From contig CAVVXL010000001.1 in the NCBI GenBank assembly GCA_963752235.1, positions 1,856,590 through 1,920,589 of the forward strand: a stretch of DNA of 64,000 bases, given 5' to 3'. The notes under the pieces were generated by a model. It was not told where the DNA came from. It did not search any database and saw nothing but the letters and a program-made list of their open reading frames with translations. Below, piece by piece: positions 1 through 64,000 of this stretch. Within the stretch, counting starts at the first letter, position 1; the number at the start of each line of letters is the position of its first letter. The DNA is from an uncultured Acidobacteriota bacterium (lineage in GTDB: Bacteria > Acidobacteriota > Thermoanaerobaculia > Multivoradales > UBA5704). The position numbers and the translations under genes were made by a program.

Positions 1-239
1 CCCACGCGGACGGCACCGGGCGCCTGCAGACCGTGTCGCGGCGGACCAACCCCCGCTACTGGGAGCTGATCGCCGCCTTCGAGCGGCTGACCGGCGTGCC
101 GATGCTGCTCAACACCTCGTTCAACGAGAACGAGCCGATCGTCAACACCCCCGCCGAGGCGCTCGACTGCTTCCTGCGCACCCGCATGGACCGGCTGGTG
201 ATGGGCGATCTGGTGATCAGCCGCCGGGAGAACGGGTGA
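1..239 (+). CDS. carbamoyltransferase (NodU/CmcH family), C-terminal fragment; 5' end lies outside the window
   Basis: The ORF is open from the window start. The translation ...LLNTSFNENEPIVNTPAEALDCF... matches the conserved C-terminal NTSFN-(x)-EPIV motif region of NodU/CmcH O-carbamoyltransferases. Confidence 0.6.
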   Translation, partial: HADGTGRLQTVSRRTNPRYWELIAAFERLTGVPMLLNTSFNENEPIVNTPAEALDCFLRTRMDRLVMGDLVISRRENG

Positions 240-1435
240 CGACGACCCGCGAGGATCGCCAGGCCGGCGCGCGCGAGCTGCTGGCGATCGCCCTGCTCGC
301 CGTCGGGCTGCGGGTGGTTCTGTTCGCGGTGGCGTCGGCGATCCGGCATACGACCTTCACCGACTTCGCCGGCACGGCGGACGGCTATCAATACCTCGCT
401 TACGCCCGCGCCTGGCTCGGTCCGGACGCCGAGTTCGCCGCCCATCCCCACTTCGGCCGCTTCTTTCCCGGCTATCCCCTGATGATCGCCGGCCTCCACT
501 TCCTCGGTGTGCCGTGGGCGGCGGCGGCGCTGCTCCCCTCCTGGCTCGCCGCCGGCGCCGTGGCGGTCCTCTGCGCGCTCTACTTCGGCGATCGCCGCAT
601 CGGCTGGGCGATGGCTGCCCTCACCCCTTCCTACGTGTTCAGCGGCTCGCTGATCTGCTCCGAGGCGATGTGCCTGCTCTTCTCGATGGTGGGGCTCGCC
701 CTCGCCCGGCGGGAACGCCAGTTGAGCGCCGGGGTAGCGTTCGGCCTCGGCGGCCTGTTCCGCCCGGTGGCGGTGTTCGCGCTGCTCGGCTTGGTCGCGG
801 CGGACCTGCGGGAGCGGAGGATTCGCCGTCCTCTCCTGGCAACGGCCGTCTCCGGCCTCGTCGTGGCCGCCGGGCTGGCGGCGGTCCACTGGCGTTTCGG
901 CGACGCCCTGATGGGCCTGCGGCACTATCGGGACCAAGCCGCTTACGGCGACCAGATCCTCACCTGGCCGCTGCGAGCGCTGATCACCATTCCACTCACC
1001 ACGCAGGTGCCGGCCTGGAAGCTGGCGTTCGTCGGCGTCCACCTCGCGGCGGTGCTCGGAGGGTGCGTGCTGGCGGTCCGCGAGTGGCGGCAGGCGGCGG
1101 ACGGCCCCGAACGCCGGCTCGCCACCCTCGCCGGCGTCTGGCTCCTCGCCAACACCCTTTACGTGGTGTCGATCGGCGGCTTCTGGGGGTTCCACGACTT
1201 CCCCCGTTTCCTGGTCCCGGCGCTGCCGCCGCTGTTCTTCGTCTATCGCCGGTTCCTCCCCGTCCGCCGCTGGGTCTGGCTCCCCGTCGGCGCGCTCTCG
1301 GTGATCCTGTCGATCGAGCCGACGACCCGGCGGCTCACCCCCGCTCCGGCCGCCGCTCCGACCGCCGCTTCGACCGTCAACCATTCCACCGAGGCGACAT
1401 GGCAGACTCCTGGCGTCAGGCCCTCCGCATCCTGA
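236..1435 (+). CDS. polytopic membrane protein, possibly a GT-C/ArnT-like glycosyltransferase; function uncertain
   Basis: 399-aa ORF with many hydrophobic helices (LLAIALLAVGLRVVLFAV, AVAVLCALYFG, VWLLANTLYVVSIGGFWGF). GTG start overlaps the upstream stop (GTGA). The low-complexity C-terminus may be run-on. Confidence 0.45.
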   Translation: MTTTREDRQAGARELLAIALLAVGLRVVLFAVASAIRHTTFTDFAGTADGYQYLAYARAWLGPDAEFAAHPHFGRFFPGYPLMIAGLHFLGVPWAAAALLPSWLAAGAVAVLCALYFGDRRIGWAMAALTPSYVFSGSLICSEAMCLLFSMVGLALARRERQLSAGVAFGLGGLFRPVAVFALLGLVAADLRERRIRRPLLATAVSGLVVAAGLAAVHWRFGDALMGLRHYRDQAAYGDQILTWPLRALITIPLTTQVPAWKLAFVGVHLAAVLGGCVLAVREWRQAADGPERRLATLAGVWLLANTLYVVSIGGFWGFHDFPRFLVPALPPLFFVYRRFLPVRRWVWLPVGALSVILSIEPTTRRLTPAPAAAPTAASTVNHSTEATWQTPGVRPSAS

Positions 1436-2166
1436 GGTCCAACGGACCCGGCTACTTCGTCCGTTTCCTGGGCTCCCGGGTGGCGACGACAGCGAGCCTG
1501 TGGCGCCGGCTGCGGAACCTCCCGCCCACGGAGGACTTCGGCGAGATGATCGACCTGATGGTCGACCGCCCGCTCGGCGCCGGACAGCCGGTCTTCGCCA
1601 TGCAGCGCAAGAGCGAGATCGCCGGCTTCCTGGCCCGCATGTCCGCCGTGCGTCCCCAGCGCCCACAGGTCGTGGTGGAGATCGGCACCGCCTCGGGGGG
1701 GACCCTCTTCCTCCTCTCCCGCGCCGCGGCCTCGAACGCCCTCCTGGTGAGCCTCGACCTGCCGGGCGGCTCCTTCGGCGGCGGCTACCAGGCCTGGCGC
1801 AAGCCGCTCTACCGCTCCTTCGCCCAGGCGGAGCAGCGGATCGTCCTGCTGCGCGGCGACTCCCACGCTCCGGAGATGGCGGCGCGGCTGCGCGGCGTCC
1901 TCGCCGGCCGCCCGATCGACGTGCTGTTCATCGACGGCGACCATCGCTACGCCGGGGTGAAGGCGGATTTCGAGGCCTACTCGCCCCTCGTGCGCCCCGG
2001 CGGCCTCGTCGCCTTCCACGACATCGTCCCCGACCCCGGGCAGGAGGGGATGGAGGTGAGCCGCTTCTGGCGCGAGGTCTCGGCGCGCTTTCCCGCCACC
2101 GAGCTGATCGAGCGGCCGGACCAGCCGGGCTACGGCATCGGCGTGCTCACCCTCCCTGATACCTGA
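1399..2166 (+). CDS. class I SAM-dependent methyltransferase (CmcI/TylF-like fold)
   Basis: Downstream part of ORF 514..2166, starting at the ATG for MADSWRQAL. Motifs VVVEIGTASGGT (SAM-binding Gly-rich loop) and LFIDGDHRYAGVKADFEAY. Upstream ORF residues 514-1398 are Arg/Gly-rich junk. Confidence 0.7.
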   Translation: MADSWRQALRILRSNGPGYFVRFLGSRVATTASLWRRLRNLPPTEDFGEMIDLMVDRPLGAGQPVFAMQRKSEIAGFLARMSAVRPQRPQVVVEIGTASGGTLFLLSRAAASNALLVSLDLPGGSFGGGYQAWRKPLYRSFAQAEQRIVLLRGDSHAPEMAARLRGVLAGRPIDVLFIDGDHRYAGVKADFEAYSPLVRPGGLVAFHDIVPDPGQEGMEVSRFWREVSARFPATELIERPDQPGYGIGVLTLPDT

Positions 2167-2189
2167 GACAGCCTTGAGATGAGCCGGAG

Positions 2190-2981
2190 ATGAGAGAGCG
2201 CCTCGACCTCGGCGGCGTGACCCTGCTGCTGACGGCGACCGTCCGGGTCAACCGCGGCGTGGCCGGCGTGACCGCCCCCGCCGCCGAGGCGCGGGAAACG
2301 GATTACCAGGAGAACCTGCGCTACCAGCTCCACCATCACCCGCGGATCCGCCGGATCGTCTTCGCCGAGAACTCCGGCTGGCCGCTCGACCGCTTCGCCC
2401 AGGCGATCGCCGACAACCCGCTGGGCAAGGAGGTCGAGCTGCTGCAGCTCGACTGCAACGACTTCCCCGGGCATCTCGGCAAGGGCTACGGCGAAGCGCT
2501 GCTGATCGATCGCGCCCTCGCCGCCTCGCGGCTCGTCGCCGAGTCCAGTCACGTGGCCAAGCTCACCGGCCGGCAGCGCATCCTGAACCTCACCCCGCTA
2601 CTGGCGGGCACCCCGGCCGACGCCAGCTTGCTCTGCGACCTGCGCGACCACGGCTTCTACGAGCGCTTCGGCCTCCCCGCCGCCGGCCGCTACTGCGATA
2701 CGCGTTTCTTCCTCTTCGAGCGCTCCTTTTTCGACGCCCACCTGCGCCGGCTCTACCAGGCGGCCGAGAGCGGCGAGGAGGAGCACAACCTGGAAGCTGC
2801 CTATTACGACGCCGTCAAAGCGGTGGAGCGAGAGCCCGGGGTCCTCCCCCGCTTCCGCGTCGAGCCGCGCTACCGCGGCCAAGCGGGGCACTGGAACAAG
2901 GACTACGGCGGCGCCAGAGAGCGGATCAAGCAGACGGTGCGCGCCGCGGCGCGGCGGCTGTTCCCAAAGGCGCGCTTCTGA
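2190..2981 (+). CDS. hypothetical protein
   Basis: 263-aa ORF with non-repetitive, protein-like composition and no recognisable motif. Its 3' end overlaps the convergent SGNH gene by about 56 nt. Confidence 0.35.
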   Translation: MRERLDLGGVTLLLTATVRVNRGVAGVTAPAAEARETDYQENLRYQLHHHPRIRRIVFAENSGWPLDRFAQAIADNPLGKEVELLQLDCNDFPGHLGKGYGEALLIDRALAASRLVAESSHVAKLTGRQRILNLTPLLAGTPADASLLCDLRDHGFYERFGLPAAGRYCDTRFFLFERSFFDAHLRRLYQAAESGEEEHNLEAAYYDAVKAVEREPGVLPRFRVEPRYRGQAGHWNKDYGGARERIKQTVRAAARRLFPKARF

Positions 2982-4149
2982 GCAGGCCGGACGAGGCCAG
3001 GAAGCGGGCGAGCGCCTCGGCGGTCACCTCGTAGCCCACGGGGTTGCAGTGCGGGTCCCGGGGCAGGAGGTGGAAGGGTCCCCGCGCCGCGTTGGCCCGG
3101 AAGGTCTCGATCAGCGGGCAGTAGGGGACGCCCGTCGCCGCGGCCGTCCGCTCCAGGCGCCGCTCGAGGGCGAAGCGGTCGTAGCGCCCCGGCGGCAGAC
3201 GGAGCTTCTTCTCGGTGTCCCGGATATAGGGATCCCAGACCTCCGCGATCGCGGGATGGGAGTAGAAGAAGAAGCGCGCCCCCCCCTGCCGGGCGCTGGC
3301 GTCCATGGCCCTCAGCAGGGCGGTGAACAGCTTCCAGTCGATCGCCTCCAGCCGCTCGGGAACGTAATAGAGGTCGGGCGCGATCCCCAGCAGGTTGCGC
3401 CCCTGCCAGCCGCCGAGGCGAGCCCGCAGCACCAGGAGCCGCGGCTGCAAGAGGCGGTAGAGGGCGGAGCCCTGCAGCCACTGCCGGGGACCGCTTCCGG
3501 AGCTTCCCGTCGGGGACGGCATCGCTCCGGGGGGCGAAACGTAGGTCAGCGCACCGTCCGCCGCGAGCACGAAGCGCGGCTTCGGCAGGCCGTAGGCCTC
3601 CCGCGACTCGTTGCCGCCGAAATCATTGTCGCAGAGGGCATAGGCGACGATGTCCGGATTGTAGAGGGGGATCAGGCGGCGCATCAGGAGGAGCTCCTGA
3701 TCGGTCGAATATCCCTCGACCCCCGCGTTCAGCACCTCGACCCGCTTCCCAGCTCTCCGTAGCAGGCGCTCGAGATCGGCGTGGACCGTGCGGTCCGGCG
3801 GCACGCCGCGGCCGACGACCGTCGAGTCCCCGAACAGCAGGATGCGGACGACCCCGGGCGGCTTGGGCCGGCGCGCGTCGGCGGGGGTCAGGCCGTCCGG
3901 GTTCGTCCGGTAGCGGACGGTCCAACCCTGCTCGGTCCGCGTCGTGACGTCGAGGTCCGGCCGCTGCACCCAGGCGATCTCGGGGTCGGGGTGCCAGTCG
4001 TCGCTGGCATCCCGCTGCCGCCAGAGGTGCGCGGGAACCAGCAGCCGGACCGCCGCCTCGAGCAGCCCGAGGGTCAGCAGGCAGGAGATCAGGACGACCG
4101 CGCTCGCCGTAACGGCGCGGCGCAGGCGGGAGCCCGATCGTGTCTTCAT
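2926..4149 (-). CDS. SGNH/GDSL-family hydrolase with N-terminal membrane anchor
   Basis: N-terminal signal-anchor (AVVLISCLLTLGLLEAAV). ILLFGDSTVVG is a block-I GDS(L) motif. About 400 aa, typical of AlgX/DltD-like SGNH acyl-esterases found in glycan loci. Confidence 0.6.
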   Translation of the reverse strand: MKTRSGSRLRRAVTASAVVLISCLLTLGLLEAAVRLLVPAHLWRQRDASDDWHPDPEIAWVQRPDLDVTTRTEQGWTVRYRTNPDGLTPADARRPKPPGVVRILLFGDSTVVGRGVPPDRTVHADLERLLRRAGKRVEVLNAGVEGYSTDQELLLMRRLIPLYNPDIVAYALCDNDFGGNESREAYGLPKPRFVLAADGALTYVSPPGAMPSPTGSSGSGPRQWLQGSALYRLLQPRLLVLRARLGGWQGRNLLGIAPDLYYVPERLEAIDWKLFTALLRAMDASARQGGARFFFYSHPAIAEVWDPYIRDTEKKLRLPPGRYDRFALERRLERTAAATGVPYCPLIETFRANAARGPFHLLPRDPHCNPVGYEVTAEALARFLASSGLLRSAPLGTAAAPRRAPSA

Positions 4150-4178
4150 ACCTGGAATGCTCTCCCGCTCAATGCAAA

Positions 4179-4198
4179 GGCGGCCCTATAGGGCCGCC
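4179..4198 (-). terminator. putative intrinsic terminator hairpin downstream of the OMP gene
   Basis: Perfect palindrome GGCGGCCC-TATA-GGGCCGCC, followed on the minus strand by TTTGCATT. The U-tract is weak. Confidence 0.35.
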
Positions 4199-4226
4199 CG
4201 AGGAAACCCTTCCCGATCCGGAACGA

Positions 4227-4841
4227 CTAGAAGCGGCCGCGCAGCCCGAGATACACCTTGCTCTGGATGCGGTCTTCCGACCCCTGGACGAGGTCGAAGC
4301 GACCGACGCCGAAGGCGCTCAGCTTGCGAGTGAGGTAGATGTCGACCCCGAACTGCGCGTTGGCGCCGAACTTCGACTGGGTGCCGGACACGCCGACGCC
4401 CGGGTTGCTGGTGAGCAGCGTGGCGTCGATCGAGTGCACCCCGGCTCCCACGCCGAGGAAGGTGTCGACCCCGCCGAGCGGGATGACGCCGACCAGGTTG
4501 ATGCCGAGGAGCAGGTCGCTCCCCTTCCCCGTGTGGCCGCTGCTCGGCTTCCAGTAGCCGACCTCCGGCTCGATGTAGCCGAAGATCCCGTCCTCGCTCG
4601 CCGACCGCCGGTCGTCGTCGCTTCGGCCATGGACGCGGATACGGAGCGAGGCCATCTCGTAGGTCTCCACCTTGCTCAGGGGCTCGACGAGGCCGATTCC
4701 CACCCCCAGGGCGAAGCGGTCGCCGTGCCGGTCACTCCGGTCGTCGTCGCGGTCGCGGTCGTTGGAGCTCTGGGCCTGAGCCCGGCCGGCGGAGACCAGG
4801 GTCGCCGCCGCCAGCAGGCCGACTATCATCCAGCGTTTCAT
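4227..4841 (-). CDS. outer-membrane beta-barrel protein (OmpA/OmpW-like small porin family)
   Basis: Signal peptide MKRWMIVGLLAAATLVSAGRAQA. Alternating amphipathic strands. C-terminal ...LGLRGRF ends with the aromatic residue typical of OMP beta-signals. Confidence 0.6.
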   Translation of the reverse strand: MKRWMIVGLLAAATLVSAGRAQAQSSNDRDRDDDRSDRHGDRFALGVGIGLVEPLSKVETYEMASLRIRVHGRSDDDRRSASEDGIFGYIEPEVGYWKPSSGHTGKGSDLLLGINLVGVIPLGGVDTFLGVGAGVHSIDATLLTSNPGVGVSGTQSKFGANAQFGVDIYLTRKLSAFGVGRFDLVQGSEDRIQSKVYLGLRGRF

Positions 4842-4896
4842 CTCATTCCTCTCCTTCCCAGAACGTGCAATGGAGTCAACTAGCTGTCACGCAACT

Positions 4897-5910
4897 TTAC
4901 CACGAGCCGAGGAGGGCTTCGGCGACCTCCGGCAGGCGCGCGAAACCGGAAGGATAGCTGAGGCGGCGCACCGGCACCTGGCGCACCAGCCGGCTCAGGC
5001 GGTCAAGGCGCGAAGGCTGCAGGCCGGCCGCCTCGACGAGGCGCGGCGAGAACGAGTGGCGGACCAGCTCGATCAGCGCCTCGCCCCGGGAAACCGGCTG
5101 GATCTCGACGCCGCCCTCCGCCTCCGGCCGGCGGGAGGCCAGATAGATACAGGCGAGCGGGACGGGCGCATCCTGAAACGAGCCGAAGCCGCCGGTGCCG
5201 ACGGCGACGCTCCGCTTTTCCGAATCCTGCTGAACGAGTGGGAGGTCGACAAAATGCCCCAGGAAGTATTCGGTCTCGTCGGGCCACATCCGCATGTGAG
5301 GATAGGAAGGACAGGCCTGCCAGCGCTCTCCCACTTCCTCTACGACGAGCAGGTCGTCGGTCAGCAGCGATGCGCCGGTCCGCATCATGGCCGCGGCGAG
5401 ACCCGTCTTACCACCGCCGTGACGGGAGACGAAGGCCCATGCATGGCCGTTTAAATCCACCGCCGAGGCATGGAGGGTGGGCAGGCCGCGACGTTCGAAC
5501 CAGTAGGAAAAAACGGGGCCGAGGAGCCGTAGCTCTGCCAGACCGCTCTCCGGATCAGGGACGTAGCCTTCAATCTGATGGGGGTGGAGGTGAAAATCGC
5601 CAGCGCCCGGAAAATGGAGGACCTCTCCTTCGGGATTACGATAAAGGCTCCCCAGGCTCGCGCCGGTTCGGTCCTGGAATGCGCTGATATAGACAGGAGG
5701 GGAAGGGAATGGCTTCAGTGGCCTGCCGGATGAAAAGATGAAGGAGAACTCGGAGGGACCGCACCCTGACGGTAATACAAGGCGAAAGGGGAAGTCGCTG
5801 GAGATCGTCAATCCGAAAAGGCGAAGACGACGACATACCAGCGCTACCGCTCCAGGAAGATCTGATCCGTCCTCTTCAAACGCCCGTACTGCCGCCATTA
5901 AAATCGGCAT
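4897..5910 (-). CDS. HPr-kinase/phosphorylase-like kinase (lasso-peptide-associated HprK-related kinase)
   Basis: P-loop region HASAVDLNGHAWAFVSRHGGGKTGLAAAM resembles the HprK C-terminal Walker-A segment. Directly downstream of the precursor gene on the same strand. The start is uncertain: the track ORF begins with GTG at 5934, and in-frame ATGs lie at 5910 and 5898. Confidence 0.6.
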   Translation of the reverse strand: MPILMAAVRAFEEDGSDLPGAVALVCRRLRLFGLTISSDFPFRLVLPSGCGPSEFSFIFSSGRPLKPFPSPPVYISAFQDRTGASLGSLYRNPEGEVLHFPGAGDFHLHPHQIEGYVPDPESGLAELRLLGPVFSYWFERRGLPTLHASAVDLNGHAWAFVSRHGGGKTGLAAAMMRTGASLLTDDLLVVEEVGERWQACPSYPHMRMWPDETEYFLGHFVDLPLVQQDSEKRSVAVGTGGFGSFQDAPVPLACIYLASRRPEAEGGVEIQPVSRGEALIELVRHSFSPRLVEAAGLQPSRLDRLSRLVRQVPVRRLSYPSGFARLPEVAEALLGSW

Positions 5911-6061
5911 CCGTGAGGTCGGACAAGAGACCACCGGTCAAGTCTATGATTGATCCCCATTCCTGTAATCGAGGGCTTTCGTAGCGTTTCCGTAGAGGAG
6001 CATGCTCAACTGGAGAAGGGCTCGAGCGCGCCGCCGGAATCATCTCAGTATCCTTGTCCAT
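5876..6061 (-). CDS. lasso peptide precursor (A). Predicted 43-aa leader plus 18-aa core GLLSDLTDADFNGGSTGV
   Basis: 61-aa ORF between the cyclase and the kinase. The leader ...RYESPRLQEWGSIIDLTG matches YxxPxLx3Gx5Tx exactly, with Thr at -2. The core starts with Gly1 and has Asp8 (8-residue macrolactam). GGAAAGG RBS upstream. Local GC is lower than the surroundings. Confidence 0.65.
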   Translation of the reverse strand: MDKDTEMIPAARSSPSPVEHAPLRKRYESPRLQEWGSIIDLTGGLLSDLTDADFNGGSTGV

Positions 6062-6106
6062 CGCAAAGTACCTTTCCTGGAGAGTCTGAGACCTAGCGCT
6101 CCCTAC

Positions 6107-8008
6107 TCATGCTGCCGACCAACTAACTAGGGCTTCCCGCCGCCGGTTGCGGATCGCTTCGTAGCGTCTCAACCAGATCTCAAGTGTAATGGCGTACCAC
6201 AAGGAACGCCTCGACTCGTCGGTTCCACCAACAAGAAAGGCTCCATAAGCAGCTTGAAAGCGCTCTCCGTCCAAAACTCCAAGTTCGGCCGCGAGAGGAG
6301 CTCGCACGAGCTCTCTAATTTCGCCGGATGCCCGCTCCCGGACTCTCGAATCCAGGAACGCAGTGAAACGGGTCTTACCCACCCGAAGCCGGATTCTATC
6401 CGGAAGGATTCCCGTCATGGATCGCCGCAAGAGATTCTTAGACGAACCGAGCCGGAAGAGCTGCTCCCCCGGTATCGCCAGAACATACTCCAAGAGTCGC
6501 CGGTCCAGAAAGGGGTGCCGCACCTCAATGCCGAAGGATGCGGCGCTACGGTCATACCAATTCGCGAGCCGCCAGTACCAGGGTACGCCCACCAAGTTCG
6601 CGTAGATCTGCTGCCGTGCCGGATTTTCGAACATCCGCGGGACCTGGAGGGCCTCCTTAGAGCCTAAGAGGCCGGTCCGGCTAGCGAAGTCGGGTTGGAG
6701 CAGTGAACGCAGGGGCGCCCCTTGCCTTGGATTTAGCGTCGATCGCAGCAAGCGGTCGGCGGCAGCCGGCAGGTGAGGTCGGCCGAAGTGGCGATAGAAG
6801 ACCCGGAGAAGTGACTCATTCCGGCTCTTCGCGTGTCTCGCCACCTCAAGGACCGCGCGAAGGTCGCCTCTCCGCAGCCGTTCCGCATAGACAAGAGAGC
6901 TGCCGCCGAGCAGATCGTCCCCTCCGTGTCCCATCAGCAGCACGAAGGAACCCTGCTTCACCATCCGGCAAAAAATCTCCTGGTGGCAGGTGCGCCAGCC
7001 GATAAAAGGTGTATCAGGGCTGAGGGGAAGGGAGCGCTGTGACTCGAGGCTCCAGAGGCTCTCGGCCTTGATGGGCTCGACCTCCAGGCCGAGCTCCTCC
7101 GTCATCGCCCGGCTGTAGCTCCGCTCATCGCACTCCGTCAGGCGATCGAAGACGAACGTGTAGGCGCGGACCCTGGCGCCGGAAGATCGCTGCGCGAGCG
7201 CCGCCACCGCGGTCGAGTCGAGCCCGCCGCTCATCGCGACCGCCACGAAGCTTCCCGCACCACGGAGACGGTCGGTCACGGAGCGCTGAAAGAGGTCGCG
7301 GAAGTGAGCCGCATAATCCTCATCCCGCGAGTAGCGAACCTCGGCCGGGCGCGGATACCAGTACCGCTCCACCCGTATGCCCTCTGGATTGGCAGTCAAC
7401 CGCTGGCCTGGCCCCAGTTTGTGAACAGCCGCGAAAAAGCTCCGTTCCGGATCCTCGCATTGGCTGGTCAAGTAGGCGGCGATCTCGCGTTCGTTGTAGC
7501 CGTCGGGGACCGACGGATGGGCGAGGACCTGCACGGCGTCCGAGGCGAAGCAGACGAGGGAGCCGACGCGGGCATAGTGCAGTGGCTTGATGCCAAGAGG
7601 ATCGACGGCGCAGAAAAGGAGCCGACGGGCGGCGTCCCACACGGCGAGAGCGAAGTCACCGAGGAGGTGGTCCGTGCAAGCTTCTCCCCATTCTAGATAG
7701 GCCGCCAGGAGCAAAGCGGCATCCGAAGCGTCGGCGCCTCCCCGAGGCGCGAGCCGGGCGATCAGGTCAGGGCGATTGTCGAGGCGGCCGTCGAACAGGG
7801 CGCAGACCTGCCGTTGGGGATCGAGGAGAGGCTGTTCCAGGCCGCCTTCTTCTGGGTGGAGAGCGAGGAACGCCAGTCCTGCTTCGCCGAGAAACCGGTA
7901 ACCGATCCCGCCGGGAGCCCGATACGCTGCCGACTCCGCCATCCGACGAAAGGCCTCGGGCTCGATCCGGAGAGCCGCGAAGTCGACGATGCCGAAGACG
8001 CCGCTCAT
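6107..8008 (-). CDS. lasso peptide cyclase (C), an asparagine-synthetase-B homolog
   Basis: The AsnB C-terminal adenylation domain is present: SGGLDSTAVAAL is the PP-loop SGGxDS. The N-terminus MSGVFGI has Ser in place of the Ntn Cys, typical of an inactive glutaminase domain in lasso cyclases. The start ATG overlaps the PqqD stop (ATGA). Confidence 0.7.
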   Translation of the reverse strand: MSGVFGIVDFAALRIEPEAFRRMAESAAYRAPGGIGYRFLGEAGLAFLALHPEEGGLEQPLLDPQRQVCALFDGRLDNRPDLIARLAPRGGADASDAALLLAAYLEWGEACTDHLLGDFALAVWDAARRLLFCAVDPLGIKPLHYARVGSLVCFASDAVQVLAHPSVPDGYNEREIAAYLTSQCEDPERSFFAAVHKLGPGQRLTANPEGIRVERYWYPRPAEVRYSRDEDYAAHFRDLFQRSVTDRLRGAGSFVAVAMSGGLDSTAVAALAQRSSGARVRAYTFVFDRLTECDERSYSRAMTEELGLEVEPIKAESLWSLESQRSLPLSPDTPFIGWRTCHQEIFCRMVKQGSFVLLMGHGGDDLLGGSSLVYAERLRRGDLRAVLEVARHAKSRNESLLRVFYRHFGRPHLPAAADRLLRSTLNPRQGAPLRSLLQPDFASRTGLLGSKEALQVPRMFENPARQQIYANLVGVPWYWRLANWYDRSAASFGIEVRHPFLDRRLLEYVLAIPGEQLFRLGSSKNLLRRSMTGILPDRIRLRVGKTRFTAFLDSRVRERASGEIRELVRAPLAAELGVLDGERFQAAYGAFLVGGTDESRRSLWYAITLEIWLRRYEAIRNRRREALVSWSAA

Positions 8009-8292
8009 CCTGTGACTGCAGGTACTTGAAGCAGACCACGAGCGGCCAGCGCGCCGATGAGCTGGGCGAGATCTTCGCGCAGCCGCGCCTCGGGCACGTC
8101 GTACTCCGCGCAGAGGGCGTGGCAGACCGCTTCGGCATCGCCGTGGAGTTGAAGTAAAGACCACATCCGGGTTCCCACCTCGTCGAGTCCGTAGTACCGG
8201 CCGGTTACGGTTTCGAGGAGGACCGCCTCGCCGTCGAGATCCCGGAACAGCACGGATTCCGAGACGGTGATGCGAGGCGCAGAGTCAGTCAT
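8005..8292 (-). CDS. PqqD-family RiPP recognition element protein (lasso B1)
   Basis: 95 aa. ...FRDLDGEAVLLETVTGRYYGLDEVGTRMWSLL... has the PqqD/RRE fold signature. Translationally coupled to the cyclase. Confidence 0.75.
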   Translation of the reverse strand: MTDSAPRITVSESVLFRDLDGEAVLLETVTGRYYGLDEVGTRMWSLLQLHGDAEAVCHALCAEYDVPEARLREDLAQLIGALAARGLLQVPAVTG

Positions 8293-8337
8293 GATTTATA
8301 CAAGAACCGTTCCAGTATACCAGGGGGGTAGTCTTAC

Positions 8338-8375
8338 GCAAAAAAACAGGGAGGGCCGGGTGACCGGCCCTCCCT
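8338..8375 (-). terminator. rho-independent terminator of the giant repeat-protein gene
   Basis: On the minus strand: 12-bp perfect stem AGGGAGGGCCGG / CCGGCCCTCCCT with a 4-nt loop, then TTTTTTT. It lies 23 nt after the stop at 8398 and precedes the lasso B1 gene. Confidence 0.75.
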
Positions 8376-8397
8376 AAAGAGTCTCCTGCGAAGAGGC

Positions 8398-11300
8398 TTA
8401 GCTCCCGCAGTGATACCCGAAATCAACATCAGTCCGACTGGCCGTGAGGCTGAACGTGGCCTGGTTGGCGGTCGAAAGGCCATCGAGGTCGAACGTCTCG
8501 GTCCAATGAGCCGGCAGGGTGCTGGTGACGATTTTCACCGTGTAGGTGCCGGCCGCCAGGTTGCCGAAGCTATAGCTGCCGCTGCTGTTGGTCGTGGTGG
8601 TGGCGATGACCGTGCCGCTGCTGTTGAGCAGTTGGACGGTCACTCCGCTGATGCCCGCCTCGCCGGAGTCGAGGTGGCCGTTGCTGTTGGTGTCGTTCCA
8701 GACCTTGTCGCCGATCGTGAGGCTGCCGCGGTAGCCGAAGTCGACGTCGGTGCGGCTCTGGCCGGCCGTGAGGGCGAAGGTGGCCTTGCCGGCCGTGGAG
8801 ACGCCGTCGAGGTCGTACGTCGCGGTCACACCGGCGGGCAGGGTGCTGGTGACGATCTTCACCGAGTAGGTGCCGGCCGTCAGGCCCCCAAAGCTGTAGT
8901 TGCCGTCGGTCGCGGTGACAGCCGAGGCGATGGCGAGACCGGTGCTGTCGAGGAGCTGGACGGTGACGCCGTTGATGCCGGTCTCACCGGAGTCCTGGAC
9001 GCCGTTGCCGTTGGTGTCGGTCCACACCCGGTTACCCACGGAGCCGAGGGTGCCGCAGTCGTCCAGGTCGATGTTGATGTCGCCCTGGCCGGTGGTCTGG
9101 AAGCTGGAGCCGGTGGTCGGCTGATGCGTCACCGTCCACAGGTACCAGCCGGAGCCGCCGAAGTTGAGGTTCTTGCCGTTGGCGCCGAAGCCGACCTGGA
9201 ACGCCGGTCCGGTGTTGTGAATGGTGACCACCGCACCCGCGTAGCTGCCGGTGCCGGTCAGCGTGCCGGTGTAGCTCGTGAAGTAATACCAGCTGGCCGT
9301 GTTGATCGGGCCGCCGTTCTCGCTGTAGGCCGTGGACTTCAGCTCCTTCTTCGGGCTACCGGAGCCGATGGCGGTGGTCAAGCCGCTGAAGGTGACGTCC
9401 ACCGTGAAGCTCCTGGTGGGGTCGGAGACGCTCCGCAGCGTGCCCGTCAGGTGGGCGGTGTAGTCGGAGTTGACCACGAAGCTGCCCGGGTTCGGCGTGA
9501 ACACCAGGTCGGTGACGATGCCGGGGAACCAGAAGGCCTGGCCGCCGGAGGAGGGACCGTAGGTGGCGTCGAGGGCGGCGGCGAGGGCGCAGCCGTTGAC
9601 CTTGTAGCCAAAGTCCACGTCGGTGCGGGTCTGGCCGCCGGTGAGGGTGAAAGCGGCGACGTTGGCGGTCGCGATGCCGTCGAGGTCGTAGCTCGGGCTG
9701 AGCGCGCCGCCCAGCGGCAGGGTGCTCGTCACCACGCGGACGGAGTAGCTGCCGGCCACGAGGTTGGAGAAGTTGTAGAGGCCGCCACCCGAGGTGGTGG
9801 TGGTGGCAACGACGGTGCCGCCCGAGTTGAGGAGCTGGACGGTGACGCCGTCGAGGCCGGACTCGCCGGAGTCGAGGACGCCGTTGCCGTTCAAGTCGAA
9901 CCAGACCAGGTCACCGACCGAAGCGCTGGTGCGGTAACCGAAGTCGACGTCGGTGCGGCTGGCCCCGGCGGCGAGGGTGACGGTGGCCGCGTTGGCCGTC
10001 GCCAGACCGTCGAGGTCGTAGGTCTGCGCCGCCCCGCCGGGGATGGTGGAGGCGACCACCTTCACCGTGTAGGTGCCGGCCACCAGGTTGCTGAACGTGT
10101 AGTTGCCGTCGCCGCTCGTGGTGGCGGTCGCGATGACAGTGCCGCCGCTGTTGACCAGCTGGACGGTGACGCCGTTGATCCCGGCCTCGCCGGAATCCTG
10201 GACGCCGTTGCCGTTGGTGTCGAGCCAGACCCGGTCACCGATCGAGCCGGCGTTCTTGTAGCCGAAGTCGACGTCGGTGCGGTCCTGGGCCGCGGCGAGG
10301 GTGAAGGTGGCCTTGTTGGCCGTGGCGACGCCGTCGAGGTCGAAGCTCGGCGTCACACCGGCGGGCAGGGCGGTGGTGATGACCTTCACCGAGTAGGTGC
10401 CGGCGGGAATCCCGTCGAAGGTGTAGCTGCCGTCCCCCGCGGTGATCGCGGAGGCGAAGGCGACGCCGTTGTTGTCGAGGATCTGCACGGTGACGCCGTT
10501 GATGCCGGCCTCGCCGGAATCCTGGACGCCGTTGCCGTTGGTGTCGAGCCAGACCCGGTCACCGACCGAGCCGAGGGTCGAGCAGTCGTCCAGGTCGATG
10601 TTGATGTCGCCCTGGCCGGTCGTCGTGAAGCTCGAGCCGGAGGTGGGCTGGTGCGTCACCGTCCAGAGGAACCAGCCGGAGCCGCCGAAGCGGACGTTCT
10701 TGCCGTTGGCGCCGATGCCGGTCTGGAAGGCCGGGCCGGTGCGGGCGATGGTGATCACCGCCCCCGCATAGCTGCCGGTGCCGGTCAGAGTGCCGGTGTA
10801 TGTCGTGTAGTACGACCAGGTGGCGGTGTTGACCGGGCCGCCGTTTTCGGAGTAGGCCGAGGCCTGCAGCTCCTTCTTCGGGCTGCCGCTCCCCACGGTG
10901 TTGGTCAGGCCGCTGAAGGCGACGTCCACCGTGAAGCTCTTGGTGGGGTCGGAGACGCTGCGCAGCGTGCCGGTCAGGTGGGCGGTGCCGTCACCGTTGG
11001 CGACGAAGCCTCCCGGGTTGGGCGTGAAGACGAGGTCAGTGACGATGCCCGGGAACCAGAAGGCCTGGCCACCCGAGGAGGGGCCGTAGACGGTATCGAG
11101 CGGGGCGCCGACGGCGCAGCCGTTCGTCTTGTAGCCGAAGTCGACGTCGGTCCGGTTCTGGCCAGCGGCCAGAGTGAAGCTGGCGAAGTTGGCCGTGGCG
11201 ATCCCGTCGAGATCGAAGCTCGGAACCACACCGGCCGGCAGGCTGCTGGTCACCACGCGGACGGAGTAGGAGCCGGCCGCGAGGTTGCCGAAGGTGTAGT

Positions 11301-14300
11301 TGCCGTCGCCGCTGGTGGTGGTCGTCGCGACCACGTTGTTGGCGGAGTCGAGGAGCTGGACGGTGACGCCGTTGATGCCGGTCTCACCCGCGTCCTGGAC
11401 GCCGTTGCCGTTGCTGTCCATCCAGACACGGTCGCCGACCGAGCCGGTGAGGCGGTAACCGAAGTCGACGTCGGTGCGGTTCTGACCCGCGGTCAGGGTG
11501 ACCGCCGCCTGGTTCGCCGTCGCGGTCCCGTCGAGGTCGTAGGTCGCCGCGACCCCAGCGGGGAGCGAGGCGGGGACGATCTTGACGGTGTAGCTGCCGG
11601 CCGCCAGGTTGCTGAACGTGTAGTTGCCGTCGCCGGCCGTCGTGGTGGTCGCGATGACGGTACCGCCGCTGTTCACCAACTGGACGGTGACGCCGTTGAT
11701 CCCGGCCTCGCCGGAATCCTGGACGCCGTTGCCATTGGTGTCCGTCCAGACGCGGTCGCCGATCGAGCCGGTGTTCTTGTAGCCGAAGTCGACGTCGGTG
11801 CGGCTGGCACCGGCGGCGAGGGTGAGGGTGGCCTGGTTGGCCGTCGCCACGCCGTCGAGGTCGAAGGTCTCCGCCGTGCCGGCCGGCAGACCCGAGACCT
11901 TGACCGTGTAGGTACCGGCCGCCAGGTTGCTGAACGTGTAGTTGCCGTCACCGGCCGTCGTGGTCGTCGCCACCACGTTGTTCGAGGCGTCGAGCAGCTG
12001 GACGGTGACGCCGTTGATGCCCGTCTCGCCGGAATCCTGGACGCCGTTGCCGTTGCTGTCGAGCCAGACCCGGTCGCCGACCGAGCCGGTGTTCTTGTAA
12101 CCGAAGTCGACGTCGGTCCGGTTCTGGCCCGCCGTCAGGGTGAAGGTCGCCTGGTTGGCCGTCGCCACGCCGTCGAGGTCGAAGGTCTCCGCCGTACCGG
12201 CCGGCAGACCCGAGACCTTGACCGTGTAGGTACCGGCCGCCAGGTTGCTGAACGTGTAGTTGCCGTCACCGGCCGTCGTGATCGTCGCCACCACGTTGTT
12301 CGAGGCGTCGACGAGCTGAACGGTGACGCCGTTGATGCCGGTCTCGCCGGAATCCTGCACGCCGTTGCCGTTGGCGTCGAGCCAGACCCGGTCGCCGACC
12401 GAGCCGGTGTTCTTGTAGCCGAAGTCGACGTCGGTCCGGTTCTGGCCCGCCGTCAGGGTGAAGGTCGCCTGGTTGGCCGTCGCCACGCCGTCGAGGTCGA
12501 AGGTCTCCGCCGTACCGGCCGGCAGACCCGAGACCTTGACCGTGTAGCTGCCGGCGGCCAGGTTGCTGAACGTGTAGTTGCCATCGCCGGCCGTCGTCGT
12601 GGTCGCCACCACGTTGTTCGAGCTGTCGAGCAGCTGGACGGTGACGCCGTTGATGCCGGTTTCGCCGGAATCCTGAGCGCCGTTGCCGTTGGCATCGAGC
12701 CAGACGCGGTCGCCGATCGAACCCGTGTTCTTGTAGCCGAAGTCGACGTCGGTCCGGTTCTGGCCCGCCGTCAAGGTGACCGCCGCCTGGTTCGCCGTCG
12801 CAATCCCGTCGAGGTCGAAGGTAGGCGCCGTACCGGCCGGCAGACCCGAGACCTTGACCGTGTAGCTACCGGCCGCCAGGTTGCTGAACGTGTAGTTGCC
12901 GTCGCCGGCCGTCGTGGTAGTCGCGATCACGGTGCCGCCGCTGTTCACCAGCTGGACGGTGACCCCGTTGATCCCGTTCTCGCCGGAATCCTGAGCGCCG
13001 TTGGCGTTGGTGTCGAGCCAGACACGGTCACCGATCGAGCCCGTGTTCTTGTAACCGAAGTCGACGTCGGTCCGGTTCTGACCCGCCGTCAGGGTGAAGG
13101 TCGCCTGGTTGGCCGTCGCGATCCCGTCGAGGTCGAAGGTCGGCGCCGTACCGGCCGGCAGACCCGAGACCTTGACGGTGTAGCTGCCAGCCGCCAGGTT
13201 GCTGAACGTGTAGTTGCCGTCGCCCGCCGTCGTCGTGGTCGCCACCACGTTGTTCGAGCTGTCGAGCAGTTGGACGGTGACGCCGTTGATGCCGGTCTCG
13301 CCGGAATCCTGAGCGCCGTTGCCGTTGGCATCGAGCCAGACGCGGTCGCCGATCGAACCCGTGTTCTTGTAGCCGAAGTCGACGTCGGTCCGGTTCTGGC
13401 CCGCCGTCAAGGTGACCGCCGCCTGGTTCCCCGTCGCGATCCCGTCGAGGTCGTAGGTCGCCGTCACGCCAGCCGGGAGCGAGGCGGCAACAATCTTGAC
13501 GGTGTAGCTGCCGGCCGCCAGGTTGCCGAACGTGTAGTTGCCGTCGCCAGCGGTCGTCGTCGTCGCGAGGACGGTGCCGCCGCTGTTCACCAGCTGGACG
13601 GTGACGCCGTTGATGCCGGTCTCGCCGACGTCCTGAGCGCCGTTGCCGTTGCTGTCGAGCCAGACCCGGTCGCCGACCGAGCCGGTGTTCTTGTAGCCAA
13701 AGTCGACGTCGGTCCGGTTGGCACCGGCGGCGAGGGTGAAGGTCGCTTGGTTGGCCGTCGCGATCCCGTCGAGGTCGTAGGTCGCCGCGGTCCCAGCGGG
13801 GAGCGAGGCGGCAACGATCTTGACGGTGTAGGTGCCGGCCGCCAGGTTATTGAATGTGTAGTTGCCGTCGCCACCAGTCGTGGTGGTCGCCACCACGTTG
13901 TTCGCGGCGTCGAGCAGCTGGACGGTGACGCCGTTGATGCCGGTCTCACCGGAATCCTGGATGCCGTTGCCGTTGGCGTCGAGCCAGACGCGGTCGCCGA
14001 CCGAGCCCGTGTTCTTGTAGCCGAAGTCGACGTCGGTGCGGCTGGCGCCGGCGGCGAGGGTGAAGGTCGCCTGGTTGGCCGTTGCGATCCCGTCGAGGTC
14101 GTAGGTCGCCGCGACTCCAGCCGGGAGCGAGGTCGCCACGATCTTGACCGTGTAGCTGCCGGCCGCCAGGTTGTTGAACGTGTAGTTGCCGTCACCCGCG
14201 GTCGTCGTGGTCGCTACCAAGTTGTTCGAGGCGTCGAGCAGTTGGACGGTGACGCCGTTGATGCCGGTCTCGCCGGCGTCCTGCACGCCGTTGCCGTTGC

Positions 14301-17300
14301 TGTCGAGCCAGACCCGGTCGCCGACCGAGCCGGTGTTCTTGTAGCCGAAGTCGACGTCGGTCCGGTTCTGACCGGCGGTGAGGGTGAAGGTCGCCTGGTT
14401 GGCCGTCGCGATCCCGTCGAGGTCGAAGGTCGCCGCGGTCCCAGCGGGGAGCGAAGCGGGGACGATCTTGACGGTGTAGCTGCCGGCCGCCAGGTTGCCG
14501 AACGTGTAGTTGCCGTCGCCGGCGGTCGTCGTCGTCGCGACCACGGTGCCGCCGCTGTTCACCAGTTGGACGGTGACGCCGTTGATGCCGGTCTCGCCGG
14601 CGTCCTGAGCGCCGTTGCCGTTGGCGTCGAGCCAGACCCGGTCGCCGACCGAGCCGGTGTTCTTGTAGCCGAAGTCGACGTCGGTCCGGTTGGCGCCGGC
14701 GGCGAGCGTGAAGGTCGCCTGGTTGGCCGTCGCGATCCCGTCGAGGTCGTAGGTCGCCGCGGTCCCAGCGGGGAGCGAGGCGGCAACGATCTTGACGGTG
14801 TAGGTGCCGGCCGCCAGGTTGTTGAATGTGTAGTTGCCGTCGCCACCGGTCGTGGTGGTCGCCACCACGTTGTTCGCGGCATCGAGCAGCTGGACGGTGA
14901 CGCCGTTGATGCCGGTCTCGCCGGAATCCTGGATGCCGTTGCCGTTGGCGTCGAGCCAGACGCGGTCGCCGACCGAGCCCGTGTTCTTGTAGCCGAAGTC
15001 GACGTCGGTGCGGCTGGCGCCGGCGGCGAGCGTGAAGGTCGCCTGGTTGGCCGTTGCGATCCCGTCGAGGTCGTAGGTCGCCGCAGTCCCAGCCGGGAGC
15101 GAGGCGGCAACGATCTTGACCGTGTAGCTGCCGGCGGCCAGGTTGCTGAACGTGTAGTTGCCGTCGCCCGCGGTCGTCGTGGTCGCCACCAGGTTGTTCG
15201 AGGCGTCGAGCAGCTGGACGGTGACGCCGTTGATGCCGGTCTCGCCGGAATCCTGGACACCGTTGCCATTCGCGTCGAGCCAGACCCGGTCGCCGACCGA
15301 GCCCGTGTTCTTGTAGCCGAAGTCGACGTCGGTGCGGCTGGCGCCGGCGGCGAGCGTGAAGCTGGCCGTGTTGGCGGTGGCGACGCCGTCGAGGTCGTAG
15401 GTCGGCGTCACCCCCGGCGGGAGCGAGGCGGCCACGATCTTGACGGTGTAGCTGCCGGCCACCAAGTTGTCGAACGTGTAGTTGCCGTCGCCGCTCGTGG
15501 TGGTGGTGGCCACCACGGTGTTCGCGGCATCGAGCAGTTGGACGGTGACGCCGTTGATGCCGGCCTCACCGGCGTCCTGGGTGCCGTTGCCGTTGCTGTC
15601 GAGCCAGACGCGGTCGCCGACCGAGCCCTTGTTCTTGTAGCCGAAGTCGACGTCGGTGCGGGTGGCGCCGGCGGCGAGGGTGAAGCTGGCGGCGTTCGCC
15701 GTGGCGATGCCGTCGAGGTCGTAGGTCGGGGTCATGCCGGCCGGCAGGGTGCTGGGCACCACGCGGACGGTGTAGTTGCCGGCGGTGGCCGGGAAGGCGT
15801 AGTTGCCGTCGCCGCTGGTGATCGTCGCCGCGACGACGTTGCCGCCGGCGTCGACGAGCTGGACGGTGACGCCGTTGATGCCGGCCTCGCCGGAATCCTG
15901 AACGCCGTTGCCGTTGGCATCGAGCCAGATGCGGTCACCGACCGAGCCGACCGTCGAGCAGCCGTCGAGGTCGACGTTGATGTCGCCCTGGCCGGTCGAC
16001 TGCAGGTTGGCGCCGGCGGTGGGCTGGCTGGTGACGTTCCACACGTACCAGCCGGAGCCGCCGAAGTTGCCGTTCTTGCCGTTGGCGCCGGCACCCACCT
16101 GGAAGGCCGGGCCGGTCTGGTCGATCCGGATCACCGCCCCCGCGTAGTTGCCGATCCCCGTCAGGGTGCCGGTGTACGAGGTGTAGTAGTACCAGGTCGC
16201 CGGATCGATCGAGCCGCCGTTGGCCACGTAGGCCGAGGCGAAGAGCTCTTCCTTCGGGCTGCCGGCCGGCGGCGTCGACTGATAGCCGCTGAACTGCACG
16301 TCGACCGTGAAGGCGTTGTTCGGATCCGACTTGCTGCGCACGGTCCCGGTCAGGTGAGCGGTGCCGTCGGTGTTCGAGGTGAAGCCACCGGCCGTCGGGA
16401 CGAAGACGAAGTCCGTGCCGATGCCGGGCAGGTAGAACGAGTGGCCGTTCGGACCGTTGTTGAGAGCCGGGTCCGAGATGGACGGCATGGCGCAGGAGCT
16501 GCCACCCGGAGGGGGCGTCCAGTAGCCGAAGTCGACGTCGGTGCGGTTGGCGCCGGCGGCAAGGGCGAAGGAAGCCGTGTTGGCCGTGCCGAGGCCGTCG
16601 AGGTCGTAGGTCTCGGCCAAGCCGGCCGGAAGCGTGGCGGTGACCACCCGGACGCTGTAGGAGCCGCCCGCGAGGTTGCCGAAGAGGTAGTTGCCGTCGC
16701 CGGCCGTGACTGTCGAGGCGATCACGTTCGAGCCGCTGTCGAGCAGCTGAACGGTCACCCCGTTGATGCCGGCCTCGCTGGAGTCCTGGACGCCGTTGCC
16801 GTTGCTGTCGAGCCAGACGCGGTCGCCGACCGAGCCGTTGGCGCGGTAGCCGAAGTCGACGTCGGTGCGGTTGGTGCCGGCGGCGAGAGTGAACGTGGCC
16901 TGGTTGGCCGAGGCGACGCCGTCGAGGTCGTAGGTCTCGGCGACTCCGGCCGGTAGCGAAGAGACGCGGACGGTGTAGGTGCCGGCCGCCAGGTTGTTGA
17001 ACGTGTAGTTGCCGTCACCCGCCGTGGTGGTGGTCGCCACGACGTTGTTCGAGCCATCGAGGAGCTGGACGGTGACGCCGTTGATGCCGGCCTCACCCGC
17101 GTCCTGGACGCCGTTGCCGTTGCCGTCGAACCAGACGCGGTCGCCGACCGAGCCGGTGTTCTTGTAGCCGAAGTCGACGTCGGTGCGGGTGGCACCGGCG
17201 GCGAGGGTGAAGGTCGCCTGGTTGGCGCTCGCGACGCCGTCGAGGTCGTAGGTCTCGGCGACCCCGGCCGGCAGCGAAGAGACGCGGACGGTGTAGGTGC

Positions 17301-20300
17301 CGGCCGCCAGGTTGTTGAACGTGTAGTTGCCGTCGCCCGCGGTCACCGTGGTGCCCACCACGTTGTTGGCGCCGTCGAGCAGTTGGACGGTGACGCCGTT
17401 GAGGCCGGCCTCGCCCGCATCCTGCGCGCCGTTGCCGTTGCCGTCGAGCCAGACGCGGTCGCCGACCGAGCCGGTGTTCCGGTAGCCGAAGTCGACGTCG
17501 GTGCGGGTGGCACCGGCGGCGAGGGTGAAGGTCGCCTGGTTGGCGCTCGCGATGCCGTCGAGGTCGTAGGTCTCCGCGACCCCGGCCGGCAGCGACGAGA
17601 CGCGCACCGTGTAGGTGCCCCCCGCCAGGTTGTTGAACGTGTAGTTGCCGTCGCCCGCGGTCACCGTAGTGCCGACCACGTTGTTGGCGCCGTCGAGCAG
17701 CTGGACGGTGACGCCGTTGATGCCGGCCTCGCCCGCATCCTGCGCGCCGTTGCCGTTGCCGTCGAGCCAGACGCGGTCGCCGACCGAGCCGGTATTCCGG
17801 TAGCCGAAGTCGACGTCGGTGCGGTTGGCGCCGGCGGCGAGGGTGAAGGTCGCCTGGTTGGCCGTCGCGATGCCGTCGAGGTCGTAGGTCTCCGCGACCC
17901 CGGCCGGCAGCGACGAGACGCGCACCGTGTAGGTGCCCCCCGCCAGGTTGTTGAACGTGTAGTTGCCGTCGCCGGACGTGGCCGTGGTAGCCACGACGTT
18001 GGCGCTGGCGTCGAGGAGCTGAACGGTGACGCCGTTGAGGCCGGCCTCACCCGCGTCCTGGACACCGTTGCCGTTGCTGTCGAGCCAGACGCGATCACCG
18101 ACCGAGCCGGTGGCCCGGTACCCGAAGTCGACATCGGTCCGATGGTCACCGGCGGCGATCGTCAGGGTGGCGGTATTGGCCGTGGCGATCCCGTCGAGGT
18201 CGTAGGTCGGCGCGACTCCCGGGGGGAGCGAGCCGGCGACGACGCGGACCGTGTAGGTGCCGCTGTTGAGGTTGTCGAAGGTGTAGTTGCCGTCACCGCT
18301 GGTGGTCGCGGTGGCGACGACGTTGCTCGCGCCGTCGAGGAGCTGGACGGTGACGCCGTTGATGCCGGCCTCACCCGCGTCCTGGACGCCGTTGCCGTTG
18401 CTGTCGGTCCACACGCGGTCGCCGATCGAGCCGGTGCCGCGATAGCCGAAGTCGACGTCGGTGCGGTGGGCACCGGTCGCCAGGCTGAACGAGGCGCTGT
18501 TGGCCGAGGCGACACCGTCGAGGTCGTAGGTCTCCGCAACTCCCGCGGGGAGCGTGGCGGCGTCGACCTGGACGGTGTAGTTGCCGGCGATCAGAGTGTC
18601 GAAGGTGTAGTTGCCGTCACCGCTGGTCGTGGTGGTCGCGACCAGGACGCCGTACGCGTCGAGCAGCTTGATGGTCACGCCGTTGATGCCGGTCTCGCCG
18701 GCGTCCTGGACGCCGTTGCCGTTGGTGTCGAGCCAGACCCGGTCACCGACCGAGGCCGTGGCCGGCGGGCAGTCGCCGAGGTCGATGTTGATGTCGCCCT
18801 GACCGGTCGGCAGCAGGTTGGCACCGACGGTGGGCTGGCTGGTGACGTTCCAGATGAACCAGCCCGAGGCGCCAAAATGAGTGTTCTTGCCGTTGGCGCC
18901 GGCTCCCACCTCGAAGGCCGGACCCGTCTGCGTCATGTCGATGATGGCGCCGGCGTAGTTGCCGATCCCCGTCAGGGTGCCGGTGAAACCGGTGTAGTAG
19001 AACCAGGTCGAGGGATCGACCGGACCGCCGTTCTCGACGTACGCGGGGGGGAGGAGCTCCTTCTTCGGGCTCCCCGCCGGCGGGCTCGCCGAGTAGCCGG
19101 TGAAGTGCACCACCACGGTGAACGCGTTGTTCGGGTTCGAGGCGCTGCGCAGAAGGCCCGTGAGCTGAGCGGTGCCGTCGGCGTTCGCCACGAAGCTGCC
19201 GGGGATCGGCGTGAAGATGAAGTCGGTGCCGATGCCGGGCAGATAGAAGGAATGGCCGGACGGGAACTGGTTGTAGGCCGGGTCGCCGGCCGCGCCGGTC
19301 GCGCAATCCGTGAAGACCGGCGGCGGCGTGCGGTAGCCGAAGTCGACGTCGGTGCGGTTGGCGCCGGGGGCGAGACTGACGGTGGCCTGGTTGGCCGTGG
19401 CGACGCCGTCGACGTCATAGGTCTCCGCGACTCCGGCCGGAAGCGTCGAGGTGACGATGCGGACCGTGTAGGTGCCGCCGGCGAGGCCGGTGAAGGTGTA
19501 GTTGCCGTCGCCCGCCGTGGTGGCCGTGGCGATGACGTTCGAGCCGGCGTCGAGGAGCTGCACGGTGACGCCGTTGATCCCGGCCTCGCCGGCATCCTGG
19601 ACGCCGTCGCCGTTGCCGTCGAGCCAGACCCGGTCACCGATCGAGCCGTTGAGGCGGTAGCCGAAGTCGACGTCGGTGCGGTTGGCGCCGGCGGCGAGAG
19701 TGAAGGTCGCCTGGTTGGCCGTCGCGACGCCGTCGAGGTCGTAGGTCTCCGCCACTCCAGGCGGAAGCGTGGCGGCGACGACACGGACGGTATAGGTGCC
19801 ACCGGCCAGGTTGTTGAACGTGTAGTTGCCGTCGCCCGCCGTGGTCGTCGTACCCACCACGTTGTTCGAAGCGTCGAGCAGCTGGACGGTGACGCCGTTG
19901 ATCCCGGCCTCACCCGCGTCCTGGACGCCGTTGCCGTTCGAATCGAGCCAGACGCGGTCGCCGACCGAGCCGTTGTAGCGATAGCCGAAGTCGACGTCGG
20001 TGCGGTTGGCGCCGGCGGCGAGAGTGAAGGTCGCCTGGTTGGCCGTCGCGACGCCGTCGAGGTCGTAGGTCTCGGTGACCCCCGCCGGCAGCGACGAGAC
20101 ACGCACCGTGTAGGTGCCCCCCGCCAGGTTGTTGAACGTGTAGTTGCCATCGCCCGACGTGGTCGTCGTGCCCACCACGTTGTTCGAAGCGTCGAGCAAC
20201 TGGACGGTGACGCCGTTGATCCCGGCCTCACCGGCGTCCTGGACGCCGTTGCCGTTGCTGTCGAGCCAGACCCGGTCGCCGACCGAGCCGGTGTAGCGGT

Positions 20301-23300
20301 AGCCGAAGTCGACGTCGGTGCGGTTCGCGCCGGCGGCGAGGGTGAAGGTCGCCTGGTTGGCCGTCGCGACGCCGTCGAGGTCGTAGGTCTCGGTGACCCC
20401 CGCCGGCAGCGACGAGACGCGCACCGTGTAGGTGCCGCCCGCCAGGTTGTTGAACGTGTAGTTGCCGTCGCCCGACGTGGTCGTCGTGCCCACCACGTTG
20501 TTCGAAGCGTCGAGCAACTGGACGGTGACGCCGTTGATCCCGGCCTCACCGGCGTCCTGGACGCCGTTGCCGTTGCTGTCGAGCCAGACCCGGTCGCCGA
20601 CCGAGCCGGTGTAGCGGTAGCCGAAGTCGACGTCGGTGCGATTGGCGCCGGCGGCGAGGGTGAAGGTCGCCTGGTTGGCCGTCGCGACGCCGTCGAGGTC
20701 GTAGGTCTCGGTGACCCCCGCCGGCAACGACGAGACGCGCACCGTGTAGGTGCCGCCCGCCAGGTTGTTGAACGTGTAGTTGCCGTCGCCCGACGTGGTC
20801 GTCGTGCCCACCACGTTGTTCGAAGCATCGAGCAACTGGACGGTGACGCCGTTGATCCCGGCTTCGCCGGCATTCTGGACGCCGTTGCCGTTGCTGTCGA
20901 GCCAGACCCGGTCGCCGACCGAGCCGTTGTAGCGATAGCCGAAGTCGACGTCGGTGCGGTTGGCGCCGGCGGCGAGGGTAAAGGTCGCCTGGTTGGCCGT
21001 CGCGATGCCGTCGAGGTCGTAGGTCTCCGCGACCCCGGCCGGCAGCGACGAGACGCGCACCGTGTAGGTGCCGCCCGCCAGGTTGTTGAACGTGTAGTTG
21101 CCGTCACCCGCCGTAGTGGTGGTGCCGACGATGTTGTTCGCGCCGTCGAGGAGCTGGACGGTGACGCCGTTGATCCCGGCCTCGCCCGCGTCCTGGACGC
21201 CGTTGCCGTTGCTGTCGAGCCAGACGCGGTCGCCGACCGAGCCGGTGTAGCGGTAGCCGAAGTCGACGTCGGTGCGGTTCGCGCCGGCGGCGAGGGTGAA
21301 GGTCGCCTGGTTGGCCGAGGCGACGCCGTCGAGGTCGTAGGTCTCGGTGACCCCCGCCGGCAGCGACGAGACGCGCACCGTGTAGGTGCCCCCCGCCAGG
21401 TTGTTGAACGTGTAGTTGCCATCGCCCGCCGTGGTGGTGGTGCCGACGACGTTGTTCGCGCCGTCGAGGAGCTGGACGGTCACGCCGTTGATCCCGGCCT
21501 CGCCCGCATCCTGGACGCCGTTGCCGTTGGCGTCGAGCCAGACGCGGTCGCCGACCGAGCCCGTGTAGCGATAGCCGAAGTCGACGTCGGTGCGGTTCGC
21601 GCCAGCGGCGAGGGTGAAGGTCGCCTGGTTGGCCGTCGCGATGCCGTCGAGGTCGTAGGTCTCCGCGACCCCCGCCGGCAGCGACGAGACGCGCACCGTG
21701 TAGGTGCCCCCCGCCAGGTTGTTGAACGTGTAGTTGCCGTCACCCGCCGTAGTGGTGGTCCCCACGACGTTGTTCGCGCCGTCGAGCAGTTGCACCGTCA
21801 CGCCGTTGATCCCGGCCTCGCCGGCATCCTGGATGCCGTCGCCGTTGGCGTCGAGCCAGACGCGGTCGCCGACCGAGCCCGTGTAGCGATAGCCGAAGTC
21901 GACGTCGGTGCGGTTGGCGCCGGCGGCGAGGGTGAAGGTCGCCTGGTTGGCCGAGGCGACGCCGTCGAGGTCGTAGGTCTCGGTGACCCCGGCAGACAGC
22001 GACGAGACACGCACCGTGTAGGTGCCCGGCGCCAGGTTGTTGAACGTGTAGTTGCCGTCGCCGGACGTGGTGGTGGTGCCGACGACGTTGTTCGCGCCGT
22101 CGAGCAGTTGCACCGTCACGCCGTTGATCCCGGCCTCGCCGGCATCCTGGACGCCGTCGCCGTTGCTGTCGAGCCAGACGCGGTCGCCGACCGAGCCGGT
22201 GTAGCGATAGCCGAAGTCGACGTCGGTGCGGTCCATACCAGCGGCGAGGGTGAAGGTCGCCTGGTTGGCCGAGGCGACGCCGTCGAGGTCGTAGGTCTCG
22301 GTGATCCCCGCCGGCAGCGACGAGACGCGCACCGTGTAGGTGCCGCCCGCCAGGTTGCTGAACGTGTAGTTGCCGTCGCCGGCCGTGGTGGTGGTGCCGA
22401 CAACGTTGTTCGCGCCGTCAAGCAGCTGCACCGTCACGCCGTTGATCCCGGCCTCGCCGGCGTCCTGGACGCCGTTGCCGTTGCTGTCGAGCCAGACCCG
22501 GTCGCCGACCGAGGCGGAGCCGCGATAGCCGAAGTCGACGTCGGTCCGCGTCTGGCCGCTGGTCAGGGTGACCGTGGCGGCGTTGGGAGTGCCCACGCCG
22601 TCGAGGTCGTAGGTCGGCGTCGTCACCCCGGCCGGCAGCGTCGCGGGGACGACCCGGACCGTGTAGGTATCGGCCGCGAGGCTGTTGAAGGTGTAGTTGC
22701 CGTCGCCGCTCGTGGTGGCGGTACCCACCAGGTTGTTAGACGAGTCGAACAGCTGCACCGTGACGCCGTTGATGCCGGCCTCGCCCGCGTCCTGGATGCC
22801 GTTGCCGTTGGCATCGTTCCAGACGCGGTCGCCGAGCGCAGCCGTCGCCGTCACCGGAGCGTGATAACCGAAGTCGATGTCGGTCTCAACGGTGCCGGCG
22901 GGAGCGGGGACGGTGGCCGCGTCGGGGGTGTCGATGCCGTCGAGGTCGTAGGTCTCGACCGAGCCCGCGGGGAGCGTCGTGGTGTCGACCTGGATGGTGT
23001 ACGTCCCCTCGGCCAGGTGGTCGAAGGAGTAGTGGCCATCCGCGCCGGTCACCGTGCTCTCCAGCGGGTTCCCGGAGTCGTCGTACAGGTTGACCGTGAC
23101 GCCGACGAAGCCGGGCTCATCGGGATCCTGGACGCCGTCGCTGTTGACGTCGTTCCAGACCCGGTCGCCGAGCGAGACGTTGCCCTGGTAGCCGAAGTCG
23201 TAGTCGGTGCGGATCTCGCCGCCGACGATGGTGAGCGCCGCCTGGTTGGGCGTCGCGACCCCGTCCTCGTCGAAGGTCGGCGTCAGGCCGCCCGGCAGCG

Positions 23301-25026
23301 TCGTGTCATCCACCCGCACCGTGTAGTTGCCGGCGGGGATGTTGGTGATCATGTAGTTGCCGTCACCGTTGGTCGTGTCCTGCGCGATGACGTTGCCGCC
23401 GCTGTCGAGCAACTGCACGACGACGTTGTTGATGCCCGGCTCGCCCGGGTCCTGCACGCCGTTGCCGTTGTAGTCGTTCCAGATGCGGTTGCCGACCGCG
23501 CCGGGCTTCTTGAAGCCGAAATCGCAGGTCAGCACGTTGTTGTTGGTGATCGTCGCCTGGCACTGCTCGGGAGTCGTCGGCGTGTAGCCCGAAAGGGTAC
23601 CGCCGCTCTCACCGTTGAAGTTGCTGGGCGCGATCTTGACCGTGTACGGGAACGCCTCGACCTCGAAGGAGTAGTGGCCGTCGGCGTCCGTATGAGTGGT
23701 CGCGACGAGCGCGTCGTTCTCGTCGAAGAGCTGCATCTCGACGCCGCCGATGCCGGGCTCTCCCGGGTCCTGGACGCCGTTGTTGTTCTCGTCGACGAAG
23801 ACCGTGTCGCCGAGCAGGTAGGGGTGCAAAGGCGCACAGGGGATCCCGGCCTGGCTCACGCAGAGCGCGCGGCCCGGCAGCAGCAGGGCGTTGAGGTTCT
23901 GCATGTCGACCCCCTGAATCCGCAGCAGGAAGATGCCGGGAGGGATCAGGTCGTCGGTGTGATAGTCCATCTGACTGCGATCGAAAGGATCGGTCGAAAT
24001 CTTGAACTGCTCCCACTCCTGGTTGCCCGAGGGGTTGTCGTTGGCGAAGGTGCGGCCGTCCGGGAAGATCAGGTCGTAGCGGATGGCCGGCGGCTTGGAA
24101 AGGTAGATCCCGGTGCCCGCCGGGCTGCGGTCGTCCGGAGGATTGCCGGTCGTGCCGCCGGAGCCCATGGCAACCCCTTCGGAAACCGTATCGCTGGTCG
24201 CCCAGACCGGCTTGAACGGCGCGTTGGGCGTATCCGGATCGTCGGTATCCTGGTTCGTGCCGTCGTAGCTGCCGTGATCGAAGTCGCCATCCCAAATGGT
24301 GATCGAACGCTGGCTCACCGCCTGTTCGAAATAGAAGTTGAAGTAGCCGTCGTACGTCGTCGGCGTGGCCGACGGAAAGCTCGGATAGACGATCTTGAGA
24401 TCGGAGTTTCCCGTCACGTTCGCGATATATGAAAACGGCTCGGGGGAAGGGAACAGGGAGGACCCGCCCACGTTGGCTCCACTCGTACGGAGCTTGAAGG
24501 CATTGAGGGTCACCGCCGGAGCTGTCAGCTTAATGCGCAGGAGATAGAAATAGTTGCCGCTCGGGGCCTTGGCCGACGGATCAGTATTGACGGTGTAGTC
24601 GATCCATGCGTTGTCCGGCATCGTAGTGGAGAGCTGGACCGACTGGCCGGAGAGCGGAGCGACCGTCGCCGCCGCGTGGTCGCGGTTCGGATCGGCATAC
24701 AGGGTGTAGCTGAAGACGGCGGGAGAACCCGTATCCCAATGGGAGAGAAGGGAGCTGTCGACTCCCTTGGCGTCGCCGTCGAAGATACCGACCGTGAAGG
24801 TCGCCGTCCCCTTGGGCACCGCGATCTCGAGATCTAGCGTCGGCTGGCTCAGGGTGACCAGGCCGGCGCCGTTGGCGATCGCGAGGAACCGCGCGTCCGT
24901 CGGATCACAACTCGGCAGGCAGTTGTAGGTGACCTGGGCCTGGACGGATACCGCCGCCAGGAACAGGAAGGCGATCAGCGCACCAAACTTCCATCGTAAA
25001 GACAGCATAAAAGAGCCTCCTCTCAT
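8398..25026 (-). CDS. giant secreted repeat protein (5,542 aa) made of tandem SdrD-B-like / Cna-B-type Ca-binding domains; putative adhesin/surface protein
   Basis: Single uninterrupted ORF. Signal peptide MLSLRWKFGALIAFLFLAAVSVQA; the probable true start is Met7 at 25008, preceded by GGAGG. About 38 repeats of ~115 aa (VGDRVWLDSNGNGVQDAGEAGINGVTVQLLD...GDGNYTF.NL..GTYTV...DFGY). Four ~175-aa insert domains. No recognisable C-terminal sorting signal. Confidence 0.85.
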   Translation of the reverse strand: MRGGSFMLSLRWKFGALIAFLFLAAVSVQAQVTYNCLPSCDPTDARFLAIANGAGLVTLSQPTLDLEIAVPKGTATFTVGIFDGDAKGVDSSLLSHWDTGSPAVFSYTLYADPNRDHAAATVAPLSGQSVQLSTTMPDNAWIDYTVNTDPSAKAPSGNYFYLLRIKLTAPAVTLNAFKLRTSGANVGGSSLFPSPEPFSYIANVTGNSDLKIVYPSFPSATPTTYDGYFNFYFEQAVSQRSITIWDGDFDHGSYDGTNQDTDDPDTPNAPFKPVWATSDTVSEGVAMGSGGTTGNPPDDRSPAGTGIYLSKPPAIRYDLIFPDGRTFANDNPSGNQEWEQFKISTDPFDRSQMDYHTDDLIPPGIFLLRIQGVDMQNLNALLLPGRALCVSQAGIPCAPLHPYLLGDTVFVDENNNGVQDPGEPGIGGVEMQLFDENDALVATTHTDADGHYSFEVEAFPYTVKIAPSNFNGESGGTLSGYTPTTPEQCQATITNNNVLTCDFGFKKPGAVGNRIWNDYNGNGVQDPGEPGINNVVVQLLDSGGNVIAQDTTNGDGNYMITNIPAGNYTVRVDDTTLPGGLTPTFDEDGVATPNQAALTIVGGEIRTDYDFGYQGNVSLGDRVWNDVNSDGVQDPDEPGFVGVTVNLYDDSGNPLESTVTGADGHYSFDHLAEGTYTIQVDTTTLPAGSVETYDLDGIDTPDAATVPAPAGTVETDIDFGYHAPVTATAALGDRVWNDANGNGIQDAGEAGINGVTVQLFDSSNNLVGTATTSGDGNYTFNSLAADTYTVRVVPATLPAGVTTPTYDLDGVGTPNAATVTLTSGQTRTDVDFGYRGSASVGDRVWLDSNGNGVQDAGEAGINGVTVQLLDGANNVVGTTTTAGDGNYTFSNLAGGTYTVRVSSLPAGITETYDLDGVASANQATFTLAAGMDRTDVDFGYRYTGSVGDRVWLDSNGDGVQDAGEAGINGVTVQLLDGANNVVGTTTTSGDGNYTFNNLAPGTYTVRVSSLSAGVTETYDLDGVASANQATFTLAAGANRTDVDFGYRYTGSVGDRVWLDANGDGIQDAGEAGINGVTVQLLDGANNVVGTTTTAGDGNYTFNNLAGGTYTVRVSSLPAGVAETYDLDGIATANQATFTLAAGANRTDVDFGYRYTGSVGDRVWLDANGNGVQDAGEAGINGVTVQLLDGANNVVGTTTTAGDGNYTFNNLAGGTYTVRVSSLPAGVTETYDLDGVASANQATFTLAAGANRTDVDFGYRYTGSVGDRVWLDSNGNGVQDAGEAGINGVTVQLLDGANNIVGTTTTAGDGNYTFNNLAGGTYTVRVSSLPAGVAETYDLDGIATANQATFTLAAGANRTDVDFGYRYNGSVGDRVWLDSNGNGVQNAGEAGINGVTVQLLDASNNVVGTTTTSGDGNYTFNNLAGGTYTVRVSSLPAGVTETYDLDGVATANQATFTLAAGANRTDVDFGYRYTGSVGDRVWLDSNGNGVQDAGEAGINGVTVQLLDASNNVVGTTTTSGDGNYTFNNLAGGTYTVRVSSLPAGVTETYDLDGVATANQATFTLAAGANRTDVDFGYRYTGSVGDRVWLDSNGNGVQDAGEAGINGVTVQLLDASNNVVGTTTTSGDGNYTFNNLAGGTYTVRVSSLPAGVTETYDLDGVATANQATFTLAAGANRTDVDFGYRYNGSVGDRVWLDSNGNGVQDAGEAGINGVTVQLLDASNNVVGTTTTAGDGNYTFNNLAGGTYTVRVVAATLPPGVAETYDLDGVATANQATFTLAAGANRTDVDFGYRLNGSIGDRVWLDGNGDGVQDAGEAGINGVTVQLLDAGSNVIATATTAGDGNYTFTGLAGGTYTVRIVTSTLPAGVAETYDVDGVATANQATVSLAPGANRTDVDFGYRTPPPVFTDCATGAAGDPAYNQFPSGHSFYLPGIGTDFIFTPIPGSFVANADGTAQLTGLLRSASNPNNAFTVVVHFTGYSASPPAGSPKKELLPPAYVENGGPVDPSTWFYYTGFTGTLTGIGNYAGAIIDMTQTGPAFEVGAGANGKNTHFGASGWFIWNVTSQPTVGANLLPTGQGDINIDLGDCPPATASVGDRVWLDTNGNGVQDAGETGINGVTIKLLDAYGVLVATTTTSGDGNYTFDTLIAGNYTVQVDAATLPAGVAETYDLDGVASANSASFSLATGAHRTDVDFGYRGTGSIGDRVWTDSNGNGVQDAGEAGINGVTVQLLDGASNVVATATTSGDGNYTFDNLNSGTYTVRVVAGSLPPGVAPTYDLDGIATANTATLTIAAGDHRTDVDFGYRATGSVGDRVWLDSNGNGVQDAGEAGLNGVTVQLLDASANVVATTATSGDGNYTFNNLAGGTYTVRVSSLPAGVAETYDLDGIATANQATFTLAAGANRTDVDFGYRNTGSVGDRVWLDGNGNGAQDAGEAGINGVTVQLLDGANNVVGTTVTAGDGNYTFNNLAGGTYTVRVSSLPAGVAETYDLDGIASANQATFTLAAGATRTDVDFGYRNTGSVGDRVWLDGNGNGAQDAGEAGLNGVTVQLLDGANNVVGTTVTAGDGNYTFNNLAAGTYTVRVSSLPAGVAETYDLDGVASANQATFTLAAGATRTDVDFGYKNTGSVGDRVWFDGNGNGVQDAGEAGINGVTVQLLDGSNNVVATTTTAGDGNYTFNNLAAGTYTVRVSSLPAGVAETYDLDGVASANQATFTLAAGTNRTDVDFGYRANGSVGDRVWLDSNGNGVQDSSEAGINGVTVQLLDSGSNVIASTVTAGDGNYLFGNLAGGSYSVRVVTATLPAGLAETYDLDGLGTANTASFALAAGANRTDVDFGYWTPPPGGSSCAMPSISDPALNNGPNGHSFYLPGIGTDFVFVPTAGGFTSNTDGTAHLTGTVRSKSDPNNAFTVDVQFSGYQSTPPAGSPKEELFASAYVANGGSIDPATWYYYTSYTGTLTGIGNYAGAVIRIDQTGPAFQVGAGANGKNGNFGGSGWYVWNVTSQPTAGANLQSTGQGDINVDLDGCSTVGSVGDRIWLDANGNGVQDSGEAGINGVTVQLVDAGGNVVAATITSGDGNYAFPATAGNYTVRVVPSTLPAGMTPTYDLDGIATANAASFTLAAGATRTDVDFGYKNKGSVGDRVWLDSNGNGTQDAGEAGINGVTVQLLDAANTVVATTTTSGDGNYTFDNLVAGSYTVKIVAASLPPGVTPTYDLDGVATANTASFTLAAGASRTDVDFGYKNTGSVGDRVWLDANGNGVQDSGETGINGVTVQLLDASNNLVATTTTAGDGNYTFSNLAAGSYTVKIVAASLPAGTAATYDLDGIATANQATFTLAAGASRTDVDFGYKNTGSVGDRVWLDANGNGIQDSGETGINGVTVQLLDAANNVVATTTTGGDGNYTFNNLAAGTYTVKIVAASLPAGTAATYDLDGIATANQATFTLAAGANRTDVDFGYKNTGSVGDRVWLDANGNGAQDAGETGINGVTVQLVNSGGTVVATTTTAGDGNYTFGNLAAGSYTVKIVPASLPAGTAATFDLDGIATANQATFTLTAGQNRTDVDFGYKNTGSVGDRVWLDSNGNGVQDAGETGINGVTVQLLDASNNLVATTTTAGDGNYTFNNLAAGSYTVKIVATSLPAGVAATYDLDGIATANQATFTLAAGASRTDVDFGYKNTGSVGDRVWLDANGNGIQDSGETGINGVTVQLLDAANNVVATTTTGGDGNYTFNNLAAGTYTVKIVAASLPAGTAATYDLDGIATANQATFTLAAGANRTDVDFGYKNTGSVGDRVWLDSNGNGAQDVGETGINGVTVQLVNSGGTVLATTTTAGDGNYTFGNLAAGSYTVKIVAASLPAGVTATYDLDGIATGNQAAVTLTAGQNRTDVDFGYKNTGSIGDRVWLDANGNGAQDSGETGINGVTVQLLDSSNNVVATTTTAGDGNYTFSNLAAGSYTVKVSGLPAGTAPTFDLDGIATANQATFTLTAGQNRTDVDFGYKNTGSIGDRVWLDTNANGAQDSGENGINGVTVQLVNSGGTVIATTTTAGDGNYTFSNLAAGSYTVKVSGLPAGTAPTFDLDGIATANQAAVTLTAGQNRTDVDFGYKNTGSIGDRVWLDANGNGAQDSGETGINGVTVQLLDSSNNVVATTTTAGDGNYTFSNLAAGSYTVKVSGLPAGTAETFDLDGVATANQATFTLTAGQNRTDVDFGYKNTGSVGDRVWLDANGNGVQDSGETGINGVTVQLVDASNNVVATITTAGDGNYTFSNLAAGTYTVKVSGLPAGTAETFDLDGVATANQATFTLTAGQNRTDVDFGYKNTGSVGDRVWLDSNGNGVQDSGETGINGVTVQLLDASNNVVATTTTAGDGNYTFSNLAAGTYTVKVSGLPAGTAETFDLDGVATANQATLTLAAGASRTDVDFGYKNTGSIGDRVWTDTNGNGVQDSGEAGINGVTVQLVNSGGTVIATTTTAGDGNYTFSNLAAGSYTVKIVPASLPAGVAATYDLDGTATANQAAVTLTAGQNRTDVDFGYRLTGSVGDRVWMDSNGNGVQDAGETGINGVTVQLLDSANNVVATTTTSGDGNYTFGNLAAGSYSVRVVTSSLPAGVVPSFDLDGIATANFASFTLAAGQNRTDVDFGYKTNGCAVGAPLDTVYGPSSGGQAFWFPGIVTDLVFTPNPGGFVANGDGTAHLTGTLRSVSDPTKSFTVDVAFSGLTNTVGSGSPKKELQASAYSENGGPVNTATWSYYTTYTGTLTGTGSYAGAVITIARTGPAFQTGIGANGKNVRFGGSGWFLWTVTHQPTSGSSFTTTGQGDINIDLDDCSTLGSVGDRVWLDTNGNGVQDSGEAGINGVTVQILDNNGVAFASAITAGDGSYTFDGIPAGTYSVKVITTALPAGVTPSFDLDGVATANKATFTLAAAQDRTDVDFGYKNAGSIGDRVWLDTNGNGVQDSGEAGINGVTVQLVNSGGTVIATATTSGDGNYTFSNLVAGTYTVKVVASTIPGGAAQTYDLDGLATANAATVTLAAGASRTDVDFGYRTSASVGDLVWFDLNGNGVLDSGESGLDGVTVQLLNSGGTVVATTTTSGGGLYNFSNLVAGSYSVRVVTSTLPLGGALSPSYDLDGIATANVAAFTLTGGQTRTDVDFGYKVNGCALAAALDATYGPSSGGQAFWFPGIVTDLVFTPNPGSFVVNSDYTAHLTGTLRSVSDPTRSFTVDVTFSGLTTAIGSGSPKKELKSTAYSENGGPINTASWYYFTSYTGTLTGTGSYAGAVVTIHNTGPAFQVGFGANGKNLNFGGSGWYLWTVTHQPTTGSSFQTTGQGDINIDLDDCGTLGSVGNRVWTDTNGNGVQDSGETGINGVTVQLLDSTGLAIASAVTATDGNYSFGGLTAGTYSVKIVTSTLPAGVTATYDLDGVSTAGKATFALTAGQSRTDVDFGYRGSLTIGDKVWNDTNSNGHLDSGEAGISGVTVQLLNSSGTVIATTTTNSSGSYSFGNLAAGTYTVKIVTSTLPAHWTETFDLDGLSTANQATFSLTASRTDVDFGYHCGS
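8401..23750. repeat. about 345-bp near-identical tandem coding repeats (with four ~525-bp interspersed insert units) inside the giant gene
   Basis: The same ~345-nt unit recurs dozens of times at high identity. It generates two giant spurious antisense ORFs (8410..16956, 17383..24432). Insert units lie at about 9050-9600, 10570-11120, 15950-16510 and 18770-19330. Confidence 0.8.
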
Positions 25027-25119
25027 CTCTCCAGACCCTAACCCGCGGGGCAGGTAGGGGATCTCAAAGCATGAATCGTAAAAGCAAAGGTAGTTTTACA
25101 GCCTGGCGTCAGGAACTCG

Positions 25120-25362
25120 TCAGCCGCCGGACCGTGGATTCTTCTTTTGTGGGGTCTCGTCAGCCCTTCCCTCCAGCACCGGCCGGCTGACCAGCTCGCC
25201 CAGCTCGCGCGGATCGCTCAGGTAGCGCTCCTCGCCCGTCTTCAGGTCGCGCACCATGTAGCGGAGAATCGGTTCGTCAGGGGGTTGCTCGCGAGGCTCC
25301 TCCCAGCAGCGGACCAGCCAGGACATCGTCAGACTTCCTGTTTTCGCTCTTCCTTCGCTCAC
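25120..25362 (-). CDS. small hypothetical protein (80 aa), uncertain
   Basis: ORF in the divergent intergenic region between the giant gene and the regulator. Composition is charged and non-repetitive (MSWLVRCWEEPREQ...LRYMVRDLKTGEERYLSD). No motif recognised. Confidence 0.25.
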   Translation of the reverse strand: MSEGRAKTGSLTMSWLVRCWEEPREQPPDEPILRYMVRDLKTGEERYLSDPRELGELVSRPVLEGRADETPQKKNPRSGG

Positions 25363-25546
25363 GGGGCATCCACCTCTTGGGCTGGTGAAGGTTTTAGGGA
25401 TGACTACGGTACGGACCAGTCTGAGCAGCGAGCGTCAGGGAAGCGTCAGGAGCCCGTCCATCGATGGGATACAATGGGATCCAGGCATTGCATGTCAGTT
25501 CGGTATTCGGAGTCCGGTCGAGGACCTTGCGCGAGGGAGTTTCATC

Positions 25547-27847
25547 GTGAGCCAGATCCGAGTGCGCCTCCTGGGGGGGTTCGAAGTCTGGGCGGGAGAC
25601 CGTCAGGTCGGGGGGTTCGAGTCGCAGAAGGTGAGGGCCCTGCTGACCTATCTGGTCTGTCACCGCCGGCGGTCGTTCAGCCGGGACCATCTCGCCGACC
25701 TGCTGTGGCCTGAACGCGGGGGGGACGGCTCCCGTCATGCCCTGCGTCAGGCGATGTACAACCTGCGCGTCAAGCTTCCCGCCGGGGAGCCGCTGCTGCG
25801 CAGCAGCCATCTCGAGATCGGCCTCCATCCGGAAGCGGACTGCTGGGTGGACGTCGAGGCCTTCGAGGAGGCCCTGCGCCTGGGCACCGAGAGGGCGGTC
25901 GATCCGCAGCACCTGTCGGCGGCCGTCCAGCTCTACCGGGGGGAGTTCCTGGCCGGTTTCTTCGTCAGGGACAGCCCGGCCTTTGAGGACTGGCTGCTCA
26001 CCGAGCAGGTCCGCCTGCGCGACTCGGTCGTCGAGGTGCTGCACCGGCTGATCGACAGCTACCGACGGCGCGGCGAATACCGGTTCGGGGTCCACTACGC
26101 CCGCCGGCTGGTGGCCCTCGAGCCGCTCTCCGAGGAGGCGCACCGGGAGCTTATGCGCCTCTGCTCGCTCGCCGGCCAGCGCAACCGGGCGCTCGCCCAG
26201 TACGAGGAGCTGATCAACGTCCTGCGCGACGAGCTGGGGGTCGAGCCGCTCGCCGAGACGCGGGCGCTCTACGAGTCGATCCTCTCCGAGGCGGTGCGCG
26301 AGGAGAACGTGGAAGGCCAGGAGGAGCCGATCGGTCCGCTCATCCCCCTGGCCGGCCGCGGCGGCGCCTTCAACGCCCTGCGGGAGGGGTGGTCCCGCGC
26401 GCTCGCCGGCACGGTCCACCTCACCCTGGTCACCGGCGAACACGGGATCGGCAAGACCCGGCTGATCAAGTCGTTCCTCGACACCACGACCTCGAAGCGG
26501 AGCTACCGGGTGCTCAAAGGGCAGTGCTACGAGCTGAGCTCGCTGCTCCCCTACCGGCCGTTCATCGAGGTGCTGCGGGGCGCCCTAATGGAAGAGGACG
26601 AGATCTCCGGACAGCTCCTCGCGGCCGTGCCGCCGGAGGTGCTGGGAGACCTCCTCCGCCTGGTTCCTGAGCTGAGCGAGTTGCGGCCGGATCTCCCGGC
26701 GCCGGCGCCCCTCGCGAGCCCGGAGGAGCGCCGCCGGCTGTTCGCCTCGGCCGGGCGCTTCCTCGAAGGTCTGTGCAGCGGCGGCAACCCGCTGATCCTG
26801 TTCCTCGACGACCTCCACCTGGCGGACCCCGACACGCTCGACCTGCTGGGGTTCCTCCTCGCCAAGCTCGAGGGTCCGATCTGGTTTCTCGCCGCCTGCC
26901 GCCCCGAGGAGCTCGACTGGGAACATCCGCTCAATCAGATCTTCCGCCGCGGCGAAAAGGAGGGGCGGGCGACGCGCCTGGAGCCGGACCGGCTGGAGAC
27001 CGCGGCGCTCCTCGAGATTGCCGAATCGCTGCTCGGCGAGCCGCGGGCGGCCGAGCTCGCCGCCTTCCTCGAAGCGCAGAGCTCCGGCCTGCCGCTGGCC
27101 GTCTCGGAGCTGGTCAACTATCTCTGGGACGAAGGGCGCCTGGCACCCCGCGAGATGGGGATCTGGGATCTGGTGGGCCCGCTCGGCGACCTCACGGTGC
27201 CGGCGGACCTCGACGAGCTGATCCGGCTGCGCATCCGCCGCCTGCCCAACTCGACGCGGCGGCTGGCGACCCTGGCGGCGATGATCGGCCAGAGCTTCGA
27301 CGTCCACCTCCTCCAGGAGGCGGCCGACGAGCACTCCCTGGTCGTGGAGATCGGGCTCGAGATCCTCCTCAAGCGCTGGCTGATCCGGCAGTTCGCCTAC
27401 TTCTGGACCGCCGGCCGGAACGAGGCGGACCTCCTGTCGTCGTGGACCCGGGGCGCCCGCCGGGGGAGCTTCGAGTTCTCGCACACCCGCGTCAGGAGCG
27501 CCATCTATCGCGACTTGAACCCGCTGCGCCGGCAGGCGATGCACGCCCAGGTGGCCGCGGCGCTCGAGAACCTGCGGGGAGGGCGGGATTGCGAGACCCT
27601 GGCCTACCATTGGACCGCCGCGGGGCAGTGGGAGAAAGCGCTCCCTTTCCTCGAACGCGCGCTCGAGCGGGCGCAGGCGGTGGGGGCGGTGGACGCCGCC
27701 CGCCGTTACTGCGACCAGGCGATCGAGGGCTTGAGCCGGCTCGCCGCCGGCGCCCGCAGCGAGGCGCAGGCCGAGCGGTGGCGCGGGGAGCGGGAAGTGA
27801 TGCGGGAAAAGATCCGGTCGACCTGGGGAAGCGGCGTCAGCGGCTAG
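25547..27847 (+). CDS. SARP/AfsR-family transcriptional regulator (OmpR-type winged-helix DNA-binding domain + BTAD + AAA/NB-ARC ATPase + TPR-like C-terminus)
   Basis: VSQIRVRLLGGFEVWAGDRQV...KVRALLTYLV...LWPE is a SARP DNA-binding/BTAD signature. LTLVTGEHGIGKTRL is a P-loop. The helical C-terminus is TPR-like. Probable GTG start at 25547 with GAGGGAG SD; the track ORF starts at 25385. Confidence 0.7.
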   Translation: MSQIRVRLLGGFEVWAGDRQVGGFESQKVRALLTYLVCHRRRSFSRDHLADLLWPERGGDGSRHALRQAMYNLRVKLPAGEPLLRSSHLEIGLHPEADCWVDVEAFEEALRLGTERAVDPQHLSAAVQLYRGEFLAGFFVRDSPAFEDWLLTEQVRLRDSVVEVLHRLIDSYRRRGEYRFGVHYARRLVALEPLSEEAHRELMRLCSLAGQRNRALAQYEELINVLRDELGVEPLAETRALYESILSEAVREENVEGQEEPIGPLIPLAGRGGAFNALREGWSRALAGTVHLTLVTGEHGIGKTRLIKSFLDTTTSKRSYRVLKGQCYELSSLLPYRPFIEVLRGALMEEDEISGQLLAAVPPEVLGDLLRLVPELSELRPDLPAPAPLASPEERRRLFASAGRFLEGLCSGGNPLILFLDDLHLADPDTLDLLGFLLAKLEGPIWFLAACRPEELDWEHPLNQIFRRGEKEGRATRLEPDRLETAALLEIAESLLGEPRAAELAAFLEAQSSGLPLAVSELVNYLWDEGRLAPREMGIWDLVGPLGDLTVPADLDELIRLRIRRLPNSTRRLATLAAMIGQSFDVHLLQEAADEHSLVVEIGLEILLKRWLIRQFAYFWTAGRNEADLLSSWTRGARRGSFEFSHTRVRSAIYRDLNPLRRQAMHAQVAAALENLRGGRDCETLAYHWTAAGQWEKALPFLERALERAQAVGAVDAARRYCDQAIEGLSRLAAGARSEAQAERWRGEREVMREKIRSTWGSGVSG

Positions 27848-27865
27848 CGGCTAGCTGTTTAGCGG

Positions 27866-29047
27866 TTACCGGTTGATGCGCCGGACGCCGGCGACCCGCC
27901 CCTCCGCCGCCAGGTTGTGCCCCAGCACCTCGGCCTTGACCTCCTCCCGCTGCAGGCGGGCCAGGCGGCGGGCCTCCATCGCCATCCCCATCTGGCGCAT
28001 GCCGAGGATGACCGCGAACTCGAGGAGCACCAGCACCACGCCGAGGGTGGTCTCGCCGGTCACCGCGACCACCAGCGCCAGGGCGCAGAAGGAGAGGACG
28101 ACGGCGTAGATCAGGGCGACGATCCGCGAGCGGGCGCCGCCGAAATGGGCGAGGAGATGGTGGAGGTGCTTGCGGTCGGCGTGGAACATGCGCAGGAAGC
28201 GGCCGGTCAGCGCCCCCTTGGGGCGGTCGAGGAAACGGACCGCCATCACCAGCAGGGTGTCCATCACCGGCACGCCGAGCGCGAGAATGGGGACCAGGAT
28301 CGCTACCGCCGCCGGCGCCTTGAGGGAGGAGTGGACGGAGGTGGCGGCGAGCAGGAAGCCCAGCGTCAGGGAGCCCGAATCCCCCATGAAGACGCGCGCC
28401 GGCTCCCAGTTGTGACGCAGGAACCCGACGCAGGAGCCGGCGATGGCGGCCATCAGGATCACGGTGCCGGGATTACCCTGGAGCACGGCGTAGCCGAGGA
28501 AGCTCACCGCGATGATGGTGACGACGCCGCTCGCCAGCCCGTCGAGCCCGTCGAGCAGATTGATCGCGTTGGTGACGCCCACGATCCAGAGCAGCGAGAC
28601 GAGCCCCCCGAACAGGCCGAGGTGGATCTCGCCGACGATCGGCAGGCGCAGCACCTCGAACGCCCAGCCGGCCTGCACCAGAGGATACGCCGCCACCAGT
28701 TGGAGGAGCAGCTTCTTGCCGGCCGAGACACCCACCAAGTCGTCGACGGCGCCGACCAGGAAGACCAGCAGGGTGCCGAACCCCAGAGCCAGCAGCTCGT
28801 TGCGGCCGATCGAAGTCCCCAGCCTCCCCCACAGCGAGACCGCCGCGACGCCGCCGCCGAGCGCCAAGCCGATGGCGATGGCGGCCCCGCCCAGCCGCGG
28901 CACGGCGCCGGTCTGGAGCTTGCGGTCTCCGGGGTGATCGAGGGCGCGCAGCATGATCGCCAGGCGCGCGACCGGCGGCACCATCAGATTGGTCGCGAGG
29001 GCGGCGACGAAAGCGGCGCCGAGAGCGTACGAAAGGATTCCGTCCAT
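27866..29047 (-). CDS. undecaprenyl-phosphate sugar-1-phosphate transferase (MraY/WecA/TagO family, glycosyltransferase family 4)
   Basis: VGAVDDLVGVS and VTNAINLLDGLDGLASG are MraY/WecA signature motifs. Polytopic membrane protein. Confidence 0.8.
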   Translation of the reverse strand: MDGILSYALGAAFVAALATNLMVPPVARLAIMLRALDHPGDRKLQTGAVPRLGGAAIAIGLALGGGVAAVSLWGRLGTSIGRNELLALGFGTLLVFLVGAVDDLVGVSAGKKLLLQLVAAYPLVQAGWAFEVLRLPIVGEIHLGLFGGLVSLLWIVGVTNAINLLDGLDGLASGVVTIIAVSFLGYAVLQGNPGTVILMAAIAGSCVGFLRHNWEPARVFMGDSGSLTLGFLLAATSVHSSLKAPAAVAILVPILALGVPVMDTLLVMAVRFLDRPKGALTGRFLRMFHADRKHLHHLLAHFGGARSRIVALIYAVVLSFCALALVVAVTGETTLGVVLVLLEFAVILGMRQMGMAMEARRLARLQREEVKAEVLGHNLAAEGRVAGVRRINR

Positions 29048-29141
29048 CCAGCTACTTTCTGAGCGATCTATGCTGTAATAGTTTATTAACTTTACTCTTG
29101 ATCGCTTGCTGTGGATCTATTTTACCGCAGAACGCCGGGAT

Positions 29142-30002
29142 TTACGTCGCCGGCCGACAGATCAACCGGGAGACGGCGCGCCGCGTCGCGAAGCGTGCCG
29201 GGGAGAGAGGCCGGCCGCGCAGATCGAAGATTCCGTAGCCGAGCCCGGTGAGCAGGCCCGCGATCTCCGCCAGCGAGCCGCCGAGCTCGGCGATTCGCTG
29301 CGGGTGGATCTCGAGGAAGAGGACGGGCCGACTTCCGGCGAAGAGCCGGTGGGCCCCGCGCAGCACCGCGAGCTCATACCCCTCGACGTCGATCTTCACC
29401 AGGTCGGGATGAAAACCCAGCTCTTCGCACAGCAGGTCGAGGGTGTGCAAGGGGACCTGGACGGCCGACGGATCTCCCGCGGCTTCGGGGGAGGCCTCGA
29501 GGTGGTGCCACGAGTAACGCATGGTGAGGGTGCCGGGGGCGGCACCCACGGCCGCCTGGACCGGCCTGATGCGAGCGCCGGCGTTCAAGCGCAGGCTGCT
29601 CGCGAGCACCTCCCAGGCGAGGGGGGAGGGCTCGACGGCCACCGCTTCGGCGTCCGGCCGGCCGTGGGTGAAGGCGAGGGAGAAGAGGCCGTGGCAGGCG
29701 CCGACGTCGAGAAAGCGCTGGCGGTCCCGGGAGCCCGCGAGGAAGGCGTCGAGCTCGTCGGTCATCTCGAGGGAGCGATGGCAGAACCACTCGAACGACT
29801 CGCGCGCCTGCGCGTCGACGGCCAGCCGCAGCCCCGGGCGGAGGGTCATCTCGCCGCCGGCGGCGCCCCGGTTGAGGCGCTGGAAGCGCCGCCGCCGGAG
29901 CAGCCGGCGAGGGTCGAGAGCCTGCGCGCGGTGCCAGAGAGCGCGCAGGGTGTTGACCGAGCGCGCGGGAAGCAGGGCGGTCGCGAGCCGCCTGGCGTTC
30001 AT
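29142..30002 (-). CDS. FkbM-family methyltransferase
   Basis: LVKIDVEGYELAVLRGA is the FkbM-domain hallmark; FLDVGACHG is the SAM-binding loop. Real start is the ATG for MNARRLATALL; the upstream track ORF is run-on. The start overlaps the GT4 stop (ATGA). Confidence 0.7.
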   Translation of the reverse strand: MNARRLATALLPARSVNTLRALWHRAQALDPRRLLRRRRFQRLNRGAAGGEMTLRPGLRLAVDAQARESFEWFCHRSLEMTDELDAFLAGSRDRQRFLDVGACHGLFSLAFTHGRPDAEAVAVEPSPLAWEVLASSLRLNAGARIRPVQAAVGAAPGTLTMRYSWHHLEASPEAAGDPSAVQVPLHTLDLLCEELGFHPDLVKIDVEGYELAVLRGAHRLFAGSRPVLFLEIHPQRIAELGGSLAEIAGLLTGLGYGIFDLRGRPLSPARFATRRAVSRLICRPAT

Positions 30003-31225
30003 GCGGAGATCTCCTCCGGTATCTCCAGCATCTCCAGCGCGTGGGCGACGCCGGCCGGATCGCCCACGTCGACGCGCCGGTAGCGCCCCGCCGGCAGGTC
30101 CCGCGAGCAGAGGAGGTGGACGTCCGAGCCGCCGCTCCCCACGTAGAGCACCCCTTTCCCCGAGCGGATGCAGCCGTAGACCTTGGAGGGGAGCACGTAG
30201 CCCACGAAGCCGTCGCGCAGGGTGATCAGGTGGGCGTCCGGCGTCACCAGAAGGCGCGGCAGCAGCGCGAGCGGCACGGGGCGGCTGCGGTGGACGGGCA
30301 AGCCCTCGCGGCGCAGGATCTCCTCGACCCGGTCCGCCTTCGCCCCGGTGGCGTTGAGCCACAGCGCCACCCGTCCGGACCCCTCGCGATGGTGGCGGCG
30401 GTACCCCTCGACGAACGTCTCGTGGTCGTGGGCGACGCCGAAGTTGCCGGAATAGAGGAGGACCGTCCGGCCGCGCAGCGCCTCCGGCCTTTCGAGCGGC
30501 TCGGTGCCCGCCGGGATCTCGACCGGCGAGGCGTCGCGCCGGAGCACGATCCGCTCCGGCGGGATGCCGATCTCGAGCAGGCGCCGCCGCTGGTCCTCGC
30601 CGAGCACCTCGAAGCCGTCCACCCGCTGGCGCAGCGCGACCGTCCAGCGATGGAAGAGCCGCAGCGGCGCCGGCACGCGCTCCATCCCGGCCATCAGGCA
30701 CTCGGGATGAAAGTCGGTGATGCGGTAGGTCAGGCGTTTGCCGGGGCCAATGCCGAACAGCCGCCTGAGCGGCACCAGAAGCTGGATCAGGAACGGCGGG
30801 CTGCCGGTGAACAGGACCTCGTCCGCCGCGCGCAGCTCGCGCCGCAGCCGCCAGACCAGCCGGAGGTCGGTCCGCGCCGTCCACAGCGCCCGGGTGCGGA
30901 AGTCGGCCCGGTCGTAGGGGGAGGCCCGCAGGCGGACGACCCGCAGCCGTCCGGCCCCGGCCGGTTCCTCGACGAGCGAATCGGCGGTCGAGGAGAGCCC
31001 GGCCAGCACCACGTCCTCCCCGGCCGCGGCGCGCTGGCGCGCGCAGAGCAGGGCGTACTGGCCGACGGCGCCGAAATCCGGCGGCAGCCAGTCGCAGAGG
31101 TAGACCAGCCTGTGGGGCGGCTTACGCAGCGAAGTACTGGGTGGAGTGACGTCCAAACCGTGCTCTACTTTGCCTCTCCTCCGCGAGAAGGCCGACGGGC
31201 CGGGCTGTTCGGGAGGATCGGGCAA
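29999..31225 (-). CDS. glycosyltransferase family 4 (GT-B fold)
   Basis: RLVYLCDWLPPDFGAVGQYA is a GT4 N-terminal domain; LLYSGNFGVAHDHETFVEG is the C-terminal donor-binding region. The N-terminal start is ambiguous (TTG at 31225 or ATG at 31357); the track ORF's first 120 aa are junk. Confidence 0.6.
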   Translation of the reverse strand: MPDPPEQPGPSAFSRRRGKVEHGLDVTPPSTSLRKPPHRLVYLCDWLPPDFGAVGQYALLCARQRAAAGEDVVLAGLSSTADSLVEEPAGAGRLRVVRLRASPYDRADFRTRALWTARTDLRLVWRLRRELRAADEVLFTGSPPFLIQLLVPLRRLFGIGPGKRLTYRITDFHPECLMAGMERVPAPLRLFHRWTVALRQRVDGFEVLGEDQRRRLLEIGIPPERIVLRRDASPVEIPAGTEPLERPEALRGRTVLLYSGNFGVAHDHETFVEGYRRHHREGSGRVALWLNATGAKADRVEEILRREGLPVHRSRPVPLALLPRLLVTPDAHLITLRDGFVGYVLPSKVYGCIRSGKGVLYVGSGGSDVHLLCSRDLPAGRYRRVDVGDPAGVAHALEMLEIPEEISA

Positions 31226-31244
31226 GTCTAAACGGAAGAGGAGA

Positions 31245-32120
31245 ATGCGCAAAACGATCGCGGTCGCGACGCTGCTGGGCCACGCCCACGTCGAGATGGC
31301 TCTCGCGTGCCTGGGGAGCCTGCTGCGCCACTCCGCCGAGCCGCTGCGGCTGCGCATCCACGAGGACGGCTCCCTCCTCGCGGCGGACCGCGAGCGGCTG
31401 ACGGCCGGGCTGGGGAATCCCGAATTCGTCACGCGCGCCGAGGCGGACGACCGGGTGGCGGCGGCGCTCACGGGCCGCCCCGCCCTCCGCGCTTTCCGCC
31501 GCGGCAATCCCCTGGCGCTCAAGCTGATCGACATCCCCCTGCTCGCCGGCAATTCCGGAGACGACCTGGCCTACTGCGACTCGGACGTCCTCTTCCTGCG
31601 CCCGTTCTCCGGCCTCTTCGCGGACCCGGGGCCGGAGACCGGCGCCGTCTTCATGAGCGACCGCCAGAACGCCTACTCCGTCCGCTCCTGGCACCTGTTG
31701 ACCGAGCCGCGGCTGGCGCTCCCGGCCCGGGTCAACTCGGGGGTCCTCCGCTTCCGCACCCGCCTCTTCGATCCCGACCTCCTCGAGTGGTACCTCGCGC
31801 GCCCGGAGTACGGCTTCGCGCCGGTATGGAGCGAGCAGACCGCCTGGGCGCTGCTCGCGGGACGGGCCGGGTGCCGCCTGTGGGACCCGCGCCTCCTCCG
31901 CTTCCCCGATCCCGCGCGGATGCCGGACGAGGAGGTGGTGGCCCTCCACTTCGTCAGCCCCCTGCGCGCGCTCTTCCCCCGGCATCTCGAGCTTTACCTC
32001 AAACAAGCCCGCGACCGGACCGGCGAGGCGCCGGCGCACGTCGGCACCATCCCCGCGCGCCGCTGCCGCCCCTGGGACCTCGCCTGGACCGAGGCGCGCC
32101 GGCGCCTTCGCTTCCGATGA
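31245..32120 (+). CDS. putative nucleotide-diphospho-sugar transferase (GT-A-like), uncertain
   Basis: Starts at MRKTIAVATLLGHAHVE with GGAAGAGGAG RBS. Contains a DxD-like LAYCDSDVLFLRP. Divergent from the GT4 operon. Confidence 0.4.
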   Translation: MRKTIAVATLLGHAHVEMALACLGSLLRHSAEPLRLRIHEDGSLLAADRERLTAGLGNPEFVTRAEADDRVAAALTGRPALRAFRRGNPLALKLIDIPLLAGNSGDDLAYCDSDVLFLRPFSGLFADPGPETGAVFMSDRQNAYSVRSWHLLTEPRLALPARVNSGVLRFRTRLFDPDLLEWYLARPEYGFAPVWSEQTAWALLAGRAGCRLWDPRLLRFPDPARMPDEEVVALHFVSPLRALFPRHLELYLKQARDRTGEAPAHVGTIPARRCRPWDLAWTEARRRLRFR

Positions 32121-32122
32121 CA

Positions 32123-32201
32123 AAAGGCCGGCCCGCTCGCGCGGACCGGCCTTGGAACTGCCTTACGAACCTATAACCAACCGGCGGCGCGGTGCCGCCG
32201 G
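32123..32201. terminator. hairpin-rich convergent terminator region between the putative transferase (+) and groEL (-)
   Basis: AAGGCCGGCCCGC-tc-GCGCGGACCGGCCTT and CCGGCGGC-gcggt-GCCGCCGG stems. Only short U-tracts. Confidence 0.35.
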
Positions 32202-32211
32202 GAATCCGGCT

Positions 32212-33882
<1,671 letters not shown>

Positions 33883-33933
33883 CTATAGCTTGAAAGTCTT
33901 GATGAAGGTCGCTGGTCGCTTGGAGCGCGGGGA

Positions 33934-34236
33934 TCACTTGCTGCCGTTCGAACCGACGATGGCCAGGATCTCTTCCTCGCGGAGGATCACGTAGTCATTG
34001 CCGTCGAGCTTGATCTCGCTGCCGGAGTACTTGCCCATGAGGACGCGGTCGCCCTCCTTGACGTCCATCGGCGCGCGCTTGCCCTCGTCGTTGAGCTTGC
34101 CCGGGCCGACCGCGACCACCTCGGCCTCCTGCGGCTTCTCTTTGGCGCTGTCCGGAATGATGATGCCCCCCCGGACCTGCTCTTCCTGCTCAATGCGCTT
34201 CACCAGGACACGATCGTGCAAAGGACGAATATTCAT
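33934..34236 (-). CDS. groES: co-chaperonin GroES (10 kDa)
   Basis: [46 protein letters not shown]...; AAGGAGGT RBS. The track ORF (to 34446) is an upstream run-on. Confidence 0.95.
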
Positions 34237-34295
34237 AGTGCTTACCTCCTTGGAGACTAGGTTGGAGCGGAGATTGGGTTCATTGCGGCCGGCTG

Positions 34296-34322
34296 TCAGC
34301 ACTCGCCCGCATTGACTGCTAA
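34296..34322. promoter_or_regulatory. CIRCE-like HrcA operator upstream of groES
   Basis: TCAGCACTC-N9-GACTGCTAA versus consensus TTAGCACTC-N9-GAGTGCTAA (one mismatch per arm), about 60-85 nt upstream of the groES ATG. Confidence 0.6.
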
Positions 34323-34475
34323 CAGCATAGTCAGACAGAAAATGCCTGTCAAGGGTTTGAGGGGGCTCTTCGTGCCCGAGCTTGGCCCGCGCAGCCGACT
34401 GGCAGCGAGCGAAGCGAGCGCACACGAAGGAGGCGAGCAGGGCCAAGCTCGGGCACGAAGAGCCCCCTCGGGCGA

Positions 34476-34898
34476 TCAGGCGGTGCCGAGGGGGGCGAAG
34501 CGCTCCTCGATGCCGGCGGGCTCGCCGATCGCCCGCCCGTCGCGCTCGACCCAGGCGTGAGCGGCGAGCGTGCCCCCCTGGCGGAGGACGCCGATCTTCA
34601 GCTCGCTCGGGATGCCGTGCCGCCCGAGCAGCCAGCGCAGGGTGAGCGCCCGGGGGACGCAGCGCATCGGATAGAGATGATGGCGCGCCGCCGCCGCCGC
34701 CGCCCAGACGAGCCGGCCGACCGCTTCCTCACCAGAGGCCCTGCCGGCCGGCGCGGGGGCGAGCCAGCGCTCCAGCCGGGCGAAGGAGAGCGCGCGCAGC
34801 CCCAGATCGGCGGCGAGGAGGATCCCCCAGGCGCGAGCGAAGGCCCAGAGGTCCGCCGGGCTCCTGCCCTTCCGCCGATTGAGATCTCGAACCGCCAT
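34476..34898 (-). CDS. transglutaminase-like cysteine protease, lasso-peptide B2 (leader peptidase) homolog; orphan
   Basis: 140 aa. ...[29 protein letters not shown]...[17 protein letters not shown] has the Cys...His(AHAWVE)...Asp arrangement and spacing of PF13471/lasso B2 proteins. Confidence 0.6.
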
Positions 34899-35198
34899 AG
34901 CCGATTATCCTCCCGATCCCAGCCGATCTGAGCCCCGGCGGCTCAGAAAATCGGCTGTGCTAAAATCACCCGGCTTGAACGACGACCCTCCGAAACGACC
35001 CATCGCCCTCGCTCCCCCCGGCCTCCCGAACCCGCGGTCCCCAGGCTCAGCGGGTGAGCTGCGCCCGCACGGCCCTCGCGATCGGCGCGATCGCGAGGAG
35101 GGGCCCGGTTGAGCTTCTTCCTGCTCGCCGCCGCCCTTCCCGCCGCCGTGCCGGTTTCCCCGGCGCCGTCGGGCTTCGCAGCCCATCCCGGCTGGGGG

Positions 35199-36488
35199 AT
35201 GGTCCTCGGGCTCGTCCTGGTGGTCCTCAACGGCTTCTTCGTGGCCGCCGAGTTCGCCCTGGTCCGCATCCGGCCGACCCAGCTCGAGCCCTACGTCGCC
35301 GACGGGGTCCGCCGCGCCCGGCTGGCGCGGCACATGACCCGCCACCTCGACGCCTATCTCTCCGCCACCCAGCTCGGCATCACCCTCGCGAGCCTGGCGC
35401 TCGGCTGGGTCGGCGAGCCGGCGTTCTCTTGGCTGGTCCGGCCGCTGATCACCCCGCTGACCGCCAATCCCGACCTCGTGCACTCGATCAGCCTGGGCCT
35501 CTCCTTCCTCGTCATCACCATCCTGCACATCGTGCTCGGCGAGCTGGCTCCGAAGTCGATCGCGATCCGCAAGACCGAGGGGACGGCGCTGCTGATCTCC
35601 TTCCCCCTCTTCTTCTTCTTCAAGCTCACCTACCCGGCGATCTGGCTGCTCAACCACACCGCCAACCGCCTGCTCAAGCTGATCGGCATCCCGCCGGCGG
35701 CCGAGGGGGAGCTGGCGCATGACGAAGAAGAGCTGCGGCTGCTGCTCTCCTCCTCCAAGGACAGCCAGATCTCGCTGCAGAAGCGCGAGCTGCTCGACAA
35801 TATCTTCGAGCTGTCGCACCGCATCGCCCGGCAGATCATGCTCCCCCGCCAGGACGTGGTCTACCTGTCGACCGAGCGGCCGCTGGCCGAAAACCTGCGC
35901 ATCGCTCGCCGCAGCGGTCATACCCGCTTCCCGCTCTGCGACGGCGACCTCGACCACGTCATCGGCCTGCTCCACATCAAGGACATCTTCCACCGCGAGC
36001 GCCCGTTGACCGCGCTCACCGAGGTGGCCCGCGAGATCGCCTTCGTCCCCGAGACGCTCGAGCTCGACCGCCTGCTCAAACGGATGCGCACCGAGCGCTT
36101 CCACCTGGCGGCGGTGATCGACGAATACGGCGGCGTCTCCGGCATCGTCACCCTCGAGGACGTCATCGAGGAGATCGTCGGCTCGATCCAGGACGAGTTC
36201 GACGTCGAGCGCCCCGAGCTGGTCGAGAAGGGGGAAGGGGTCTGGGTGGTCTCCGGCGGCATGCTGGTCGAGGACCTCGAAGAGGCGCTGGGGATCGAGA
36301 TCTCCGAGCGCGACGACGACACCATCGGTGGCGTCGTCTTCTCCGAGCTGGGGAGGAACCCCGCCGTCGGCGACCAGGTGGAGCTGGGGCCGGCGACCGT
36401 CGAGGTCCTCGAGGTGCAGCTCAACCGGGTGGCGACGCTGCGGGTGGTGGTACACCCGCGGGAGACGGTGCCGCAGGACGAGGATTAG
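35199..36488 (+). CDS. CorC/HlyC (TlyC) family transporter-associated protein (DUF21 membrane domain + CBS pair + CorC_HlyC)
   Basis: N-terminal DUF21 helices (MVLGLVLVVLNGFFVAAEFAL). CBS pair region. C-terminal ...VEVLEVQLNRVATLRVVVHP transporter-associated domain. Track ORF starts at 35109 (TTG); ATG at 35199 preferred. Confidence 0.75.
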   Translation: MVLGLVLVVLNGFFVAAEFALVRIRPTQLEPYVADGVRRARLARHMTRHLDAYLSATQLGITLASLALGWVGEPAFSWLVRPLITPLTANPDLVHSISLGLSFLVITILHIVLGELAPKSIAIRKTEGTALLISFPLFFFFKLTYPAIWLLNHTANRLLKLIGIPPAAEGELAHDEEELRLLLSSSKDSQISLQKRELLDNIFELSHRIARQIMLPRQDVVYLSTERPLAENLRIARRSGHTRFPLCDGDLDHVIGLLHIKDIFHRERPLTALTEVAREIAFVPETLELDRLLKRMRTERFHLAAVIDEYGGVSGIVTLEDVIEEIVGSIQDEFDVERPELVEKGEGVWVVSGGMLVEDLEEALGIEISERDDDTIGGVVFSELGRNPAVGDQVELGPATVEVLEVQLNRVATLRVVVHPRETVPQDED

Positions 36489-37884
36489 CGCCGATCGCCT
36501 TGAGGTCGACCGGCCGGTTGGCCGGCGGCTCGGCGGTGGCGGCGGCCAGTCTGGCGCGCAGGGCCGCCCAGCGCTCGGGGGGCAGGCTGCCCTGGCTCCA
36601 GTGAGCGGCCACCACCCGCCGCGGACCGGCGGGCTCGACCCGCCAGCCGGGCAACCCGGCGAGCGCGCTCCTGAACTCCCCCGCGTCGGCGTCGGTGTCC
36701 CAGACGCTGACCCAGAGGAGCAGCCGGCCGCCGGCCTTCTCCGGAGTCTCATAGACCGCGAAGCGGTCGCCCCCCCAGCCGGCCGCCGCCGCGGCGGCCC
36801 GGTCGATGCTCTCGAGCCCCTCGCGCAGATAGATGCGGATCCCCAGCTCCCCCAGCTCCCCCTCGGCCGCCCGGGCGTATCCCGGCAGCTCCGCCGCGAG
36901 GTCGGGGAGGTGGACGACGACGGGATCGTCCCGCCGGCCATACCACTTCTCGGGGTGCAGGATCTGCTCGGTCGAGCGCGGCGGATCGGTGGTGAAGGCG
37001 TAGTCGAGCAGCTTCTGCCCTCCCTGCCGCCGCACCTCCAGGCAGAAGGCGGCCCCCTGGAGATAGCTGAACAGGAGGGTGTCGCGGAACCAGGCCGGCG
37101 CGGCGAGCATCTCCCGGGTGCCAGGGAGGTCGGGAGACGCCGCGATCGTCTTCCTGGAATCGCGCATCATGCCGCTCAGCACCCCCGCCATGCCGGGTGT
37201 CGTCTCGAGGTGCGTCCGCGCTTCGTAGTCGAGCATGGTCAGGGTGGCGTCCCCCTCGACCAGCGCCTCGCCGGCGGTCCCCGCGTCGGAGAGCGGATCG
37301 GGATTCTCGAAGCGGTCGAGGTCGAAGCTCTGGTCCTGGAGGGCGTGGGTCAGCTCGTGGACCAGCGTCATGTCCTGATCGACGTCCGGCTTCGCCGGCT
37401 GTCCCTGCCCTCCCTTGGACGCCGAGGACGCCGGCAGGTCGACCAGGGCCAGGTACTTGCGGTCCGGATCGTAGAAGCCGGCCACCTGGCTGCTCAGCAA
37501 CTCGGGGAGATAGGCGCGCAGGTCCATCGCCTCGGGGATCAGCCCGAACGCCTTGAGGCTCGCCGCGAAGGCGCGCAGCCGCTCCGGCGGATAGTCCTTC
37601 GCCATCGCCTCCACCACCTTCTCCTTCAGCGCCCGGGTTCCCAGCGAGCCCGCGGGGACCGGCCGCCGCGCCTTGAGGCCGCGGTAGGTCTCCGCCCCGC
37701 GCAGCAGCGCGGCGAGATGCTTCGCGCCCTCCGCCGGCAGAGGGGTGACGCCGGCGGGCAGCTTTGGATCTGGAGCGGGGGCGGCCGCCTCGGGCGTCGC
37801 CGGCACCGCCGCGGCCGGCCGTCCGGCGAGGAGCAGGAGGAGCGCGCAGCAGGGCGCGAGCCCGGAGGAGCTTCGACCCGGCAT
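36421..37884 (-). CDS. secreted putative zinc metallopeptidase (HExxH), paralog 1
   Basis: Signal peptide MPGRSSSGLAPCCALLLLLAG. LVHELTHALQDQ is an HExxH. Downstream EGDATL is a possible third-ligand Glu. Real start at 37884; the 831-aa track ORF is run-on. Confidence 0.55.
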   Translation of the reverse strand: MPGRSSSGLAPCCALLLLLAGRPAAAVPATPEAAAPAPDPKLPAGVTPLPAEGAKHLAALLRGAETYRGLKARRPVPAGSLGTRALKEKVVEAMAKDYPPERLRAFAASLKAFGLIPEAMDLRAYLPELLSSQVAGFYDPDRKYLALVDLPASSASKGGQGQPAKPDVDQDMTLVHELTHALQDQSFDLDRFENPDPLSDAGTAGEALVEGDATLTMLDYEARTHLETTPGMAGVLSGMMRDSRKTIAASPDLPGTREMLAAPAWFRDTLLFSYLQGAAFCLEVRRQGGQKLLDYAFTTDPPRSTEQILHPEKWYGRRDDPVVVHLPDLAAELPGYARAAEGELGELGIRIYLREGLESIDRAAAAAAGWGGDRFAVYETPEKAGGRLLLWVSVWDTDADAGEFRSALAGLPGWRVEPAGPRRVVAAHWSQGSLPPERWAALRARLAAATAEPPANRPVDLKAIGANPRPAAPSPAGVPPPAASPPG

Positions 37885-37886
37885 CG

Positions 37887-39869
37887 CTAGGGAGCGCTCT
37901 TGGCGCCCAGCCGGAAGGAGTTGAGCACCCGCAGCGCCGTCGCCTGCTCGCGGGGCCAGGATGCGGAGGGGCCGAGGGCGGTGAGGAAGAAGAAGTCCGA
38001 GTCGCGCGCCAGCGTCCGCAGCTCGCCGCGCACCTGCTGCCCCTTGAGCAGAGCCACGAAGCTGATCTCGCGCATCTTGATCACCGCCTGATCGTGCTCC
38101 AGCTCGTCCAGCCGGTGGAACTCGGTCATCGTGCTCTTCACCGCCCGCTCCACCATGCGGCTCATCAGGGAGGAGGCCGTATCCGCCGGCCGGATCTGGT
38201 AGCCGACGCCGATGCGGACCTCCCCGTCGGGGCTGGACATCGTCACCAGCAGCTGGGGATCGACCGGGTCCCGCGCGAGCCGCCACCCCTGGAGCGAGTC
38301 CGGCAGGCGGATCGAGATCCCCAGCGCCGGATTGAGATAGGAGCGCCCGTCCGCGCTCACCCTCCCGGCCGGGGCCCCGTCGGGGAGGAACTTCCGGACC
38401 TCGTCGAGCATCGCGATCCCGCCCCGCAGGTTGGCGAACGCCCTCGGGTCGGGCGGTTGCGGGGTGGCGCCGAGCGCCGCCAGGTTGAGGCTGCGGTTCG
38501 CCGGCCGGTCGGCCACCACCTCCTTGAAGCGCGCCCGCAGCTTGAGGAACGACGCCTCCGGCAGGGGACCCCGGCTGTCGCGGACCGCCAGCACCTGGAG
38601 CGGACCGAACGTCGACGTCCGCCAGCCTCCCACCGAGTCCAGCGCGTGCCTGAACTGCCCGGCCTCGAGCCCGTTGTCCCATTCGGACATCCAGAAGACC
38701 CGCCGCGCGCCCCCCTTCTGGTAGACCACGAAACGGTCGCCCGTCCACCCCGCCGCCGCGTCGGCGGCCCAGGCGGCGTCGTGAAGGCCCGCGCGCAAGT
38801 AGATCCGCAGGCTGAGCTCGCCCAGCGTCCCCTCGGCGGTCTTGCGGTACCCCGGCAGGTCGGCGCCGAGGTCCGGGAGATGAAGGACGACGGGGTCGCT
38901 GCGCCGGCCGTACCACTTCTCGGGGTGCAGGATCTGCGCGGTCGAGCGCGGCGGATCGGTGGCGAACGCGTAGTCGAGCAGGGTCTGGCCGCCCTGCCGC
39001 CTCACCTCCATGCAGAACGCGGCCCCCTGGAGATAGCTGAACAGCAGGGTGTCCCGGATCCAGGCCGGCGCCGCCATCATCTGCCGGACGCCGGGGAGGT
39101 CGGGGCTCCGCTCGATCAGCTTCTGCGGCTCCGCCGTCAGCCCGGCCAGGATCTCGCCGAGGCCGGGGAGCGTTTCGAGCCCCATCCGGAAGTTGTAGTC
39201 GAGCTCGGTCAGCGTGGCGTCCCCCTCGACCAGAGCCTTGCGGGACATCCGGACGTCGGACATCAGGTCGTGATCGGAGAGCAGGCGGCGCAGGTCGAAG
39301 CTCTGGTCCTGGAGCGCGTGGGTCAGCTCGTGAACCATGGTGCGGTTGCGCTCGAGCTTGCGCTCCCCTTCGCCCGCGTCTCCGCCCTTCTCTTCCTCCT
39401 TACCTTCTTTACCTTTTTTTTCGTTCTTCTCTTCCTTCGCGGGCTCCGCGGGGGGCGGATCGACCAGCGCCAGGTACTTCCGGTTGGGGTCGTAGTAACC
39501 CGCCACCTGGGTGCTCATCAGCTCGGGGAGATAGCGGCCGAGGTCCATCGTCTCGGGGATCAGGTCGAACGCCTTCAGACCGGCCTCGAGCACCGGCAGA
39601 TTCAGGGCCGAAGCATCCTTCCCGGCCGGCGCCGTGATCTGCGTCATCTGAGTGTTGAGCGCCGCGAGGCTGAGGGAGCCGGCGGTGACCGGCCCCTTCG
39701 CCTTCAGGCCGCGGTACTCTTCCGCCGCGCGCAGCAGCTCCGCGAAGTGCTTCGCCTCCTCCGCGGGGAGAGGAGACACACCTGCCGCCGGGGCGGCCGG
39801 CTCCGCCCGTCCCGCGACCAGCGGGAGCGCGCAGAACAGGGCCACGAACCGGAACCTTCGACTCGACAT
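37887..39869 (-). CDS. secreted putative zinc metallopeptidase (HExxH), paralog 2 with extra C-terminal domain
   Basis: About 55% identical to paralog 1 over the shared region (MVHELTHALQDQSFDL..., LFSYLQGAAFC..EVRRQGGQ.LLDYAF.TDPPRST.QILHPEKWYGRR). Lys/Glu-rich low-complexity insert before the HExxH. Ends 2 nt upstream of the paralog 1 start. Probable start at MSSRRFRFVALF. Confidence 0.55.
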   Translation of the reverse strand: MSSRRFRFVALFCALPLVAGRAEPAAPAAGVSPLPAEEAKHFAELLRAAEEYRGLKAKGPVTAGSLSLAALNTQMTQITAPAGKDASALNLPVLEAGLKAFDLIPETMDLGRYLPELMSTQVAGYYDPNRKYLALVDPPPAEPAKEEKNEKKGKEGKEEEKGGDAGEGERKLERNRTMVHELTHALQDQSFDLRRLLSDHDLMSDVRMSRKALVEGDATLTELDYNFRMGLETLPGLGEILAGLTAEPQKLIERSPDLPGVRQMMAAPAWIRDTLLFSYLQGAAFCMEVRRQGGQTLLDYAFATDPPRSTAQILHPEKWYGRRSDPVVLHLPDLGADLPGYRKTAEGTLGELSLRIYLRAGLHDAAWAADAAAGWTGDRFVVYQKGGARRVFWMSEWDNGLEAGQFRHALDSVGGWRTSTFGPLQVLAVRDSRGPLPEASFLKLRARFKEVVADRPANRSLNLAALGATPQPPDPRAFANLRGGIAMLDEVRKFLPDGAPAGRVSADGRSYLNPALGISIRLPDSLQGWRLARDPVDPQLLVTMSSPDGEVRIGVGYQIRPADTASSLMSRMVERAVKSTMTEFHRLDELEHDQAVIKMREISFVALLKGQQVRGELRTLARDSDFFFLTALGPSASWPREQATALRVLNSFRLGAKSAP

Positions 39870-39971
39870 ACGATCTCCTGCACCGACGATCTCCCGCACC
39901 GTAAGGCCAGCGTTCGGACTCAAGGGCCGGAAGCGGCATTATAGAAGCGAAACTGAGGCAAAATACGTTTC

Positions 39972-41252
39972 ATGCCGACCTCCTGGAAACCGCTGCTCGC
40001 CGGTCCCCTCGCCGAACAGGCCGCCCAGTCCGTGCGCGAGATCGCCGCCGCCCTCCCCGCGCTCGACGCCCCGGAAGGCTGGTCCGCCTCGCTGGCCGGC
40101 GGCCAGGCCGGGCAGTCGCTGTTCTACGCCTACCTCGCCCTCCACACCGCCGAGCCGGCGGCGGCCGACCGCGCGGCGGATCTCCTCGAGGCCGCCGCGG
40201 ACACCCTCGCCAGCGTCCCCCTCCCCCCCTCGCTCTACGCCGGCTTTCCGGGGGTCGCCTGGACGATGGAGCACCTGCGCGGGCGGCTGTTCGAAGAGGA
40301 CGAGGAGGGCGAGGACGGGGAGGACCCGCTCCAGGAGATCGACGACGCCCTGCTCGGCGCCGTCGGCCGCTCGCCCTGGCAGGGGGAGTACGACCTCATC
40401 GGGGGGCTCGCCGGCCTCGGCGTCTACGCCCTCGAGCGGCTCCCGCACGACTCCGCCGCCGCCCTGCTCGAGCAGGTGGTGGAGCGCCTGGCCGAGCTCG
40501 CCAAGCCCTTCGACGAGGGGGTTTCCTGGTTCACCCCGCCCGGGCACCTCCCCGATTGGCAGCGCGAGATCCATCCCGACGGCTACTACAACCTGGGCCT
40601 CGCCCACGGGATGCCCGCCGTGGTGGCCGTGCTCGCCGGGGCCGCCGCCGCCGGGGTGGCCGCCGCCAAGGCCCGGCCGCTGCTCGACGGCGCGGTCGCC
40701 TGGCTGCTCGCCCGGCGTTACGCCCCGGGGAGCGGCTCCTGCTTCGGCACCTCCTACAACCCGGGGGAGGCGCCGGTCCCCTCGCGGCTCGCCTGGTGCT
40801 ACGGCGACGCCGGGGTCGCCGCCGCCCTCCTCGCCGCGGCGCGCGCCGTGGGGGAGCCCAAGTGGGAGCGCCAGGCGATCGAGGTCGCCCTGGCCGCCGC
40901 GGCGCGCGACCCAAAGAGCGCGCACATCAACGACGCCGGCCTCTGCCACGGCGCCGCCGGCCTCGGCCACCTGTTCAATCGCATGTACCAGACGACCGGC
41001 GAGGAGCGGCTGGCCACCGCCGCCCGCTCCTGGTTCGCAACCGCCCTCGCCCTGCGGACGCCCGGGGAACCGGTCGCCGGCTACCGGGCCTACGAGTTCG
41101 AGCCCGGCGGCGAGACCAAGTGGCGGCCGGACCCCGGCTTCCTCGAAGGCGCCACCGGGGTGGGCCTCGCCCTGCTCGGCGCCGTCTCCGCCGTCGAGCC
41201 GGCCTGGGACCGGATTCTGCTCGTCTCGTTGCCGCCGGTCCCGGGAGACTGA
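39972..41252 (+). CDS. LanC-like (lanthionine synthetase C family) protein, standalone
   Basis: GLAHGMPAVVAVLA (GxAHG), WCYGDAGV (WCxG) and CHGAAGLGHLF (CHG) are the three zinc-ligand motifs of LanC cyclases. Confidence 0.8.
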   Translation: MPTSWKPLLAGPLAEQAAQSVREIAAALPALDAPEGWSASLAGGQAGQSLFYAYLALHTAEPAAADRAADLLEAAADTLASVPLPPSLYAGFPGVAWTMEHLRGRLFEEDEEGEDGEDPLQEIDDALLGAVGRSPWQGEYDLIGGLAGLGVYALERLPHDSAAALLEQVVERLAELAKPFDEGVSWFTPPGHLPDWQREIHPDGYYNLGLAHGMPAVVAVLAGAAAAGVAAAKARPLLDGAVAWLLARRYAPGSGSCFGTSYNPGEAPVPSRLAWCYGDAGVAAALLAAARAVGEPKWERQAIEVALAAAARDPKSAHINDAGLCHGAAGLGHLFNRMYQTTGEERLATAARSWFATALALRTPGEPVAGYRAYEFEPGGETKWRPDPGFLEGATGVGLALLGAVSAVEPAWDRILLVSLPPVPGD

Positions 41253-41275
41253 CGGCTCTCCAGGTACCCCCAGCC

Positions 41276-42142
41276 GTGGACGCGGAGCTCGGACCCAGGC
41301 ACCGGAGGATCGCCACCAACGGCATCCATCTGCATGCCGTCGAAGCCGGCCCTGAAGACGGACCGCTGCTGATCCTCCTCCATGGCTTTCCGGAGCCCTG
41401 GTTCGCCTGGCGGCATCAGATCGCGCCGCTCGCCGCCGCCGGCTTTCACGTCGTCGCCCCCGACCAGCGGGGATACAACCTCAGCGACAAGCCGGCGCGG
41501 ATCGCGGACTACAACCTGGAGACCCTGGCGCGCGACGTCGTGGGGCTGATCGACGAGGCGGGAGAGGAGAGGGCCTGCGTCGCCGGTCACGACTGGGGGG
41601 GCGCGGTCGGCTGGTGGCTGGGGGTCCGCCACCCGGAGCGGCTCCACAAGCTCGCCCTGCTCAACATCCCGCATCCGCGGGTTTTGGAGCGCGCCCTGCG
41701 CACCCGCTCCGCGCAACGCCGGAAGAGCTCCTACATGTTCTTCTTCCAGCTCCCCTGGCTCCCCGAGCGGAGCTTCCGGGCCGGCCGCTTCGCCCTCGCC
41801 GTGAAGTCCCTCCAGGGGAGCAGCCGGCCCGGCACCTTCAGCGACCCGGACCTCGAGCGCTACCGGCAGGCCTGGTCGCAGCCGGGCGCGGTCCGTTCGA
41901 TGATCCACTGGTACCGCGCCGCCCTGCGCGCGCGCCCCGAGTGGCCGGCCTCGCCCCGCGTCCGCGTCCCCACCCTGCTGCTCTGGGGCCGCAAGGACCG
42001 CTTCCTCGGCGAGGAGATGGCCCGGCCCAGCGTCGATCTCTGCGACGAGGGACGCCTCGAGCTCTTCGACGAGGCGACCCACTGGCTCCAGCACGAAGAG
42101 CCAGAGCGGGTGAACCGGCGGCTCCTCGCGCACTTCGCCTGA
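41276..42142 (+). CDS. alpha/beta-fold hydrolase (epoxide-hydrolase/haloalkane-dehalogenase-like)
   Basis: LLILLHGFPEPWFAWRHQ (HGxP oxyanion-hole motif). VAGHDWGGAVGW is a nucleophile elbow with Asp, typical of epoxide hydrolases. C-terminal His region. GTG start; the track ORF's earlier part overlaps LanC in another frame. Confidence 0.75.
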   Translation: MDAELGPRHRRIATNGIHLHAVEAGPEDGPLLILLHGFPEPWFAWRHQIAPLAAAGFHVVAPDQRGYNLSDKPARIADYNLETLARDVVGLIDEAGEERACVAGHDWGGAVGWWLGVRHPERLHKLALLNIPHPRVLERALRTRSAQRRKSSYMFFFQLPWLPERSFRAGRFALAVKSLQGSSRPGTFSDPDLERYRQAWSQPGAVRSMIHWYRAALRARPEWPASPRVRVPTLLLWGRKDRFLGEEMARPSVDLCDEGRLELFDEATHWLQHEEPERVNRRLLAHFA

Positions 42143-42172
42143 CGCCCCCCGAAGCCCTGCGCGCCCGCGCCG

Positions 42173-42560
42173 CGGCAGGCGACATCGGCGTACGGCAGCC
42201 GACAATCTCCCGCGGCAGGCGACCGCGGAAAATTGTCGGCTGACATTTCTCTACGGCAGGCGGCAATTCTCTACGGCAGCAGACCTTGTCTTATGGCAGG
42301 CGACATTGCGGCGCGGCAGCCGGCAATGCGTCACGGCAGTCGACCCTGAGCCAGGGAAGCTGACAACGCGCCACGGCAGGCGACGATCTCCCACGGCAGC
42401 GTACCGAATCAAATTGTCGGCAGACATTTCGCCACGGCAGCCGACATTCTCTTGCGGCAGCCCGACTTTTCCCAGAGCAGGCGACATTTCGCCAGGGCAG
42501 CCGCCAACCCGCCACGGCGGCTTGCCGAACCGCACTGTCGGCTGACATTTCACCGAATCG
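42173..42560. repeat. non-coding array of about 19 degenerate 20-bp direct repeats (core CGGCAG[GC]CGACA[AT]T...)
   Basis: Units of 17-26 nt each starting CGGCAG/CGGCTG recur head-to-tail. The sub-motif TGTCGGC(T/A)GACATTTC recurs three times (about 42233, 42413, 42534). The only ORFs here are repeat-driven. Confidence 0.6.
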
Positions 42561-42765
42561 GGGGATCGCGGCCCTCTTACAGGCGGCTACCTCATCATGG
42601 GACAATCCAAGGAAGGACGACTCCTCATCGTCTCCTACACGGAGCGATCCGGGCGCGTTCGCCTGATCAGCGCCCGACCCGCGACACGCCCCAAGCGGAA
42701 AACCTATGAAGAAGAAATCTAAGAGCGAGCTCGAAGCGCCGCGCCTTCGCGAGACGCCCGGCCGC

Positions 42766-43674
42766 CTAGATCTGCTGAATGGAATGACCCGTCCGGCGCA
42801 TCTTCGTCGCGTCGCGCAGGGGCGGGTCGCCGAACATGCGTGAATATTCGCGGCTGAACTGGGATGCGCTCCTGTACCCCACCCGGAAGGCCGCGCTCTC
42901 GGCCGTCTCGCCTTCCTCGGTCATCAGGCGCCGCGCCTCCAGCAGGCGGAGGCGCTTCTGGTACTGGATGGGGCTCACCGCGGTCACTTCCTTGAAGTGC
43001 TTGAAGAACGCCGAGCGGCTCATGTTCGCCGCCGTGGCCAGAGCCGCGACGTCGACCTCCTGGGCGAGCTCGGACTTCAGGCTGTAGATCGCCTGCGAGA
43101 TCCGGTGCATCCGGCTGCCGGAACGCACGAACTGCTGGATCGCCGGGCCGTCGGCCCCCTTCAGCAGGTGATACAGGATCTCGCGGACGACCAGCGGGCC
43201 GAGCACCGGCGCGTCCTCGGGGTTCTGGAAGAGATGCCCCAGCCGGACCGCGGCCTCCAGCATCGGATCGCTCGCCTTCCCGATGAACACCGCGCGGAGC
43301 GGAGTCTCCACCTCCTGAGGAAAGCCGTTCTCCAGCGCCGCCGCGACCTCGCTCAGAGCCAGCGCATCGAAGCCGATTTTCAGGCACAGAAACGGGCGCT
43401 CGGGCGTCGCCGAAAAGAGGCGGCTGGTCACCGGCAGATCGATCGGAGCCGCGATGTACTGCGCGCCCTCGCAGCGGTAGACCTCGCTCCCCAGCAGGAT
43501 CTCCTTGCACCCCTGGACGACGATGCTCAGCGCCGCGCGCCAATGCCGCTTCGTGCGCCGGTCGGGATGCGAGAACTTTATGCAATGGGTACCTGGAACG
43601 GGCGACTCGTGCAATCCCTCTCCGGGAGAGCCCAGATCCACGAGTCTCGCCAATTCGGAGCGCAGGTCCCGCAT
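42766..43674 (-). CDS. AraC-family transcriptional regulator
   Basis: C-terminal AraC-type double HTH (LATAANMSRSAFFKHFKEVTAVSPIQYQKRLRLLEARRLM...GYRSASQFSREYSRMFG) plus an N-terminal ligand-binding domain. Confidence 0.8.
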   Translation of the reverse strand: MRDLRSELARLVDLGSPGEGLHESPVPGTHCIKFSHPDRRTKRHWRAALSIVVQGCKEILLGSEVYRCEGAQYIAAPIDLPVTSRLFSATPERPFLCLKIGFDALALSEVAAALENGFPQEVETPLRAVFIGKASDPMLEAAVRLGHLFQNPEDAPVLGPLVVREILYHLLKGADGPAIQQFVRSGSRMHRISQAIYSLKSELAQEVDVAALATAANMSRSAFFKHFKEVTAVSPIQYQKRLRLLEARRLMTEEGETAESAAFRVGYRSASQFSREYSRMFGDPPLRDATKMRRTGHSIQQI

Positions 43675-43824
43675 CGATGTATCCTAAATCAGATTGGACG
43701 ATCAGGCAAGAAGCGTGGACTTTTGGGAATTTACCGCCCGCGGCCGCGACGGCATACTGATCCGCGAAGACAATCTGGCGGGTCACCCGGCCAGAACCAA
43801 GAAGCAGGAAGAAGGAGAGAGCCA

Positions 43825-44754
43825 ATGAAGATCTTTGTCACTGGAGCGACGGGGTATATCGGCCGCGTGGTCACGGAGCGGGCGCTCGCCGCGGGTCATA
43901 CCGTTCACGGATTGTCGCGGAGCGACGAAGGCGACGCAAGGTTGCAGGCGCTGGGCGCGACGGTGGTGCGCGGCGAGCTGGCCGGCCTGGAGGTGCTGCG
44001 GGAAGAGAGCGCCCAGGCGGACGCCGTGTTGCACCTCGGATTCATCCACGATTTCACCATGGACTACGAGGAGGTGCTGCGCGTCGACGCCGCGGCGGTC
44101 GATGCCCTGGCCGAGCCGTTGCGCGGCACCGGCAAGCCGCTGGTGATCACCTCCGGCACGGCCGTGGTCGAGCCCGATCCGGCGGGAGGCGAGACCAGGG
44201 AGGATTCGCCGCTGGCGCAGAGCTTCGTGTTGAGGCACCGCATCCGGTCCGAGCGTCATGCCTTGGACTGGAGCGAGCGCGGCGTCCGGGTGAGCGCCAT
44301 CCGCCTGCCGCCCTATGTCTACGGGCGCGGCGGCAGCTATTTCCTCCCCCTCCTGATGCGGAACGCCGCCGAGGCCGGCGAGTCCGTCTACGTCGGGGAC
44401 GGCAGCCTGCGCACGGTGGGGGTGCACGTGGACGACGCGGCGGAGCTCTACCTCCTCGCCACGGACCGGGCGAAAGCCGGGGAGGTCTTCAACGGCAGCG
44501 GGGAGATCGTCACCCTGCGGCAGATGGCCGAGGCAATCGGAGAGACGCTCCAGGTTCCCGTGCGCTCCGTCGGCCGCGACGAGGCGGCGGCGGTCTGGGG
44601 GGACTTCCTGGCGGCGTTCGTGCTGTTCGAGAACCAGCCTTCGAACCGCAAGGCGATCGAGCAGCTCGGCTGGCAGCCGACAGGGGTCGACATGCTCACC
44701 GACGTCGTGTCCGGGTCCTATCGCGAGCTGGCGGAGAAGCTCCGGCAAGGCTGA
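43825..44754 (+). CDS. NAD(P)-dependent oxidoreductase (atypical SDR / NmrA-like epimerase fold)
   Basis: MKIFVTGATGYIGRVVTE is a Rossmann GxxGxxG. GGAAGGAGAG RBS. Divergent from the AraC gene. Confidence 0.75.
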   Translation: MKIFVTGATGYIGRVVTERALAAGHTVHGLSRSDEGDARLQALGATVVRGELAGLEVLREESAQADAVLHLGFIHDFTMDYEEVLRVDAAAVDALAEPLRGTGKPLVITSGTAVVEPDPAGGETREDSPLAQSFVLRHRIRSERHALDWSERGVRVSAIRLPPYVYGRGGSYFLPLLMRNAAEAGESVYVGDGSLRTVGVHVDDAAELYLLATDRAKAGEVFNGSGEIVTLRQMAEAIGETLQVPVRSVGRDEAAAVWGDFLAAFVLFENQPSNRKAIEQLGWQPTGVDMLTDVVSGSYRELAEKLRQG

Positions 44755-44765
44755 CGCCGAAGTCC

Positions 44766-46058
44766 TCAGAATCCCATCCGGAACTCCGCCCCGCCTCCCT
44801 CGGCAGGCCCCAGGCTGAACGCGAAGCCGTGGGCGGAGAGGATCTCCTGCACCAGGGTCAGGCCGAGGCCGCGGCCGTTCCGCTTGGTCGAGAAGAAGGG
44901 GGTGAAGAGGAGGGCGCGGACGTCGTCCGGAATCCCCGTCCCGGAGTCGCGGAGAGTGAGCGCGGCGCGGTCGAGGCGGAGGGCGATCGTGCCGTCCTCG
45001 CCGATCGACTCCATGGCGTTCTTGAGGACGTTCATCAGCACCTGCTCGATCTGATTGCGGTCGAGGGAGAGGGCCGGCATATCCGCCACCGCCTCCCACT
45101 CGACCCGGATGCGCCGCCGGTCGAGCTCCGGGCGCAGCAGGATCAGGATCTCGTCGACCAGGCGCGCGAGGTCGGTCGGGCGGCGCTCCGGGGGCGGCAG
45201 GCGGACGACGTCGGCGAAGCCGTTCATGAACGCCTGCAGGTTTTCGAGGCGGGTGATGGCGACCGCGATCCCTTGCAGGTAGTCCTCGCGGTCCTCGGTC
45301 CTCAGATCGGGGGCGTAGCCGCGGAAGGAGTCGAGGAGCGAGCCGACCGCCCCCACCGAGTTGTTGATCTCGTGGGACATCATGCGGATCAGCTTGCCGT
45401 AGGCCGCCTTCTCCGAGGCCCGCAGCTCCTCCGTCAGCTCCTCGAGGAGCAGGAAGCCGCGCGGAAAGCCACGGTCGAAGAGCTCCGCCCGGGTCGCCTT
45501 GAGCCGCCGCCCGCCGGGGAGCGCGAGGACCTCGGAGCCTCCCTTGGGGACCGCTTGCAGAGCGACCCCAAGCGGCTCGGGAAGCGCCCCGATCTCCAGG
45601 CCGAGCACCGCCGGGCCCGAGACCTGGAGCAGCGCCTCGGCCGCCGGATTGAGCGAGGAGATCCGGCCGTCGAAATCGAGCGTCGCGATCCCCGCCGGCG
45701 AGGCGGCGAGGATCTTCTCGAGGAAGAAATGCTGCTCCTGGAGCTTCAGGCGCTCCTCGCGGAGACGGTCGATCATCCGGTTGTAGATCCGGATCAGGGC
45801 GTCCATCTCCGGCTGCCCCACCTCGCGGAACTGCGAGGTGAAGTCGCGCTCGCCGATCAGCTCGGCGCCGGTGCGGATGAGGTCGAGCGGCACGAAGAAG
45901 GTGCGCACCAGCGCCACGCCGAAGCCGATCGAGAGCACGAACAGCCCTTCGACCGCGAGCAGCCAGACGCGGTCCTCGCGCAGCACGACGAACGAGATCC
46001 CCGCGAGCACCGCGTGGATCAGCACCAGATAGACGATGATCTTGGCCCGCAGCGTCAT
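44766..46058 (-). CDS. sensor histidine kinase (NtrB-like; TM + PAS + HisKA + HATPase_c)
   Basis: Two N-terminal TM helices. MSHEINNSVGAV is an H-box. GTGIPDDV...FFSTKRNGRGLGLTLVQ are G1/G2 boxes. Confidence 0.8.
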   Translation of the reverse strand: MTLRAKIIVYLVLIHAVLAGISFVVLREDRVWLLAVEGLFVLSIGFGVALVRTFFVPLDLIRTGAELIGERDFTSQFREVGQPEMDALIRIYNRMIDRLREERLKLQEQHFFLEKILAASPAGIATLDFDGRISSLNPAAEALLQVSGPAVLGLEIGALPEPLGVALQAVPKGGSEVLALPGGRRLKATRAELFDRGFPRGFLLLEELTEELRASEKAAYGKLIRMMSHEINNSVGAVGSLLDSFRGYAPDLRTEDREDYLQGIAVAITRLENLQAFMNGFADVVRLPPPERRPTDLARLVDEILILLRPELDRRRIRVEWEAVADMPALSLDRNQIEQVLMNVLKNAMESIGEDGTIALRLDRAALTLRDSGTGIPDDVRALLFTPFFSTKRNGRGLGLTLVQEILSAHGFAFSLGPAEGGGAEFRMGF

Positions 46059-46080
46059 GGCGGGAGATACCGCGAAGCGA

Positions 46081-47478
46081 TCAATGCGATTCGAGCCCGT
46101 ACTTTTCGAAGCGCCGGTAGAGAGCCGCCCGCGAGAGCCCCAGCGCCTCGGCCACCCGCGTCACGTTCCCTTCATAATGACGCAGGCATTTGACGATCAT
46201 CGCCTTTTCCATCTCGTCGAGGGTCATCGTGCCGGGGCTGGGCAGCGGGGTGCCCGCGCCGCGCGGCCCGTCCCGTTCGTCGAGCCCTGACAGGGCCACC
46301 AGGTCCGCGGCGTCGAGGCGGTCGCCGTCGACCACCAGCACGGCGCGCTCGAGGGTCTGCTTGAGCTGGCGGATGTTCCCCGGCCAGGGCTGGTCCTGGA
46401 GCCAGCCGAGGGCGCGGTCGGTGAGCGCGATCGGCGAGCGGCGGTAGGTGCGGGCCGAGAGGTCGAGGAAGTGGCGGGCGAGGAGCGGCACGTCGCCGCG
46501 CCGCTCGCGCAGCGCCGGCAGGCGCAGGGCGATCAGGTTCAGCCGGTAGAGGAGATCCTCGCGGAACTGCCCCTGCGCCACCATCTCCCCGAGGTCGCGG
46601 TTGGTGGCCGCGACCACCCGCACGTCGACGGTGCGGGGGGTGCTCGAGCCCAGCACCTCGTAGGAGCGGTCCTGGAGCACGCGCAGCAGCTTCACCTGCG
46701 AGGAGGGGTCCACCTCGCCGATCTCGTCGAGGAAGATCGAGCCGCGGTCGGCCAGCTCGAAACGCCCCTTGCGGTCCGCCCGCGCGTCGGTGAAGGCGCC
46801 TTTGACGTGACCGAACATCTCGCTTTCGAACAGCGTCGACGAGATGCCGCCCAGATTCACCTTGACGAACGGCCCCTCACGCCGCCGGCTGTTGCGGTGG
46901 ATCGCCTCGGCCGCCAGCTCCTTGCCGGTGCCGCTCTCCCCCGTGATCAGCACCGAGGCGTCGGTCGGCGCCACGCGGCCGATCAGCTCGAGGAGCTTGA
47001 GGAAACGCGGCTCGGCGCCGATCATGCCGCGGAAATCGAACCGCCGGTCGAGCTCCTCGCGGTTCGCCGGAGCGCCTTTCCCTTCGGCACCGTCGCCGGC
47101 GTCCCCCTGCCGCGCGAGGGACAGCGCGGTCTCGACCGTCTGCAGGAGCTGCGCGTTCGACCACGGCTTGGTGACGAAGTCCGCGGCTCCCGCCTTCATC
47201 CCCTCGACCGCCAGGGCGATCGATCCCCAGGCGGTGATCAGGATCACCGGCAGCCGCGGGCGCAGCCGGCGCGTCTCGGCGAGGAGCGCGAGCCCCTCCT
47301 CCCCCGTGGTGACGCGGGAGAAGTTCATGTCCTGGAGCACCAGGTCGACGTCCTGCTCGCGCAGCACCGCCAGCGCCTCCTCCCGCGAGCGGGCCGCCCG
47401 CGTGGGATGGCCGTGCCGTTTGAGCAGGAGGCTCAAGGAAGCCGTGACGGACGGGTCGTCGTCGACGATCAGGATCAT
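46081..47478 (-). CDS. sigma-54-dependent response regulator (NtrC family: REC + AAA + Fis-HTH)
   Basis: MILIVDDDPSV...D...K receiver. GESGTGKELAAEAIH is a Walker A. GAFTDA-type region and ESELFGH are sigma-54 interaction signatures. C-terminal HTH. Confidence 0.9.
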   Translation of the reverse strand: MILIVDDDPSVTASLSLLLKRHGHPTRAARSREEALAVLREQDVDLVLQDMNFSRVTTGEEGLALLAETRRLRPRLPVILITAWGSIALAVEGMKAGAADFVTKPWSNAQLLQTVETALSLARQGDAGDGAEGKGAPANREELDRRFDFRGMIGAEPRFLKLLELIGRVAPTDASVLITGESGTGKELAAEAIHRNSRRREGPFVKVNLGGISSTLFESEMFGHVKGAFTDARADRKGRFELADRGSIFLDEIGEVDPSSQVKLLRVLQDRSYEVLGSSTPRTVDVRVVAATNRDLGEMVAQGQFREDLLYRLNLIALRLPALRERRGDVPLLARHFLDLSARTYRRSPIALTDRALGWLQDQPWPGNIRQLKQTLERAVLVVDGDRLDAADLVALSGLDERDGPRGAGTPLPSPGTMTLDEMEKAMIVKCLRHYEGNVTRVAEALGLSRAALYRRFEKYGLESH

Positions 47479-47505
47479 TGGGGGAATCGATTTCTCATTT
47501 TTCTA

Positions 47506-48708
47506 TCATTCGTAGCGCAAGGCCTCGGCCGGCTGCACCCGGGACGCCAGTGTGCTGGGGTAGAGGGCGCAGACGACGGAGATCAGATACATCGTGGCGA
47601 CCGCGAACGCCAGCCCCGCCGCGAAAACCTGGCGGGAAAGGACGCCGATCAGGTCGAGGACGGGAATCTGGATCACCAGCAGGACGCCGATCAGGACGCC
47701 CAGGCTGGTGACCACCAGCTGCTCGAGCAGCACCTGGCGGTGCACCGCCGAGCGCGAGGCGCCGGCGGCCCGCCGCAGACCGATCTCGCGGGTGCGCTGG
47801 AGGAGATTCTGCCACAGCACCCCGATCAGCCCGAGGCCGACCATCAGCAGGAGGAAGAAGGCGAGCGTGCCGGCGACGATCAGCGGGGTCAGGAAGAAGC
47901 GGAACGCCGTCTTGCGCACCTGCGCGAGCGGGCGCACCTCGAACGACCAGTCGGGGGCCACGGCCTGCATCCGGCGGACCAGCTCCTCCTCGAACGCCGG
48001 CGGCGTGCCGGGGCGGACGCGGACCACCAAGCTGCGCATCAGCTCGCCTTCCGGGTGGTCGACCGAGGAGAAACGGAAGAGGAAGTTGCCGTTGGGCATC
48101 AGCTCCCCCGTCTTGCGGAACTCCTTCACCACACCGACGACGCGGGACGGGCGCTCGCCGGGGTTGCTCTCGCGGAACGTCCGGCCGATCGGGTTTTCGG
48201 CTCCGAAGGCGGCGCGCGCCAGGTCGCGATCGATCACCACCGGCAGCCAGGCGAGTGTCGCGTCCGCCTCCTCGAACCAGCGGCCGGCCACCAGCTCGAG
48301 CCCCATCGCCTTGTCGAAGCCCACCGTCGCGCGGTCGGCCTCCGTCACCAACGTCCTCCCTCCGGTCTCGACGGAAGTCCCCCATCCCCCCTGGTCGAAG
48401 GGGACGACCCACGTCCCCGCCGCCGCCTCCACGGCAGGAAGCGCCCGCACCTCCTGGAGCAGCCGCGCGAAGGTGGCCTGCTGCGCGGGGGTCGCGGCAG
48501 GGAGGCTCGCCTCGCTCTGGCCGAGGCCGATGCGGACGTTCCAGACGGGCTTCCAGTCGTAGCCGAGCGGCACCCGGTAGTTGGCGAGGAAGAAGAGCCC
48601 GAGCGTCGCCACCCCGAAGACCACCAGGAAGGAAACGCAGGTCTCGAGGATCATCAGCGCGTTCGAGCGCTTGCGGTTCCAGACCAGCTTCAACAGATGA
48701 CGGATCAT
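47506..48708 (-). CDS. ABC transporter permease, FtsX/MacB-like
   Basis: N-terminal TM, large periplasmic domain, and C-terminal FtsX 3-TM bundle (LLMVGLGLIGVLWQNLLQRTREIGLRRAAGAS). Confidence 0.75.
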   Translation of the reverse strand: MIRHLLKLVWNRKRSNALMILETCVSFLVVFGVATLGLFFLANYRVPLGYDWKPVWNVRIGLGQSEASLPAATPAQQATFARLLQEVRALPAVEAAAGTWVVPFDQGGWGTSVETGGRTLVTEADRATVGFDKAMGLELVAGRWFEEADATLAWLPVVIDRDLARAAFGAENPIGRTFRESNPGERPSRVVGVVKEFRKTGELMPNGNFLFRFSSVDHPEGELMRSLVVRVRPGTPPAFEEELVRRMQAVAPDWSFEVRPLAQVRKTAFRFFLTPLIVAGTLAFFLLLMVGLGLIGVLWQNLLQRTREIGLRRAAGASRSAVHRQVLLEQLVVTSLGVLIGVLLVIQIPVLDLIGVLSRQVFAAGLAFAVATMYLISVVCALYPSTLASRVQPAEALRYE

Positions 48709-49961
48709 GCGGACCTCCCGCGTAGCGCCTGGACGGGGTGGAGCTTCGACATCCGCCAGGCCGGATAGACCCCCGAGAAGAGACCGAAGAAGGCGGCGAT
48801 GGCGAGACCCTCGAAGAAAATCCGGACATTGAGCCCGAGTTGCGTGTGGGCGATCAGACCGCTGACGTTGAACGCCCGCAGCACACCGGCCGCGAGCACC
48901 AGGCCGATCGCCGCGCCGATCAGCGTCAGCACCAGGTTCTCGATCAGGAACTGGCCGGAGAGGGTGCGCGAGGAGGCGCCGAAGGCCCGGCGGACGCCGA
49001 TCTCCGAGGCGCGGTCGAGGATGCGGCTGAGATTGATGTTCACCAGGTTGATGGTGGGGAGGAGCATGAAGCCGAGCATCAGGGCGAGCAGCGCCGCGCG
49101 CAGCCGCCTCCCCGGATTCGCCACCGGCGTGCCGGGCAGGAACATGCGGGCCGCCCCCTCGAACAGGTCGTCCGCGCCGGCGATCAGGATCTTGTAGCTC
49201 TTCGGATCGGGGAGGTGCTTCTCCGCCTCGCGCAGCGCGGCCTGGAATTCGGCCTTGACCTGCGGCACGTCGGCCGGGCGGCGGGCGAGGATCAGCGCGG
49301 TGAATTCGCCCATCCAGTCCTGCTGGTAGGCGGTGGTCTTGGCGGAGGTGATCGGCACCCAGAGGTCGGCCGTGGAGCTGTAGCGGAGGATCGGCACGTC
49401 GCGCACCACCCCCACCACGCGGAAATTCTGGCCGTCCGCCTCGAGCGTCTTGCCGAGGGCCGGCGCGGAGCCGAAGAAGCGCTCGCGGGTCGACTCGCTG
49501 ATCACCGCCACCCGGCGCCCGCCGGCGTCGTCGTCCGCCGTGAACGGGCCCCCCTCCACGAAGTCGAAGCCGAGGACCTTCCAGAAGTCGCTGTCCGCCC
49601 GCCGCAGCGACGACTCGATCTTGCGGCCGTTCCAGTACGAGACCGCCGTCCGCGCCTCGGTGACGAAGGAGATCCGCTCGACGCTCGGCAGCTTCGTCAT
49701 CGGCCGCACGTAGCGCTGGAGGAACGCATAGCCGGGCTCCGAGGACTGCTGATCGTCCGGACCCTGCATCGACAGCCGGTAGACGCCGAGCATGCGGTCG
49801 GCGTGGATCTCCGGCGTCCGCGCCGCGAAGACGTAATCGAGCAGCGCCGTCGCGACCAGCAGGACCAGCAGCGTGACGCTGATCCCGAACAGGCTGATGA
49901 AAGTGAAGAACTTCCGCCGCCCGAGGACCTTGAGCGCGACCTTCAGATAGTTTTTGAGCAT
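48705..49961 (-). CDS. ABC transporter permease, FtsX/MacB-like (second copy)
   Basis: Same architecture (RASEIGVRRAFGAS). The start overlaps the downstream permease by 4 nt. Confidence 0.75.
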   Translation of the reverse strand: MLKNYLKVALKVLGRRKFFTFISLFGISVTLLVLLVATALLDYVFAARTPEIHADRMLGVYRLSMQGPDDQQSSEPGYAFLQRYVRPMTKLPSVERISFVTEARTAVSYWNGRKIESSLRRADSDFWKVLGFDFVEGGPFTADDDAGGRRVAVISESTRERFFGSAPALGKTLEADGQNFRVVGVVRDVPILRYSSTADLWVPITSAKTTAYQQDWMGEFTALILARRPADVPQVKAEFQAALREAEKHLPDPKSYKILIAGADDLFEGAARMFLPGTPVANPGRRLRAALLALMLGFMLLPTINLVNINLSRILDRASEIGVRRAFGASSRTLSGQFLIENLVLTLIGAAIGLVLAAGVLRAFNVSGLIAHTQLGLNVRIFFEGLAIAAFFGLFSGVYPAWRMSKLHPVQALRGRSA

Positions 49962-49972
49962 CGCCGTCTCCC

Positions 49973-50638
<666 letters not shown>

Positions 50639-50664
50639 AAAGAAAGCCTCCTCGGCTGGATTTC

Positions 50665-51909
50665 TCATTTCAGGTTCACCCGTTCCAGGTGCGCGTAATC
50701 CTTCATGTCGGAGAGGATCACCTCCTCCCCTGGCGCGAGCCCGGAGAGGACCTCGAAGCGGTCGTACCCCGCCAGGCCCAGGCGCACCTGGCGGCGGACG
50801 GCGTGGTCTCCCGCCACCACGAAGACGGCCTCGGTCACGCCGCCTTGCGCGAACGGCCCCTTGGGGACCCGCACCGCGTCGCCCCGCGCCGCGGTCACCA
50901 CCAGCACGTCGACGCGGAGGGCGTTGCGCAGCTTGGGATGGCGCGGATTTTCGAGGTCGACCTTGAACCTGACAGCGCCGCTCTCGATCGTCGGATCGAT
51001 CGCCGTCAGGCGGCCGTCGAGCGTCTGGTCGTCGAGCTTCACCCGCACGGCCTGGCCGACGTGCAGGCTCGCCGAGTGGACGTCCGAGACGGCGGCGTCG
51101 ACGCGGAACGAATCGAGGTCCGCGATGCGCGCGATCACATCGCCGCGGCGGACCGTCGTCCCTTCCTGGAGCACCACCCAGGTGAGCACCCCGGCGCGGT
51201 CCGAGCGGGTGGTGGCGCGGTCGAGCAGGCGCGCCGCATCCTCGCGCTCCTTGCGCAGCGTGGCGAGGTCGAGCTCGACCCCTTGCAGCTGGGCGGCGGT
51301 CGAGCGCTCGGCGTTGCCGATCGAGGCCTGGAGCTGCGCCAGCTCGATCGCGGCCTTCTTCGCCTCGACCTCGGCCGCCTTGAACGTCTGTTCCGAGACC
51401 AGCCCGTCGGCGCGCAGCTTGCGGTTCTGCTCGGCGCGATAGCCGAGCGCCTCGACGTCGAGCTTCTGCGCCTCGATCTTGCCGCGCAGCTCGCCGAGGC
51501 TCTTGTCGAGCGTCAGCCGGAGCTGCTGCTCCTCGTTGGCCTTCCTGGCGAGCTGGTCCTCGATCTTGCCGAGGTCGAGCCGGGCGGACGAGGTGTCGAG
51601 CCGCAGGATCTCGTCCCCCGCGCGCACCAGGTCGCCCGGCCGCTTGAGCACCTTCTCCACCCGCGCCTCGACCGGGCTCGAGATCACCCCCTCGAACGCC
51701 GGCGCCACCGTCCCCGAAGCCTCCACGATCCCCTCGACCGGCCCGCGGTCCACCCGCCCCGTCCGCACCTCCGCGCGAGCCACCGCCGGCCGCAGCCACC
51801 CCGGCAACAGGATCAAAACCGCGATCGCGAGCCCCACGGCTCCCACGCCCACGATCGCCCGGCGTCCCAGGCGGCGATATCGATAGCTGCTCTCCAGCTC
51901 ACGGTCCAT
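50665..51909 (-). CDS. HlyD/MacA-family periplasmic adaptor subunit
   Basis: N-terminal TM anchor. Long coiled-coil (ELAQLQASIGNAE..., LQ..LDKSLGELRGKIEAQKL). Beta-barrel/lipoyl hallmark regions. Confidence 0.8.
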   Translation of the reverse strand: MDRELESSYRYRRLGRRAIVGVGAVGLAIAVLILLPGWLRPAVARAEVRTGRVDRGPVEGIVEASGTVAPAFEGVISSPVEARVEKVLKRPGDLVRAGDEILRLDTSSARLDLGKIEDQLARKANEEQQLRLTLDKSLGELRGKIEAQKLDVEALGYRAEQNRKLRADGLVSEQTFKAAEVEAKKAAIELAQLQASIGNAERSTAAQLQGVELDLATLRKEREDAARLLDRATTRSDRAGVLTWVVLQEGTTVRRGDVIARIADLDSFRVDAAVSDVHSASLHVGQAVRVKLDDQTLDGRLTAIDPTIESGAVRFKVDLENPRHPKLRNALRVDVLVVTAARGDAVRVPKGPFAQGGVTEAVFVVAGDHAVRRQVRLGLAGYDRFEVLSGLAPGEEVILSDMKDYAHLERVNLK

Positions 51910-51935
51910 GTTCGCTCGTCTCCTCCGTTCTGAGG

Positions 51936-51952
51936 GCGGAGAGTGCGAGCGG
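51936..51952 (-). promoter_or_regulatory. sigma-54 (-24/-12) promoter for the macA-like operon
   Basis: Minus strand CTGGCAC-ACCGC-TCGCA versus consensus TGGCAC-N5-TTGCA. The -12 GC lies about 30 nt upstream of the macA start at 51909. Confidence 0.5.
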
Positions 51953-52060
51953 TGTGCCAGTGGTAAGTCGTTGATTTATCTAGGATTGTCGCGGATGTGG
52001 AGACGCCGGGAGCGTTCGGGGATGGACGGGGGCGTCCGGAAACGGACGGTCGATCCGCTC

Positions 52061-52148
52061 CACGGCAACCGTCCCGTAGAGACGCTCCCAGCGCATAACG
52101 AGAACCTAGGTAGGCCACGGGGACGGCGGGACGTCTCTCGAAGGCAAC
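52061..52148. repeat. REP-like palindromic element, copy 1 (reverse orientation)
   Basis: CACGGCAACCGTCCCGTAGAGACGCTCCCAGCGCATAACGAGAACC..GGCCACGGGGACGGCGGGACGTCTCTCGAAGG; the internal dyad is AGAGACG..CGTCTCT. Confidence 0.6.
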
Positions 52149-52221
52149 GTCCTTCCATAGACCGCGACCGCAAGAAGGCCACCACCGCCTTCTTCAAGGA
52201 TGCCAAACCGGAAAGACCTAC

Positions 52222-52296
52222 CCTTCGAAGAGACGTCCCGCCGTCCCCGTGGCCTGCACAGGTTCTCGTTATGCGCTGGGAACGTCTCTACGGACA
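52222..52296. repeat. REP-like element, copy 2 (forward orientation)
   Basis: CTTCGAAGAGACGTCCCGCCGTCCCCGTGGCCTGCACAGGTTCTCGTTATGCGCTGGGAACGTCTCTACGG, the reverse complement of copy 1. Lies immediately 5' of the RAYT gene. Confidence 0.6.
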
Positions 52297-52335
52297 CGTT
52301 TTTGTGAATCAGGGGGTTCCGCATGGGGACGATTC

Positions 52336-52854
52336 GTGGAGAATTTCCGCGTGACCGACGATCTGTTGTTCCGGAAGCGATACCGGATTCCTTCGGCCCG
52401 TTACCCGGGGTGGGACTATCGATGGGCCGGTGCCTACAGCGTGACGATCTGCACCCGTGGGCGGGTGCGCTGCCTGGGGAGCGTCGAGGACGGAGAGGCG
52501 ATCCTCTCGCTGGCAGGAAAGATCGTCGCCGAGGAATGGTTGAAGATTCCAGGGAGCCATCCGCGCGCGACTCTGGACGCATGGGTCGTGATGCCGGACC
52601 ACATGCATGGGATCCTGATCTTCCAAGGCGACCCGGAGGACCGATCCCGGGATTCGAAATACCTGCAATCCCAATCCTTGGGCACCGTGGTTGGACGATT
52701 CAAAGCCGAGGCCACGAAACGGATCCGGGGGCCTCTGAGGCAATCCGATTTCGCTTGGCAGCCGAGATTCCACGACGTCGTCCTGAGAACACCCGCGGAC
52801 CTCGAACGCGTCCGGGCCTATATTCGCGACAATCCCAAGAACTGGGTTCCCTGA
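52336..52854 (+). mobile_element. REP-associated tyrosine transposase (RAYT, IS200/IS605-like HuH TnpA)
   Basis: LDAWVVMPDHMHGILIF is an HuH motif. WQPRFHDVVLR and YIRDNPKNW (catalytic Tyr) align with E. coli RAYT (INAWVVLPEHMHCIW / WQPRFWEH / YIYINP). Flanked by inverted REP copies. Start ambiguous (GTG 52336 or 52351). Confidence 0.75.
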
Positions 52855-52921
52855 GACTCCGGTAAAAAGACATCACAGGTCGGTGGCCTTCGCGATCGCC
52901 TTGCCAACCGGCAAGACCTGG

Positions 52922-52996
52922 CCTTCGAAGAGACGTCCCGCCGTCCCCGTGGCCTGCACAGGTTCTCGTTATGCGCTGGGAGCGTCTCTACGGGCA
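52922..52996. repeat. REP-like element, copy 3 (forward)
   Basis: Near-identical to copy 2. Followed at about 53000-53050 by a ~70%-identical remnant of the RAYT 5' end. Confidence 0.6.
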
Positions 52997-53063
52997 CGTC
53001 ATCGTCAACCCGCCGATTCCGCATGGAGAACGATCTTGTGGAAACACGCCGGCGCTCCGGCCC

Positions 53064-53152
53064 TCGGCAACCGTCCCGTAGAGACGCTCCCAGCCCGTCC
53101 ACGACACCGATCGCAGGCCACGGGGACGGCGGGACGTCTCTCGAAGGCAATA
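53064..53152. repeat. REP-like element, copy 4 (reverse; divergent central segment)
   Basis: CGGCAACCGTCCCGTAGAGACGCTCCCAG....GGCCACGGGGACGGCGGGACGTCTCTCGAAGG. Confidence 0.55.
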
Positions 53153-53248
53153 TCCTACCCTTCACCCCGCCCGTAAGAAGGTCACCGTCGCCCAGCGCAA
53201 CACCAAGGCACAAGGCCGCCGCCCTCGCCTGTGAAAGGATTCCCGACC

Positions 53249-55016
53249 ATGTGCGGCATCTTCGGCTTCACCGGCCCTCCAGACCCCGAGCGTCTCGCCC
53301 TGCTGCGGGAGGCCCTGCGCCATCGTGGGCCGGACGGCTCGGGCGAGCTCGTGCGGCCGGCGGTCTCGATGGGGTGCGACCGGCTGGCGATCGTCGGGCG
53401 CGGCAACGGCGCCCAGCCTCTGGCGAGCGAGGACGGCCGGGTGCAGCTCGTCTTGAACGGCGAGATCTACAACCATCTCGCGTTGCGGCGGGAGCTCGAA
53501 CGGCGGGGGCACCGCTTCGCCACCGATTCGGACGCCGAGGTGGTAGTCCATGCCTATGAGGACGAAGGGGAGGCCGCGTTCGGCCGGCTGCAGGGGATGT
53601 TCGCCCTGGCGCTGTGGGACGAGGCCGCCGGGCGGCTGCTGCTGGCGCGCGATCCGGCGGGGATGAAGCCGCTGTTCTTCCTGCTCGATCGGGAGCGCTT
53701 CTGGTTCGCCTCCGAGGCCAAGGCGTTGCTCCTCGCCTCCGGCATTGAACGGCGGCTCGACCGTCGGGCGCTCGACGGCCTGCTGCGGCTGGGGTTCGTG
53801 CCCGGCCCGCGCACCCTGTTCGACGGCATCTCCCGCCTTCCCGCCGGACGCCGGCTGACGGTGGAGCGCTCGGGGGACTTTCGGATCGAGCCGTTCGCGA
53901 CCGTGCGCGCGACGGCCGCCGGCGAGGTCTCCGCGGGCGAGCTGCGGCGGTGCCTCGGCGCGGCGGTCGACAGCCATCTGGCGGCGGAGGTTCCCGTCGG
54001 CGCCTCGCTCTCGGGGGGGCTCGACTCGAGCTTCCTGGTCGGTCTGATGGCGGAGCGGCTCGGCGCCGGGGTGAAGACCTTCGCCATCGGCTCCCCCGGC
54101 GATCAGGACGAGCGCCCCTTCGCGCGCATCGTCGCCGAGCGCTTCCGCACCGACCATCGGGAGATCACGGTGAGCCCGGACGACCTGTGGCCCCGCCTGC
54201 CGCAGGTGATCTGGCAGGCCGAGGAGCCGCGCAGCGGCCCGCTGGTGCCCAACAGCCTCCTCTTCGCGCGCGCCGCCGAGGAGGTGCGCGTGCTCCTCCT
54301 CGGCGAGGGGGCCGACGAGCTGTTCGGCGGCTATCTCCGCTTCAAGACGGCCCTGCCGCCGCTCGGCTACCTGCCGGCGCGCATGGGCGCCGCCCTCTAC
54401 GGCACGCGCAAGCTGGGAGCGGCGCGGGACTTCTACGCTCCGGCTCTCGCAGCCGCGCGGGCGCAGGAGGACCCGCTCGCGACCTACCTCGGGCCGGCGC
54501 TCGCCCGGCGCGGCGCGCGGCGGCTCGCCGCCCTGCTCGACTTCGAGCGCCGCGTCGCAGCTCCCCAACGCCCACCTGCCGCGGGTCGACCTGCTCTCGA
54601 TGGCGCACGCGCTCGAGGTCCGCCTCCCGTTCCTCGACGCCGGCGTGGTGAGCTTGAGCGAACGGGTGCCGCTCGCCGCCAAGGTGGGGTGGCGCGACGA
54701 GAAGATGATCCTGCGCGAGGCGGCGCGCGGCCTGCTGCCGCCGGAGATCCTCGGCCGCCGCAAGCAGGGGCAAGCGAACCCGCTGCGCCTCTGGGAGGCC
54801 GCCGGGCTGCTCGATCATGCGGCCGACCTTCTCGCGGCGCCGGCGGTGCGCGCCCGCGGCCTCTTCCAGCCGGCAGCCGTCGACCGGCTGCTCGCCCGCC
54901 TGCGGCGCGGGCGGGGCGCCCCTTTCGACCGCAACCGCCTGCACTTCCTGGTGCTGATCGAGATCTGGCATCGCGTCTTCCTCGATCCGACGCGCCTGTC
55001 CGCACCGCCGGCATGA
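53249..55016 (+). pseudogene. asparagine synthetase (glutamine-hydrolysing, AsnB family) with an apparent frameshift near 54545-54600
   Basis: MCGIFGF Ntn-Cys, HRGPDGSG, NGEIYNH, TDSDAEVVVHAY and SGGLDSS are all in the frame of ORF 53231. The C-terminal ...LPRVDLLSMAHALEVRLPFLD... motif continues in the frame of ORF 54600..55016. AAAGGA RBS. The stop overlaps the next start (ATGA). Confidence 0.6.
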
Positions 55017-56321
55017 TCCATCAGCCCAAGCCCAAGCCGCCCTGGCGCCGGTGGCTCGACCGGATCTGGGGGATGGCGCGCTTCCGCACCCGGACCTTCC
55101 TCGGCGCCCTGGCCTGGCCGCTCCTCTTTCCGGCCGCCTGGCTCTGGCGGCGCACCGGGCTGCGCGGCACGCGGCTGGTCGCGGTGACCGGCTCGCTCGG
55201 CAAGACCAGCACCACCGCGGCGGTGGCGGCCGTGCTCGGCGCGGCGGCGAATCCCGATGCCCGCAACTTCGGGAGCTTCCTCGCCCTGGCCGTCCTGCGC
55301 CATGGTTTTCGGGGTCCACAGAGCCGGCCGCTGGTGGTCGAGGTGGGGATCTCGCGCCGCGGGCAGATGGAGCGCTACGCCCGGATGCTGCGCCCCGACG
55401 TCGTCCTGCTGACGGCGGTGACCGAGGATCATGGCCGCGCGCTGGGCGGGATCGAAGGGGTCGCCGCCGAGAAATCCAAGCTGGCCCACGCCCTCCGCCC
55501 CGGCGGGCTGCTGGTGGTCAACGGGGACGATCCGCGCTGCCGCGCGGTCGCAGACACCACCCGCGCGCGGACCCTGAAGGTGGGCTTCGCCGCGGATTGC
55601 GACTGGCGGATCGGCTCCGTGCGGGTCGATTTCCCGCGCGGCACCGAGGTGCGGCTCGCCGGCCCGGACGGCGGTCCGGGAGCTGGCGTCGCCCTGGATC
55701 GGCACGAGCTGGCGCGCTGCCACCGCCCTGGCGGCGGCCCTCGGCACCGATTCCGGGCTCGGGTGCGATAGAGTCCGCGACGGTCTGGCGGCCTTGCGTC
55801 CAATTCCGGAACGGCTGGAGGCCGTGCCGCTCCCTTCCGGCGCCTGGCTGCTCTGCGACTCCTGGAGATCGACCCCTGAAACGATCGAATCCGCGCTTTC
55901 CGAGCTGGGCCGCCTCACCGGCTGGCGGCGGATCGCCGTGCTCGGCAACCTCGACGAGCTCCCGGAGGGAACCCAGACCGCGGCGTACCTCCAGTACGCC
56001 CGGCGGGCGGCGGCGGTCACCGAGCGGATCCTCTATCTCGGCAACGGCTTCGAGAAATTCTCCCGCGGGACGCGGCAGTCGGGGCTGGCGCCGGGACGCG
56101 TCCAGAGCTGTCGCGACGTCCATCAGGCCGCCGCGGAGCTGGCGCCCGAGCTGGCGCCGGGGACCGTGATCCTGATCAAAGGGAGCCACCGGCAGAAGCT
56201 GGGCCGGATCCGGCTTCTCCTCGCAGGGGCCGCGGTGCGCTGCGACCTGCGCACCTGCCCGCGGACCGGCCTGAGCTGCCGGCTCTGCCCGAATCTCGAA
56301 AAGGTTTCTGAAGATTTCTGA
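55013..56321 (+). pseudogene. Mur-ligase-family protein (CapB/PgsB- or MurF-like; N-terminal TM + P-loop) with an apparent frameshift near 55700-55794
   Basis: VAVTGSLGKTSTT P-loop and VTEDH in frame 2. The C-terminal Mur-ligase domain (LLCDSWRSTPET, VILIKGSHRQ) is in the frame of ORF 55794..56321. Frame-0 reading back from 55794 gives NALAA-like ...WRAATALAAALG.... Confidence 0.5.
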
Positions 56322-56333
56322 AGGAGAATGTGA

Positions 56334-57194
56334 ATGAATCGAATCCGTCTGGCCCTGCTGCGCGGCGTCTGTCAGTTGCCCGCCTACGTCGCGATGGAGC
56401 GGGGGTTCTTCGCCGCCGAGGGCATCGAGGCGGAGCCCCAGGTGGCGCCGTCCGCCTGGACGGTGCCGGACCGGCTGCACTCGGGAGACGTCGATTTCGC
56501 CGTGATCCCCTGGACGCGGGTGGCGGCGGACGTGCCGCGCGACGGCAACCGCCTGGTGCTGATCGCCGGCTCCGGGGTCGAGGAGGCGGCGCTGGTGCTG
56601 CGCACCGGGCTCGCGCCGGAAGATGTGCGCAGCGTGGCGGTCCCCCACGAAGGGGGGATCAAGGACCTCACCGCCATGGCGCTGCTGCGGCGGCTCGGCT
56701 GGAAGGACGTCCGCCTGGTGCGCCAGCCCTCGGGCGACGGCGCCATCCTGAGCTTCGTCGGCCAGGGGGCGGACGCGGCGGCGATGGTGGAGCCCTACGC
56801 GGCCATGCTCGAGACTCTCGGCCTCGGACGGGTGCTGCTGCGCACGGGGGACGTCTGGCCGGGCGCCCCGGGGTGCTCGCTGACCACCAGCAGCGCGCGG
56901 ATCGAGCAGGATCCCGACCTCGTGCAGCGGGTGGTGCGGGCCTACGTGGCCGCCGCCCGCCACGTACTCGATTCGCCGGACGACGCCGCCCTGGCGGGTG
57001 AGATGTACATCGGCGTCAGCGCCGCGATCATCCGCCGCGCCCTGCTCGCCAACCGCCCCGATCCGCGGGCGATCCGCAACGACGAGGCGATGTCCGCGAT
57101 CCTCGTCCTGATGGCCGACCTCGGCTACGTGGAAGCTACGCCGTCGGCGCAGAGCTACCGCGACCTCCGCTTCCTCGACGCGCTCGGCCGCTGA
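56334..57194 (+). CDS. periplasmic substrate-binding protein, NMT1/SsuA/TauA-like (ABC-type nitrate/sulfonate/bicarbonate family)
   Basis: 286-aa ORF with the NMT1/THI5-like fold pattern (alternating beta-alpha, DFAVIPW...). No cognate permease/ATPase adjacent. Confidence 0.55.
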   Translation: MNRIRLALLRGVCQLPAYVAMERGFFAAEGIEAEPQVAPSAWTVPDRLHSGDVDFAVIPWTRVAADVPRDGNRLVLIAGSGVEEAALVLRTGLAPEDVRSVAVPHEGGIKDLTAMALLRRLGWKDVRLVRQPSGDGAILSFVGQGADAAAMVEPYAAMLETLGLGRVLLRTGDVWPGAPGCSLTTSSARIEQDPDLVQRVVRAYVAAARHVLDSPDDAALAGEMYIGVSAAIIRRALLANRPDPRAIRNDEAMSAILVLMADLGYVEATPSAQSYRDLRFLDALGR

Positions 57195-57338
57195 CGATGC
57201 TCGGGCGGGACGTCTTCGATCTCGCCCGCCGCGCGGTGGCGCTCCCCCGGTTCCTCCGCCGGCCGCTCGACCTCCCCGCCGCCACCGCGGCGGTCGCCGC
57301 CGGCGTGAGCCGGGCGCGAGGCGGCGTTCCTCACGGCC

Positions 57339-58772
57339 GTGGAGCAGCTCGTTTTCGGCGTCACGGGCGTCGCGGCGAGCCCGCTGCGGCGGCTTCTCGA
57401 GTGGGCGGGCTGCACCCCGGGCGATCTGCGGAAGCTGGCCGAAGCCGAGGGGGTGGAGGGTGCCCTGACGCACCTCCGCGCGGCCGGCGTCTTCGTGACC
57501 GCCGACGAATTCCGCGGCCGCGTTCCCCTCCGGCGCGCGGGTCTCGAGCTGGCGCTCGCGCCGCGCGACTTCGACAACCCGCGGATCCTGGGGGGCGTCG
57601 CCGGGGCGACCAGCGGCTCGACCGGCGGCAGCATCCCGGTGCGCTACGACTGGCCGTTCCTCGCCGCCGAGGCCGCCGAGGAGCTGCTGCTGCTGGCGAG
57701 CCACGGCCTGCGCGAGGCCCCGCTCGCCTTCTGGATGCCGGGACCGCCGGGGATCGCCGGCCTGCACAACCTCCTCGCCCACGCCAAGCTGGGGCGCCCC
57801 CCCGAGCGCTGGTTCTCGACCAGCCCGGCGCCCCGCCGGGGGGATGGCCTCGCCTTCGGGATCGACCGCGGCTGGCGCCTCGCCCGCCGCCTCCTCCCCG
57901 GCCTGGGCCCGGCGCCGGAGTGGGTGCCCGCGGAGCGCGCGGAGGAGGTCGCGCGCTGGCTCGCGGGCGCCTCGCAGCCGGCGGCGCTGAAGTGCTTCGC
58001 GAGCTCCGCGCTGCGGGTGGCGGGAGCGGCCGTCGCCGCCGGGCTCGATCTCTCGCGCAGCGTGGTGTTCGCCGGCGGCGAGCCGCTGACCGCGGCGCGG
58101 CGCGACTTCCTGGCCGCCTCCGGGCTGCGCGTCTACGCGCGCTACGCCGCCACCGAGGCCGGCTTCATCGCCGGCGCCTGTCCGCACGGCGAGGACGGCG
58201 GCGAGATGCACCTCTACGCCGATCGCCTGGCGGTGGTCGGCCCGGAGCCCGGCGGCGGCGAGGCAGCCACCGCCCCCTTCGCCTTCACCAGCCTGTCGCT
58301 CGCCGCCCCCAAGGTGCTGCTCAACGTCGAGCTGGGAGACCACGGGCGGCTCCGCCTGCGGGATTGCGGCTGCGCCCTCGGCCGCGCCGGGCTCGCCTGG
58401 CACCTGCGCGACGTGCACAGCCCGGCGAAGATCGCGCTCGAAGGGGTGAAGCTCGGCGAGCTCGACGTCACCCGACTGGCCGAGGAAGCGATGCGCGACC
58501 TCGGAGGGAACCCGGACGAGATGCAGCTCTGGCTCGGCACCGGCGCCGGCGGCGCCTCGCGGCTCACCCTGGTGCTGGCGCCGGGAGCGGCGATCGAGCC
58601 GGCGGCGCTGGAGCGCCGGCTGCGCGAGCGCCTGGCCGGCTTTCCCGGCGGCGGCGCCCTGGCCGCCCGGCTCTGGTTCGAGGGCGGCGCTCTCGCGATC
58701 GAACGGCGCCCATTGCGCCTGGGGCCGGGACAGAAGATGCAGCGGGTGATCAGAGAATCCGATGCGCTTTGA
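57339..58772 (+). CDS. PaaK-like adenylate-forming enzyme (phenylacetate-CoA ligase / coenzyme F390 synthetase family)
   Basis: ATSGSTGGSIPV is the AMP-binding core motif of the PaaK/F390 family; fold-typical C-terminus. GTG start. A protein-like N-terminal segment (MLGRDVFDLARRAVALPRFL, ORF 57197.. in another frame) suggests a possible further frameshift. Confidence 0.6.
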   Translation: MEQLVFGVTGVAASPLRRLLEWAGCTPGDLRKLAEAEGVEGALTHLRAAGVFVTADEFRGRVPLRRAGLELALAPRDFDNPRILGGVAGATSGSTGGSIPVRYDWPFLAAEAAEELLLLASHGLREAPLAFWMPGPPGIAGLHNLLAHAKLGRPPERWFSTSPAPRRGDGLAFGIDRGWRLARRLLPGLGPAPEWVPAERAEEVARWLAGASQPAALKCFASSALRVAGAAVAAGLDLSRSVVFAGGEPLTAARRDFLAASGLRVYARYAATEAGFIAGACPHGEDGGEMHLYADRLAVVGPEPGGGEAATAPFAFTSLSLAAPKVLLNVELGDHGRLRLRDCGCALGRAGLAWHLRDVHSPAKIALEGVKLGELDVTRLAEEAMRDLGGNPDEMQLWLGTGAGGASRLTLVLAPGAAIEPAALERRLRERLAGFPGGGALAARLWFEGGALAIERRPLRLGPGQKMQRVIRESDAL

Positions 58773-59475
58773 CCCGGACGACTGGGCGGGCGTCCACGAC
58801 GGCTACGAGCCCGGCATTTCGCCTTCCGGCGCGGCCTCGAGCTCTGCCTCGAACGCTGCGCGCCGCGCGTGCGCCCCGGCGATCTCTGGGTGGACGTCGG
58901 CGCGGGGACCGGCCATCTCTCTCACGCGCTCGCCGGGCGCGGCGCCCGGATCGCCGGCTTTGATCTCGATCCGGCGATGAGCGTTCTACGCGCGGCGGCG
59001 CTGGCCGCTGCCGTTCGCCGTGGCGGCGGCGCGCGCCCTGCCGCTGGCGGACGGCGCGGCTTCCGGGGTGGTCGCCGTCTCCCTGCTCGGCTGCCTGCCG
59101 GGGAGCGCGGAGCTCGCGGGCTTCCTGGGCGAAGCGGCGCGCGTGCTGGCCCCCGGCGGCACCCTGTGCCTGACCGCGATGAACCGCCAGAGCCGGCTGC
59201 TGGCGGCGGCCAAGCTCTGGAGCTGGCCGGCCCGGCTCCGGCGTGGAGGATACTCCGGCCGCTTCACCGCATACGATCCGGCGGCGCTGGCCGGCGCGCT
59301 CCAGCGCTCCGGGTTCGTCGTGGAGGAGCAGATCTTCTACGGCCACTTCCTGGCCGCCGGCCGCCTCGTCGTGCCGCGCCCCGGGACGGCCCGGCGGAGG
59401 GAGCGCTCGGCCCCTCCCGGCGCGCGCGATCCCTGGGCGCGGCAGATTCTCCTCGTGGCGCGGCGCGCGGCTTGA
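58762..59475 (+). pseudogene. class I SAM-dependent methyltransferase split over three reading frames (two apparent frameshifts)
   Basis: MRFDPDDWAGVHDGYEP (frame of 58762), then LWVDVGAGTGHLSHALAGRGARIAGFDLDPAM (frame of 58869), then ALPLADGAASGVVAVSLLGCLPG...LAPGGTLCLTAMN (frame of 59020, Methyltransf_11-like). Confidence 0.45.
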
Positions 59476-59498
59476 CCCCGCGGCGCTCGGGTACAATC

Positions 59499-61283
59499 CG
59501 GCCTTCTATGCACCACCGCCGACACCCCCGACTCCGCCCCCTCCTGCTGCTCGCCGCCCTCGCCCTCCTGACCCTGGCGCCGGCCTCCCGCGCCAACGAG
59601 ATCAAGGGGCCGTTCGGCGCCGCCCTCGACCGCTACGTGCGCGAGCTGGCGGGCTACGGCTACTCGGGCTCGGTGCTGGTGGCGCAGCACGGCGAGGTGG
59701 TCCTCGACCAGGGGTATGGCCTGGCGGACCGCGCCCACAACACGCCGTTCACCGCCGACACGCTGTTCGACATCGCCTCGATCAGCAAGCCGTTCACGGC
59801 GGCCGCGGTGCTGCGGCTCGAGATGCAGGGGAAGCTCAAGGTCGAGGACCGCCTCGGGCGTTTCTTCCCCGAGGCGCCGGCCGACAAGGCGGCGATCACC
59901 CTCCACCAGCTGCTGACCCACACCTCCGGCCTGCCGGAGAGCAGCGGCCTCGAGTCCGAGGCGCTGACGCGGAAGGCCTTCCTGCAACGGATCTTCGCGG
60001 CGAAGCTCCTGCATCCGCCGGGCAGCCGCTTCTCCTACTCGAACGCCGGCTACAGCCTGCTCGCGGCGGTGGCCGAGGTGGCGTCGGGGAAGCCTTTCGG
60101 CGAGCTCCTGCGCGACGAGATCTTCCGGCCGGCCGGCATGCGCCACAGCGGCTTCCTGCCCGAGCCCCAAGACCGCGCGCGCCTCGCCCACGGCTACACG
60201 GGGAACGGCGACTGGGGGACGTCGCTCGATCAGCCGCTGGCGCCCGACGGCCCATGGTGGAACCTGCGCGGCAACGGCGGCATCCTCACCACGACCGGGG
60301 ACCTCTTCCGCTGGCACGTGGCGCTCGTCGGCACCAAAGTTCTTTCCGCGGCCGAACGCGAGAAGTACGAGACCCCCAAGGTGCCGGAGGGGCGCGCGCC
60401 GTGGCCGCGCTACGCCTACGGCTGGTCGGTCTCGAAGAGCCCCTCCGGGCACCGGCAGCTCGCGCACGTCGGCGGCAACGGGGTGTTCCAGGCCGACTAC
60501 CGCCGCTATCCGGACGACGGCGCGATGATCGCCATCTCGTCGAACAACTCCGACTACTCGGCGATCGCGATCGCCGACGAGATCGAACGCCGCCTGTTCG
60601 GCCAGCCCCCCGCCGAGCCGCCGCAGCTCGCCCCCGTGACTCCCGCGACGGCCGAGGAGCTGCGGCGCTGCGCCGGCGTCTACGCGCTCCCAGCGGGCGA
60701 GGCGCTGGAGGTGGCGGCCGAGCCGGGGCGCCTGGTGGCCACCCCGGAGGGGCCCGAGGGGATGGCGCTCCTCGCCGGCCCGCTCGGCAAGGAGCGCCAG
60801 CGGCGCTTCGCCGAGCGCGACCGCCAGGTCGGCGCGGCGCTGACCGCCGCGCTCCACGGCGACCTGAAGCCGGTCGGCGAGATCCTCGTCGACTCCGAGG
60901 AGGGGGCGCGGCGCTGGCGGGCCGCCCTGGCTAAAACGGAAGCCACGCTCGGCGCCTGGAAGGGAGCTACGGTGCTCGGCACCCGCAGCCTCGGCGGCCT
61001 CGTGGTGACCCACGCGCGCCTCAGTTTCGGCAGCCTTGGCAGCGGGAAAAAGACCGGGACGCGCATCCTCGACGTGATCTGGGCGGGGCCGAACGCCGAT
61101 CACCTGTCGGTGGTCGGCAAGCTGCGGCCGGTGTTCTTCCTTCCCGAAGGGCCCTCCCGCTTCGTCACCTACGATGTCGGCACGGGGTCCGTCGTCCGCC
61201 TCTCCTGCGGGGGGAAGGCTCCGACGCTGCGCTTCGAGGGCGCGGGTGGCCCGGTCGAGGCGCGGCGCAAGAGCGGATCGTAG
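59499..61283 (+). CDS. serine hydrolase, beta-lactamase/transpeptidase-fold family (class-C/PBP4*-like) with signal peptide
   Basis: Signal peptide MHHRRHPRLRPLLLLAALALLTLAPASRA. FDIASISKPFTAAAV has the SxxK motif. YSNAGYSLL is a YxN motif. The real start is internal to track ORF 58869..61283. Confidence 0.75.
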   Translation, partial: RPSMHHRRHPRLRPLLLLAALALLTLAPASRANEIKGPFGAALDRYVRELAGYGYSGSVLVAQHGEVVLDQGYGLADRAHNTPFTADTLFDIASISKPFTAAAVLRLEMQGKLKVEDRLGRFFPEAPADKAAITLHQLLTHTSGLPESSGLESEALTRKAFLQRIFAAKLLHPPGSRFSYSNAGYSLLAAVAEVASGKPFGELLRDEIFRPAGMRHSGFLPEPQDRARLAHGYTGNGDWGTSLDQPLAPDGPWWNLRGNGGILTTTGDLFRWHVALVGTKVLSAAEREKYETPKVPEGRAPWPRYAYGWSVSKSPSGHRQLAHVGGNGVFQADYRRYPDDGAMIAISSNNSDYSAIAIADEIERRLFGQPPAEPPQLAPVTPATAEELRRCAGVYALPAGEALEVAAEPGRLVATPEGPEGMALLAGPLGKERQRRFAERDRQVGAALTAALHGDLKPVGEILVDSEEGARRWRAALAKTEATLGAWKGATVLGTRSLGGLVVTHARLSFGSLGSGKKTGTRILDVIWAGPNADHLSVVGKLRPVFFLPEGPSRFVTYDVGTGSVVRLSCGGKAPTLRFEGAGGPVEARRKSGS

Positions 61284-61303
61284 ATTGAACGGCGATCGGG
61301 CCC

Positions 61304-62053
61304 TCAGGGGCGCCGCGGAACCTGAGACGGCCGCCGTGCTCCGGCCCCCGGCCCGCGGTCCACGTTCGTCGTCCGCGGGTCGCGCGCCAGGCGGGCCATG
61401 AAGATGGCGTGGTTCTTCCCCTTGCCGCCGCCGCGGGCGGGGACGCGTTCGGTCCACGCCTCGAAGCCGGCGCGCCGCAGCCGCTTCTCGAAGGCCGGGG
61501 AGGGGGTGGTGGACCAGAAGGCGACGACCCCGCCGTCGGTCAGGCTGCGCGCCAGGCGGGCGAGCCCCTCGTCGGTGTAGAGGCCGTCGTTCGAGCGCAG
61601 GGTGAGCGCCTCGGGGCCGTTGTCGACGTCGAGGAGGATGGCGTCGAAGCGCTCCTGCCCGTCGAGATAAACGCGGACGTCGGCGAGCACCACCTTCACC
61701 CGGCGGTCGGCGAGCGGCCGGCCGGCGAGCTCCCCCAGCAGGTCGCGGTTCCATTCGAGCAGGGAGGCGAAGAGCTCGCAGACCACCACCTTCCCCTCCT
61801 TGGGAAGGTTGCCGAGCGCCGCCCGCAGCGTGTAGCCGAAGCCGAGGCCGCCGACCAGCACCCGCGGCGCCTTGGTGCGGTTGGCGATCGCCGCGATGGC
61901 GAGCCGCGCCAGGTCCTCCTCGGAACCGTGGACGCGGCTGGTCATCAGCTCCACGCCGTCGACGATCAGGTGATAGACGCCGTCCCGGCGGGTGAGCACC
62001 AGCTCATCCCCCTCGGGCGTGGTTTCGCGGGCCAGCGTCTCGATCGGCTTCAT
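61304..62053 (-). CDS. spermidine-synthase-like / polyamine aminopropyltransferase-fold protein
   Basis: VLVGGLGFGYTLRAAL is a Gly-rich MTase loop; ILLDVDNGP is a typical spermine/spermidine synthase family acidic motif. Confidence 0.55.
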   Translation of the reverse strand: MKPIETLARETTPEGDELVLTRRDGVYHLIVDGVELMTSRVHGSEEDLARLAIAAIANRTKAPRVLVGGLGFGYTLRAALGNLPKEGKVVVCELFASLLEWNRDLLGELAGRPLADRRVKVVLADVRVYLDGQERFDAILLDVDNGPEALTLRSNDGLYTDEGLARLARSLTDGGVVAFWSTTPSPAFEKRLRRAGFEAWTERVPARGGGKGKNHAIFMARLARDPRTTNVDRGPGAGARRPSQVPRRP

Positions 62054-62089
62054 GGCCGCGCCATTAGACCATGGCGCGGTCCCGCCTCG

Positions 62090-63610
62090 TCAGGCCTTGC
62101 CGATCACCATCCCCTCCACCACGGATTCCCGGCGGCCGCCCACCCAGTGGCGCAGCTGGAGCAGGGGGCCGGTCATGAAGGTGGTGACGAGGGCCATCAG
62201 GACCATCATGGTGAAGATCCGCGGCGACAGGATCCCCAGGTCGTAGCCCAGGTTGAGCACGATCAGCTCGACCAGGCCGCGGGTGTTCATCAGGACGCCG
62301 AGCGAGAAGGAGTCTCCCCAGCTCATGCCGGTGAAGCGCGCCGCCGACATGCTGCCGCCGAGCTTGCCGACGATCGCCACGACGATGAGGCCGCCGCAGA
62401 TCATCCACCCGCCCCAGTCGTTGAGCAGGCCGACCTGCGTGCGCAGCCCGGTGAAGGCGAAGAAGAGGGGGAGCAGCAGGACCGAGCTGAAGGTCTCGAG
62501 GCGCTCGCGCAGGAACTGGCGCAGCTCGGGGACCGGCGGCATGCAGACCCCGGCGAGGAAGGCGCCGAACAGGGCGTGGATGCCGATCAGCTCGGTGACG
62601 AACGCCGAGGCGAAGACGAAGGTGAAGATCGCGGCCAGGAACCAGACGCTGCCGGTCTGCTCCTGGGGGAGCCGGTCGACGATCCGGCCCAGCCAGGGCT
62701 TGACCACGAAGAGCATGAGGGAGATGAACAGCAGGGTGAGGACGATGGTCAGCACGGAGCCGGCGATGCCGGACGACTTGACGATCGCGACCACCACCGC
62801 GAGCAGGCACCAGGCGGTGACGTCGTCCACCGCCGCGCAGGCGAGCGAGGTGCTGCCGAGGTACGAGCGGGTCATCTGCCGGTCCTCGAGGATGCGCGCC
62901 AGCACCGGGAAGGCGGTGATGCTCATCGCCACCCCGATGAACAGGGCGAAGGCGCTGAACGGGATGCCGGCCGGCGCCAGCGTGCGGTAGATCAGCAGCG
63001 CCGAGCCGGTGCCGAGGCAGAACGGCACGATGATGCTGGCATGGCTGACCAGCACCGCGGCGTCCGCCTTGTGGCGCAGCTGGTCGACGTCGAGCTCGAT
63101 GCCGACCACGAACATGAAGAGGATCACCCCGACCTGGCTGAGCAGCTGGAGCGAGCCCATCGACGAGGCCGGGAACAGGAAGCCCTGCGTCTGCGGCGCC
63201 AGCATCCCCAGCAGGGAGGGGCCGAGGAGGATGCCGGCGATCATCTCGCCGATCACGGGAGGCTGCTTGATCTTACGGAACAGCGAGCCGAGGCCGCGGG
63301 CCGCCACCACGATGAGCACGATCTGCAGCAGCAGGGTGCTCAACGGGCTCTTGGCGTTCTGCAACAGGGCCCGCAGCATCCCTCCCACCGGGACGGCGCC
63401 CTTGACCGCAGCGGCGGCCTGCGGGACGACAGGGGCGAGACTCGAAGTGGCGGGGGCGGTGGCGGCGGGCGCCGCCGCGACGGCCGGAGCGGGCTCGAGC
63501 CGCGAGCCGAAGCTCAGGATCGTGTAGATCCCCGTGCCGAAAAGTGCCAGGACAGCGAGATAGAAGACGAAGTTCTTGGACATCCTCTTGGACATCGGTG
63601 CTCTCCCCAA
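62090..63610 (-). CDS. monovalent cation:proton antiporter (CPA2/Kef-type Na+/H+ exchanger family)
   Basis: About 12 TM helices. LLQIVLIVVAARGLGSLFRKIKQPPVIGEMIAGILLGPS matches the conserved CPA2 N-terminal region. Confidence 0.8.
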   Translation of the reverse strand: MGRAPMSKRMSKNFVFYLAVLALFGTGIYTILSFGSRLEPAPAVAAAPAATAPATSSLAPVVPQAAAAVKGAVPVGGMLRALLQNAKSPLSTLLLQIVLIVVAARGLGSLFRKIKQPPVIGEMIAGILLGPSLLGMLAPQTQGFLFPASSMGSLQLLSQVGVILFMFVVGIELDVDQLRHKADAAVLVSHASIIVPFCLGTGSALLIYRTLAPAGIPFSAFALFIGVAMSITAFPVLARILEDRQMTRSYLGSTSLACAAVDDVTAWCLLAVVVAIVKSSGIAGSVLTIVLTLLFISLMLFVVKPWLGRIVDRLPQEQTGSVWFLAAIFTFVFASAFVTELIGIHALFGAFLAGVCMPPVPELRQFLRERLETFSSVLLLPLFFAFTGLRTQVGLLNDWGGWMICGGLIVVAIVGKLGGSMSAARFTGMSWGDSFSLGVLMNTRGLVELIVLNLGYDLGILSPRIFTMMVLMALVTTFMTGPLLQLRHWVGGRRESVVEGMVIGKA

Positions 63611-63763
63611 AATCAGAATACGACATTAGAAGTACGGCAGCAAAGAAGGAGTGCCCCAAGAGCTGCCAGGAGGGACAGGCAAATTCGAGTGACACCCGGC
63701 GGCGAGGGGGGGTAGGATGAAGGTCATACGACCCCAATCCTCTCAAGGAGGCCCGCCGCGAAC

Positions 63764-64000
63764 ATGTGGAACCTTTCGGTCGCCTGGTGGGAGCTGATCG
63801 CCCGCTCCGTCCTGGTCTATGTCTTCCTGGTCGTCATCCTGCGGATCACCGGCAAGCGCCAGGTGGGACAGCTCGCGCCGTTCGACCTCGTGCTGCTGCT
63901 CGTCCTCTCGAACGCCGTCCAGAACTCGATGAACGGCGGCGACAACTCGCTGGTCGGCGGGCTGATCTCGGCGGCGACGCTGATCGCCGTCAACCTGGTG
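63764..64000 (+). CDS. DUF421 (YetF-like) membrane protein, 5' fragment running off the window end
   Basis: MWNLSVAWWELIARSVLVYVFLVVILRITGKRQVGQLAPFDLVLLLVLSNAVQNSM has the conserved GKRQ.GQL..FD.V motif of DUF421. No stop before the window end. Confidence 0.5.
   Translation, partial: MWNLSVAWWELIARSVLVYVFLVVILRITGKRQVGQLAPFDLVLLLVLSNAVQNSMNGGDNSLVGGLISAATLIAVNLV

Follow-up and report, generated by a model that had tools for sequence, protein, structure and literature searches.

Organisation of the locus

The window, a 64,000-nucleotide stretch of a genome from Thermoanaerobaculia (Acidobacteriota), carries four minus-strand genes for a PqqD-type RiPP recognition element (RRE; B1), an Asn-synthase homologue (C), a 61-aa peptide (A) and a P-loop kinase (K), all at the positions where the original prediction had placed them (Table 1). 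That prediction had read them as a lasso-peptide cluster of the split-B kind that includes an HPrK-like tailoring kinase, a reading supported by profile matches, by a lasso leader of canonical form and by synteny in more than 30 loci. The arrangement lies far beyond chance, and the order B1-C-A-K is repeated in >30 independent loci. All relatives come from MAGs or from contigs of metagenomes. What the genes are, their motifs and their synteny were observed directly, and their best explanation, which we regard as likely, is a class-II-type lasso peptide operon.

Table 1. Features of the lasso peptide locus and of associated genes in the window
Feature	Position	Strand	Properties and basis
SARP/BTAD-AAA (AfsR-like) regulator	25385..27847	plus	Trans_reg_C + BTAD + AAA_16
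Giant secreted protein gene	8398..25026	minus	16,629 nt, 5542 aa; upstream of B1
Intrinsic terminator of giant gene	8340..8376	minus	scan position 8376-8347; 13-bp stem, 10 GC pairs, then T7
-10 promoter box TATACT of lasso operon	8314..8319	minus	alignment of 8 loci
B1, PqqD-type RRE	8005..8292	minus	95 aa; PF05402
C, probable lasso macrolactam cyclase, Asn-synthase homologue	6107..8008	minus	633 aa; NF033535
A, precursor	5876..6061	minus	61 aa
A, leader part	5933..6061	minus	43 aa, ends ...RKRYESPRLQEWGSIIDLTG
A, core part	5879..5932	minus	18 aa, GLLSDLTDADFNGGSTGV
K, HPrK/PEPCK-fold P-loop kinase	4897..5898	minus	333 aa; homology to BsfK, AF2 fold
Secreted 204-aa protein	4227..4841	minus	signal peptide, weak OMP_b-brl
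Perfect 10+10 palindrome	4179..4198	.	GGCGGCCCTA/TAGGGCCGCC, after OMP-like gene
B2, lasso leader peptidase	34476..34898	minus	140 aa, Cys80, His114; NF033537, PF13471

The claims that the cluster has promoter space of its own and is set off by a strong terminator from the 16.6-kb gene upstream agree with what was found. In eight aligned loci a TATAAT-like -10 box was conserved, with TATA.T invariant 21 nt 5' of the B1 start codon; a generic sigma-70 scan upstream of B1 called no full promoter, and the box emerged only from the alignment. The terminator hairpin of the giant gene was likewise kept in eight related loci. At the other end, the gene for the 204-aa protein follows K after a gap of 55 nt, with a strong SD and no terminator in between, and is kept downstream of K in 13 Thermoanaerobaculia loci (mean column identity 70%); it is probably the fifth gene of the operon. 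Its signal peptide, C-terminal YLGLRGRF and weak OMP_b-brl match (E 0.004) make the protein a probable small beta-barrel of the outer membrane; searched against PDB sequences, the OMP-like family had no match. A palindrome after this gene possibly marks the operon end, and the terminator scan missed it because its T-run is weak.

GC3 of the cluster is about 0.72, compared with 0.90-0.94 in the flanking genes. This drop across 4.9-8.3 kb would suit a relic that is silent or in decay, or a foreign island gained recently, which we nevertheless consider very unlikely: all ORFs are intact, the catalytic motifs are invariant in 31 kinases, and both promoter and terminator are conserved. Orthologous genes of seven syntenic relatives show the same GC3 depression, which is therefore an old property rather than a sign of recent transfer, and the recent-HGT reading was rejected on this ground.

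Neither a second cyclase or RRE besides those of the cluster nor a dedicated exporter for it was found in the window. The MacB/HlyD ABC system encoded at 47.5-51.9 kb does not belong to the lasso D-type exporters, and nothing links it to the cluster. No RNA family reached the gathering score when the window was scanned with Rfam, and annotation of a repeat-flanked ORF (52249-52854) as a REP-associated transposase was dismissed as a guess without Pfam support.

Recognition element, cyclase and kinase

B1, the PqqD-like ORF of the earlier prediction, passed the RRE profile PF05402 PqqD with 63 bits (cutoff 23.4). Its top NCBIfam match was lasso_PqqD_Bac, at 52.6 bits under the curated cutoff of 80, and it also stayed below the high cutoffs of the lasso-specific models NF033536 and NF033530. 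In related loci B1 homologues with 49-86% identity lie immediately upstream of C. The two genes overlap in the window, as had been described, with the B1 stop and the C start sharing ATGA at 8008-8005.

C matched PF00733 with 169 bits and also GATase_6/7. The earlier description of an AsnB homologue with an intact SGGxDS adenylation loop and Ser in place of the Ntn Cys was accurate: the motif MSGGLDS is present and the N-terminus reads MSGVFG, with Ser2. The best match was the lasso cyclase model NF033535 (353.9 bits, below its curated cutoff of 525), ahead of TIGR01536 AsnB (228.8 bits, cutoff 267.1). Scores were reversed for a true AsnB elsewhere in the window (ORF 53231-55771; TIGR01536 335 bits, cutoff 267; lasso cyclase model 143 bits); this ORF had been considered as a second lasso cyclase that might claim B2 and was rejected on these scores. 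Looking up the exact sequence of C returned no record. The reading of C as a plain asparagine synthetase or amidotransferase with coincidental neighbours has a negligible probability and is effectively refuted: the 229 bits with TIGR01536 and the GATase domains speak for it, but C lacks the Ntn Cys, is scored higher by the lasso cyclase model than by the AsnB model, coexists with a real AsnB and stands in fixed linkage to A, B1 and K. As a caveat to the class assignments, C, B1 and K all fall under the curated cutoffs of the lasso-specific NCBIfam models (354 vs 525, 52.6 vs 80 and 26.5 vs 200 bits, respectively).

The K ORF spans 4897-5934, with its likely start at the ATG at 5898, so that K overlaps the last 23 nt of A. 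No Pfam family matched K, including PF07475 (HPr kinase-phosphorylase), and its 26.5 bits belong to TIGR04352 HprK_rel_A. A K-family profile matched PDB entries of HPr kinases (E 0.012), and an AF2 model (pLDDT 88) had PEP carboxykinases as best Foldseek matches, pointing to a PEPCK/HPrK-like fold. The N-terminal 130 aa had been considered as a fused B2-like protease; this was discarded, as the model shows a two-domain PEPCK-like kinase over the full length of K and B2 is encoded separately. K is homologous, judged by alignment, to the validated lasso kinase BsfK (29% identity over 207 aa, E 2e-13), retaining the His / GxGK(S/T) / DD motif; the corresponding LHASAV...HGGGKTG...LTDD is invariant across 31 homologues and aligns with the BsfK motif. 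The importance of the catalytic His, Lys, Ser/Thr and Asp-Asp of BsfK has been shown by mutagenesis (PMC10368454), and kinases of this kind modify linear precursors prior to leader removal (PMC9266682, PMC10368454).

It is unlikely that K is not a peptide-tailoring enzyme and instead phosphorylates another substrate (a small molecule, a regulator or the partner surface protein) or serves as an immunity or regulatory factor. Such a role would fit the very weak scores on HprK-related models, the NTP_transf_5 enzyme found in place of K in related clusters with similar cores, and the indirect assignment of the phosphorylation site; against it, K follows or overlaps A in >30 loci, shares homology and an intact catalytic motif with BsfK, and occurs in a family in which a Ser/Thr of the core is co-conserved. 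The statement that kinase-containing lasso clusters are poorly sampled is wrong at the sequence level, since metagenomes contain 1,788 K-family representatives (50%-identity clusters) at E<=1e-30; no member of the family, however, is known to have been characterised.

Precursor peptide and predicted product

The leader of A follows the canonical pattern Y(-17)xxP(-14)xL(-12)...T(-2), and Gly1 and Asp8 stand in the core. Against NF033521 lasso_leader_L3 the window peptide itself reached 18 bits (cutoff 19), and 20 of 24 members of the precursor family matched the model (best E 4e-08). Y27, P30, W35, G36, L41 and T42 were invariant in 24 relatives of A. Features of leader and core, including Ser/Thr positions, were scored over 34 precursors or loci: Gly1 occurred in 28/34, Asp8 in 32/34, and C-terminal position -4 was Ser or Thr in 29/34. 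A ends in Val, and only two of the 34 relatives end in Ser, so that the label 'paeninodin type', defined by a C-terminal Ser, had to be withdrawn.

For the product we infer chemistry, phosphorylation site and threading. The predicted peptide is GLLSDLTDADFNGGSTGV minus H2O with a Gly1-Asp8 ring; the computed mass of 1719.795 Da agrees with the previously estimated value of about 1.7 kDa and rises to 1799.761 Da with one phosphate. The predicted phosphorylation site is Ser15, the conserved hydroxyl residue at -4 within a GGS motif. This candidate site is suggested by conservation, and the GGS could alternatively be needed for folding or activity. Because the tails of some relatives have no bulky plug residue, threading of the predicted lasso is not guaranteed.

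A leader peptidase gene outside the cluster

The absence of B2 and of a lasso-type ABC exporter inside 4897-8397 had been reported correctly. The four-gene cassette is, however, not the whole system: 26 kb from the operon lies a gene for a transglutaminase-fold leader peptidase, which scored 75 bits against NF033537 lasso_biosyn_B2 (curated cutoff 33) and 80.5 bits against PF13471. In Holophagales B2 lies inside the lasso cluster, and an HMM built from these in-cluster proteins recovered the window B2 at E 1.8e-37 (identity 41-48%). The window B2 was also 67-71% identical to B2 genes located 3-4 kb from K in four loci (L006, L009, L012, L013), and in four sister genomes B2 is part of a B2-groES-groEL block directly next to the cluster. 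The window B2 has diverged to an extent that matches B1, C and K, and by these comparisons it appears to pair with the lasso cluster. The gene is monocistronic, 26 kb off and followed by a hairpin of its own, which leaves co-regulation with the operon no more than a possibility.

We think it improbable that the cassette is self-sufficient, with the leader cut by a housekeeping protease or kept and the 34.5-kb B2 serving another cluster in the genome. B2 is unlinked and monocistronic, the L004 and L021 clusters have no B2 within 10 kb, and pseudomycoidin is reported to be producible without leader and leader peptidase (Zyubko 2019, cited in PMC9266682). Against this, every member of the family has Thr(-2), the residue that B2 recognises, B2 of relatives is adjacent or in-cluster with matching divergence, and the window holds no other lasso cyclase or RRE.

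Giant partner gene and regulator

The giant protein upstream of the cluster consists of an unannotated N-terminal domain of about 400 aa (23767-25026) followed by SdrD_B repeats. Homologues of the N-domain lie beside or inside lasso clusters in 14/17 scorable metagenome loci from several phyla. By this synteny the giant surface-protein gene is a conserved partner and not a chance neighbour. Divergent from it lies the SARP regulator gene, a homologue of which (43% identical) adjoins the N-domain gene in five loci (L025, L028, L030, L031, L037); a homologue also adjoins K in L040, and the gene is a candidate regulator of the cluster.

The lasso operon, the N-domain/SdrD_B secreted protein and the SARP regulator, members of which were seen in Acidobacteriota, Chloroflexota, a Bacteroidetes-labelled MAG and candidate division BRC1, may form one cross-phylum functional module in which the peptide works with the surface protein and is not a free antibiotic. 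We put this forward tentatively, as a possibility rather than an expectation. The acidic and probably phosphorylated peptide might then be, for example, a ligand, cofactor, maturation factor or autoinducer for the surface protein, and a native physiological role would be at hand for a lasso family.

Proposed biosynthetic route

Transcription starts at the promoter with the conserved -10 box just past the giant-gene terminator and would yield a B1-C-A-K transcript, probably including the small OMP-like gene. By family knowledge, B1 would bind the 61-aa precursor at the YxxPxL motif of its leader. K would phosphorylate the still-linear precursor at Ser15, probably with help of B1 as for BsfK. 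The B2 cysteine protease encoded in trans would then cleave after Gly(-1), guided by Thr(-2), and C would adenylate Asp8 and couple it to the Gly1 amine, giving an 8-residue ring and a 10-residue threaded tail.

Discussion

The locus is probably a real gene cluster for an uncharacterised lasso peptide, with probable phosphorylation, in an uncultured lineage of Acidobacteriota. Kinase-tailored lasso peptides are already known; to our knowledge, all characterised ones come from Firmicutes or Proteobacteria, and we know of no native function for most lasso peptides. Literature searches turned up no work on lasso peptides in Thermoanaerobaculia or in connection with SdrD. The window offers a clean example of a very large, uncharacterised family, mainly from Acidobacteriota, with three features that are not textbook: the essential protease is encoded in trans, a conserved Ser near the C-terminus predicts a new phosphorylation position, and a strong cross-phylum genetic link connects the cluster with a surface protein carrying an undescribed domain. 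What stands out is less the cluster, in itself a plain variation on known ones, than its conserved and puzzling link to the adhesin, which offers a concrete and testable way into the role of such peptides in the bacteria that make them. Genome-mining tools that demand B2 in cis would miss or truncate such clusters.

The NCBIfam 'HPr-rel-A system' (TIGR04352 HprK_rel_A, TIGR04353 PqqD_rel_X) likewise consists of a kinase related to HprK and a peptide chaperone of the PqqD family. The window proteins score far under its cutoffs (26.5 bits vs 200 and 31.9 bits vs 35, respectively) and therefore form a separate family rather than that equivalog. Acidobacterial lasso clusters from soil metagenomes (PMC9064862) share the split B1/B2/C, in one case with a kinase, and gave no product; they differ in having B2 in cis and a kinase of the aminoglycoside-phosphotransferase type, and their description mentions no partner among surface proteins.

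The paeninodin, ThcoK, SyanK and pseudomycoidin systems have in common with the window a lasso cluster with an HPr-kinase-like tailoring kinase and its His-Lys-Asp-Asp motif, and in them precursor phosphorylation precedes processing by B2 and C (PMC9266682). Their kinases target a strictly conserved C-terminal Ser (PMC9266682), whereas the window precursor ends in Val; gene order and host phylum differ as well. The bsf cluster of Bradymonas sediminis (BsfA/B1/B2/C/D/K/N; PMC10368454) shares the diderm host, split B1/B2 and HPrK-like kinase, and its B2 aligns with that of the window around the catalytic Cys and His. Its genes for B2, for an ABC exporter and for a nucleotidyltransferase are all in cis, whereas the window cluster has none of the three in cis. 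BsfK, assisted by B1, phosphorylates the linear precursor at an internal Ser (PMC10368454); its site is Ser3, with Ile(-2) in the leader. In place of the BsfK-type Ser/Thr at core position 3 and Ile/Val at -2, the window precursor has Leu3 and Thr(-2), together with a conserved Ser near the C-terminus.

Organisation and expression signals of the lasso operon

The four genes at 4897-8397 are all encoded on the minus strand in the same direction, as the original prediction had it, and several independent lines of evidence identify them as a lasso peptide cluster comprising a PqqD/RRE protein (B1), a lasso cyclase (C), a 61-aa precursor (A) and a kinase of the HPrK/PEPCK fold (K). The predicted overlap of the B1 stop and C start codons is seen in the shared ATGA at 8008-8005, and K, which according to the gene calls of its closest relatives starts at ATG 5898, overlaps the final 23 nt of A. 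A GC-rich hairpin of 13 bp with a T7 tract behind it closes the giant gene (16,629 nt) upstream of B1, and a TATAAT-like box is located 21 nt 5' of the B1 ATG. Both signals were kept in an alignment of eight related loci, bearing out the strong terminator and the separate promoter space proposed for the cluster, and it follows from their conservation that the lasso operon has a promoter of its own.

Features of the window discussed in the text
Feature	Position	Strand	Length	Description
Fifth gene	4227-4841		204 aa	secreted protein, OMP-like
K ORF	4897-5934	-		kinase
A	5876-6061	-	61 aa	precursor
C	6107-8008	-	633 aa	GATase_6/7 and Asn_synthase domains
B1	8005-8292	-	95 aa	PqqD domain, PF05402 63 bits (cutoff 23.4)
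TATAAT-like box	8314-8319			
Partner gene	8398-25026	-	5542 aa	N-domain (23767-25026), SdrD_B repeats
Regulator	25385-27847			AfsR/SARP type
groES, groEL	32212-34239			CIRCE-controlled
CIRCE-like operator	34296-34322			2 mismatches
Inverted repeat	34359-34388 / 34440-34469		30 nt	perfect, 51-nt spacer
B2	34476-34898	-		leader peptidase
678-aa gene	37887-39923	-	678 aa	divergent from LanC-like gene
LanC-like cyclase	39972-41252	+		PF05147 134 bits
Tandem repeat	42164-42518		174-181-nt unit	two copies, 71% identical; 20-nt hairpin at 42196-42242
MacB-type system	44766-51909	-		HlyD adaptor, ABC ATPase, two FtsX/MacB permeases; with response regulator and histidine kinase
Repeat-rich segment	51900-53200			GC 0.62
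AsnB/MurF-like ORF	53231-55771	+	846 aa	AsnB-type aa 8-374, MurF-like ligase aa 645-800
MurF-like ORF	55794-56321	+		matches MurF C-terminus

The GC3 of the lasso genes is about 0.72, compared with 0.90-0.94 in the flanks. In every relative examined (orthologues in the related loci L001, L004, L006, L012, L013, L028 and L031; window 4897-8292) it is 0.1-0.2 below that of the flanking giant and OMP-like genes. Since orthologues in these seven syntenic relatives share the depression, a recent insertion of the lasso genes was ruled out; the GC3 drop is a stable codon-usage difference.

A fifth gene, preceded by a strong SD, begins 55 nt beyond K, and no terminator separates the two. Its product shows a weak OMP beta-barrel match, has a typical C-terminal ...RGRF and is conserved downstream of K in 13 Thermoanaerobaculia loci. 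The GC3 of the gene is host-like, however, and Holophagales-type clusters lack it, so its membership in the lasso system is uncertain.

Cyclase and precursor

The PqqD-like ORF passed its domain profile. In C, the N-terminus MSGVFG carries Ser instead of the nucleophile Cys and the SGGLDS pyrophosphate loop is kept, both as predicted. The possibility that C is a true asparagine synthetase was weighed with NCBIfam models: the lasso isopeptide cyclase model matched best, with 353.9 bits versus 228.8 for true asparagine synthase; both scores are under the curated cutoffs. The 846-aa ORF, used as internal control, passed the AsnB model (335 bits, cutoff 267) and reached only 143 bits with the lasso model.

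The precursor leader has the canonical lasso spacing Y(-17)xxP(-14)xL(-12)...T(-2). Against lasso_leader_L3 the window precursor scored 18 bits (cutoff 19), and 20 of 24 relatives matched (best E 4e-08). Core position 1 is Gly in 28/34 and position 8 Asp in 32/34 homologous precursors, which predicts an 8-residue Gly1-Asp8 macrolactam ring. For the core GLLSDLTDADFNGGSTGV, the computed masses are 1719.795 Da when dehydrated and 1799.761 Da with one phosphate.

The B2 protease is encoded in trans

Five loci (L025, L028, L030, L031 and L037; four labelled Holophagales, one Thermoanaerobaculia) show the order B1-B2-CxxCxxCC protein-C-A-K. An HMM built from their in-cluster B2 proteins matched the window ORF at 34476-34898 (E 1.8e-37). 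The ORF passes PF13471 with 80.5 bits; with the curated lasso_biosyn_B2 model it reaches 75 bits (cutoff 33), and it aligns around the catalytic Cys and His to BsfB2, the B2 of the Bradymonas sediminis bsf lasso cluster. Its identity to the in-cluster orthologues is 41-48%, matching the values for B1, C and K. Sister Thermoanaerobaculia genomes (L006, L009, L012, L013) have a convergently oriented B2-groES-groEL block 3-4 kb downstream of K; its counterpart in the window is found beyond the giant gene. A perfect inverted repeat separates the B2 stop from the groES promoter; it is followed by a CIRCE-like operator of a quality not expected by chance.

No other cyclase or RRE was found in the window. 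With B2 identified, no component of the lasso system (A, B1, B2, C, K) is missing, though its genes are spread over 26 kb; the absence of B2 and an ABC exporter noted originally holds for 4897-8397 itself, whereas B2 exists elsewhere in the window. A lasso-type ABC exporter was not found in the window, where the only ABC system is of the MacB/HlyD type (47.5-51.9 kb).

The window does not encode the CxxCxxCC protein (PF03692), whose gene stands between B2 and C (about 7300-7980 in each of the five Holophagales-type loci) and which is putatively Zn/Fe-binding. Many distant versions of the cluster encode, directly upstream of K, a second protein, ~300-400 aa long, whose C-terminal part is a PqqD domain (L004/L021 8830-10032, where L021 is the complete relative OY969112.1; L029 8977-9960; L035 9060-9962; L044 8763-9950), which may be a kinase-dedicated RRE fusion. 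As the window lacks it, B1 probably serves both RRE roles.

A conserved giant partner gene

Essentially all Acidobacteriota loci with sufficient flank, and several Chloroflexota loci, have immediately upstream of B1 a homologue of the giant protein's N-terminal domain (N-domain), followed by SdrD_B repeats. When the sampling was reversed, starting from six distant N-domain homologues, four adjoined lasso-type genes: L058 (a Bacteroidetes-labelled MAG), L059 (a Chloroflexi contig, N-domain gene between C-K and PqqD-NTP_transf_5), L061, and L062 (candidate division BRC1, B1-B2-C and six tandem precursors). The N-domain alignment was also used to scan metagenomes: of 17 loci whose DNA extended 2.5 kb or more downstream of the gene, 14 carry B1, B2, C or K; in several, lasso genes lay on either side of the N-domain gene. 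The adjacent adhesin-like gene, 16.6 kb long as originally described, is thus a conserved partner of the lasso cluster rather than an unrelated neighbour. As the partner is Sec-exported and lasso enzymes are cytoplasmic, it is unlikely to be their substrate. The AfsR/SARP-type regulator is conserved as well: in the L025-L037 group it adjoins the partner gene, in L040 it adjoins K. A literature search retrieved no paper with both 'lasso peptide' and 'SdrD'. The partner-gene association is the part deserving follow-up.

The six L062 precursors (7213-8866), downstream of B1-B2-C, have related leaders (KPYATPKLxVHG...IT) and Asp8 cores; they adjoin the N-domain homologue, an ABC exporter and an NTP_transf_5 gene, without K.

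Other features of the window

The stand-alone LanC-like cyclase gave weak LanL/LanM C-terminal matches, and the 678-aa protein weakly matches the Hvo_1808 surface-protein family; the two genes may belong to a further RiPP-related locus. The 846-aa ORF, which joins a true AsnB-type N-terminal part to a MurF-like segment and precedes a separate MurF-like ORF, could reflect an unusual fusion or else a frameshift/overlap artefact. Low GC and many 65-nt inverted and direct repeats (e.g. 52073-52138 and 52929-52994, 95% complementary) around ORFs without Pfam match mark a segment that is a candidate for a small mobile or REP-like element. The tandem repeat lies in a lower-GC intergenic stretch. A PAS/HAMP histidine kinase and a sigma-54 response regulator accompany the MacB-type efflux system, for which no tie to the lasso cluster was found.

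Distribution of the kinase family

More than 350 close homologues of K were found; none has a name, and most come from Thermoanaerobaculia MAGs. In a profile search, the number of 50%-identity cluster representatives was 1,788 with a threshold of E<=1e-30 and 12,361 with E<=1e-10. The 52 genome loci, all MAGs, are spread over Acidobacteriota, Chloroflexota, Gemmatimonadota, Deinococcota, Actinomycetota and Armatimonadota. Sampling of the family is therefore good, although none of its members has been characterised: the family, presumed to be poorly sampled in the original prediction, is common in metagenomes, and a literature search found no paper on it.

The kinase and its phosphorylation site compared with known systems

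A Pfam search of K gave no match, and HprK_rel_A matched weakly (26.5 bits, cutoff 200). A profile from 31 K sequences matched PDB HPr kinases at the P-loop region (E 0.012), and the confident AlphaFold model (pLDDT 88) resembles PEP carboxykinases, whose structural superfamily we take to include the HPr-kinase catalytic domain as well. BsfK, the kinase of the bsf cluster, is an experimentally validated lasso-precursor kinase (PMC10368454). Its sequence, translated from the gene printed in that paper, aligned with K over 207 aa (29% identity, E 2e-13), and the motif that matters for BsfK function (His, GxGK-S/T, Asp-Asp; PMC10368454) is present in K as LHASAV...HGGGKTG...LTDD, invariant across 31 homologues. 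BsfK is stimulated by B1, and K is predicted to respond likewise. The original lasso-plus-kinase reading is right.

The PadeK, ThcoK, SyanK and PsmK kinases phosphorylate a strictly conserved C-terminal Ser (PMC9266682), while the target of BsfK is Ser3 (PMC10368454). The sole conserved hydroxyl residue in the window family is a Ser/Thr four residues from the C-terminus, in a (G)GS motif (29/34 precursors), and on this basis we predict that K phosphorylates Ser15 of the core. Position 3, the BsfK target, is not conserved among these precursors. In contrast to the PadeK/ThcoK/SyanK/PsmK group, the window peptide ends in Val and Ser is last in just 2/34 relatives, so the cluster is not of the paeninodin type originally assigned to it.

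Follow-up and report, generated by a model that had tools for sequence, protein, structure and literature searches.

A putative kinase-associated lasso peptide precursor, with its probable leader protease encoded in trans, in an uncultured Thermoanaerobaculia-like Acidobacteriota bacterium

The open reading frame at 5876–6061 on the minus strand (gene A) of the 64,000-nucleotide stretch of DNA analysed here (the window) very probably encodes a class II lasso peptide precursor within a B1-C-A-K operon of an uncultured, Thermoanaerobaculia-like soil Acidobacteriota bacterium, in which the leader protease B2 would act in trans. The operon occupies 8292–4897 of the minus strand in the order B1 (PqqD/RRE), C (lasso cyclase), A and K (HPr-kinase-like). 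The original prediction had read A as a lasso precursor, and this reading is now supported by the cyclase, PqqD/RRE and HPr-kinase-like neighbours, by a lasso leader model matched just below its cutoff, by the conservation of Gly1 and Asp8 and by signs of purifying selection, such that the 61-codon frame can be regarded with high confidence as a genuine lasso precursor gene. All sources are MAGs or metagenomes and the system is known from its genes alone.

On the minus strand the interval 5876–6061 comprises 61 codons followed by a stop at 5876–5878, while the plus-strand reading was ruled out, its translation displaying stops throughout; the original prediction had given no strand. Codons 1–43 (5933–6061) form the leader, MDKDTEMIPAARSSPSPVEHAPLRKRYESPRLQEWGSIIDLTG, and positions 5879–5932 the core, GLLSDLTDADFNGGSTGV, both identical to the translation originally proposed. 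The leader contains the recognition and cleavage motif Y27-E-S-P-R-L-Q-E-W-G-S-I-I-D-L-T42-G43 (5933–5983, minus strand), recognised by motif scan and by conservation, and the predicted fit to Y27-x-x-P30-x-L32-x3-G36-x5-T42-G43, with Thr at position −2 and G44 as Gly1 of the core, can be read directly in the translation. Six-frame translation of the 64-kb window contains a single match to the regular expression YxxPxLx3Gx5Tx, that of A, with 0.01 matches expected per composition-matched shuffled window. The A peptide scores 18.0 bits (E = 0.002) against the NCBIfam model NF033521 (lasso_leader_L3), whose cutoff is 19, and no model was matched in a Pfam search of the peptide at default thresholds. 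A putative Shine-Dalgarno-like GGAAAGG, read from the sequence at 6071–6077 (minus strand), had been correctly noticed, although its spacing to the ATG at 6061 is 9 nt and not 8. The local GC dip and the overlap with the next gene were likewise confirmed: A has 54% GC against 69.6% for the window, with 200-nt windows falling to 0.535, and the overlap with K extends over 23 nt if K begins at the ATG at 5898. The acidic residues of the core are D5, D8 and D10, and only D8 lies within the ring range of 7–9, in agreement with the proposed ring and with the 10-residue tail that follows Asp8. A Gly1-Asp8 macrolactam is thus the probable ring, an assignment well supported because it is conserved across precursors. 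The mass of about 1.70 kDa put forward for the dehydrated core is slightly low; the computed monoisotopic mass is 1719.80 Da, or 1799.76 Da with the addition of HPO3.

B1 (8005–8292, minus strand; 95 aa) is a PqqD-family RiPP recognition element that matches Pfam PqqD (PF05402, 3.3e-17) over the whole profile and retains its position in all relatives. The lasso cyclase C (6107–8008, minus strand; 633 aa), which starts with MSGVFG at 8008, contains Asn_synthase (PF00733, 3.4e-49) and GATase_7 domains, and its best NCBIfam match is NF033535 (lass_lactam_cya), with 353 bits, below the 525-bit 'exception'-type cutoff of that model. The C start overlaps the B1 stop as ATGA, and C ends 45 nt upstream of the start of A. 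An intrinsic-terminator-like hairpin, recognised by consensus match only, is located at 8347–8376 (minus strand), with a 13-bp stem containing 10 G-C pairs and a T7 tail; lying between the upstream giant gene (16.6 kb, 5542 aa, with SdrD_B repeats) and B1, it would delimit the B1-C-A-K unit at its 5' end. Downstream of the operon are genes for a small beta-barrel OMP and a GDSL hydrolase, both with host-like codon usage, and no ABC transporter, isopeptidase, nucleotidyltransferase or sulfotransferase gene adjoins it. An Rfam scan of 4000–9000 returned no match. B1, C, A and K have GC3 values of 0.71, 0.73, 0.53 and 0.72, respectively, much lower than those of the genes on either side (0.90–0.97). 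As it stands, a recently acquired foreign islet has no support as the cause, since the groES/CNNM/giant-gene neighbourhood is the same across Thermoanaerobaculia and Holophagales, and it is further weakened by the GC3 of the operon genes being somewhat low in relatives too. Elsewhere in the window, an Asn-synthase-like ORF at 53231–55771 is unlikely to be a second lasso cyclase, its strong glutamine-amidotransferase domains (GATase_7, 3e-42) being typical of a true AsnB; the six-frame motif scan found no motif-bearing ORF near it.

Protein database searches returned an identical peptide (P0001) and two relatives (P0002 and P0003, with 74% and 72% identity), the exact 61-aa sequence being recorded solely on two short Logan contigs. 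Scanning genomes with C and metagenomes with an 8-sequence precursor alignment added 24 further loci, all of them from soil Acidobacteriota with the exception of one Verrucomicrobiota MAG. The precursor of the window and 22 others from loci with the same C-A-K core, drawn from soil MAGs and metagenomes, make up a set of 23 distinct precursors; a very distant C-A-K locus (L021), whose leader also matches and whose core ends in G-S-T-Y-A-T, was counted separately. Thr(−2) is present in all 23 precursors, Gly1 in 22 and Asp8 in 20, the remainder carrying Asp9 or Glu7. In an alignment of 17 relatives Y27, P30, L32, W35, G36, L41 and T42 are invariant, and 16 of these 17 sequences are matched by the lasso_leader_L3 model at E ≤ 0.1, the best E-value being 4e-8. 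Comparison of A with its 74% homologue revealed 23 identical codons, 22 with synonymous changes only and 15 with nonsynonymous changes, the changes in the motif region being almost purely synonymous, a pattern that shows purifying selection on the reading frame.

No B2 gene is contiguous with A, B1 and C, and none lies within the operon. This absence had been overlooked in the original prediction. Among the other genes of the window there is one match to the leader peptidase family, a 140-aa Transglut_core3 protein (PF13471, 1.1e-22) encoded at 34476–34898 on the minus strand, 26 kb from A, with groES, groEL, about 7 kb of other genes and the 16.6-kb gene in between. It is adjoined by a divergent CNNM/CorC gene on one side and by groES-groEL on the other. 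groES itself has a promoter-like site of its own together with a CIRCE-like element. Cys80 and His114 of this B2 occupy conserved contexts (PMRC and AHAW, respectively), close relatives carry the NCBI name 'lasso peptide biosynthesis B2 protein', and its identity to the B2 of relatives (68–71% and 41–47%) parallels that of the cyclase (68–71% and 43–48%). Distant relatives (Holophagales, other Thermoanaerobaculia and one Verrucomicrobiota MAG) display a contiguous B1-B2-X-C-A-K cluster, where X is a CxxCxxCC-domain protein, and in three of the loci with contiguous B2 (L015, L016 and L018) groES, the giant gene and CNNM also surround the cluster. In three closer relatives B2 is located just past groEL-groES, 3–4 kb from K. 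An independent 285-kb JGI contig (L032), whose C and K are 70–72% identical to those of the window, has the arrangement CNNM< B2> groES> groEL> ... giant> B1> C> A> K>, with about 24 kb from B2 to B1. The parallel identities of B2 and C, together with the contiguous and split layouts among relatives, argue for a conserved rearrangement of a once contiguous cluster and not for a loss. These observations indicate that the gene at 34476–34898 is, as far as orthology can tell, the cognate protease of A, and by the same token the pathway would make use of it.

Two readings would deprive A of a function. That A is a chance, noncoding open frame in an intergenic or overlapping region might be suggested by its 61 codons, by a GC3 that is low for the genome, by the lack of a Pfam match and by the JGI annotation of the syntenic locus L032, in which the precursor is uncalled; it is nevertheless barely credible, since the motif is expected in only one of a hundred shuffled windows, the NCBIfam leader model also matches A, and 22 other precursors preserve the frame, length and motif at 40–75% identity, with synonymous changes dominating in the motif. 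In effect, the conservation analysis already refutes it. Somewhat less remote, yet still very improbable, is that the cluster is a decaying remnant in which the adjacent B2 has been lost, the pathway is inactive and A is unused. The missing B2 in the operon, the several relatives in which no B2 lies within 10 kb either side and the depressed GC3 of the four operon genes would be compatible with decay. Against it, B1, C, A and K are all intact, A displays its excess of synonymous change, the window contains an intact B2 orthologue, the split layout is kept between genomes with C and K only about 70% identical, and more than 350 homologues of K and more than 200 of B2, from Thermoanaerobaculia and Holophagae, are intact in soil data.

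K (4897–5898, minus strand; 333 aa) is a homologue of P-loop kinases of the HPr-kinase/PEPCK fold, as revealed by HMM, alignment, profile and predicted structure; its start, the ATG at 5898, is the choice of gene callers on two identical short contigs. K matches HprK-related models weakly (NCBIfam HprK_rel_A, 3e-6), and a Pfam search at default thresholds matched no model. In a 15-member alignment H143, G161-G163, K164, S/T165 (T165 in K) and D181-D182 are invariant or nearly so, and this catalytic motif corresponds to the H...GxxGxGKS...DD motif described for lasso kinases (PMC10368454). The four best PDB matches of the K family profile are HPr(Ser) kinases, and an AF2 model of K (pLDDT 88, pTM 0.86) leads through Foldseek to the PEPCK/HPrK fold. 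K is positioned directly downstream of A in all loci, frequently overlapping it. The core ends in ...G-G-S-T-G-V and has no C-terminal Ser, a residue found at the end of only one of the 23 precursors (L017). The +80 Da therefore cannot sit on a paeninodin-type C-terminal Ser, the C-terminus being Val. Position 3 of the core is Leu and the leader carries Thr(−2), so that the Bsf-type pairing of Ser/Thr3 with Ile/Val(−2) is absent as well. The sole hydroxyl residue conserved across precursors is Ser15, fourth from the C-terminus, where Ser (once Thr) is found in 22 of 23, mostly as G-G-S-x-x-x, with L017 as the exception. Conservation of the C-terminal GGS merely through the overlap of K with A was rejected: Ser/Thr(−4) is kept in at least six loci out of reach of the K frame, and its codon alternates between AGY and TCC. 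The codon switching and the persistence of this residue where K does not overlap argue for selection at the amino-acid level. Ser15 is therefore a candidate target of K, and phosphorylation of the A peptide at this residue can be proposed tentatively, with somewhat less than even confidence.

How the peptide is modified and folded admits further alternatives. K might leave the A peptide unmodified, or modify Ser4, Thr7 or Thr16, with the C-terminal Gly-Ser serving cyclase recognition or target binding. The phospho-site is proposed from conservation only, Thr7 is likewise common among relatives, and the sites of characterised lasso kinases are either the C-terminal Ser (PadeK, ThcoK, SyanK) or Ser3 (BsfK) (PMC8498205, PMC10368454), all of which lends this alternative some weight. 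It is nonetheless unlikely, if far from negligible, given that K always follows directly downstream of A, often with an overlap, that every catalytic motif residue is retained in K, that many members carry Ala, Gln, Asn or Gly in place of Ser4 and Thr7, against Ser/Thr(−4) in 22 of 23, and that L017, the sole member without Ser/Thr(−4), has a C-terminal Ser. A separate question is the threading of the tail. Phe11 and Asn12 had been suggested as plugs, a suggestion to which conservation gives no support: Phe11, the single bulky residue of the tail in the window, is not conserved, occupies an indel position and is lost in the closest homologues. Five of the 23 precursors have no bulky residue after Asp8 (VEVGGSTGV, for example) and a sixth (AEGGGSQPV) has just Gln, and a tail so poor in bulky residues would be unusual for threading through an 8-residue ring. 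Steric locks are usually bulky aromatics, whose replacement leads to unthreading or to no product, according to a 2026 review (PMC13352647). A real Gly1-Asp8 macrolactam whose tail, lacking adequate steric locks, is not stably threaded, giving a branched-cyclic peptide or an easily unthreading lasso, is accordingly worth considering; it is rather improbable, however, as RRE, cyclase and B2 are the machinery of threaded lasso peptides. The core lengths of 15–19 residues with an 8-residue ring also match those of known short lasso peptides. Phosphorylated Ser15 could itself provide a plug, although this is speculative. Extended further, the same idea would make the locus a third regiochemical type of phospho-lasso system, in which K (poly)phosphorylates the tail Ser of G-S-x-x-x-COOH, phosphoserine acts as the steric lock and B2 is kept stably in trans beside groESL; only modest credence can be given to this combination.

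The pathway favoured for A as a lasso precursor is modelled on established lasso biochemistry (PMC8498205, PMC13352647, PMC10368454). The PqqD-type B1 would bind the leader through YxxPxL...T(−2), and the HPr-kinase-like K would phosphorylate the linear precursor, with Ser15 as the likeliest site; linear precursors are the substrates of lasso kinases, which B1 can stimulate (PMC8498205, PMC10368454). The cysteine protease B2, provided in trans from 26 kb away, would then cut after Gly43, and the Asn-synthetase-like C would adenylate the Asp8 side chain and join it to the Gly1 amine, closing the 8-residue macrolactam and leaving the 10-residue tail. The predicted product would have a mass of 1719.80 Da, or of 1799.76 Da if monophosphorylated.

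The locus is a kinase-associated lasso system, but has neither the C-terminal Ser of the paeninodin type nor a contiguous B2. With the paeninodin type (PadeA/PadeK and ThcoK, from Firmicutes) and the polyphosphorylated SyanA/SyanK of Sphingobium yanoikuyae it has in common the split B1/B2, the Asn-synthetase-like cyclase, the in-cluster HPr-kinase homologue and the leader with YxxPxL and Thr(−2), and the kinases share the H...GxGK(S/T)...DD motif (PMC10368454, PMC8498205). In contrast, the paeninodin and Syan precursors are phosphorylated on a C-terminal Ser, where the window precursor has a C-terminal Val and a conserved Ser fourth from the end; their B2 is in the cluster and not 26 kb away, and the adjacent ABC transporter, nucleotidyltransferase and sulfotransferase genes have no counterpart beside the operon of the window. 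The phylum (Acidobacteriota, class Thermoanaerobaculia) also differs. BsfK of Bradymonas sediminis, likewise HPr-kinase-like, phosphorylates a non-C-terminal Ser of linear BsfA and is stimulated by B1 (PMC10368454), a precedent for lasso kinases not being confined to the C-terminal Ser. Its site, Ser3, is a ring residue and the Bsf leader carries Ile(−2), whereas the window has Leu3, Thr(−2) and the conserved hydroxyl in the tail. A possible relative is BGC 40.1, from an Acidobacteriia-like soil fosmid, which contains B1 (294 bp), B2 (423 bp), a 432-bp hypothetical gene, C (1905 bp) and a 975-bp hypothetical gene, and in which the authors neither singled out a precursor nor recognised the 975-bp gene as a kinase (PMC9064862). 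Its sizes and order mirror the B1-B2-X-C-(A)-K arrangement of the distant clade, relatedness being read from layout only, and the genes of the window are close in size (B1 288, B2 423, C 1902 and K 1002 bp). Compared with BGC 40.1, the clade of the window has lost X and displaced B2. Sungsanpin and chaxapeptin represent a type of short class II lasso peptides with a Gly1-Asp8 ring and aromatic C-terminal plugs. The window precursor shares with this type a core of about 15–18 residues and the 8-residue Gly1-Asp8 macrolactam, while its family differs by the Gly/Ser-rich tails and the associated kinase.

Literature searches found no paper describing the lasso precursor family of the window, and nothing relevant was returned for Thermoanaerobaculia together with lasso. 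Every homologue of K with a source name is labelled 'hypothetical protein', and some of those of B2 already bear their NCBI name. A appears as the substrate of an uncharacterised lasso family widespread in soil, from Thermoanaerobaculia and Holophagae, two lineages in which hardly any natural product has been characterised. The locus also exposes two blind spots of genome mining: the precursor is skipped by some gene callers and falls just below the NCBIfam cutoff, and rules that demand a contiguous B2 would discard the cluster. If Ser15 is indeed the target of K, the known regioselectivity of lasso kinases would be widened, and the idea of a phosphate acting as steric lock could be put to the test.

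The gene for the Cys-rich protein X of the distant clade is located between those of the leader peptidase (B2) and the cyclase (C), at 9519–10004 in locus L015, 9504–10004 in L018 and about 7700–8206 in L016 (each in its own coordinates), and encodes 161–166 residues that match the Pfam CxxCxxCC family, a putative Zn/Fe-chelating domain (E = 1.8e-6). In the operon of the window and of its close clade the X gene is missing, and the gene for the PqqD/RRE protein B1 abuts C. The lasso genes of the window (4897–8292) display a depressed GC3, with values of 0.71 for B1, 0.73 for C, 0.53 for the precursor gene A and 0.72 for the HPr-kinase-like gene K, in contrast to the 0.90–0.97 observed for the OMP gene, the giant repeat gene, groEL and B2. 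The same drop, although weaker, is found in the relatives, where A is always the lowest gene. Recent transfer as the cause of the low GC3 in these four genes conflicts with the conserved synteny.

The giant repeat gene (8398–25026, minus strand) encodes 5542 residues organized as dozens of SdrD_B/CarboxypepD_reg-like repeats, with larger modules scattered among them. Most of the longer related loci, in the close as well as the distant clade, carry a homologue directly 5′ of their lasso genes. Despite this adjacency, a terminator-like hairpin separates the giant gene from the lasso genes in the window. Divergent to the start of the giant gene is an 820-residue regulator (25385–27847, plus strand) with Trans_reg_C, BTAD and AAA_16 domains in a SARP/AfsR-like architecture.

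Directly 3′ of the lone B2 gene, groES possesses its own predicted sigma-70-like promoter region (34296–34352, minus strand; 10 of 12 positions matching), together with a CIRCE-like inverted repeat (34296–34322; 2 mismatches, chance expectation 0), and thus B2 is probably not simply co-transcribed with groESL. The B2-groES neighbourhood is nevertheless kept across several genomes, even with the separate groES promoter-like site. Elsewhere in the window, a stand-alone LanC-like protein (39972–41252, plus strand; PF05147, 6.5e-39) and the adjoining large ORFs at 37887–39923 and 36421–38916 (−), neither with a Pfam match, may constitute another peptide-modification locus. In the long ORF at 53231–55771 (plus strand), a Mur ligase middle domain occurs alongside strong glutamine-amidotransferase and N-terminal Asn-synthase domains. 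This ORF may represent two genes fused by the mechanical ORF call, or a frameshift, and its domain strengths make it an unlikely lasso cyclase.

In L032, which is syntenic with the window, the precursor ORF (9793–10001; ...LTG|GVQAGFTDAGFNGGSGAV) is plainly present, yet uncalled by JGI gene calling. The related locus L033 (8567–8824 and 9592–10032), on a 7-Mb contig, carries a second PqqD-domain gene (146 residues) directly 5′ of K, and the predicted core of its precursor starts with Glu (LTQ|EKFSGFDDYPARGGTTGV), an atypical position 1. The single Verrucomicrobiota relative, L017 (11994–12170), has a shorter core, GGPKPPELDGAGFTS, which lacks the G-S-x-x-x motif and terminates in a C-terminal Ser as in classical kinase substrates. 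L017 may connect the two types of substrate, C-terminal Ser and G-S-x-x-x.

Follow-up and report, generated by a model that had tools for sequence, protein, structure and literature searches.

In SdrD, an MSCRAMM of Staphylococcus aureus, an N-terminal head is followed by a region of B repeats that bind calcium and serve as a spacer (PMC5902956). This B region consists of five 110-aa units of the SdrD_B family (PF17210) with conserved EF-hand-like calcium loops, and it is combined with an N2-N3 A head of the DLL type, a Ser-Asp R region and an LPXTG motif. Giant adhesins of the LapA, SiiE and MpIBP type, of hundreds of kDa and strongly acidic, hold ligand modules extended on tandem beta-sandwich domains that are stiffened by calcium. 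Known from Gram-negative bacteria, they use a type I secretion system (T1SS) and no Sec signal, have BIg-type repeats and C-terminal RTX repeats, and are encoded adjacent to ABC, MFP and TolC genes. Kinase-type lasso peptide clusters, such as those of paeninodin and Bradymonas bsf, combine the B1, B2 and C genes with an HprK-like kinase (K) and with a precursor marked by a YxxPxL leader and Thr(-2); no large secreted SdrD_B protein was met with such clusters in literature searches or in passages of PMC10368454.

The window analysed here, a 64,000-nucleotide stretch of DNA from an uncultured soil bacterium of the Thermoanaerobaculia (Acidobacteriota), encodes a giant protein made of an N-terminal head (N-dom), SdrD_B domains (B) and copies of a further domain (X). 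Judged by its homologues, it is an outsized representative of a family whose genes adjoin a lasso-peptide cluster in several phyla. The reading that we favour, and consider somewhat better than an even bet as a whole, is that the protein is an acidic, Sec-exported, fibre-like extracellular stalk, stiffened by calcium and tipped with a fast-evolving binding head, and that it arose in this lineage as an expansion of the N-dom family by tandem duplication of units and their homogenisation.

Gene, domain layout and repeat array

The gene is a single uninterrupted open reading frame on the minus strand (8398..25026). Counted from the first ATG, the ORF list and its translation give it 5,542 aa, as the original prediction had it. 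The likelier start is Met7 (position 25008), on the evidence of RBS spacing and the public gene call; it yields a product of 5,536 aa, for which an exact public protein record exists. The frame is open across 16.6 kb with a GC3 of 0.93, and the gene is real and intact. Its product is very acidic, with 539 Asp and Glu residues against 204 Lys and Arg.

The repeat table and our own HMM map give one N-dom, 41 B domains and four X domains, all in one frame and on the minus strand. A signal peptide (aa 1-30; 24937..25026) and the N-dom head (aa 31-405; 23812..24936) are followed by repeats R1-R14 (19333..23811, delimited also by PF17210), X copy 1 (aa 1899-2093; 18748..19332), R15-R21 (16522..18747), X copy 2 (aa 2836-3029; 15940..16521), R22-R36 (11131..15939), which include a three-unit higher-order duplication (R24-26 / R27-29), X copy 3 (aa 4633-4821; 10564..11130), R37-R39 (9604..10563), X copy 4 (aa 5142-5330; 9037..9603), R40-R41 (8413..9036), and the tail HCGS with the stop codon (8398..8412), which holds the sole unpaired Cys, C5540. 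An earlier count of about 38 repeats of ~115 aa is thereby revised to 41 units that recur every 106 or 108 aa, and a layout of one unique N-terminal domain and then repeats alone had overlooked the four X domains, which are non-repeat and 189-195 aa each.

The homology of the B domains is plain. PF17210 matches residues 406-2100 with E = 0 (1,057 bits in 14 stretches) and the last 943 aa with E = 2.8e-116 (five stretches, profile positions 2-112 of 112); Cna_B (PF05738), the other family proposed, reaches E = 6.5e-30 by summed score with no single stretch passing, and lies beneath the far stronger SdrD_B match. The motif DxNxNGxxDxxExG occurs in 41 of 41 repeats, in line with the DxNxNGxxD loops first described as calcium-binding-like, and it is accompanied by DGxY in 39 and by [YF]DxD[GS] in 40 of the 41. 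A two-repeat query aligns to structures of SdrD B1-B2 (10ps_A, E = 2.4e-29; also 4jdz), and by analogy with SdrD the giant protein may well depend on calcium. A staphylococcal adhesin of the Sdr family (SdrC, SdrD or SdrE) is nevertheless ruled out by the score on NCBIfam MSCRAMM_SdrD (NF012181; 109 bits where 2,500 are required, in the B-repeat region only), by the lack of LPxTG and by an N-terminal domain without a family match. While sharing its order of head and spacer with SdrD, the giant has 41 B domains but no N2-N3 head, Ser-Asp R region or LPXTG, contains X inserts, and belongs to a diderm acidobacterium.

The repeats had been described as at least 90% identical in DNA over 15 kb and as forming two subfamilies, and neither description holds. 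Pairwise DNA identity averages 78.5% (maximum 98%) and reaches 90% in 6.2% of pairs, TRF gives 80-90% matches in the array, and one 13-unit block only (R5-13 and R17-20) averages 90% identity; at least three or four homogenised blocks can be told apart, together with 15 divergent edge units. No two units are identical. Because the longest exact repeat is 173 bp, none reaching 200 bp, and repeated 141-mers cover 2% of the gene, the assembly hazard that had been pointed out stands as a moderate one and falls as a severe one.

That the assembly has collapsed or expanded the array, or made it chimeric, so that the array itself or its length would be artefactual, is a concern raised by its tandem nature, with some units up to 98% identical, and also by the frameshifted versions in several long-read MAG relatives (L009, L011, L014 and L015) and by short-read contigs that often stop inside the gene (L002, L003 and L012). 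We nevertheless consider it very improbable. The closest repeat pairs, R11/R12 and R25/R28, have synonymous differences only, which argues against misassembly, and pN/pS among close repeats is 0.18; this pattern fits real, selected copies and not duplication by an assembler. The 16.6-kb frame without interruption, the absence of identical units, and the length of the source contig (2.2 Mb; 2,221,287 bp) point the same way, as does the independent assembly of the same architecture in many genomes: homologous arrays of >10 kb were assembled without interruption in short-read MAGs (L005, L020, L013 and L016), and L005 and L020 give uninterrupted products of 3,644-3,665 aa. The repeats appear to be translated and are under selection. 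For annotation practice, this means that they are divergent enough for assembly and that annotators should not write the locus off as an artefact. As for the recombination and phase variation once suggested, a change of copy number by unequal recombination is plausible, because the units are multiples of 3 nt and the counts of relatives differ, whereas on/off phase variation is unsupported, because such a change would keep the frame.

The head, the X domains and their relatives

The N-terminal domain was rightly called unique, although its size was put at ~420 aa: it spans 375 aa without a Pfam or NCBIfam match, and is all-beta and Asp-rich with two Cys pairs and an AF2 model of pLDDT 91.7. 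A sequence search of N-dom against solved structures returned matches to the SdrD_B region only, plus noise, and Foldseek against the PDB gave nothing at E <= 1e-3; its weak matches (E >= 1e-3, TM about 0.2), which include the ColG collagen-binding domain, subtilase PPC domains, CBMs and LipL32, were too weak to be used for function.

X is a globular domain of ~190 aa, bracketed by a Cys pair, for which no match was found in Pfam, NCBIfam or the PDB, by sequence search of solved structures included, and copy 2 is modelled by AF2 with a pLDDT of 95.6. A streptavidin-like fold was considered from Foldseek matches to the PDB (E >= 0.1, TM 0.35-0.5) and likewise left unused for function. The relatives of X are stand-alone PEP-CTERM or VPLPA-CTERM proteins of roughly 240-260 aa, which match it with 35-61% identity over 80-96% of its length. 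They share the fold family of X and are exosortase substrates, whereas in the giant X is internal, present four times and without a sorting tail. A PepA-like flocculation domain was also rejected, since the floc_PepA matches of X homologues are below cut-off and cover the PEP-CTERM tail only. On these models, N-dom and X appear to be two confidently folding domain families without annotation. A binding role for either is an analogy and not a finding, because they have no characterised homologue and the fold matches in the PDB are weak.

The wider N-dom family was collected with a profile seeded with the window's own N-dom, membership being a full-length match that includes the invariant Asp, Trp and Pro positions. 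A profile search of 1.84 billion proteins yielded 614 representative clusters, and relatives are 36-82% identical to the domain over 92-100% of its length. The family usually has one or two B domains. Its small members in public MAGs comprise proteins of N-dom plus 1-2 SdrD_B domains (about 600-650 aa) and of N-dom plus IPTL-CTERM (about 420-430 aa); they are uncharacterised and go by the names 'SdrD B-like domain-containing protein' or 'hypothetical'. They share with the giant N-dom itself (up to 82% identity in related loci), B domains that correspond to R1-R2, and the neighbourhood of regulator and lasso genes, but the giant has 41 B and four X domains and is devoid of a sorting signal. Most relatives also carry a C-terminal domain, GYWKNH...DDYNNGxLCAPHR, that is absent from the giant, and no remnant of it was found past the stop codon or within the window; this counts against the reading favoured above. 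Intermediate in size are the Thermoanaerobaculia loci L003-L022, in both short-read and long-read assemblies, with the layout N-b(n)-X-b(n) and products that run from 1,637 aa to 3,700 aa or more.

In comparison with the closest relative, N-dom is 83% identical, R1-R4 are 92-95% and the flanking genes 90-98% identical, and so the head seems to be the fastest evolving of the giant's compared parts. At their C-termini, N-dom relatives carry IPTL-CTERM, an LPXTG-like signal or a T9SS CTD. Together with the exosortase-sorted relatives of X, they are surface proteins whose anchors are interchangeable.

Export and anchoring

The signal peptide first proposed is confirmed as the only hydrophobic segment of the giant protein (residues 7-30; Kyte-Doolittle maximum 1.98 at residue 14). 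It resembles the Sec type, with VQA followed by Q at the predicted cleavage site, and is conserved in two relatives (P0112 and L003). The other end of the protein is as bare as had been claimed from its abrupt DFGYHCGS terminus. It stops four residues past the last B domain, has no hydrophobic segment in its last 300 aa, and shows no PEP-CTERM match (PF07589 or TIGR02595) in its C-terminal 943 or 212 aa; LPxTG and the RTX motif GGxGxD occur zero times in the whole protein, and no autotransporter barrel family was matched at its ends.

For a known dedicated pathway, be it a T9SS, a T1SS as for RTX adhesins, a T5SS autotransporter or a sortase or exosortase, one could cite the last repeat, which scores 25-29 bits on the type A sorting domain of the T9SS (Por_Secre_tail), just over the NCBIfam and Pfam cut-offs. 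However, this match covers, at 25.4 bits, profile positions 18-61 of 72 and is followed by ~40 residues, and since internal repeats match likewise (positions 18-60, 14-20 bits), it reflects a generic beta-sandwich and not a sorting domain; no T9SS signal is thus left. One could also cite a MacB/HlyD-type system ~25 kb away, but these nearest genes are efflux-type, and the giant has an N-terminal signal and not one GGxGxD motif. An N-terminal Sec signal is atypical of T1SS substrates. With LPxTG, a C-terminal hydrophobic segment, barrel and PEP-CTERM matches lacking as well, export by any such pathway is the least probable of the readings considered, close to negligible. The working principle and strong acidity of LapA/SiiE/MpIBP-type adhesins are similar to those of the giant, which differs from them in its Sec signal, its lack of an RTX motif and its SdrD_B repeats.

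A Sec signal with no signal found for outer-membrane translocation or anchoring would also suit a protein that stays in the periplasm or cell envelope as a structural element, or is released unattached into the medium. We regard this as unlikely, since homologues of N-dom and X elsewhere bear surface sorting signals (LPXTG-like, T9SS CTD, IPTL-CTERM and PEP-CTERM) and B domains that depend on calcium occur in known surface stalks. These homologies point to an extracellular location, where the favoured stalk with a binding head could be pictured as follows. The protein would leave through Sec unfolded, and would fold and stiffen outside the cytoplasm, where calcium is available. The 375-aa head would sit at the tip of a stalk built from 41 SdrD-type B domains, which keep the calcium loops that stiffen the staphylococcal SdrD B region, and four Cys-pair-closed globular X domains, akin to small surface proteins that are exosortase substrates, would be spliced into the stalk. 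N-dom, and perhaps X, may then be displayed at a distance from the cell, or inside an extracellular matrix, as binding modules. All tested sorting signals are absent, which counts against this picture as regards the route across the outer membrane and the anchor. A giant with none of the anchors that its family uses interchangeably exposes a gap in knowledge of protein export in Acidobacteriota.

The lasso-peptide neighbourhood and the proposed role

The gene had been placed between a lasso cluster and a SARP/AAA regulator, and both neighbours are confirmed. About 22 nt past its stop codon lies a strong terminator-like hairpin (8347..8376, minus strand; 13-bp stem, 10 G-C pairs, T7 tail), and 106 nt downstream of the gene begins a series of lasso genes on the same strand. 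B1, a PqqD-like RRE (8005..8292; PF05402, E = 3e-17; NCBIfam lasso PqqD models below cut-off), which adjoins the N-dom gene in many loci, is followed by a lasso-cyclase-like Asn synthase, C (6107..8008; Pfam Asn_synthase; lass_lactam_cya 353 bits, below the cut-off of 525), and by a candidate precursor, A, of 61 aa (5876..6061). The latter has a YESPRL leader motif, Thr(-2) and the core GLLSDLTDADFNGGSTGV, with a predicted G1-D8 ring, and is conserved in L001 and L077; YxxPxL and Thr(-2) as criteria come from PMC10368454. Next are an HprK-like peptide kinase, K (4897..5934; NCBIfam HprK_rel_A, weak; 55% identical to K of L077), whose true start is probably internal, and a small signal-peptide protein resembling an outer-membrane beta-barrel (4227..4841; PF13505, E = 0.004, below cut-off), which is kept with the cluster in Thermoanaerobaculia and occurs in 14 loci. 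The B2 leader peptidase (34476..34898, minus strand; PF13471, E = 1e-22; lasso_biosyn_B2 75 bits, cut-off 33) is displaced by about 9.5 kb, beyond GroES/GroEL. By homology, the neighbouring genes therefore appear to supply A, B1, B2, C and K of a kinase-type lasso cluster, which differs from the paeninodin and Bradymonas bsf type in the displaced B2 and in the lack, within the window, of an adjacent ABC exporter (D) gene.

On the other side, a conserved 68-aa ORF without a family match (25120..25326, minus strand; tblastn matches in the corresponding position of 18 related loci) lies in the 358-bp intergenic region between the giant gene and a divergent regulator with BTAD and AAA_16 domains (SARP-type; 25385..27847, plus strand; Pfam). 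The neighbourhood of N-dom genes is conserved: among 73 related loci, at least one lasso gene is present in 43, at least two kinds in 30, and the regulator beside the N-dom gene in 35. The distance from the N-dom gene to PqqD (B1), which follows it on the same strand, is 20-470 bp in MAGs of Acidobacteriota, Chloroflexota and the Kapaibacteriota/Bacteroidota type, among others, and in one MAG labelled Deltaproteobacteria (L061) the N-dom genes are accompanied by lasso genes of four types. Giant gene, regulator and lasso cluster form a conserved unit and are not neighbours by chance. Because its genes are encoded directly upstream of the lasso cluster and next to the BTAD-AAA regulator, the N-dom family is probably co-regulated or used with that cluster, a link that would extend to the giant and its lasso peptide. 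The hairpin between the giant gene and the lasso genes counts against the favoured reading in this respect, and so do N-dom paralogues without a lasso neighbour, such as an IPTL-CTERM triplet in L079.

A more specific possibility is that the giant is not a general adhesin but acts together with the lasso peptide, as an extracellular scaffold or receptor by which the peptide, perhaps phosphorylated, is captured, displayed or sensed. It draws on the tight same-strand adjacency of N-dom and B1 across several phyla, the shared regulator and the lack of an adjacent D gene in the window. It draws also on the apparent specificity of the association: among the matches listed, none of 80 loci around other lasso-cyclase homologues had N, X or B domains, a negative control and not a true reciprocal test, because the homologues listed were distant only (23-37% identity). 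Against it are the hairpin before B1, a B2 gene moved 9.5 kb by rearrangement with the giant gene still in place, the paralogues without lasso genes, and a literature search in which no paper connected lasso peptides to either SdrD-type proteins or Thermoanaerobaculia. On balance we give it about one chance in three at best. It overlaps with the calcium-stiffened stalk favoured here and is compatible with it. Equally tentative is the generalisation that N-dom/SdrD_B proteins could be an unrecognised integral component of kinase-type lasso clusters across phyla, serving as an extracellular partner (scaffold, display fibre, receptor or delivery stalk) that in Thermoanaerobaculia has been stretched to a stalk of roughly half a megadalton with X modules. 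If true, lasso peptides would be tied to a cell-surface structure and would not act solely as free diffusible molecules.

For the organism, the favoured reading of an extracellular stalk with a binding head, whose adhesin or stalk role is suggested by analogy, would have consequences of its own. Soil Acidobacteriota are abundant and poorly understood, and a 16.6-kb gene for a surface fibre would represent a heavy investment and make a candidate factor in attachment or aggregation. Its apparent tie to a specific kind of lasso cluster and to a SARP-type regulator, in several phyla, would offer RiPP researchers a testable idea about the partners of lasso peptides.

Reading frame and repeat array of the giant gene

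The giant gene is, as the original prediction had it, a single uninterrupted ORF (8398..25026; 5,542 codons, no break); it lies on the minus strand, and its GC3 of 0.93 in that frame is like that of other real genes of the window (window GC 70%); the long opposite-strand ORFs over it are shadows of this frame. A GGAGG box lies 7 nt 5' of the second ATG (Met7, position 25008), where the public gene call also begins, and an identical 5,536-aa protein is recorded from a single NCBI/ENA contig. Regex anchors, Pfam and three purpose-built HMMs agree on the domain map: a signal peptide (aa 1-30), an N-terminal head domain (N-dom; aa 31-405), 41 SdrD_B units (B; numbered R1-R41) that repeat every 106 or 108 aa, and four copies of an inserted non-repeat domain, X (189-195 aa; aa 1899-2093, 2836-3029, 4633-4821 and 5142-5330), in the order N, B14, X, B7, X, B15, X, B3, X, B2, HCGS, stop. 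The earlier estimate of ~38 repeats of ~115 aa is thus revised, having arisen because the repeat region was divided with the X domains unnoticed. The X copies share 56-67% mutual identity, and each is framed by two invariant Cys, one close to either end. The protein is strongly acidic (D+E 539 versus K+R 204), and its 15 Cys comprise seven obvious local pairs and one lone residue, Cys5540, three residues before the C-terminus (HCGS; window 8401-8412, minus strand), which has no obvious partner.

The units are also less uniform than had been claimed. Rather than at least 90% DNA identity across 15 kb, the 41 units show pairwise means of 78.5% (DNA) and 73.6% (protein), just 6.2% of unit pairs reach 90% or more, the maximum is 98%, and TRF returns arrays with 80-90% matches. 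Instead of two subfamilies, clustering yields a 13-unit block (R5-13, R17-20; mean 90%), two or three smaller blocks (R23-25/27/28; R26/29/31/35; R30/32-34) and 15 divergent single units located beside N-dom, beside X domains or at the C-terminus; a three-unit higher-order duplication (R24-26 / R27-29) is also present. This block pattern is the usual look of a tandem array with a homogenised interior. One may argue that so large an array is a product of misassembly, but this is very unlikely: the longest exact direct repeat within the gene is 173 bp, with none of 200 bp or more, 2% of the gene lies within repeated 141-mers, and pN/pS is 0.18 among unit pairs at least 90% identical. Moreover, the 6 substitutions between R11 and R12 and the 8 between R25 and R28, the closest pairs, are all synonymous. 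Since copies made by an assembler would not differ at all, and decay would bring amino-acid changes, the array looks real and translated.

Proposed stalk and head, and sorting signals

The repeats give a full-model match to PF17210 (E = 0), and a two-unit query aligns to the solved SdrD B1-B2 structures 10ps_A (E = 2.4e-29) and 4jdz. SdrD B repeats bind calcium via EF-type motifs and form a spacer that extends the ligand-binding domain outward (PMC5902956). In the window protein, the calcium-loop motif DxNxNGxxDxxExG occurs in all 41 units, [YF]DxD[GS] in 40 and DGxY in 39. N-dom has no Pfam or NCBIfam match, 59 relatives have none outside SdrD_B or sorting parts, and a sequence search against solved structures gave no match. 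Its predicted structure is all-beta and confident (pLDDT 91.7, pTM 0.91), with weak matches in a fold search of the PDB, and its invariant residues, chiefly Asp, Trp, Pro and Gly, include no evident catalytic set. X is also predicted confidently (pLDDT 95.6) and has no significant neighbour in the PDB by fold search. Its relatives are small stand-alone proteins ending in PEP-CTERM or VPLPA-CTERM; their matches to the PepA flocculation domain are restricted to that tail, and this identity for X was rejected.

The predicted signal peptide was borne out in that the sole hydrophobic segment of the protein, residues ~8-28, precedes VQA and Q, in keeping with a Sec signal. Likewise, the protein lacks LPxTG and the RTX motif GGxGxD, matches no PEP-CTERM or autotransporter barrel family (Pfam, NCBIfam), and is free of hydrophobic segments over its last 300 aa. 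Por_Secre_tail matches the last repeat (25-29 bits), but the match is partial, common to internal repeats (14-20 bits) and followed by ~40 residues, so it was rejected as a T9SS sorting domain, in line with the claimed lack of a T9SS CTD. Export by a known dedicated secretion route is not supported and seems extremely improbable; a protein that is not exported, or is freely released, is considered unlikely. With moderate confidence, we favour a Sec-exported, calcium-stiffened stalk that would present a fast-evolving N-dom head and the four X side modules, and that would have expanded from a lasso-cluster-associated surface protein.

A minus-strand group at 44766-51909 encodes a sigma-54 two-component pair, consisting of a histidine kinase and a Sigma54_activat response regulator, and then two MacB/FtsX-type permeases and an HlyD-family adaptor; the MacB/HlyD genes are an efflux-type system rather than an evident T1SS for the giant protein. 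The product of 4227-4841 (minus strand) is small, carries a signal peptide and a C-terminal Phe, and weakly matches an outer-membrane beta-barrel family (PF13505, E = 0.004); it accompanies the cluster at 14 loci in Thermoanaerobaculia and may be a partner of the giant protein in the envelope. Cell-surface glycopolymer genes occur on both sides of the locus, at 236-4149 and 27866-31552 (WecA-like GT4, WcaI-like glycosyltransferase, AZOBR_p60025-family protein, GDSL hydrolase), and glycosylation of the giant protein is conceivable because Thr makes up 13% of it.

The N-dom family and its giants

The N-dom family is modest: a search of 1.84 billion proteins gives 614 representative clusters at E <= 1e-3. 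Typical members have ~600-650 aa, with N-dom, one or two B units and often a ~120-aa C-terminal domain (GYWKNH...DDYNNGxLCAPHR) without a Pfam match, while alternative ends are IPTL-CTERM, LPSTG plus a transmembrane segment (Anaerolineales) or a T9SS CTD (Kapaibacteriota). Because these C-terminal surface-sorting signals are interchangeable among relatives, N-dom would be displayed at the distal end. The window protein is without the ~120-aa domain, and no remnant of it was found within the window.

The N-b(n)-X-b(n) layout is common in Thermoanaerobaculia, and the proteins that have it are large. Counted from the N-dom start, the proteins of loci L005 (3,665 aa) and L020 (3,644 aa) are complete in short-read assemblies, and that of L006 (1,637 aa) ends as abruptly as the window protein (...NFGYRH), with Cys5540 not kept; five more (L008, L010, L013, L016, L017) exceed 3,700 aa each and run past the fetched flank. 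Locus L015 (CAWAUI010000004.1, ~4.80-4.82 Mb; contig shared with L001) has two tandem giants directly 5' of lasso genes, N-b12-X-b8-XX-b3 and then N-b4-X-b6-X-b4. Frameshifted versions occur in several long-read MAGs. In at least one of these (L001/L015) a neighbouring gene is split too, which points to read errors; at L015, frameshifts disrupt both giants and the adjoining Asn-synthase gene. Among the complete members seen, the window protein is the longest. Compared with L003, its closest relative, N-dom (region 23812-25026) is 83% identical versus 92-95% for R1-R4, 98% for GroEL, 97% for GT4 and 90% for the regulator. Thus, the head is the fastest-evolving part, and its lower identity hints at diversifying selection.

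Coupling to a lasso-peptide cluster

The giant gene does lie between a lasso cluster, on its 3' side, and the divergent SARP-type BTAD-AAA regulator (25385..27847, plus strand). Judged by sequence, the 3' genes are a genuine kinase-type lasso set, all on the minus strand: the PqqD-like RRE, B1 (8292-8005), the lasso-cyclase-like Asn synthase, C (8008-6107), a 61-aa candidate precursor, A (6061-5876; YESPRL leader, Thr(-2), core GLLSDLTDADFNGGSTGV, predicted G1-D8 ring), and the HprK-like kinase, K (5934-4897). The leader peptidase, B2 (34898-34476, minus strand), lies ~26 kb off, past GroES/GroEL. It was apparently displaced by a rearrangement, to judge by the compact cluster of the Holophagales relative L077, in which GroEL-GroES is followed by the BTAD-AAA regulator, N-dom protein (629 aa), PqqD, B2, a 166-aa gene, C, A, K and CNNM. 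Directly 3' of the giant-gene stop is a strong terminator-like hairpin (8347-8376, minus strand; 13-bp stem, 10 G-C pairs, T7 tail), which suggests either a transcript separate from the lasso genes or attenuation. GC is 0.63-0.65 at 4001-8000 (lasso genes) and 24001-26000 (N-dom and intergenic) versus ~0.70 elsewhere.

Of 73 non-redundant, species-level N-dom loci, 43 carry one or more lasso genes within 10 kb, and 30 carry two or more kinds; the regulator is present in 35. The N-dom stop precedes the PqqD start by 20-470 bp on the same strand in Acidobacteriota, Chloroflexota and Kapaibacteriota/Bacteroidota-type MAGs, among others; an Anaerolineales genome holds N-dom (LPXTG-like), B2, C and K together, and in a Deltaproteobacteria-labelled MAG (L061) four lasso gene types adjoin the N-dom genes. 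By comparison, none of the 80 metagenomic loci listed around other, distant lasso-cyclase homologues (817 kb), a negative control, contains N, X or B domains; 16 contain a kinase. Since the adjacency recurs and the control loci are without these domains, the giant gene, regulator and lasso genes are, on gene order, a conserved unit and not chance neighbours. A 68-aa ORF between regulator and giant gene (25120-25326, minus strand; MSWLVRCWEEPREQPPDEPILRYMVRDLKTGEERYLSDPRELGELV...) has no family match and keeps its position in 18 related loci. Elsewhere in the window, a LanC-like gene (39972-41252, plus strand) adjoins a 678-aa protein (37887-39923, minus strand) with a weak Hvo_1808-family surface-protein match, and the pair (37887-41252) may be a second peptide-modification locus. 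A direct functional partnership between the giant protein and the lasso peptide, which would not exclude the stalk reading, is possible but doubtful.

The repeat domain and general design are already known, and close relatives are publicly annotated as 'SdrD B-like domain-containing protein'; our literature search found no paper linking lasso clusters to N-dom/SdrD_B proteins. What is new is the head and insert domains, a giant protein with none of its relatives' anchors, the extreme expansion of a repeat protein, and its conserved coupling to a lasso-peptide cluster.

Follow-up and report, generated by a model that had tools for sequence, protein, structure and literature searches.

Leader removal in lasso peptide pathways is carried out by B1 together with B2 (PMC10885120). 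The window, by which we mean the whole 64-kb stretch of DNA analyzed here out of a 2.2-Mb source contig, contains a lasso cluster that groups genes for B1, a cyclase (C), a precursor (A) and a kinase-like protein (K) but has no gene for the leader peptidase B2. A lone ORF far from this cluster, next to the chaperonin operon, resembles a B2. The question raised by this locus was whether the ORF encodes the missing peptidase and serves the lasso pathway in trans or whether, as a preliminary description had proposed as the alternative, it is an unrelated standalone transglutaminase-like protein.

The features of the cluster and of the locus are listed in Table 1. The best NCBIfam matches of B1 were lasso PqqD chaperone models, with scores under their cut-offs, and the stop codon of B1 overlapped the start of C by 4 nt. 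C was identical to a database protein (P0121), and its best NCBIfam match was to NF033535, the lasso isopeptide-bond cyclase model, with 353.9 bits, under the 525-bit cut-off. The leader of A ended with ...RKRYESPRLQEWGSIIDLTG, with a YxxPxL motif and Thr(-2), and the precursor read RKRYESPRLQEWGSIIDLT-G/GLLSDLTD..., the slash standing for the predicted cleavage site. The predicted core was GLLSDLTDADFNGGSTGV, of 18 residues, with a Gly1-Asp8 ring. The precursor was conserved in nine relatives with the pattern ...RKPYESPxLxEWGSIxELT-x/G......D..DF.GGS.GV, in which the leader motif and the core Asp8 were invariant; against NF033521 (lasso_leader_L3) it scored 18 bits, the cut-off being 19. The true start of K is probably an internal Met near position 5900. 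K matched TIGR04352 (HprK_rel_A) weakly (E 3e-6; 26.5 bits; cut-off, 200) and had no Pfam match and no PDB sequence match; it adjoined A in all of the relatives and was also present in canonical B1-B2-C-K clusters. The gene for a small putative outer-membrane protein (OMP) moved with the lasso block and kept its position in the relatives.

An HMM search detected no B2 inside the cluster or in the 22-kb loci around C of three relatives (L086, L087 and L088). As the YxxPxL...T(-2) leader must come off, and as this is done by B1 and B2, the cluster has a task for a B2. The earlier statement that the cluster lacks its B2 was upheld. B1 and B2 were, however, dispensable for pseudomycoidin in heterologous hosts (PMC6993621), so that a lasso peptide need not always depend strictly on a B2.

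Table 1. Positions in the window of the B2 gene, its neighbors and the lasso cluster
Feature	Positions	Strand	Basis or remark
Lasso leader peptidase B2, 140 aa	34476..34898	-	Putative catalytic Cys80, His114, Glu126
CorC/CNNM-CBS transporter-associated protein	35109..36488	+	PF01595, PF00571, PF03471; divergent from B2
Palindromic insertion, ~105-110 nt, perfect stem of ~34 bp	34359..34469	.	Between B2 stop and groES promoter
groES sigma-70-type promoter, TTGACA-17-TATGCT	34324..34352	-	10/12 consensus positions
CIRCE-like inverted repeat, TTAGCAGTC-N9-GAGTGCTGA, HrcA operator type	34296..34322	-	From sequence
groES, 100 aa	33934..34236	-	PF00166, 126.5 bits
groEL, 548 aa	32212..33858	-	Cpn60_TCP1 at equivalent position in relatives' loci
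BTAD/AAA_16 (SARP-like) regulator	25385..27847	+	PF03704, PF13191, PF00486; divergent from giant gene
Giant SdrD_B/CarboxypepD_reg repeat protein, 5542 aa	8398..25026	-	ORF and Pfam
Lasso B1, PqqD-like RiPP recognition element, 95 aa	8005..8292	-	PF05402, 63 bits
Lasso cyclase C, 633 aa, Asn-synthase-like	6107..8008	-	PF00733, PF13537, PF13522
Lasso precursor A, 61 aa	5876..6061	-	YxxPxL leader, conserved in 9 relatives
HprK-like kinase candidate K	4897..5934	-	P-loop GGGKTG, weak TIGR04352 match
Small putative outer-membrane beta-barrel protein (OMP)	4227..4841	-	Weak PF13505 match

The preliminary description had placed a 140-aa ORF containing the motif RCVPRALTL and a second stretch of 17 residues about 26 kb from the cluster, between a CorC gene and the groES promoter and directly upstream of CIRCE-groESL, as the only protein of its kind in the window. 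All of these points held. Both motifs were found in the ORF, which had an ATG start and a GGGAGG ribosome-binding site on its upstream side and a third-codon-position GC of 0.90, typical for genes of this window of 70% GC. The distance from the stop of B2 (34476) to the start of B1 (8292) was 26.2 kb, most of which was accounted for by the giant gene (16.6 kb) directly upstream of B1; its position was likewise occupied in all of the relatives and in the outgroup. The CorC gene lay divergently on one side of the ORF, and the groES promoter and the CIRCE-like repeat lay downstream on the other. In a six-frame search of the 64 kb with a B2 HMM, a single B2 was obtained, with 191.9 bits, the runner-up scoring 7.9 bits (E 0.72).

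Alignment to the B2 families, which had been suggested as a check, placed the protein among them. It scored 80.5 bits against Pfam PF13471 (Transglut_core3; cut-off, 26) and 75 bits against NCBIfam NF033537, "lasso peptide biosynthesis B2 protein" (cut-off, 33), covering positions 3 to 131 of the 132 in this equivalog-domain model; the B2 family is also MEROPS C96. An AlphaFold2 model built with 45 homologues was of good confidence (pLDDT, 81.6; pTM, 0.77). The top matches of this model among solved structures were transglutaminase-like proteases, none of them significant (best E, 0.2), and a search of PDB sequences with the B2 profile gave no match; a transglutaminase-like (papain-like) core fold is therefore putative for this protein.

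According to a mutational and AlphaFold study of TfuB2 from Thermobifida fusca, B2 proteins carry a Cys-His-Asp/Glu triad, which in TfuB2 consists of Cys79, His112 and Glu124, and no B2 structure has been solved experimentally (bioRxiv 10.1101/2022.04.06.487251). In an alignment with TfuB2, residues Cys80, His114 and Glu126 of the window protein matched this triad in spacing. Cys80 and His114 were invariant in 86/86 B2 sequences, relocated and in-cluster. Position 126 was acidic in 82 of these 86 sequences, as Glu in 70 and as Asp in 12, and was Gly in 3. Position 120 was variable among the homologues (D, E, Q, A, K or R); Asp120 was ruled out as the triad residue, as it varies whereas Glu126 is conserved and aligns with E124 of TfuB2. 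Hence, of the Cys-His-Asp arrangement read earlier from the sequence, the Cys and His stood and the Asp did not, and comparison with a mutationally characterized enzyme was passed with Glu replacing Asp.

The B2 gene is under purifying selection, with dN/dS values of 0.28 to 0.47. Constraint on it is weaker than that on B1, C and K, for which dN/dS ranged from 0.10 to 0.29; in the closest comparison, the values were 0.44 for B2 and 0.17 to 0.27 for the other three genes. All five lasso genes (A, B1, B2, C and K) were intact in many genomes, with dN/dS values of 0.1 to 0.47.

Databases contained 218 B2 homologues, the closest of which were 60 to 87% identical and named Thermoanaerobaculia or Acidobacteria. 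Loci from three sources were compared: 80 genome loci (the best 80 B2 loci), 80 metagenome loci and 16 loci from an exact protein look-up. The metagenome loci contributed just nine close relatives, most of them on short contigs. Homologues with 54 to 87% identity formed one clade, in which B1 was directly upstream of B2 in 0/34 loci and groES was directly downstream in 24/32. Among the other B2s (36 to 50% identity, mainly from other Acidobacteriota), B1 was upstream in 102/119 loci and groES was downstream in 0/112, the usual order being B1-B2-C-gap-K.

Within the clade, B2 was always located on the same contig as a B2-less B1-C-A-K block, and this linkage was kept in more than 20 genomes. 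Four arrangements were distinguished. In the first (L004/L026, L007, L009, L017 and L090), B2, groES and groEL on one strand were followed on the opposite strand by a block that began with OMP and ran through K, A, C and B1 to the giant gene; the first gene of the block lay ∼2 to 3 kb from B2, and B1 lay ∼6.5 kb away. In the second, which is that of the window, B2 and groESL were followed by a few genes and then by the giant gene, B1, C, A, K and OMP, all reading in the same direction; this was found on single contigs in L001 with L086, where C was ∼24 kb downstream of B2, and in L016 with L088, where the distance was 18 kb. In the third (L010 with L087; OY970373.1), C was 42.6 kb from B2 on the same strand, and the groESL genes after B2 were replaced by repeats and a transposase-like ORF. 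In the fourth (L062 and L020), B2 divergently abutted B1-K and groESL was absent. In five further cases, C and B2 homologues came from contigs of equal length and hence may share one contig. The BTAD regulator was kept in L001, L089, L090 and L172. The products of groES and groEL were 84 to 99% and 91 to 100% identical, respectively, to those of the relatives.

Four groES homologues on long contigs that had not previously been tied to B2 (L171 to L174) were also checked. In L172, B2 was upstream of groES, and the regulator and the giant gene were downstream. In the other three, whose groEL was ∼92% identical to that of the window, neither the giant gene nor the lasso block was present within 10 kb, and a six-frame HMM search found no B2. 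This co-absence of B2 and block fits a functional link, the sample being a small one of four loci.

The origin of the split arrangement was examined with an outgroup locus on an 8.4-Mb contig (L089). There, in a neighborhood that corresponds to that of the window, groES and groEL were transcribed away from a BTAD gene, which was followed on its own strand by SdrD, B1, B2, a gene for a CxxCxxCC protein, C, A and K, with CorC a few genes further on. Identities to the window proteins in blastp were congruent across the cluster (B2, 46%; C, 46%; B1, 52%; K, 49%). In a neighbor-joining tree, which carries no support values, the in-cluster B2 of this outgroup was sister to the entire relocated clade, and the relocated B2s nested within the in-cluster lasso B2s. 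The simplest history compatible with these gene orders would be one move of B2 from the cluster to the site upstream of groES, in a neighborhood that already held groESL. In the ancestor, B1 and C would have flanked B2. The gene would have reached its new place, immediately before groES and in the same orientation, at the base of the Thermoanaerobaculia clade, with its 3′ end abutting or overlapping the −35 box. Inversions of the giant-B1-C-A-K-OMP block and growth of the giant adhesin-like gene would afterwards have altered the distance between B2 and the cluster, which at present is ∼2 to 3 kb at the least, measured to the closest block gene, and ∼43 kb at the most, measured to C.

These results indicated that the ORF probably encodes a leader peptidase B2 that acts in trans for the lasso pathway 26 kb away, as had been proposed. 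The proposal drew support from the phylogeny, the catalytic residues, the constant company of a B2-less block and the co-absence of the two. Speaking against it are the weaker constraint on B2 than on B1, C and K, the lack at B2 of the divergence valley described below, the dispensability of B1 and B2 for pseudomycoidin and the nonsignificant structural matches. What we observed directly is that the protein belongs to the B2 family, that its residues are conserved, where it falls in the phylogeny, and its synteny and co-occurrence; the enzymatic steps and the action in trans are what we infer. In the proposed pathway, B1 would bind the YxxPxL leader of A, and the B1-leader complex would recruit and activate B2. 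Using Cys80, His114 and Glu126, B2 would then cut A after the residue that follows Thr(-2), freeing Gly1 of the 18-residue core, which C would join to Asp8. K may finally phosphorylate a Ser.

A comparison of the window with its closest relative was informative about the partners of B2. Flanking DNA was 91 to 98% identical in this pair, but identity fell to a valley of 56 to 65% over A and the adjoining portions of C (its 3′ half) and K (its 5′ part), at positions ∼5700 to 6900, and the dS of C was 1.08 versus 0.1 to 0.2 for the flanks. This valley looks like allele replacement or diversifying selection centered on the precursor. B2 exhibited only a mild dip in the same pair, to 84 to 95% identity, and hence was not swapped with the cassette. 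Codiversification of B2 with C-A-K was ruled out, there being no matching valley at B2. This pattern agrees with an enzyme whose recognition is limited to the conserved leader and B1, a limit that may explain how B2 was able to move out of the cluster.

The groES promoter was conserved in the relatives; promoter-like sites of this kind occurred 0.1 times on average in shuffled sequence. The CIRCE-like element had 2 mismatches relative to the consensus TTAGCACTC-N9-GAGTGCTAA and occupied the equivalent position in 19 of the 22 intergenic regions examined. On the minus strand of the CorC-B2 spacer, there was no consensus promoter for B2. Minimal B2-groES spacers were 114 to 140 nt in length, with the −35 hexamer starting 18 nt past the B2 stop, and in three loci (L001, L017 and L025) the TGA stop codon of B2 was located inside the −35 hexamer TTGACA itself. 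In the window, a palindrome separated the two genes. Its arms (34361-34388 and 34440-34467) were perfect, and RNAfold gave −87.5 kcal/mol; its role may be that of an insulator or terminator. No site resembling an intrinsic terminator was found. The palindrome was missing from L001, L004, L016 and L017, and different, unrelated palindromic or tandem-repeat insertions were present at that spot in L006, L007, L009 and L013. A dispersed repeat was ruled out, as the palindrome was single copy in the window.

The lasting adjacency of B2 and groES is in our view best explained by lock-in, because a gap of 0 to 18 nt leaves almost no breakpoint site that would spare both B2 and the essential groES promoter. 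The alternative to such neutral lock-in is that the junction was selected for a function, for instance read-through cotranscription, by which an aggregation-prone B2 would be produced along with the chaperonin, or a tie between lasso maturation and the heat-shock regulon. Selection of this kind is compatible with action of B2 in trans but is unlikely. It would account for the shared strand of B2 and groES, for the failure to find any intrinsic-terminator-like site in the minimal 114- to 140-nt junctions, for the stop codon inside the −35 box and for an adjacency that lasts while both flanks rearrange, and low solubility has been reported for B2 proteins (bioRxiv 10.1101/2022.04.06.487251). However, the small gap makes selection unnecessary for persistence, in five genomes B2 is separated from the promoter by large insertions, palindromic or made of tandem repeats, and the subclade of L010/L011 has lost the groES adjacency and yet retains B2 and the cluster. 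Furthermore, CIRCE lies downstream of B2 and so exerts no control over B2 initiation. A specific scheme, in which B2 transcription reads through into groES-groEL so that an insoluble peptidase is made with its chaperonin, or maturation is wired to proteostasis and heat stress, and in which a constant, leader-specific B2 serves a C-A-K cassette swapped by recombination, is in our estimate decidedly unlikely.

It is improbable that the ORF encodes a standalone transglutaminase-like protease with another job, one tied to groESL or CorC or directed at another peptide, and does not serve the lasso cluster. A protein of that kind would not be expected to nest within the in-cluster lasso B2s or to pass the B2 equivalog-domain model, nor to co-occur always with a B2-less lasso block on its contig and be missing where the block is missing; the alternative offered by the preliminary description was accordingly disfavored. 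The groES adjacency in 24/32 loci and the B2 stop that some genomes have within the −35 box of groES could point to a chaperonin-linked role, but L010/L011, L020 and L062 keep B2 without an adjoining groESL. Also in favor of another role are the gene that follows B2 in L092 to L094, which encodes an unrelated Cys-rich small peptide, and the relaxed constraint on B2 relative to B1, C and K.

Alternatively, A might be processed by another B2, or by a fused B, from some other part of the genome, with the groES-linked copy being redundant or serving another cluster. We consider this quite improbable. The linkage of B2 to the cluster across more than 20 genomes would be unexplained if the two were unrelated, and the 22 assemblies with a relocated B2 gave no second locus among the best 80, in what was a motif-limited search and hence a weak argument. 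Acidobacteriota nevertheless often have several lasso clusters, and there were many canonical B1-B2-C-K loci among the best 80. Finally, decay of the split pathway to a remnant, with no lasso peptide being made or host proteases being used and B2 left as a relic, is highly improbable: heterologous hosts can make pseudomycoidin in the absence of B1 and B2, and the dN/dS of B2 is above that of its neighbors, but the five genes are intact and constrained in many genomes, the leader motif and Asp8 are conserved and the catalytic Cys and His are invariant.

The system was compared with characterized pathways. Fusilassin/fuscanodin of T. fusca, with TfuB1 and TfuB2, has, like the window, a small B2 of ∼130 to 150 aa and a Cys-His-Glu triad at nearly the same positions, and split-B systems of this type share with the window a separate PqqD-like B1, an Asn-synthase-like cyclase and a YxxPxL...T(-2) leader. 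In the fusilassin cluster, B1, B2 and C are contiguous, whereas the B2 of the window is 26 kb off, past the chaperonin operon, four other genes and the 16.6-kb gene, and its separation is fixed in a whole clade. The phosphorylated lasso clusters (PMC8498205, PMC10368454), such as those for paeninodin, pseudomycoidin and the Bradymonadales Bsf, have an HPr-kinase-like gene, and in the window too a kinase-like gene lies beside the precursor and cyclase. The window differs from these in the weak match of K, in an A that does not end in Ser, in its unclustered B2 and in the absence from the block of both an ABC exporter and a nucleotidyltransferase. Canonical Acidobacteriota clusters with the order B1-B2-C-gap-K hold the distant relatives of the window B2 (36 to 50% identity).

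Maturation enzymes encoded away from their clusters are known from lanthipeptide proteases (PMC8960859) and from the citrulassin arginine deiminase (PMC8498205). Like the window B2, for which the action in trans is our interpretation, these act in trans from outside the cluster, but they are a final-trimming protease or a tailoring enzyme, whereas the window B2 belongs to the core, class-defining enzymes. The chaperonin locus resembles CIRCE/HrcA groESL operons in its order of a sigma-70-type promoter, a CIRCE inverted repeat and then groES-groEL; unlike in those operons, in this clade the −35 box is reached or overlapped by the end of a RiPP peptidase gene that lies on the groES strand. A literature search, with most subscription journals outside its coverage, turned up neither an account of an unclustered lasso B2 nor a paper on lasso peptides from Thermoanaerobaculia.

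Genome mining for lasso peptides looks for adjacent genes for A, B1, B2 (or B) and C, and cluster-based tools would label split loci of this type incomplete. Expression of the cloned cluster alone would probably fail. In this soil-dwelling clade of Thermoanaerobaculia, the class-defining peptidase is not encoded in the cluster but on the far side of a housekeeping chaperonin operon. The arrangement would be a natural example of a biosynthetic cluster that comes apart and yet stays functional, with the moved component being the one that would recognize only the conserved leader and B1, while C, A and K diverge sharply between close relatives.

A palindromic insertion separates the B2 gene of the window from the groES promoter. 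This insertion has a perfect stem of ~34 bp, with a folding energy of −87.5 kcal/mol, and is present as a single copy within the window. Other, unrelated palindromic or tandem-repeat insertions were detected at the same position between B2 and groES in four relatives (L006, L007, L009 and L013), and hence this junction looks like a hot spot for insertion. In the subclade formed by L010 and L011, in which the adjacency of B2 and groES has been lost, the DNA following B2 consists of short tandem repeats, which read in translation as LDPWVQLLDPWV... or LTHGSQSLTHGS..., and a transposase-like ORF is located nearby.

Three metagenome contigs (L092, L093 and L094), whose B2 homologues exhibited 68 to 72% identity, carry a gene for a Cys-rich peptide of ~64 residues, instead of groES, immediately after B2. 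This peptide combines a leader, KRKLxLSRETLRxLD, with a GG motif (...GG|ATF.CG..CPM.CGPTEVASCTSCVCS) and looks like a precursor of another RiPP or a bacteriocin; it is absent from the window.

Features of the window and of related loci.
Feature	Locus	Position	Strand	Remarks
Kinase-like gene K	Window	4897-5934	-	GGGKTG P-loop
SdrD_B/CarboxypepD_reg repeat protein	Window	8398-25026	-	5542 residues; same strand as B1, directly upstream of it
BTAD/AAA_16 regulator	Window	25385-27847	+	Divergent from the repeat-protein gene
Palindromic insertion	Window	34359-34469		~105 nt; between B2 stop and groES -35 box
Stand-alone LanC-like protein	Window	39972-41252	+	PF05147, 133.9 bits
AraC-family regulator	Window	42766-43674	-	Within ~41300-44800 segment
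CxxCxxCC protein (PF03692)	L089	9519-10004		161 residues; between in-cluster B2 and C
Tandem-repeat DNA after B2	L010	10371-10820
Tandem-repeat DNA after B2	L011	9929-10615
Cys-rich peptide gene	L092	469-663
Cys-rich peptide gene	L093	829-1020
Cys-rich peptide gene	L094	2884-3000

The LanC-like gene adjoins a gene of the DUF8575 type, and neither a lanthipeptide precursor nor a dehydratase was noticed near it. A segment of ~3.4 kb (~41300-44800) has no counterpart in L001, the closest relative, a difference that is probably due to an insertion or deletion.

All relatives, and also L089 as the outgroup, retain the pairing of the lasso genes with the giant repeat-protein gene and the BTAD/AAA_16 regulator, with the size of the repeat protein ranging from 730 to >5,000 residues. 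The outgroup cluster differs from that of the window in containing a CxxCxxCC gene. The K protein matched HprK_rel_A weakly, at 26.5 bits where the cut-off is 200, and searches of Pfam and PDB sequences found no match. As precursor A does not end in Ser, any phosphorylation site of the lasso peptide would differ from that of paeninodin.

Comparison of the cluster with L086, the C locus of the closest relative, detected a sharp fall in nucleotide identity, to 56 to 65% at ~5700-6900 as against 91 to 98% in the surrounding DNA. This valley spans the 3′ part of C, precursor A and the 5′ part of K, and the dS of C was 1.08, compared to 0.1 to 0.2 for the flanks. This pattern suggests that the precursor is at the centre of either a replacement by recombination or diversifying selection.
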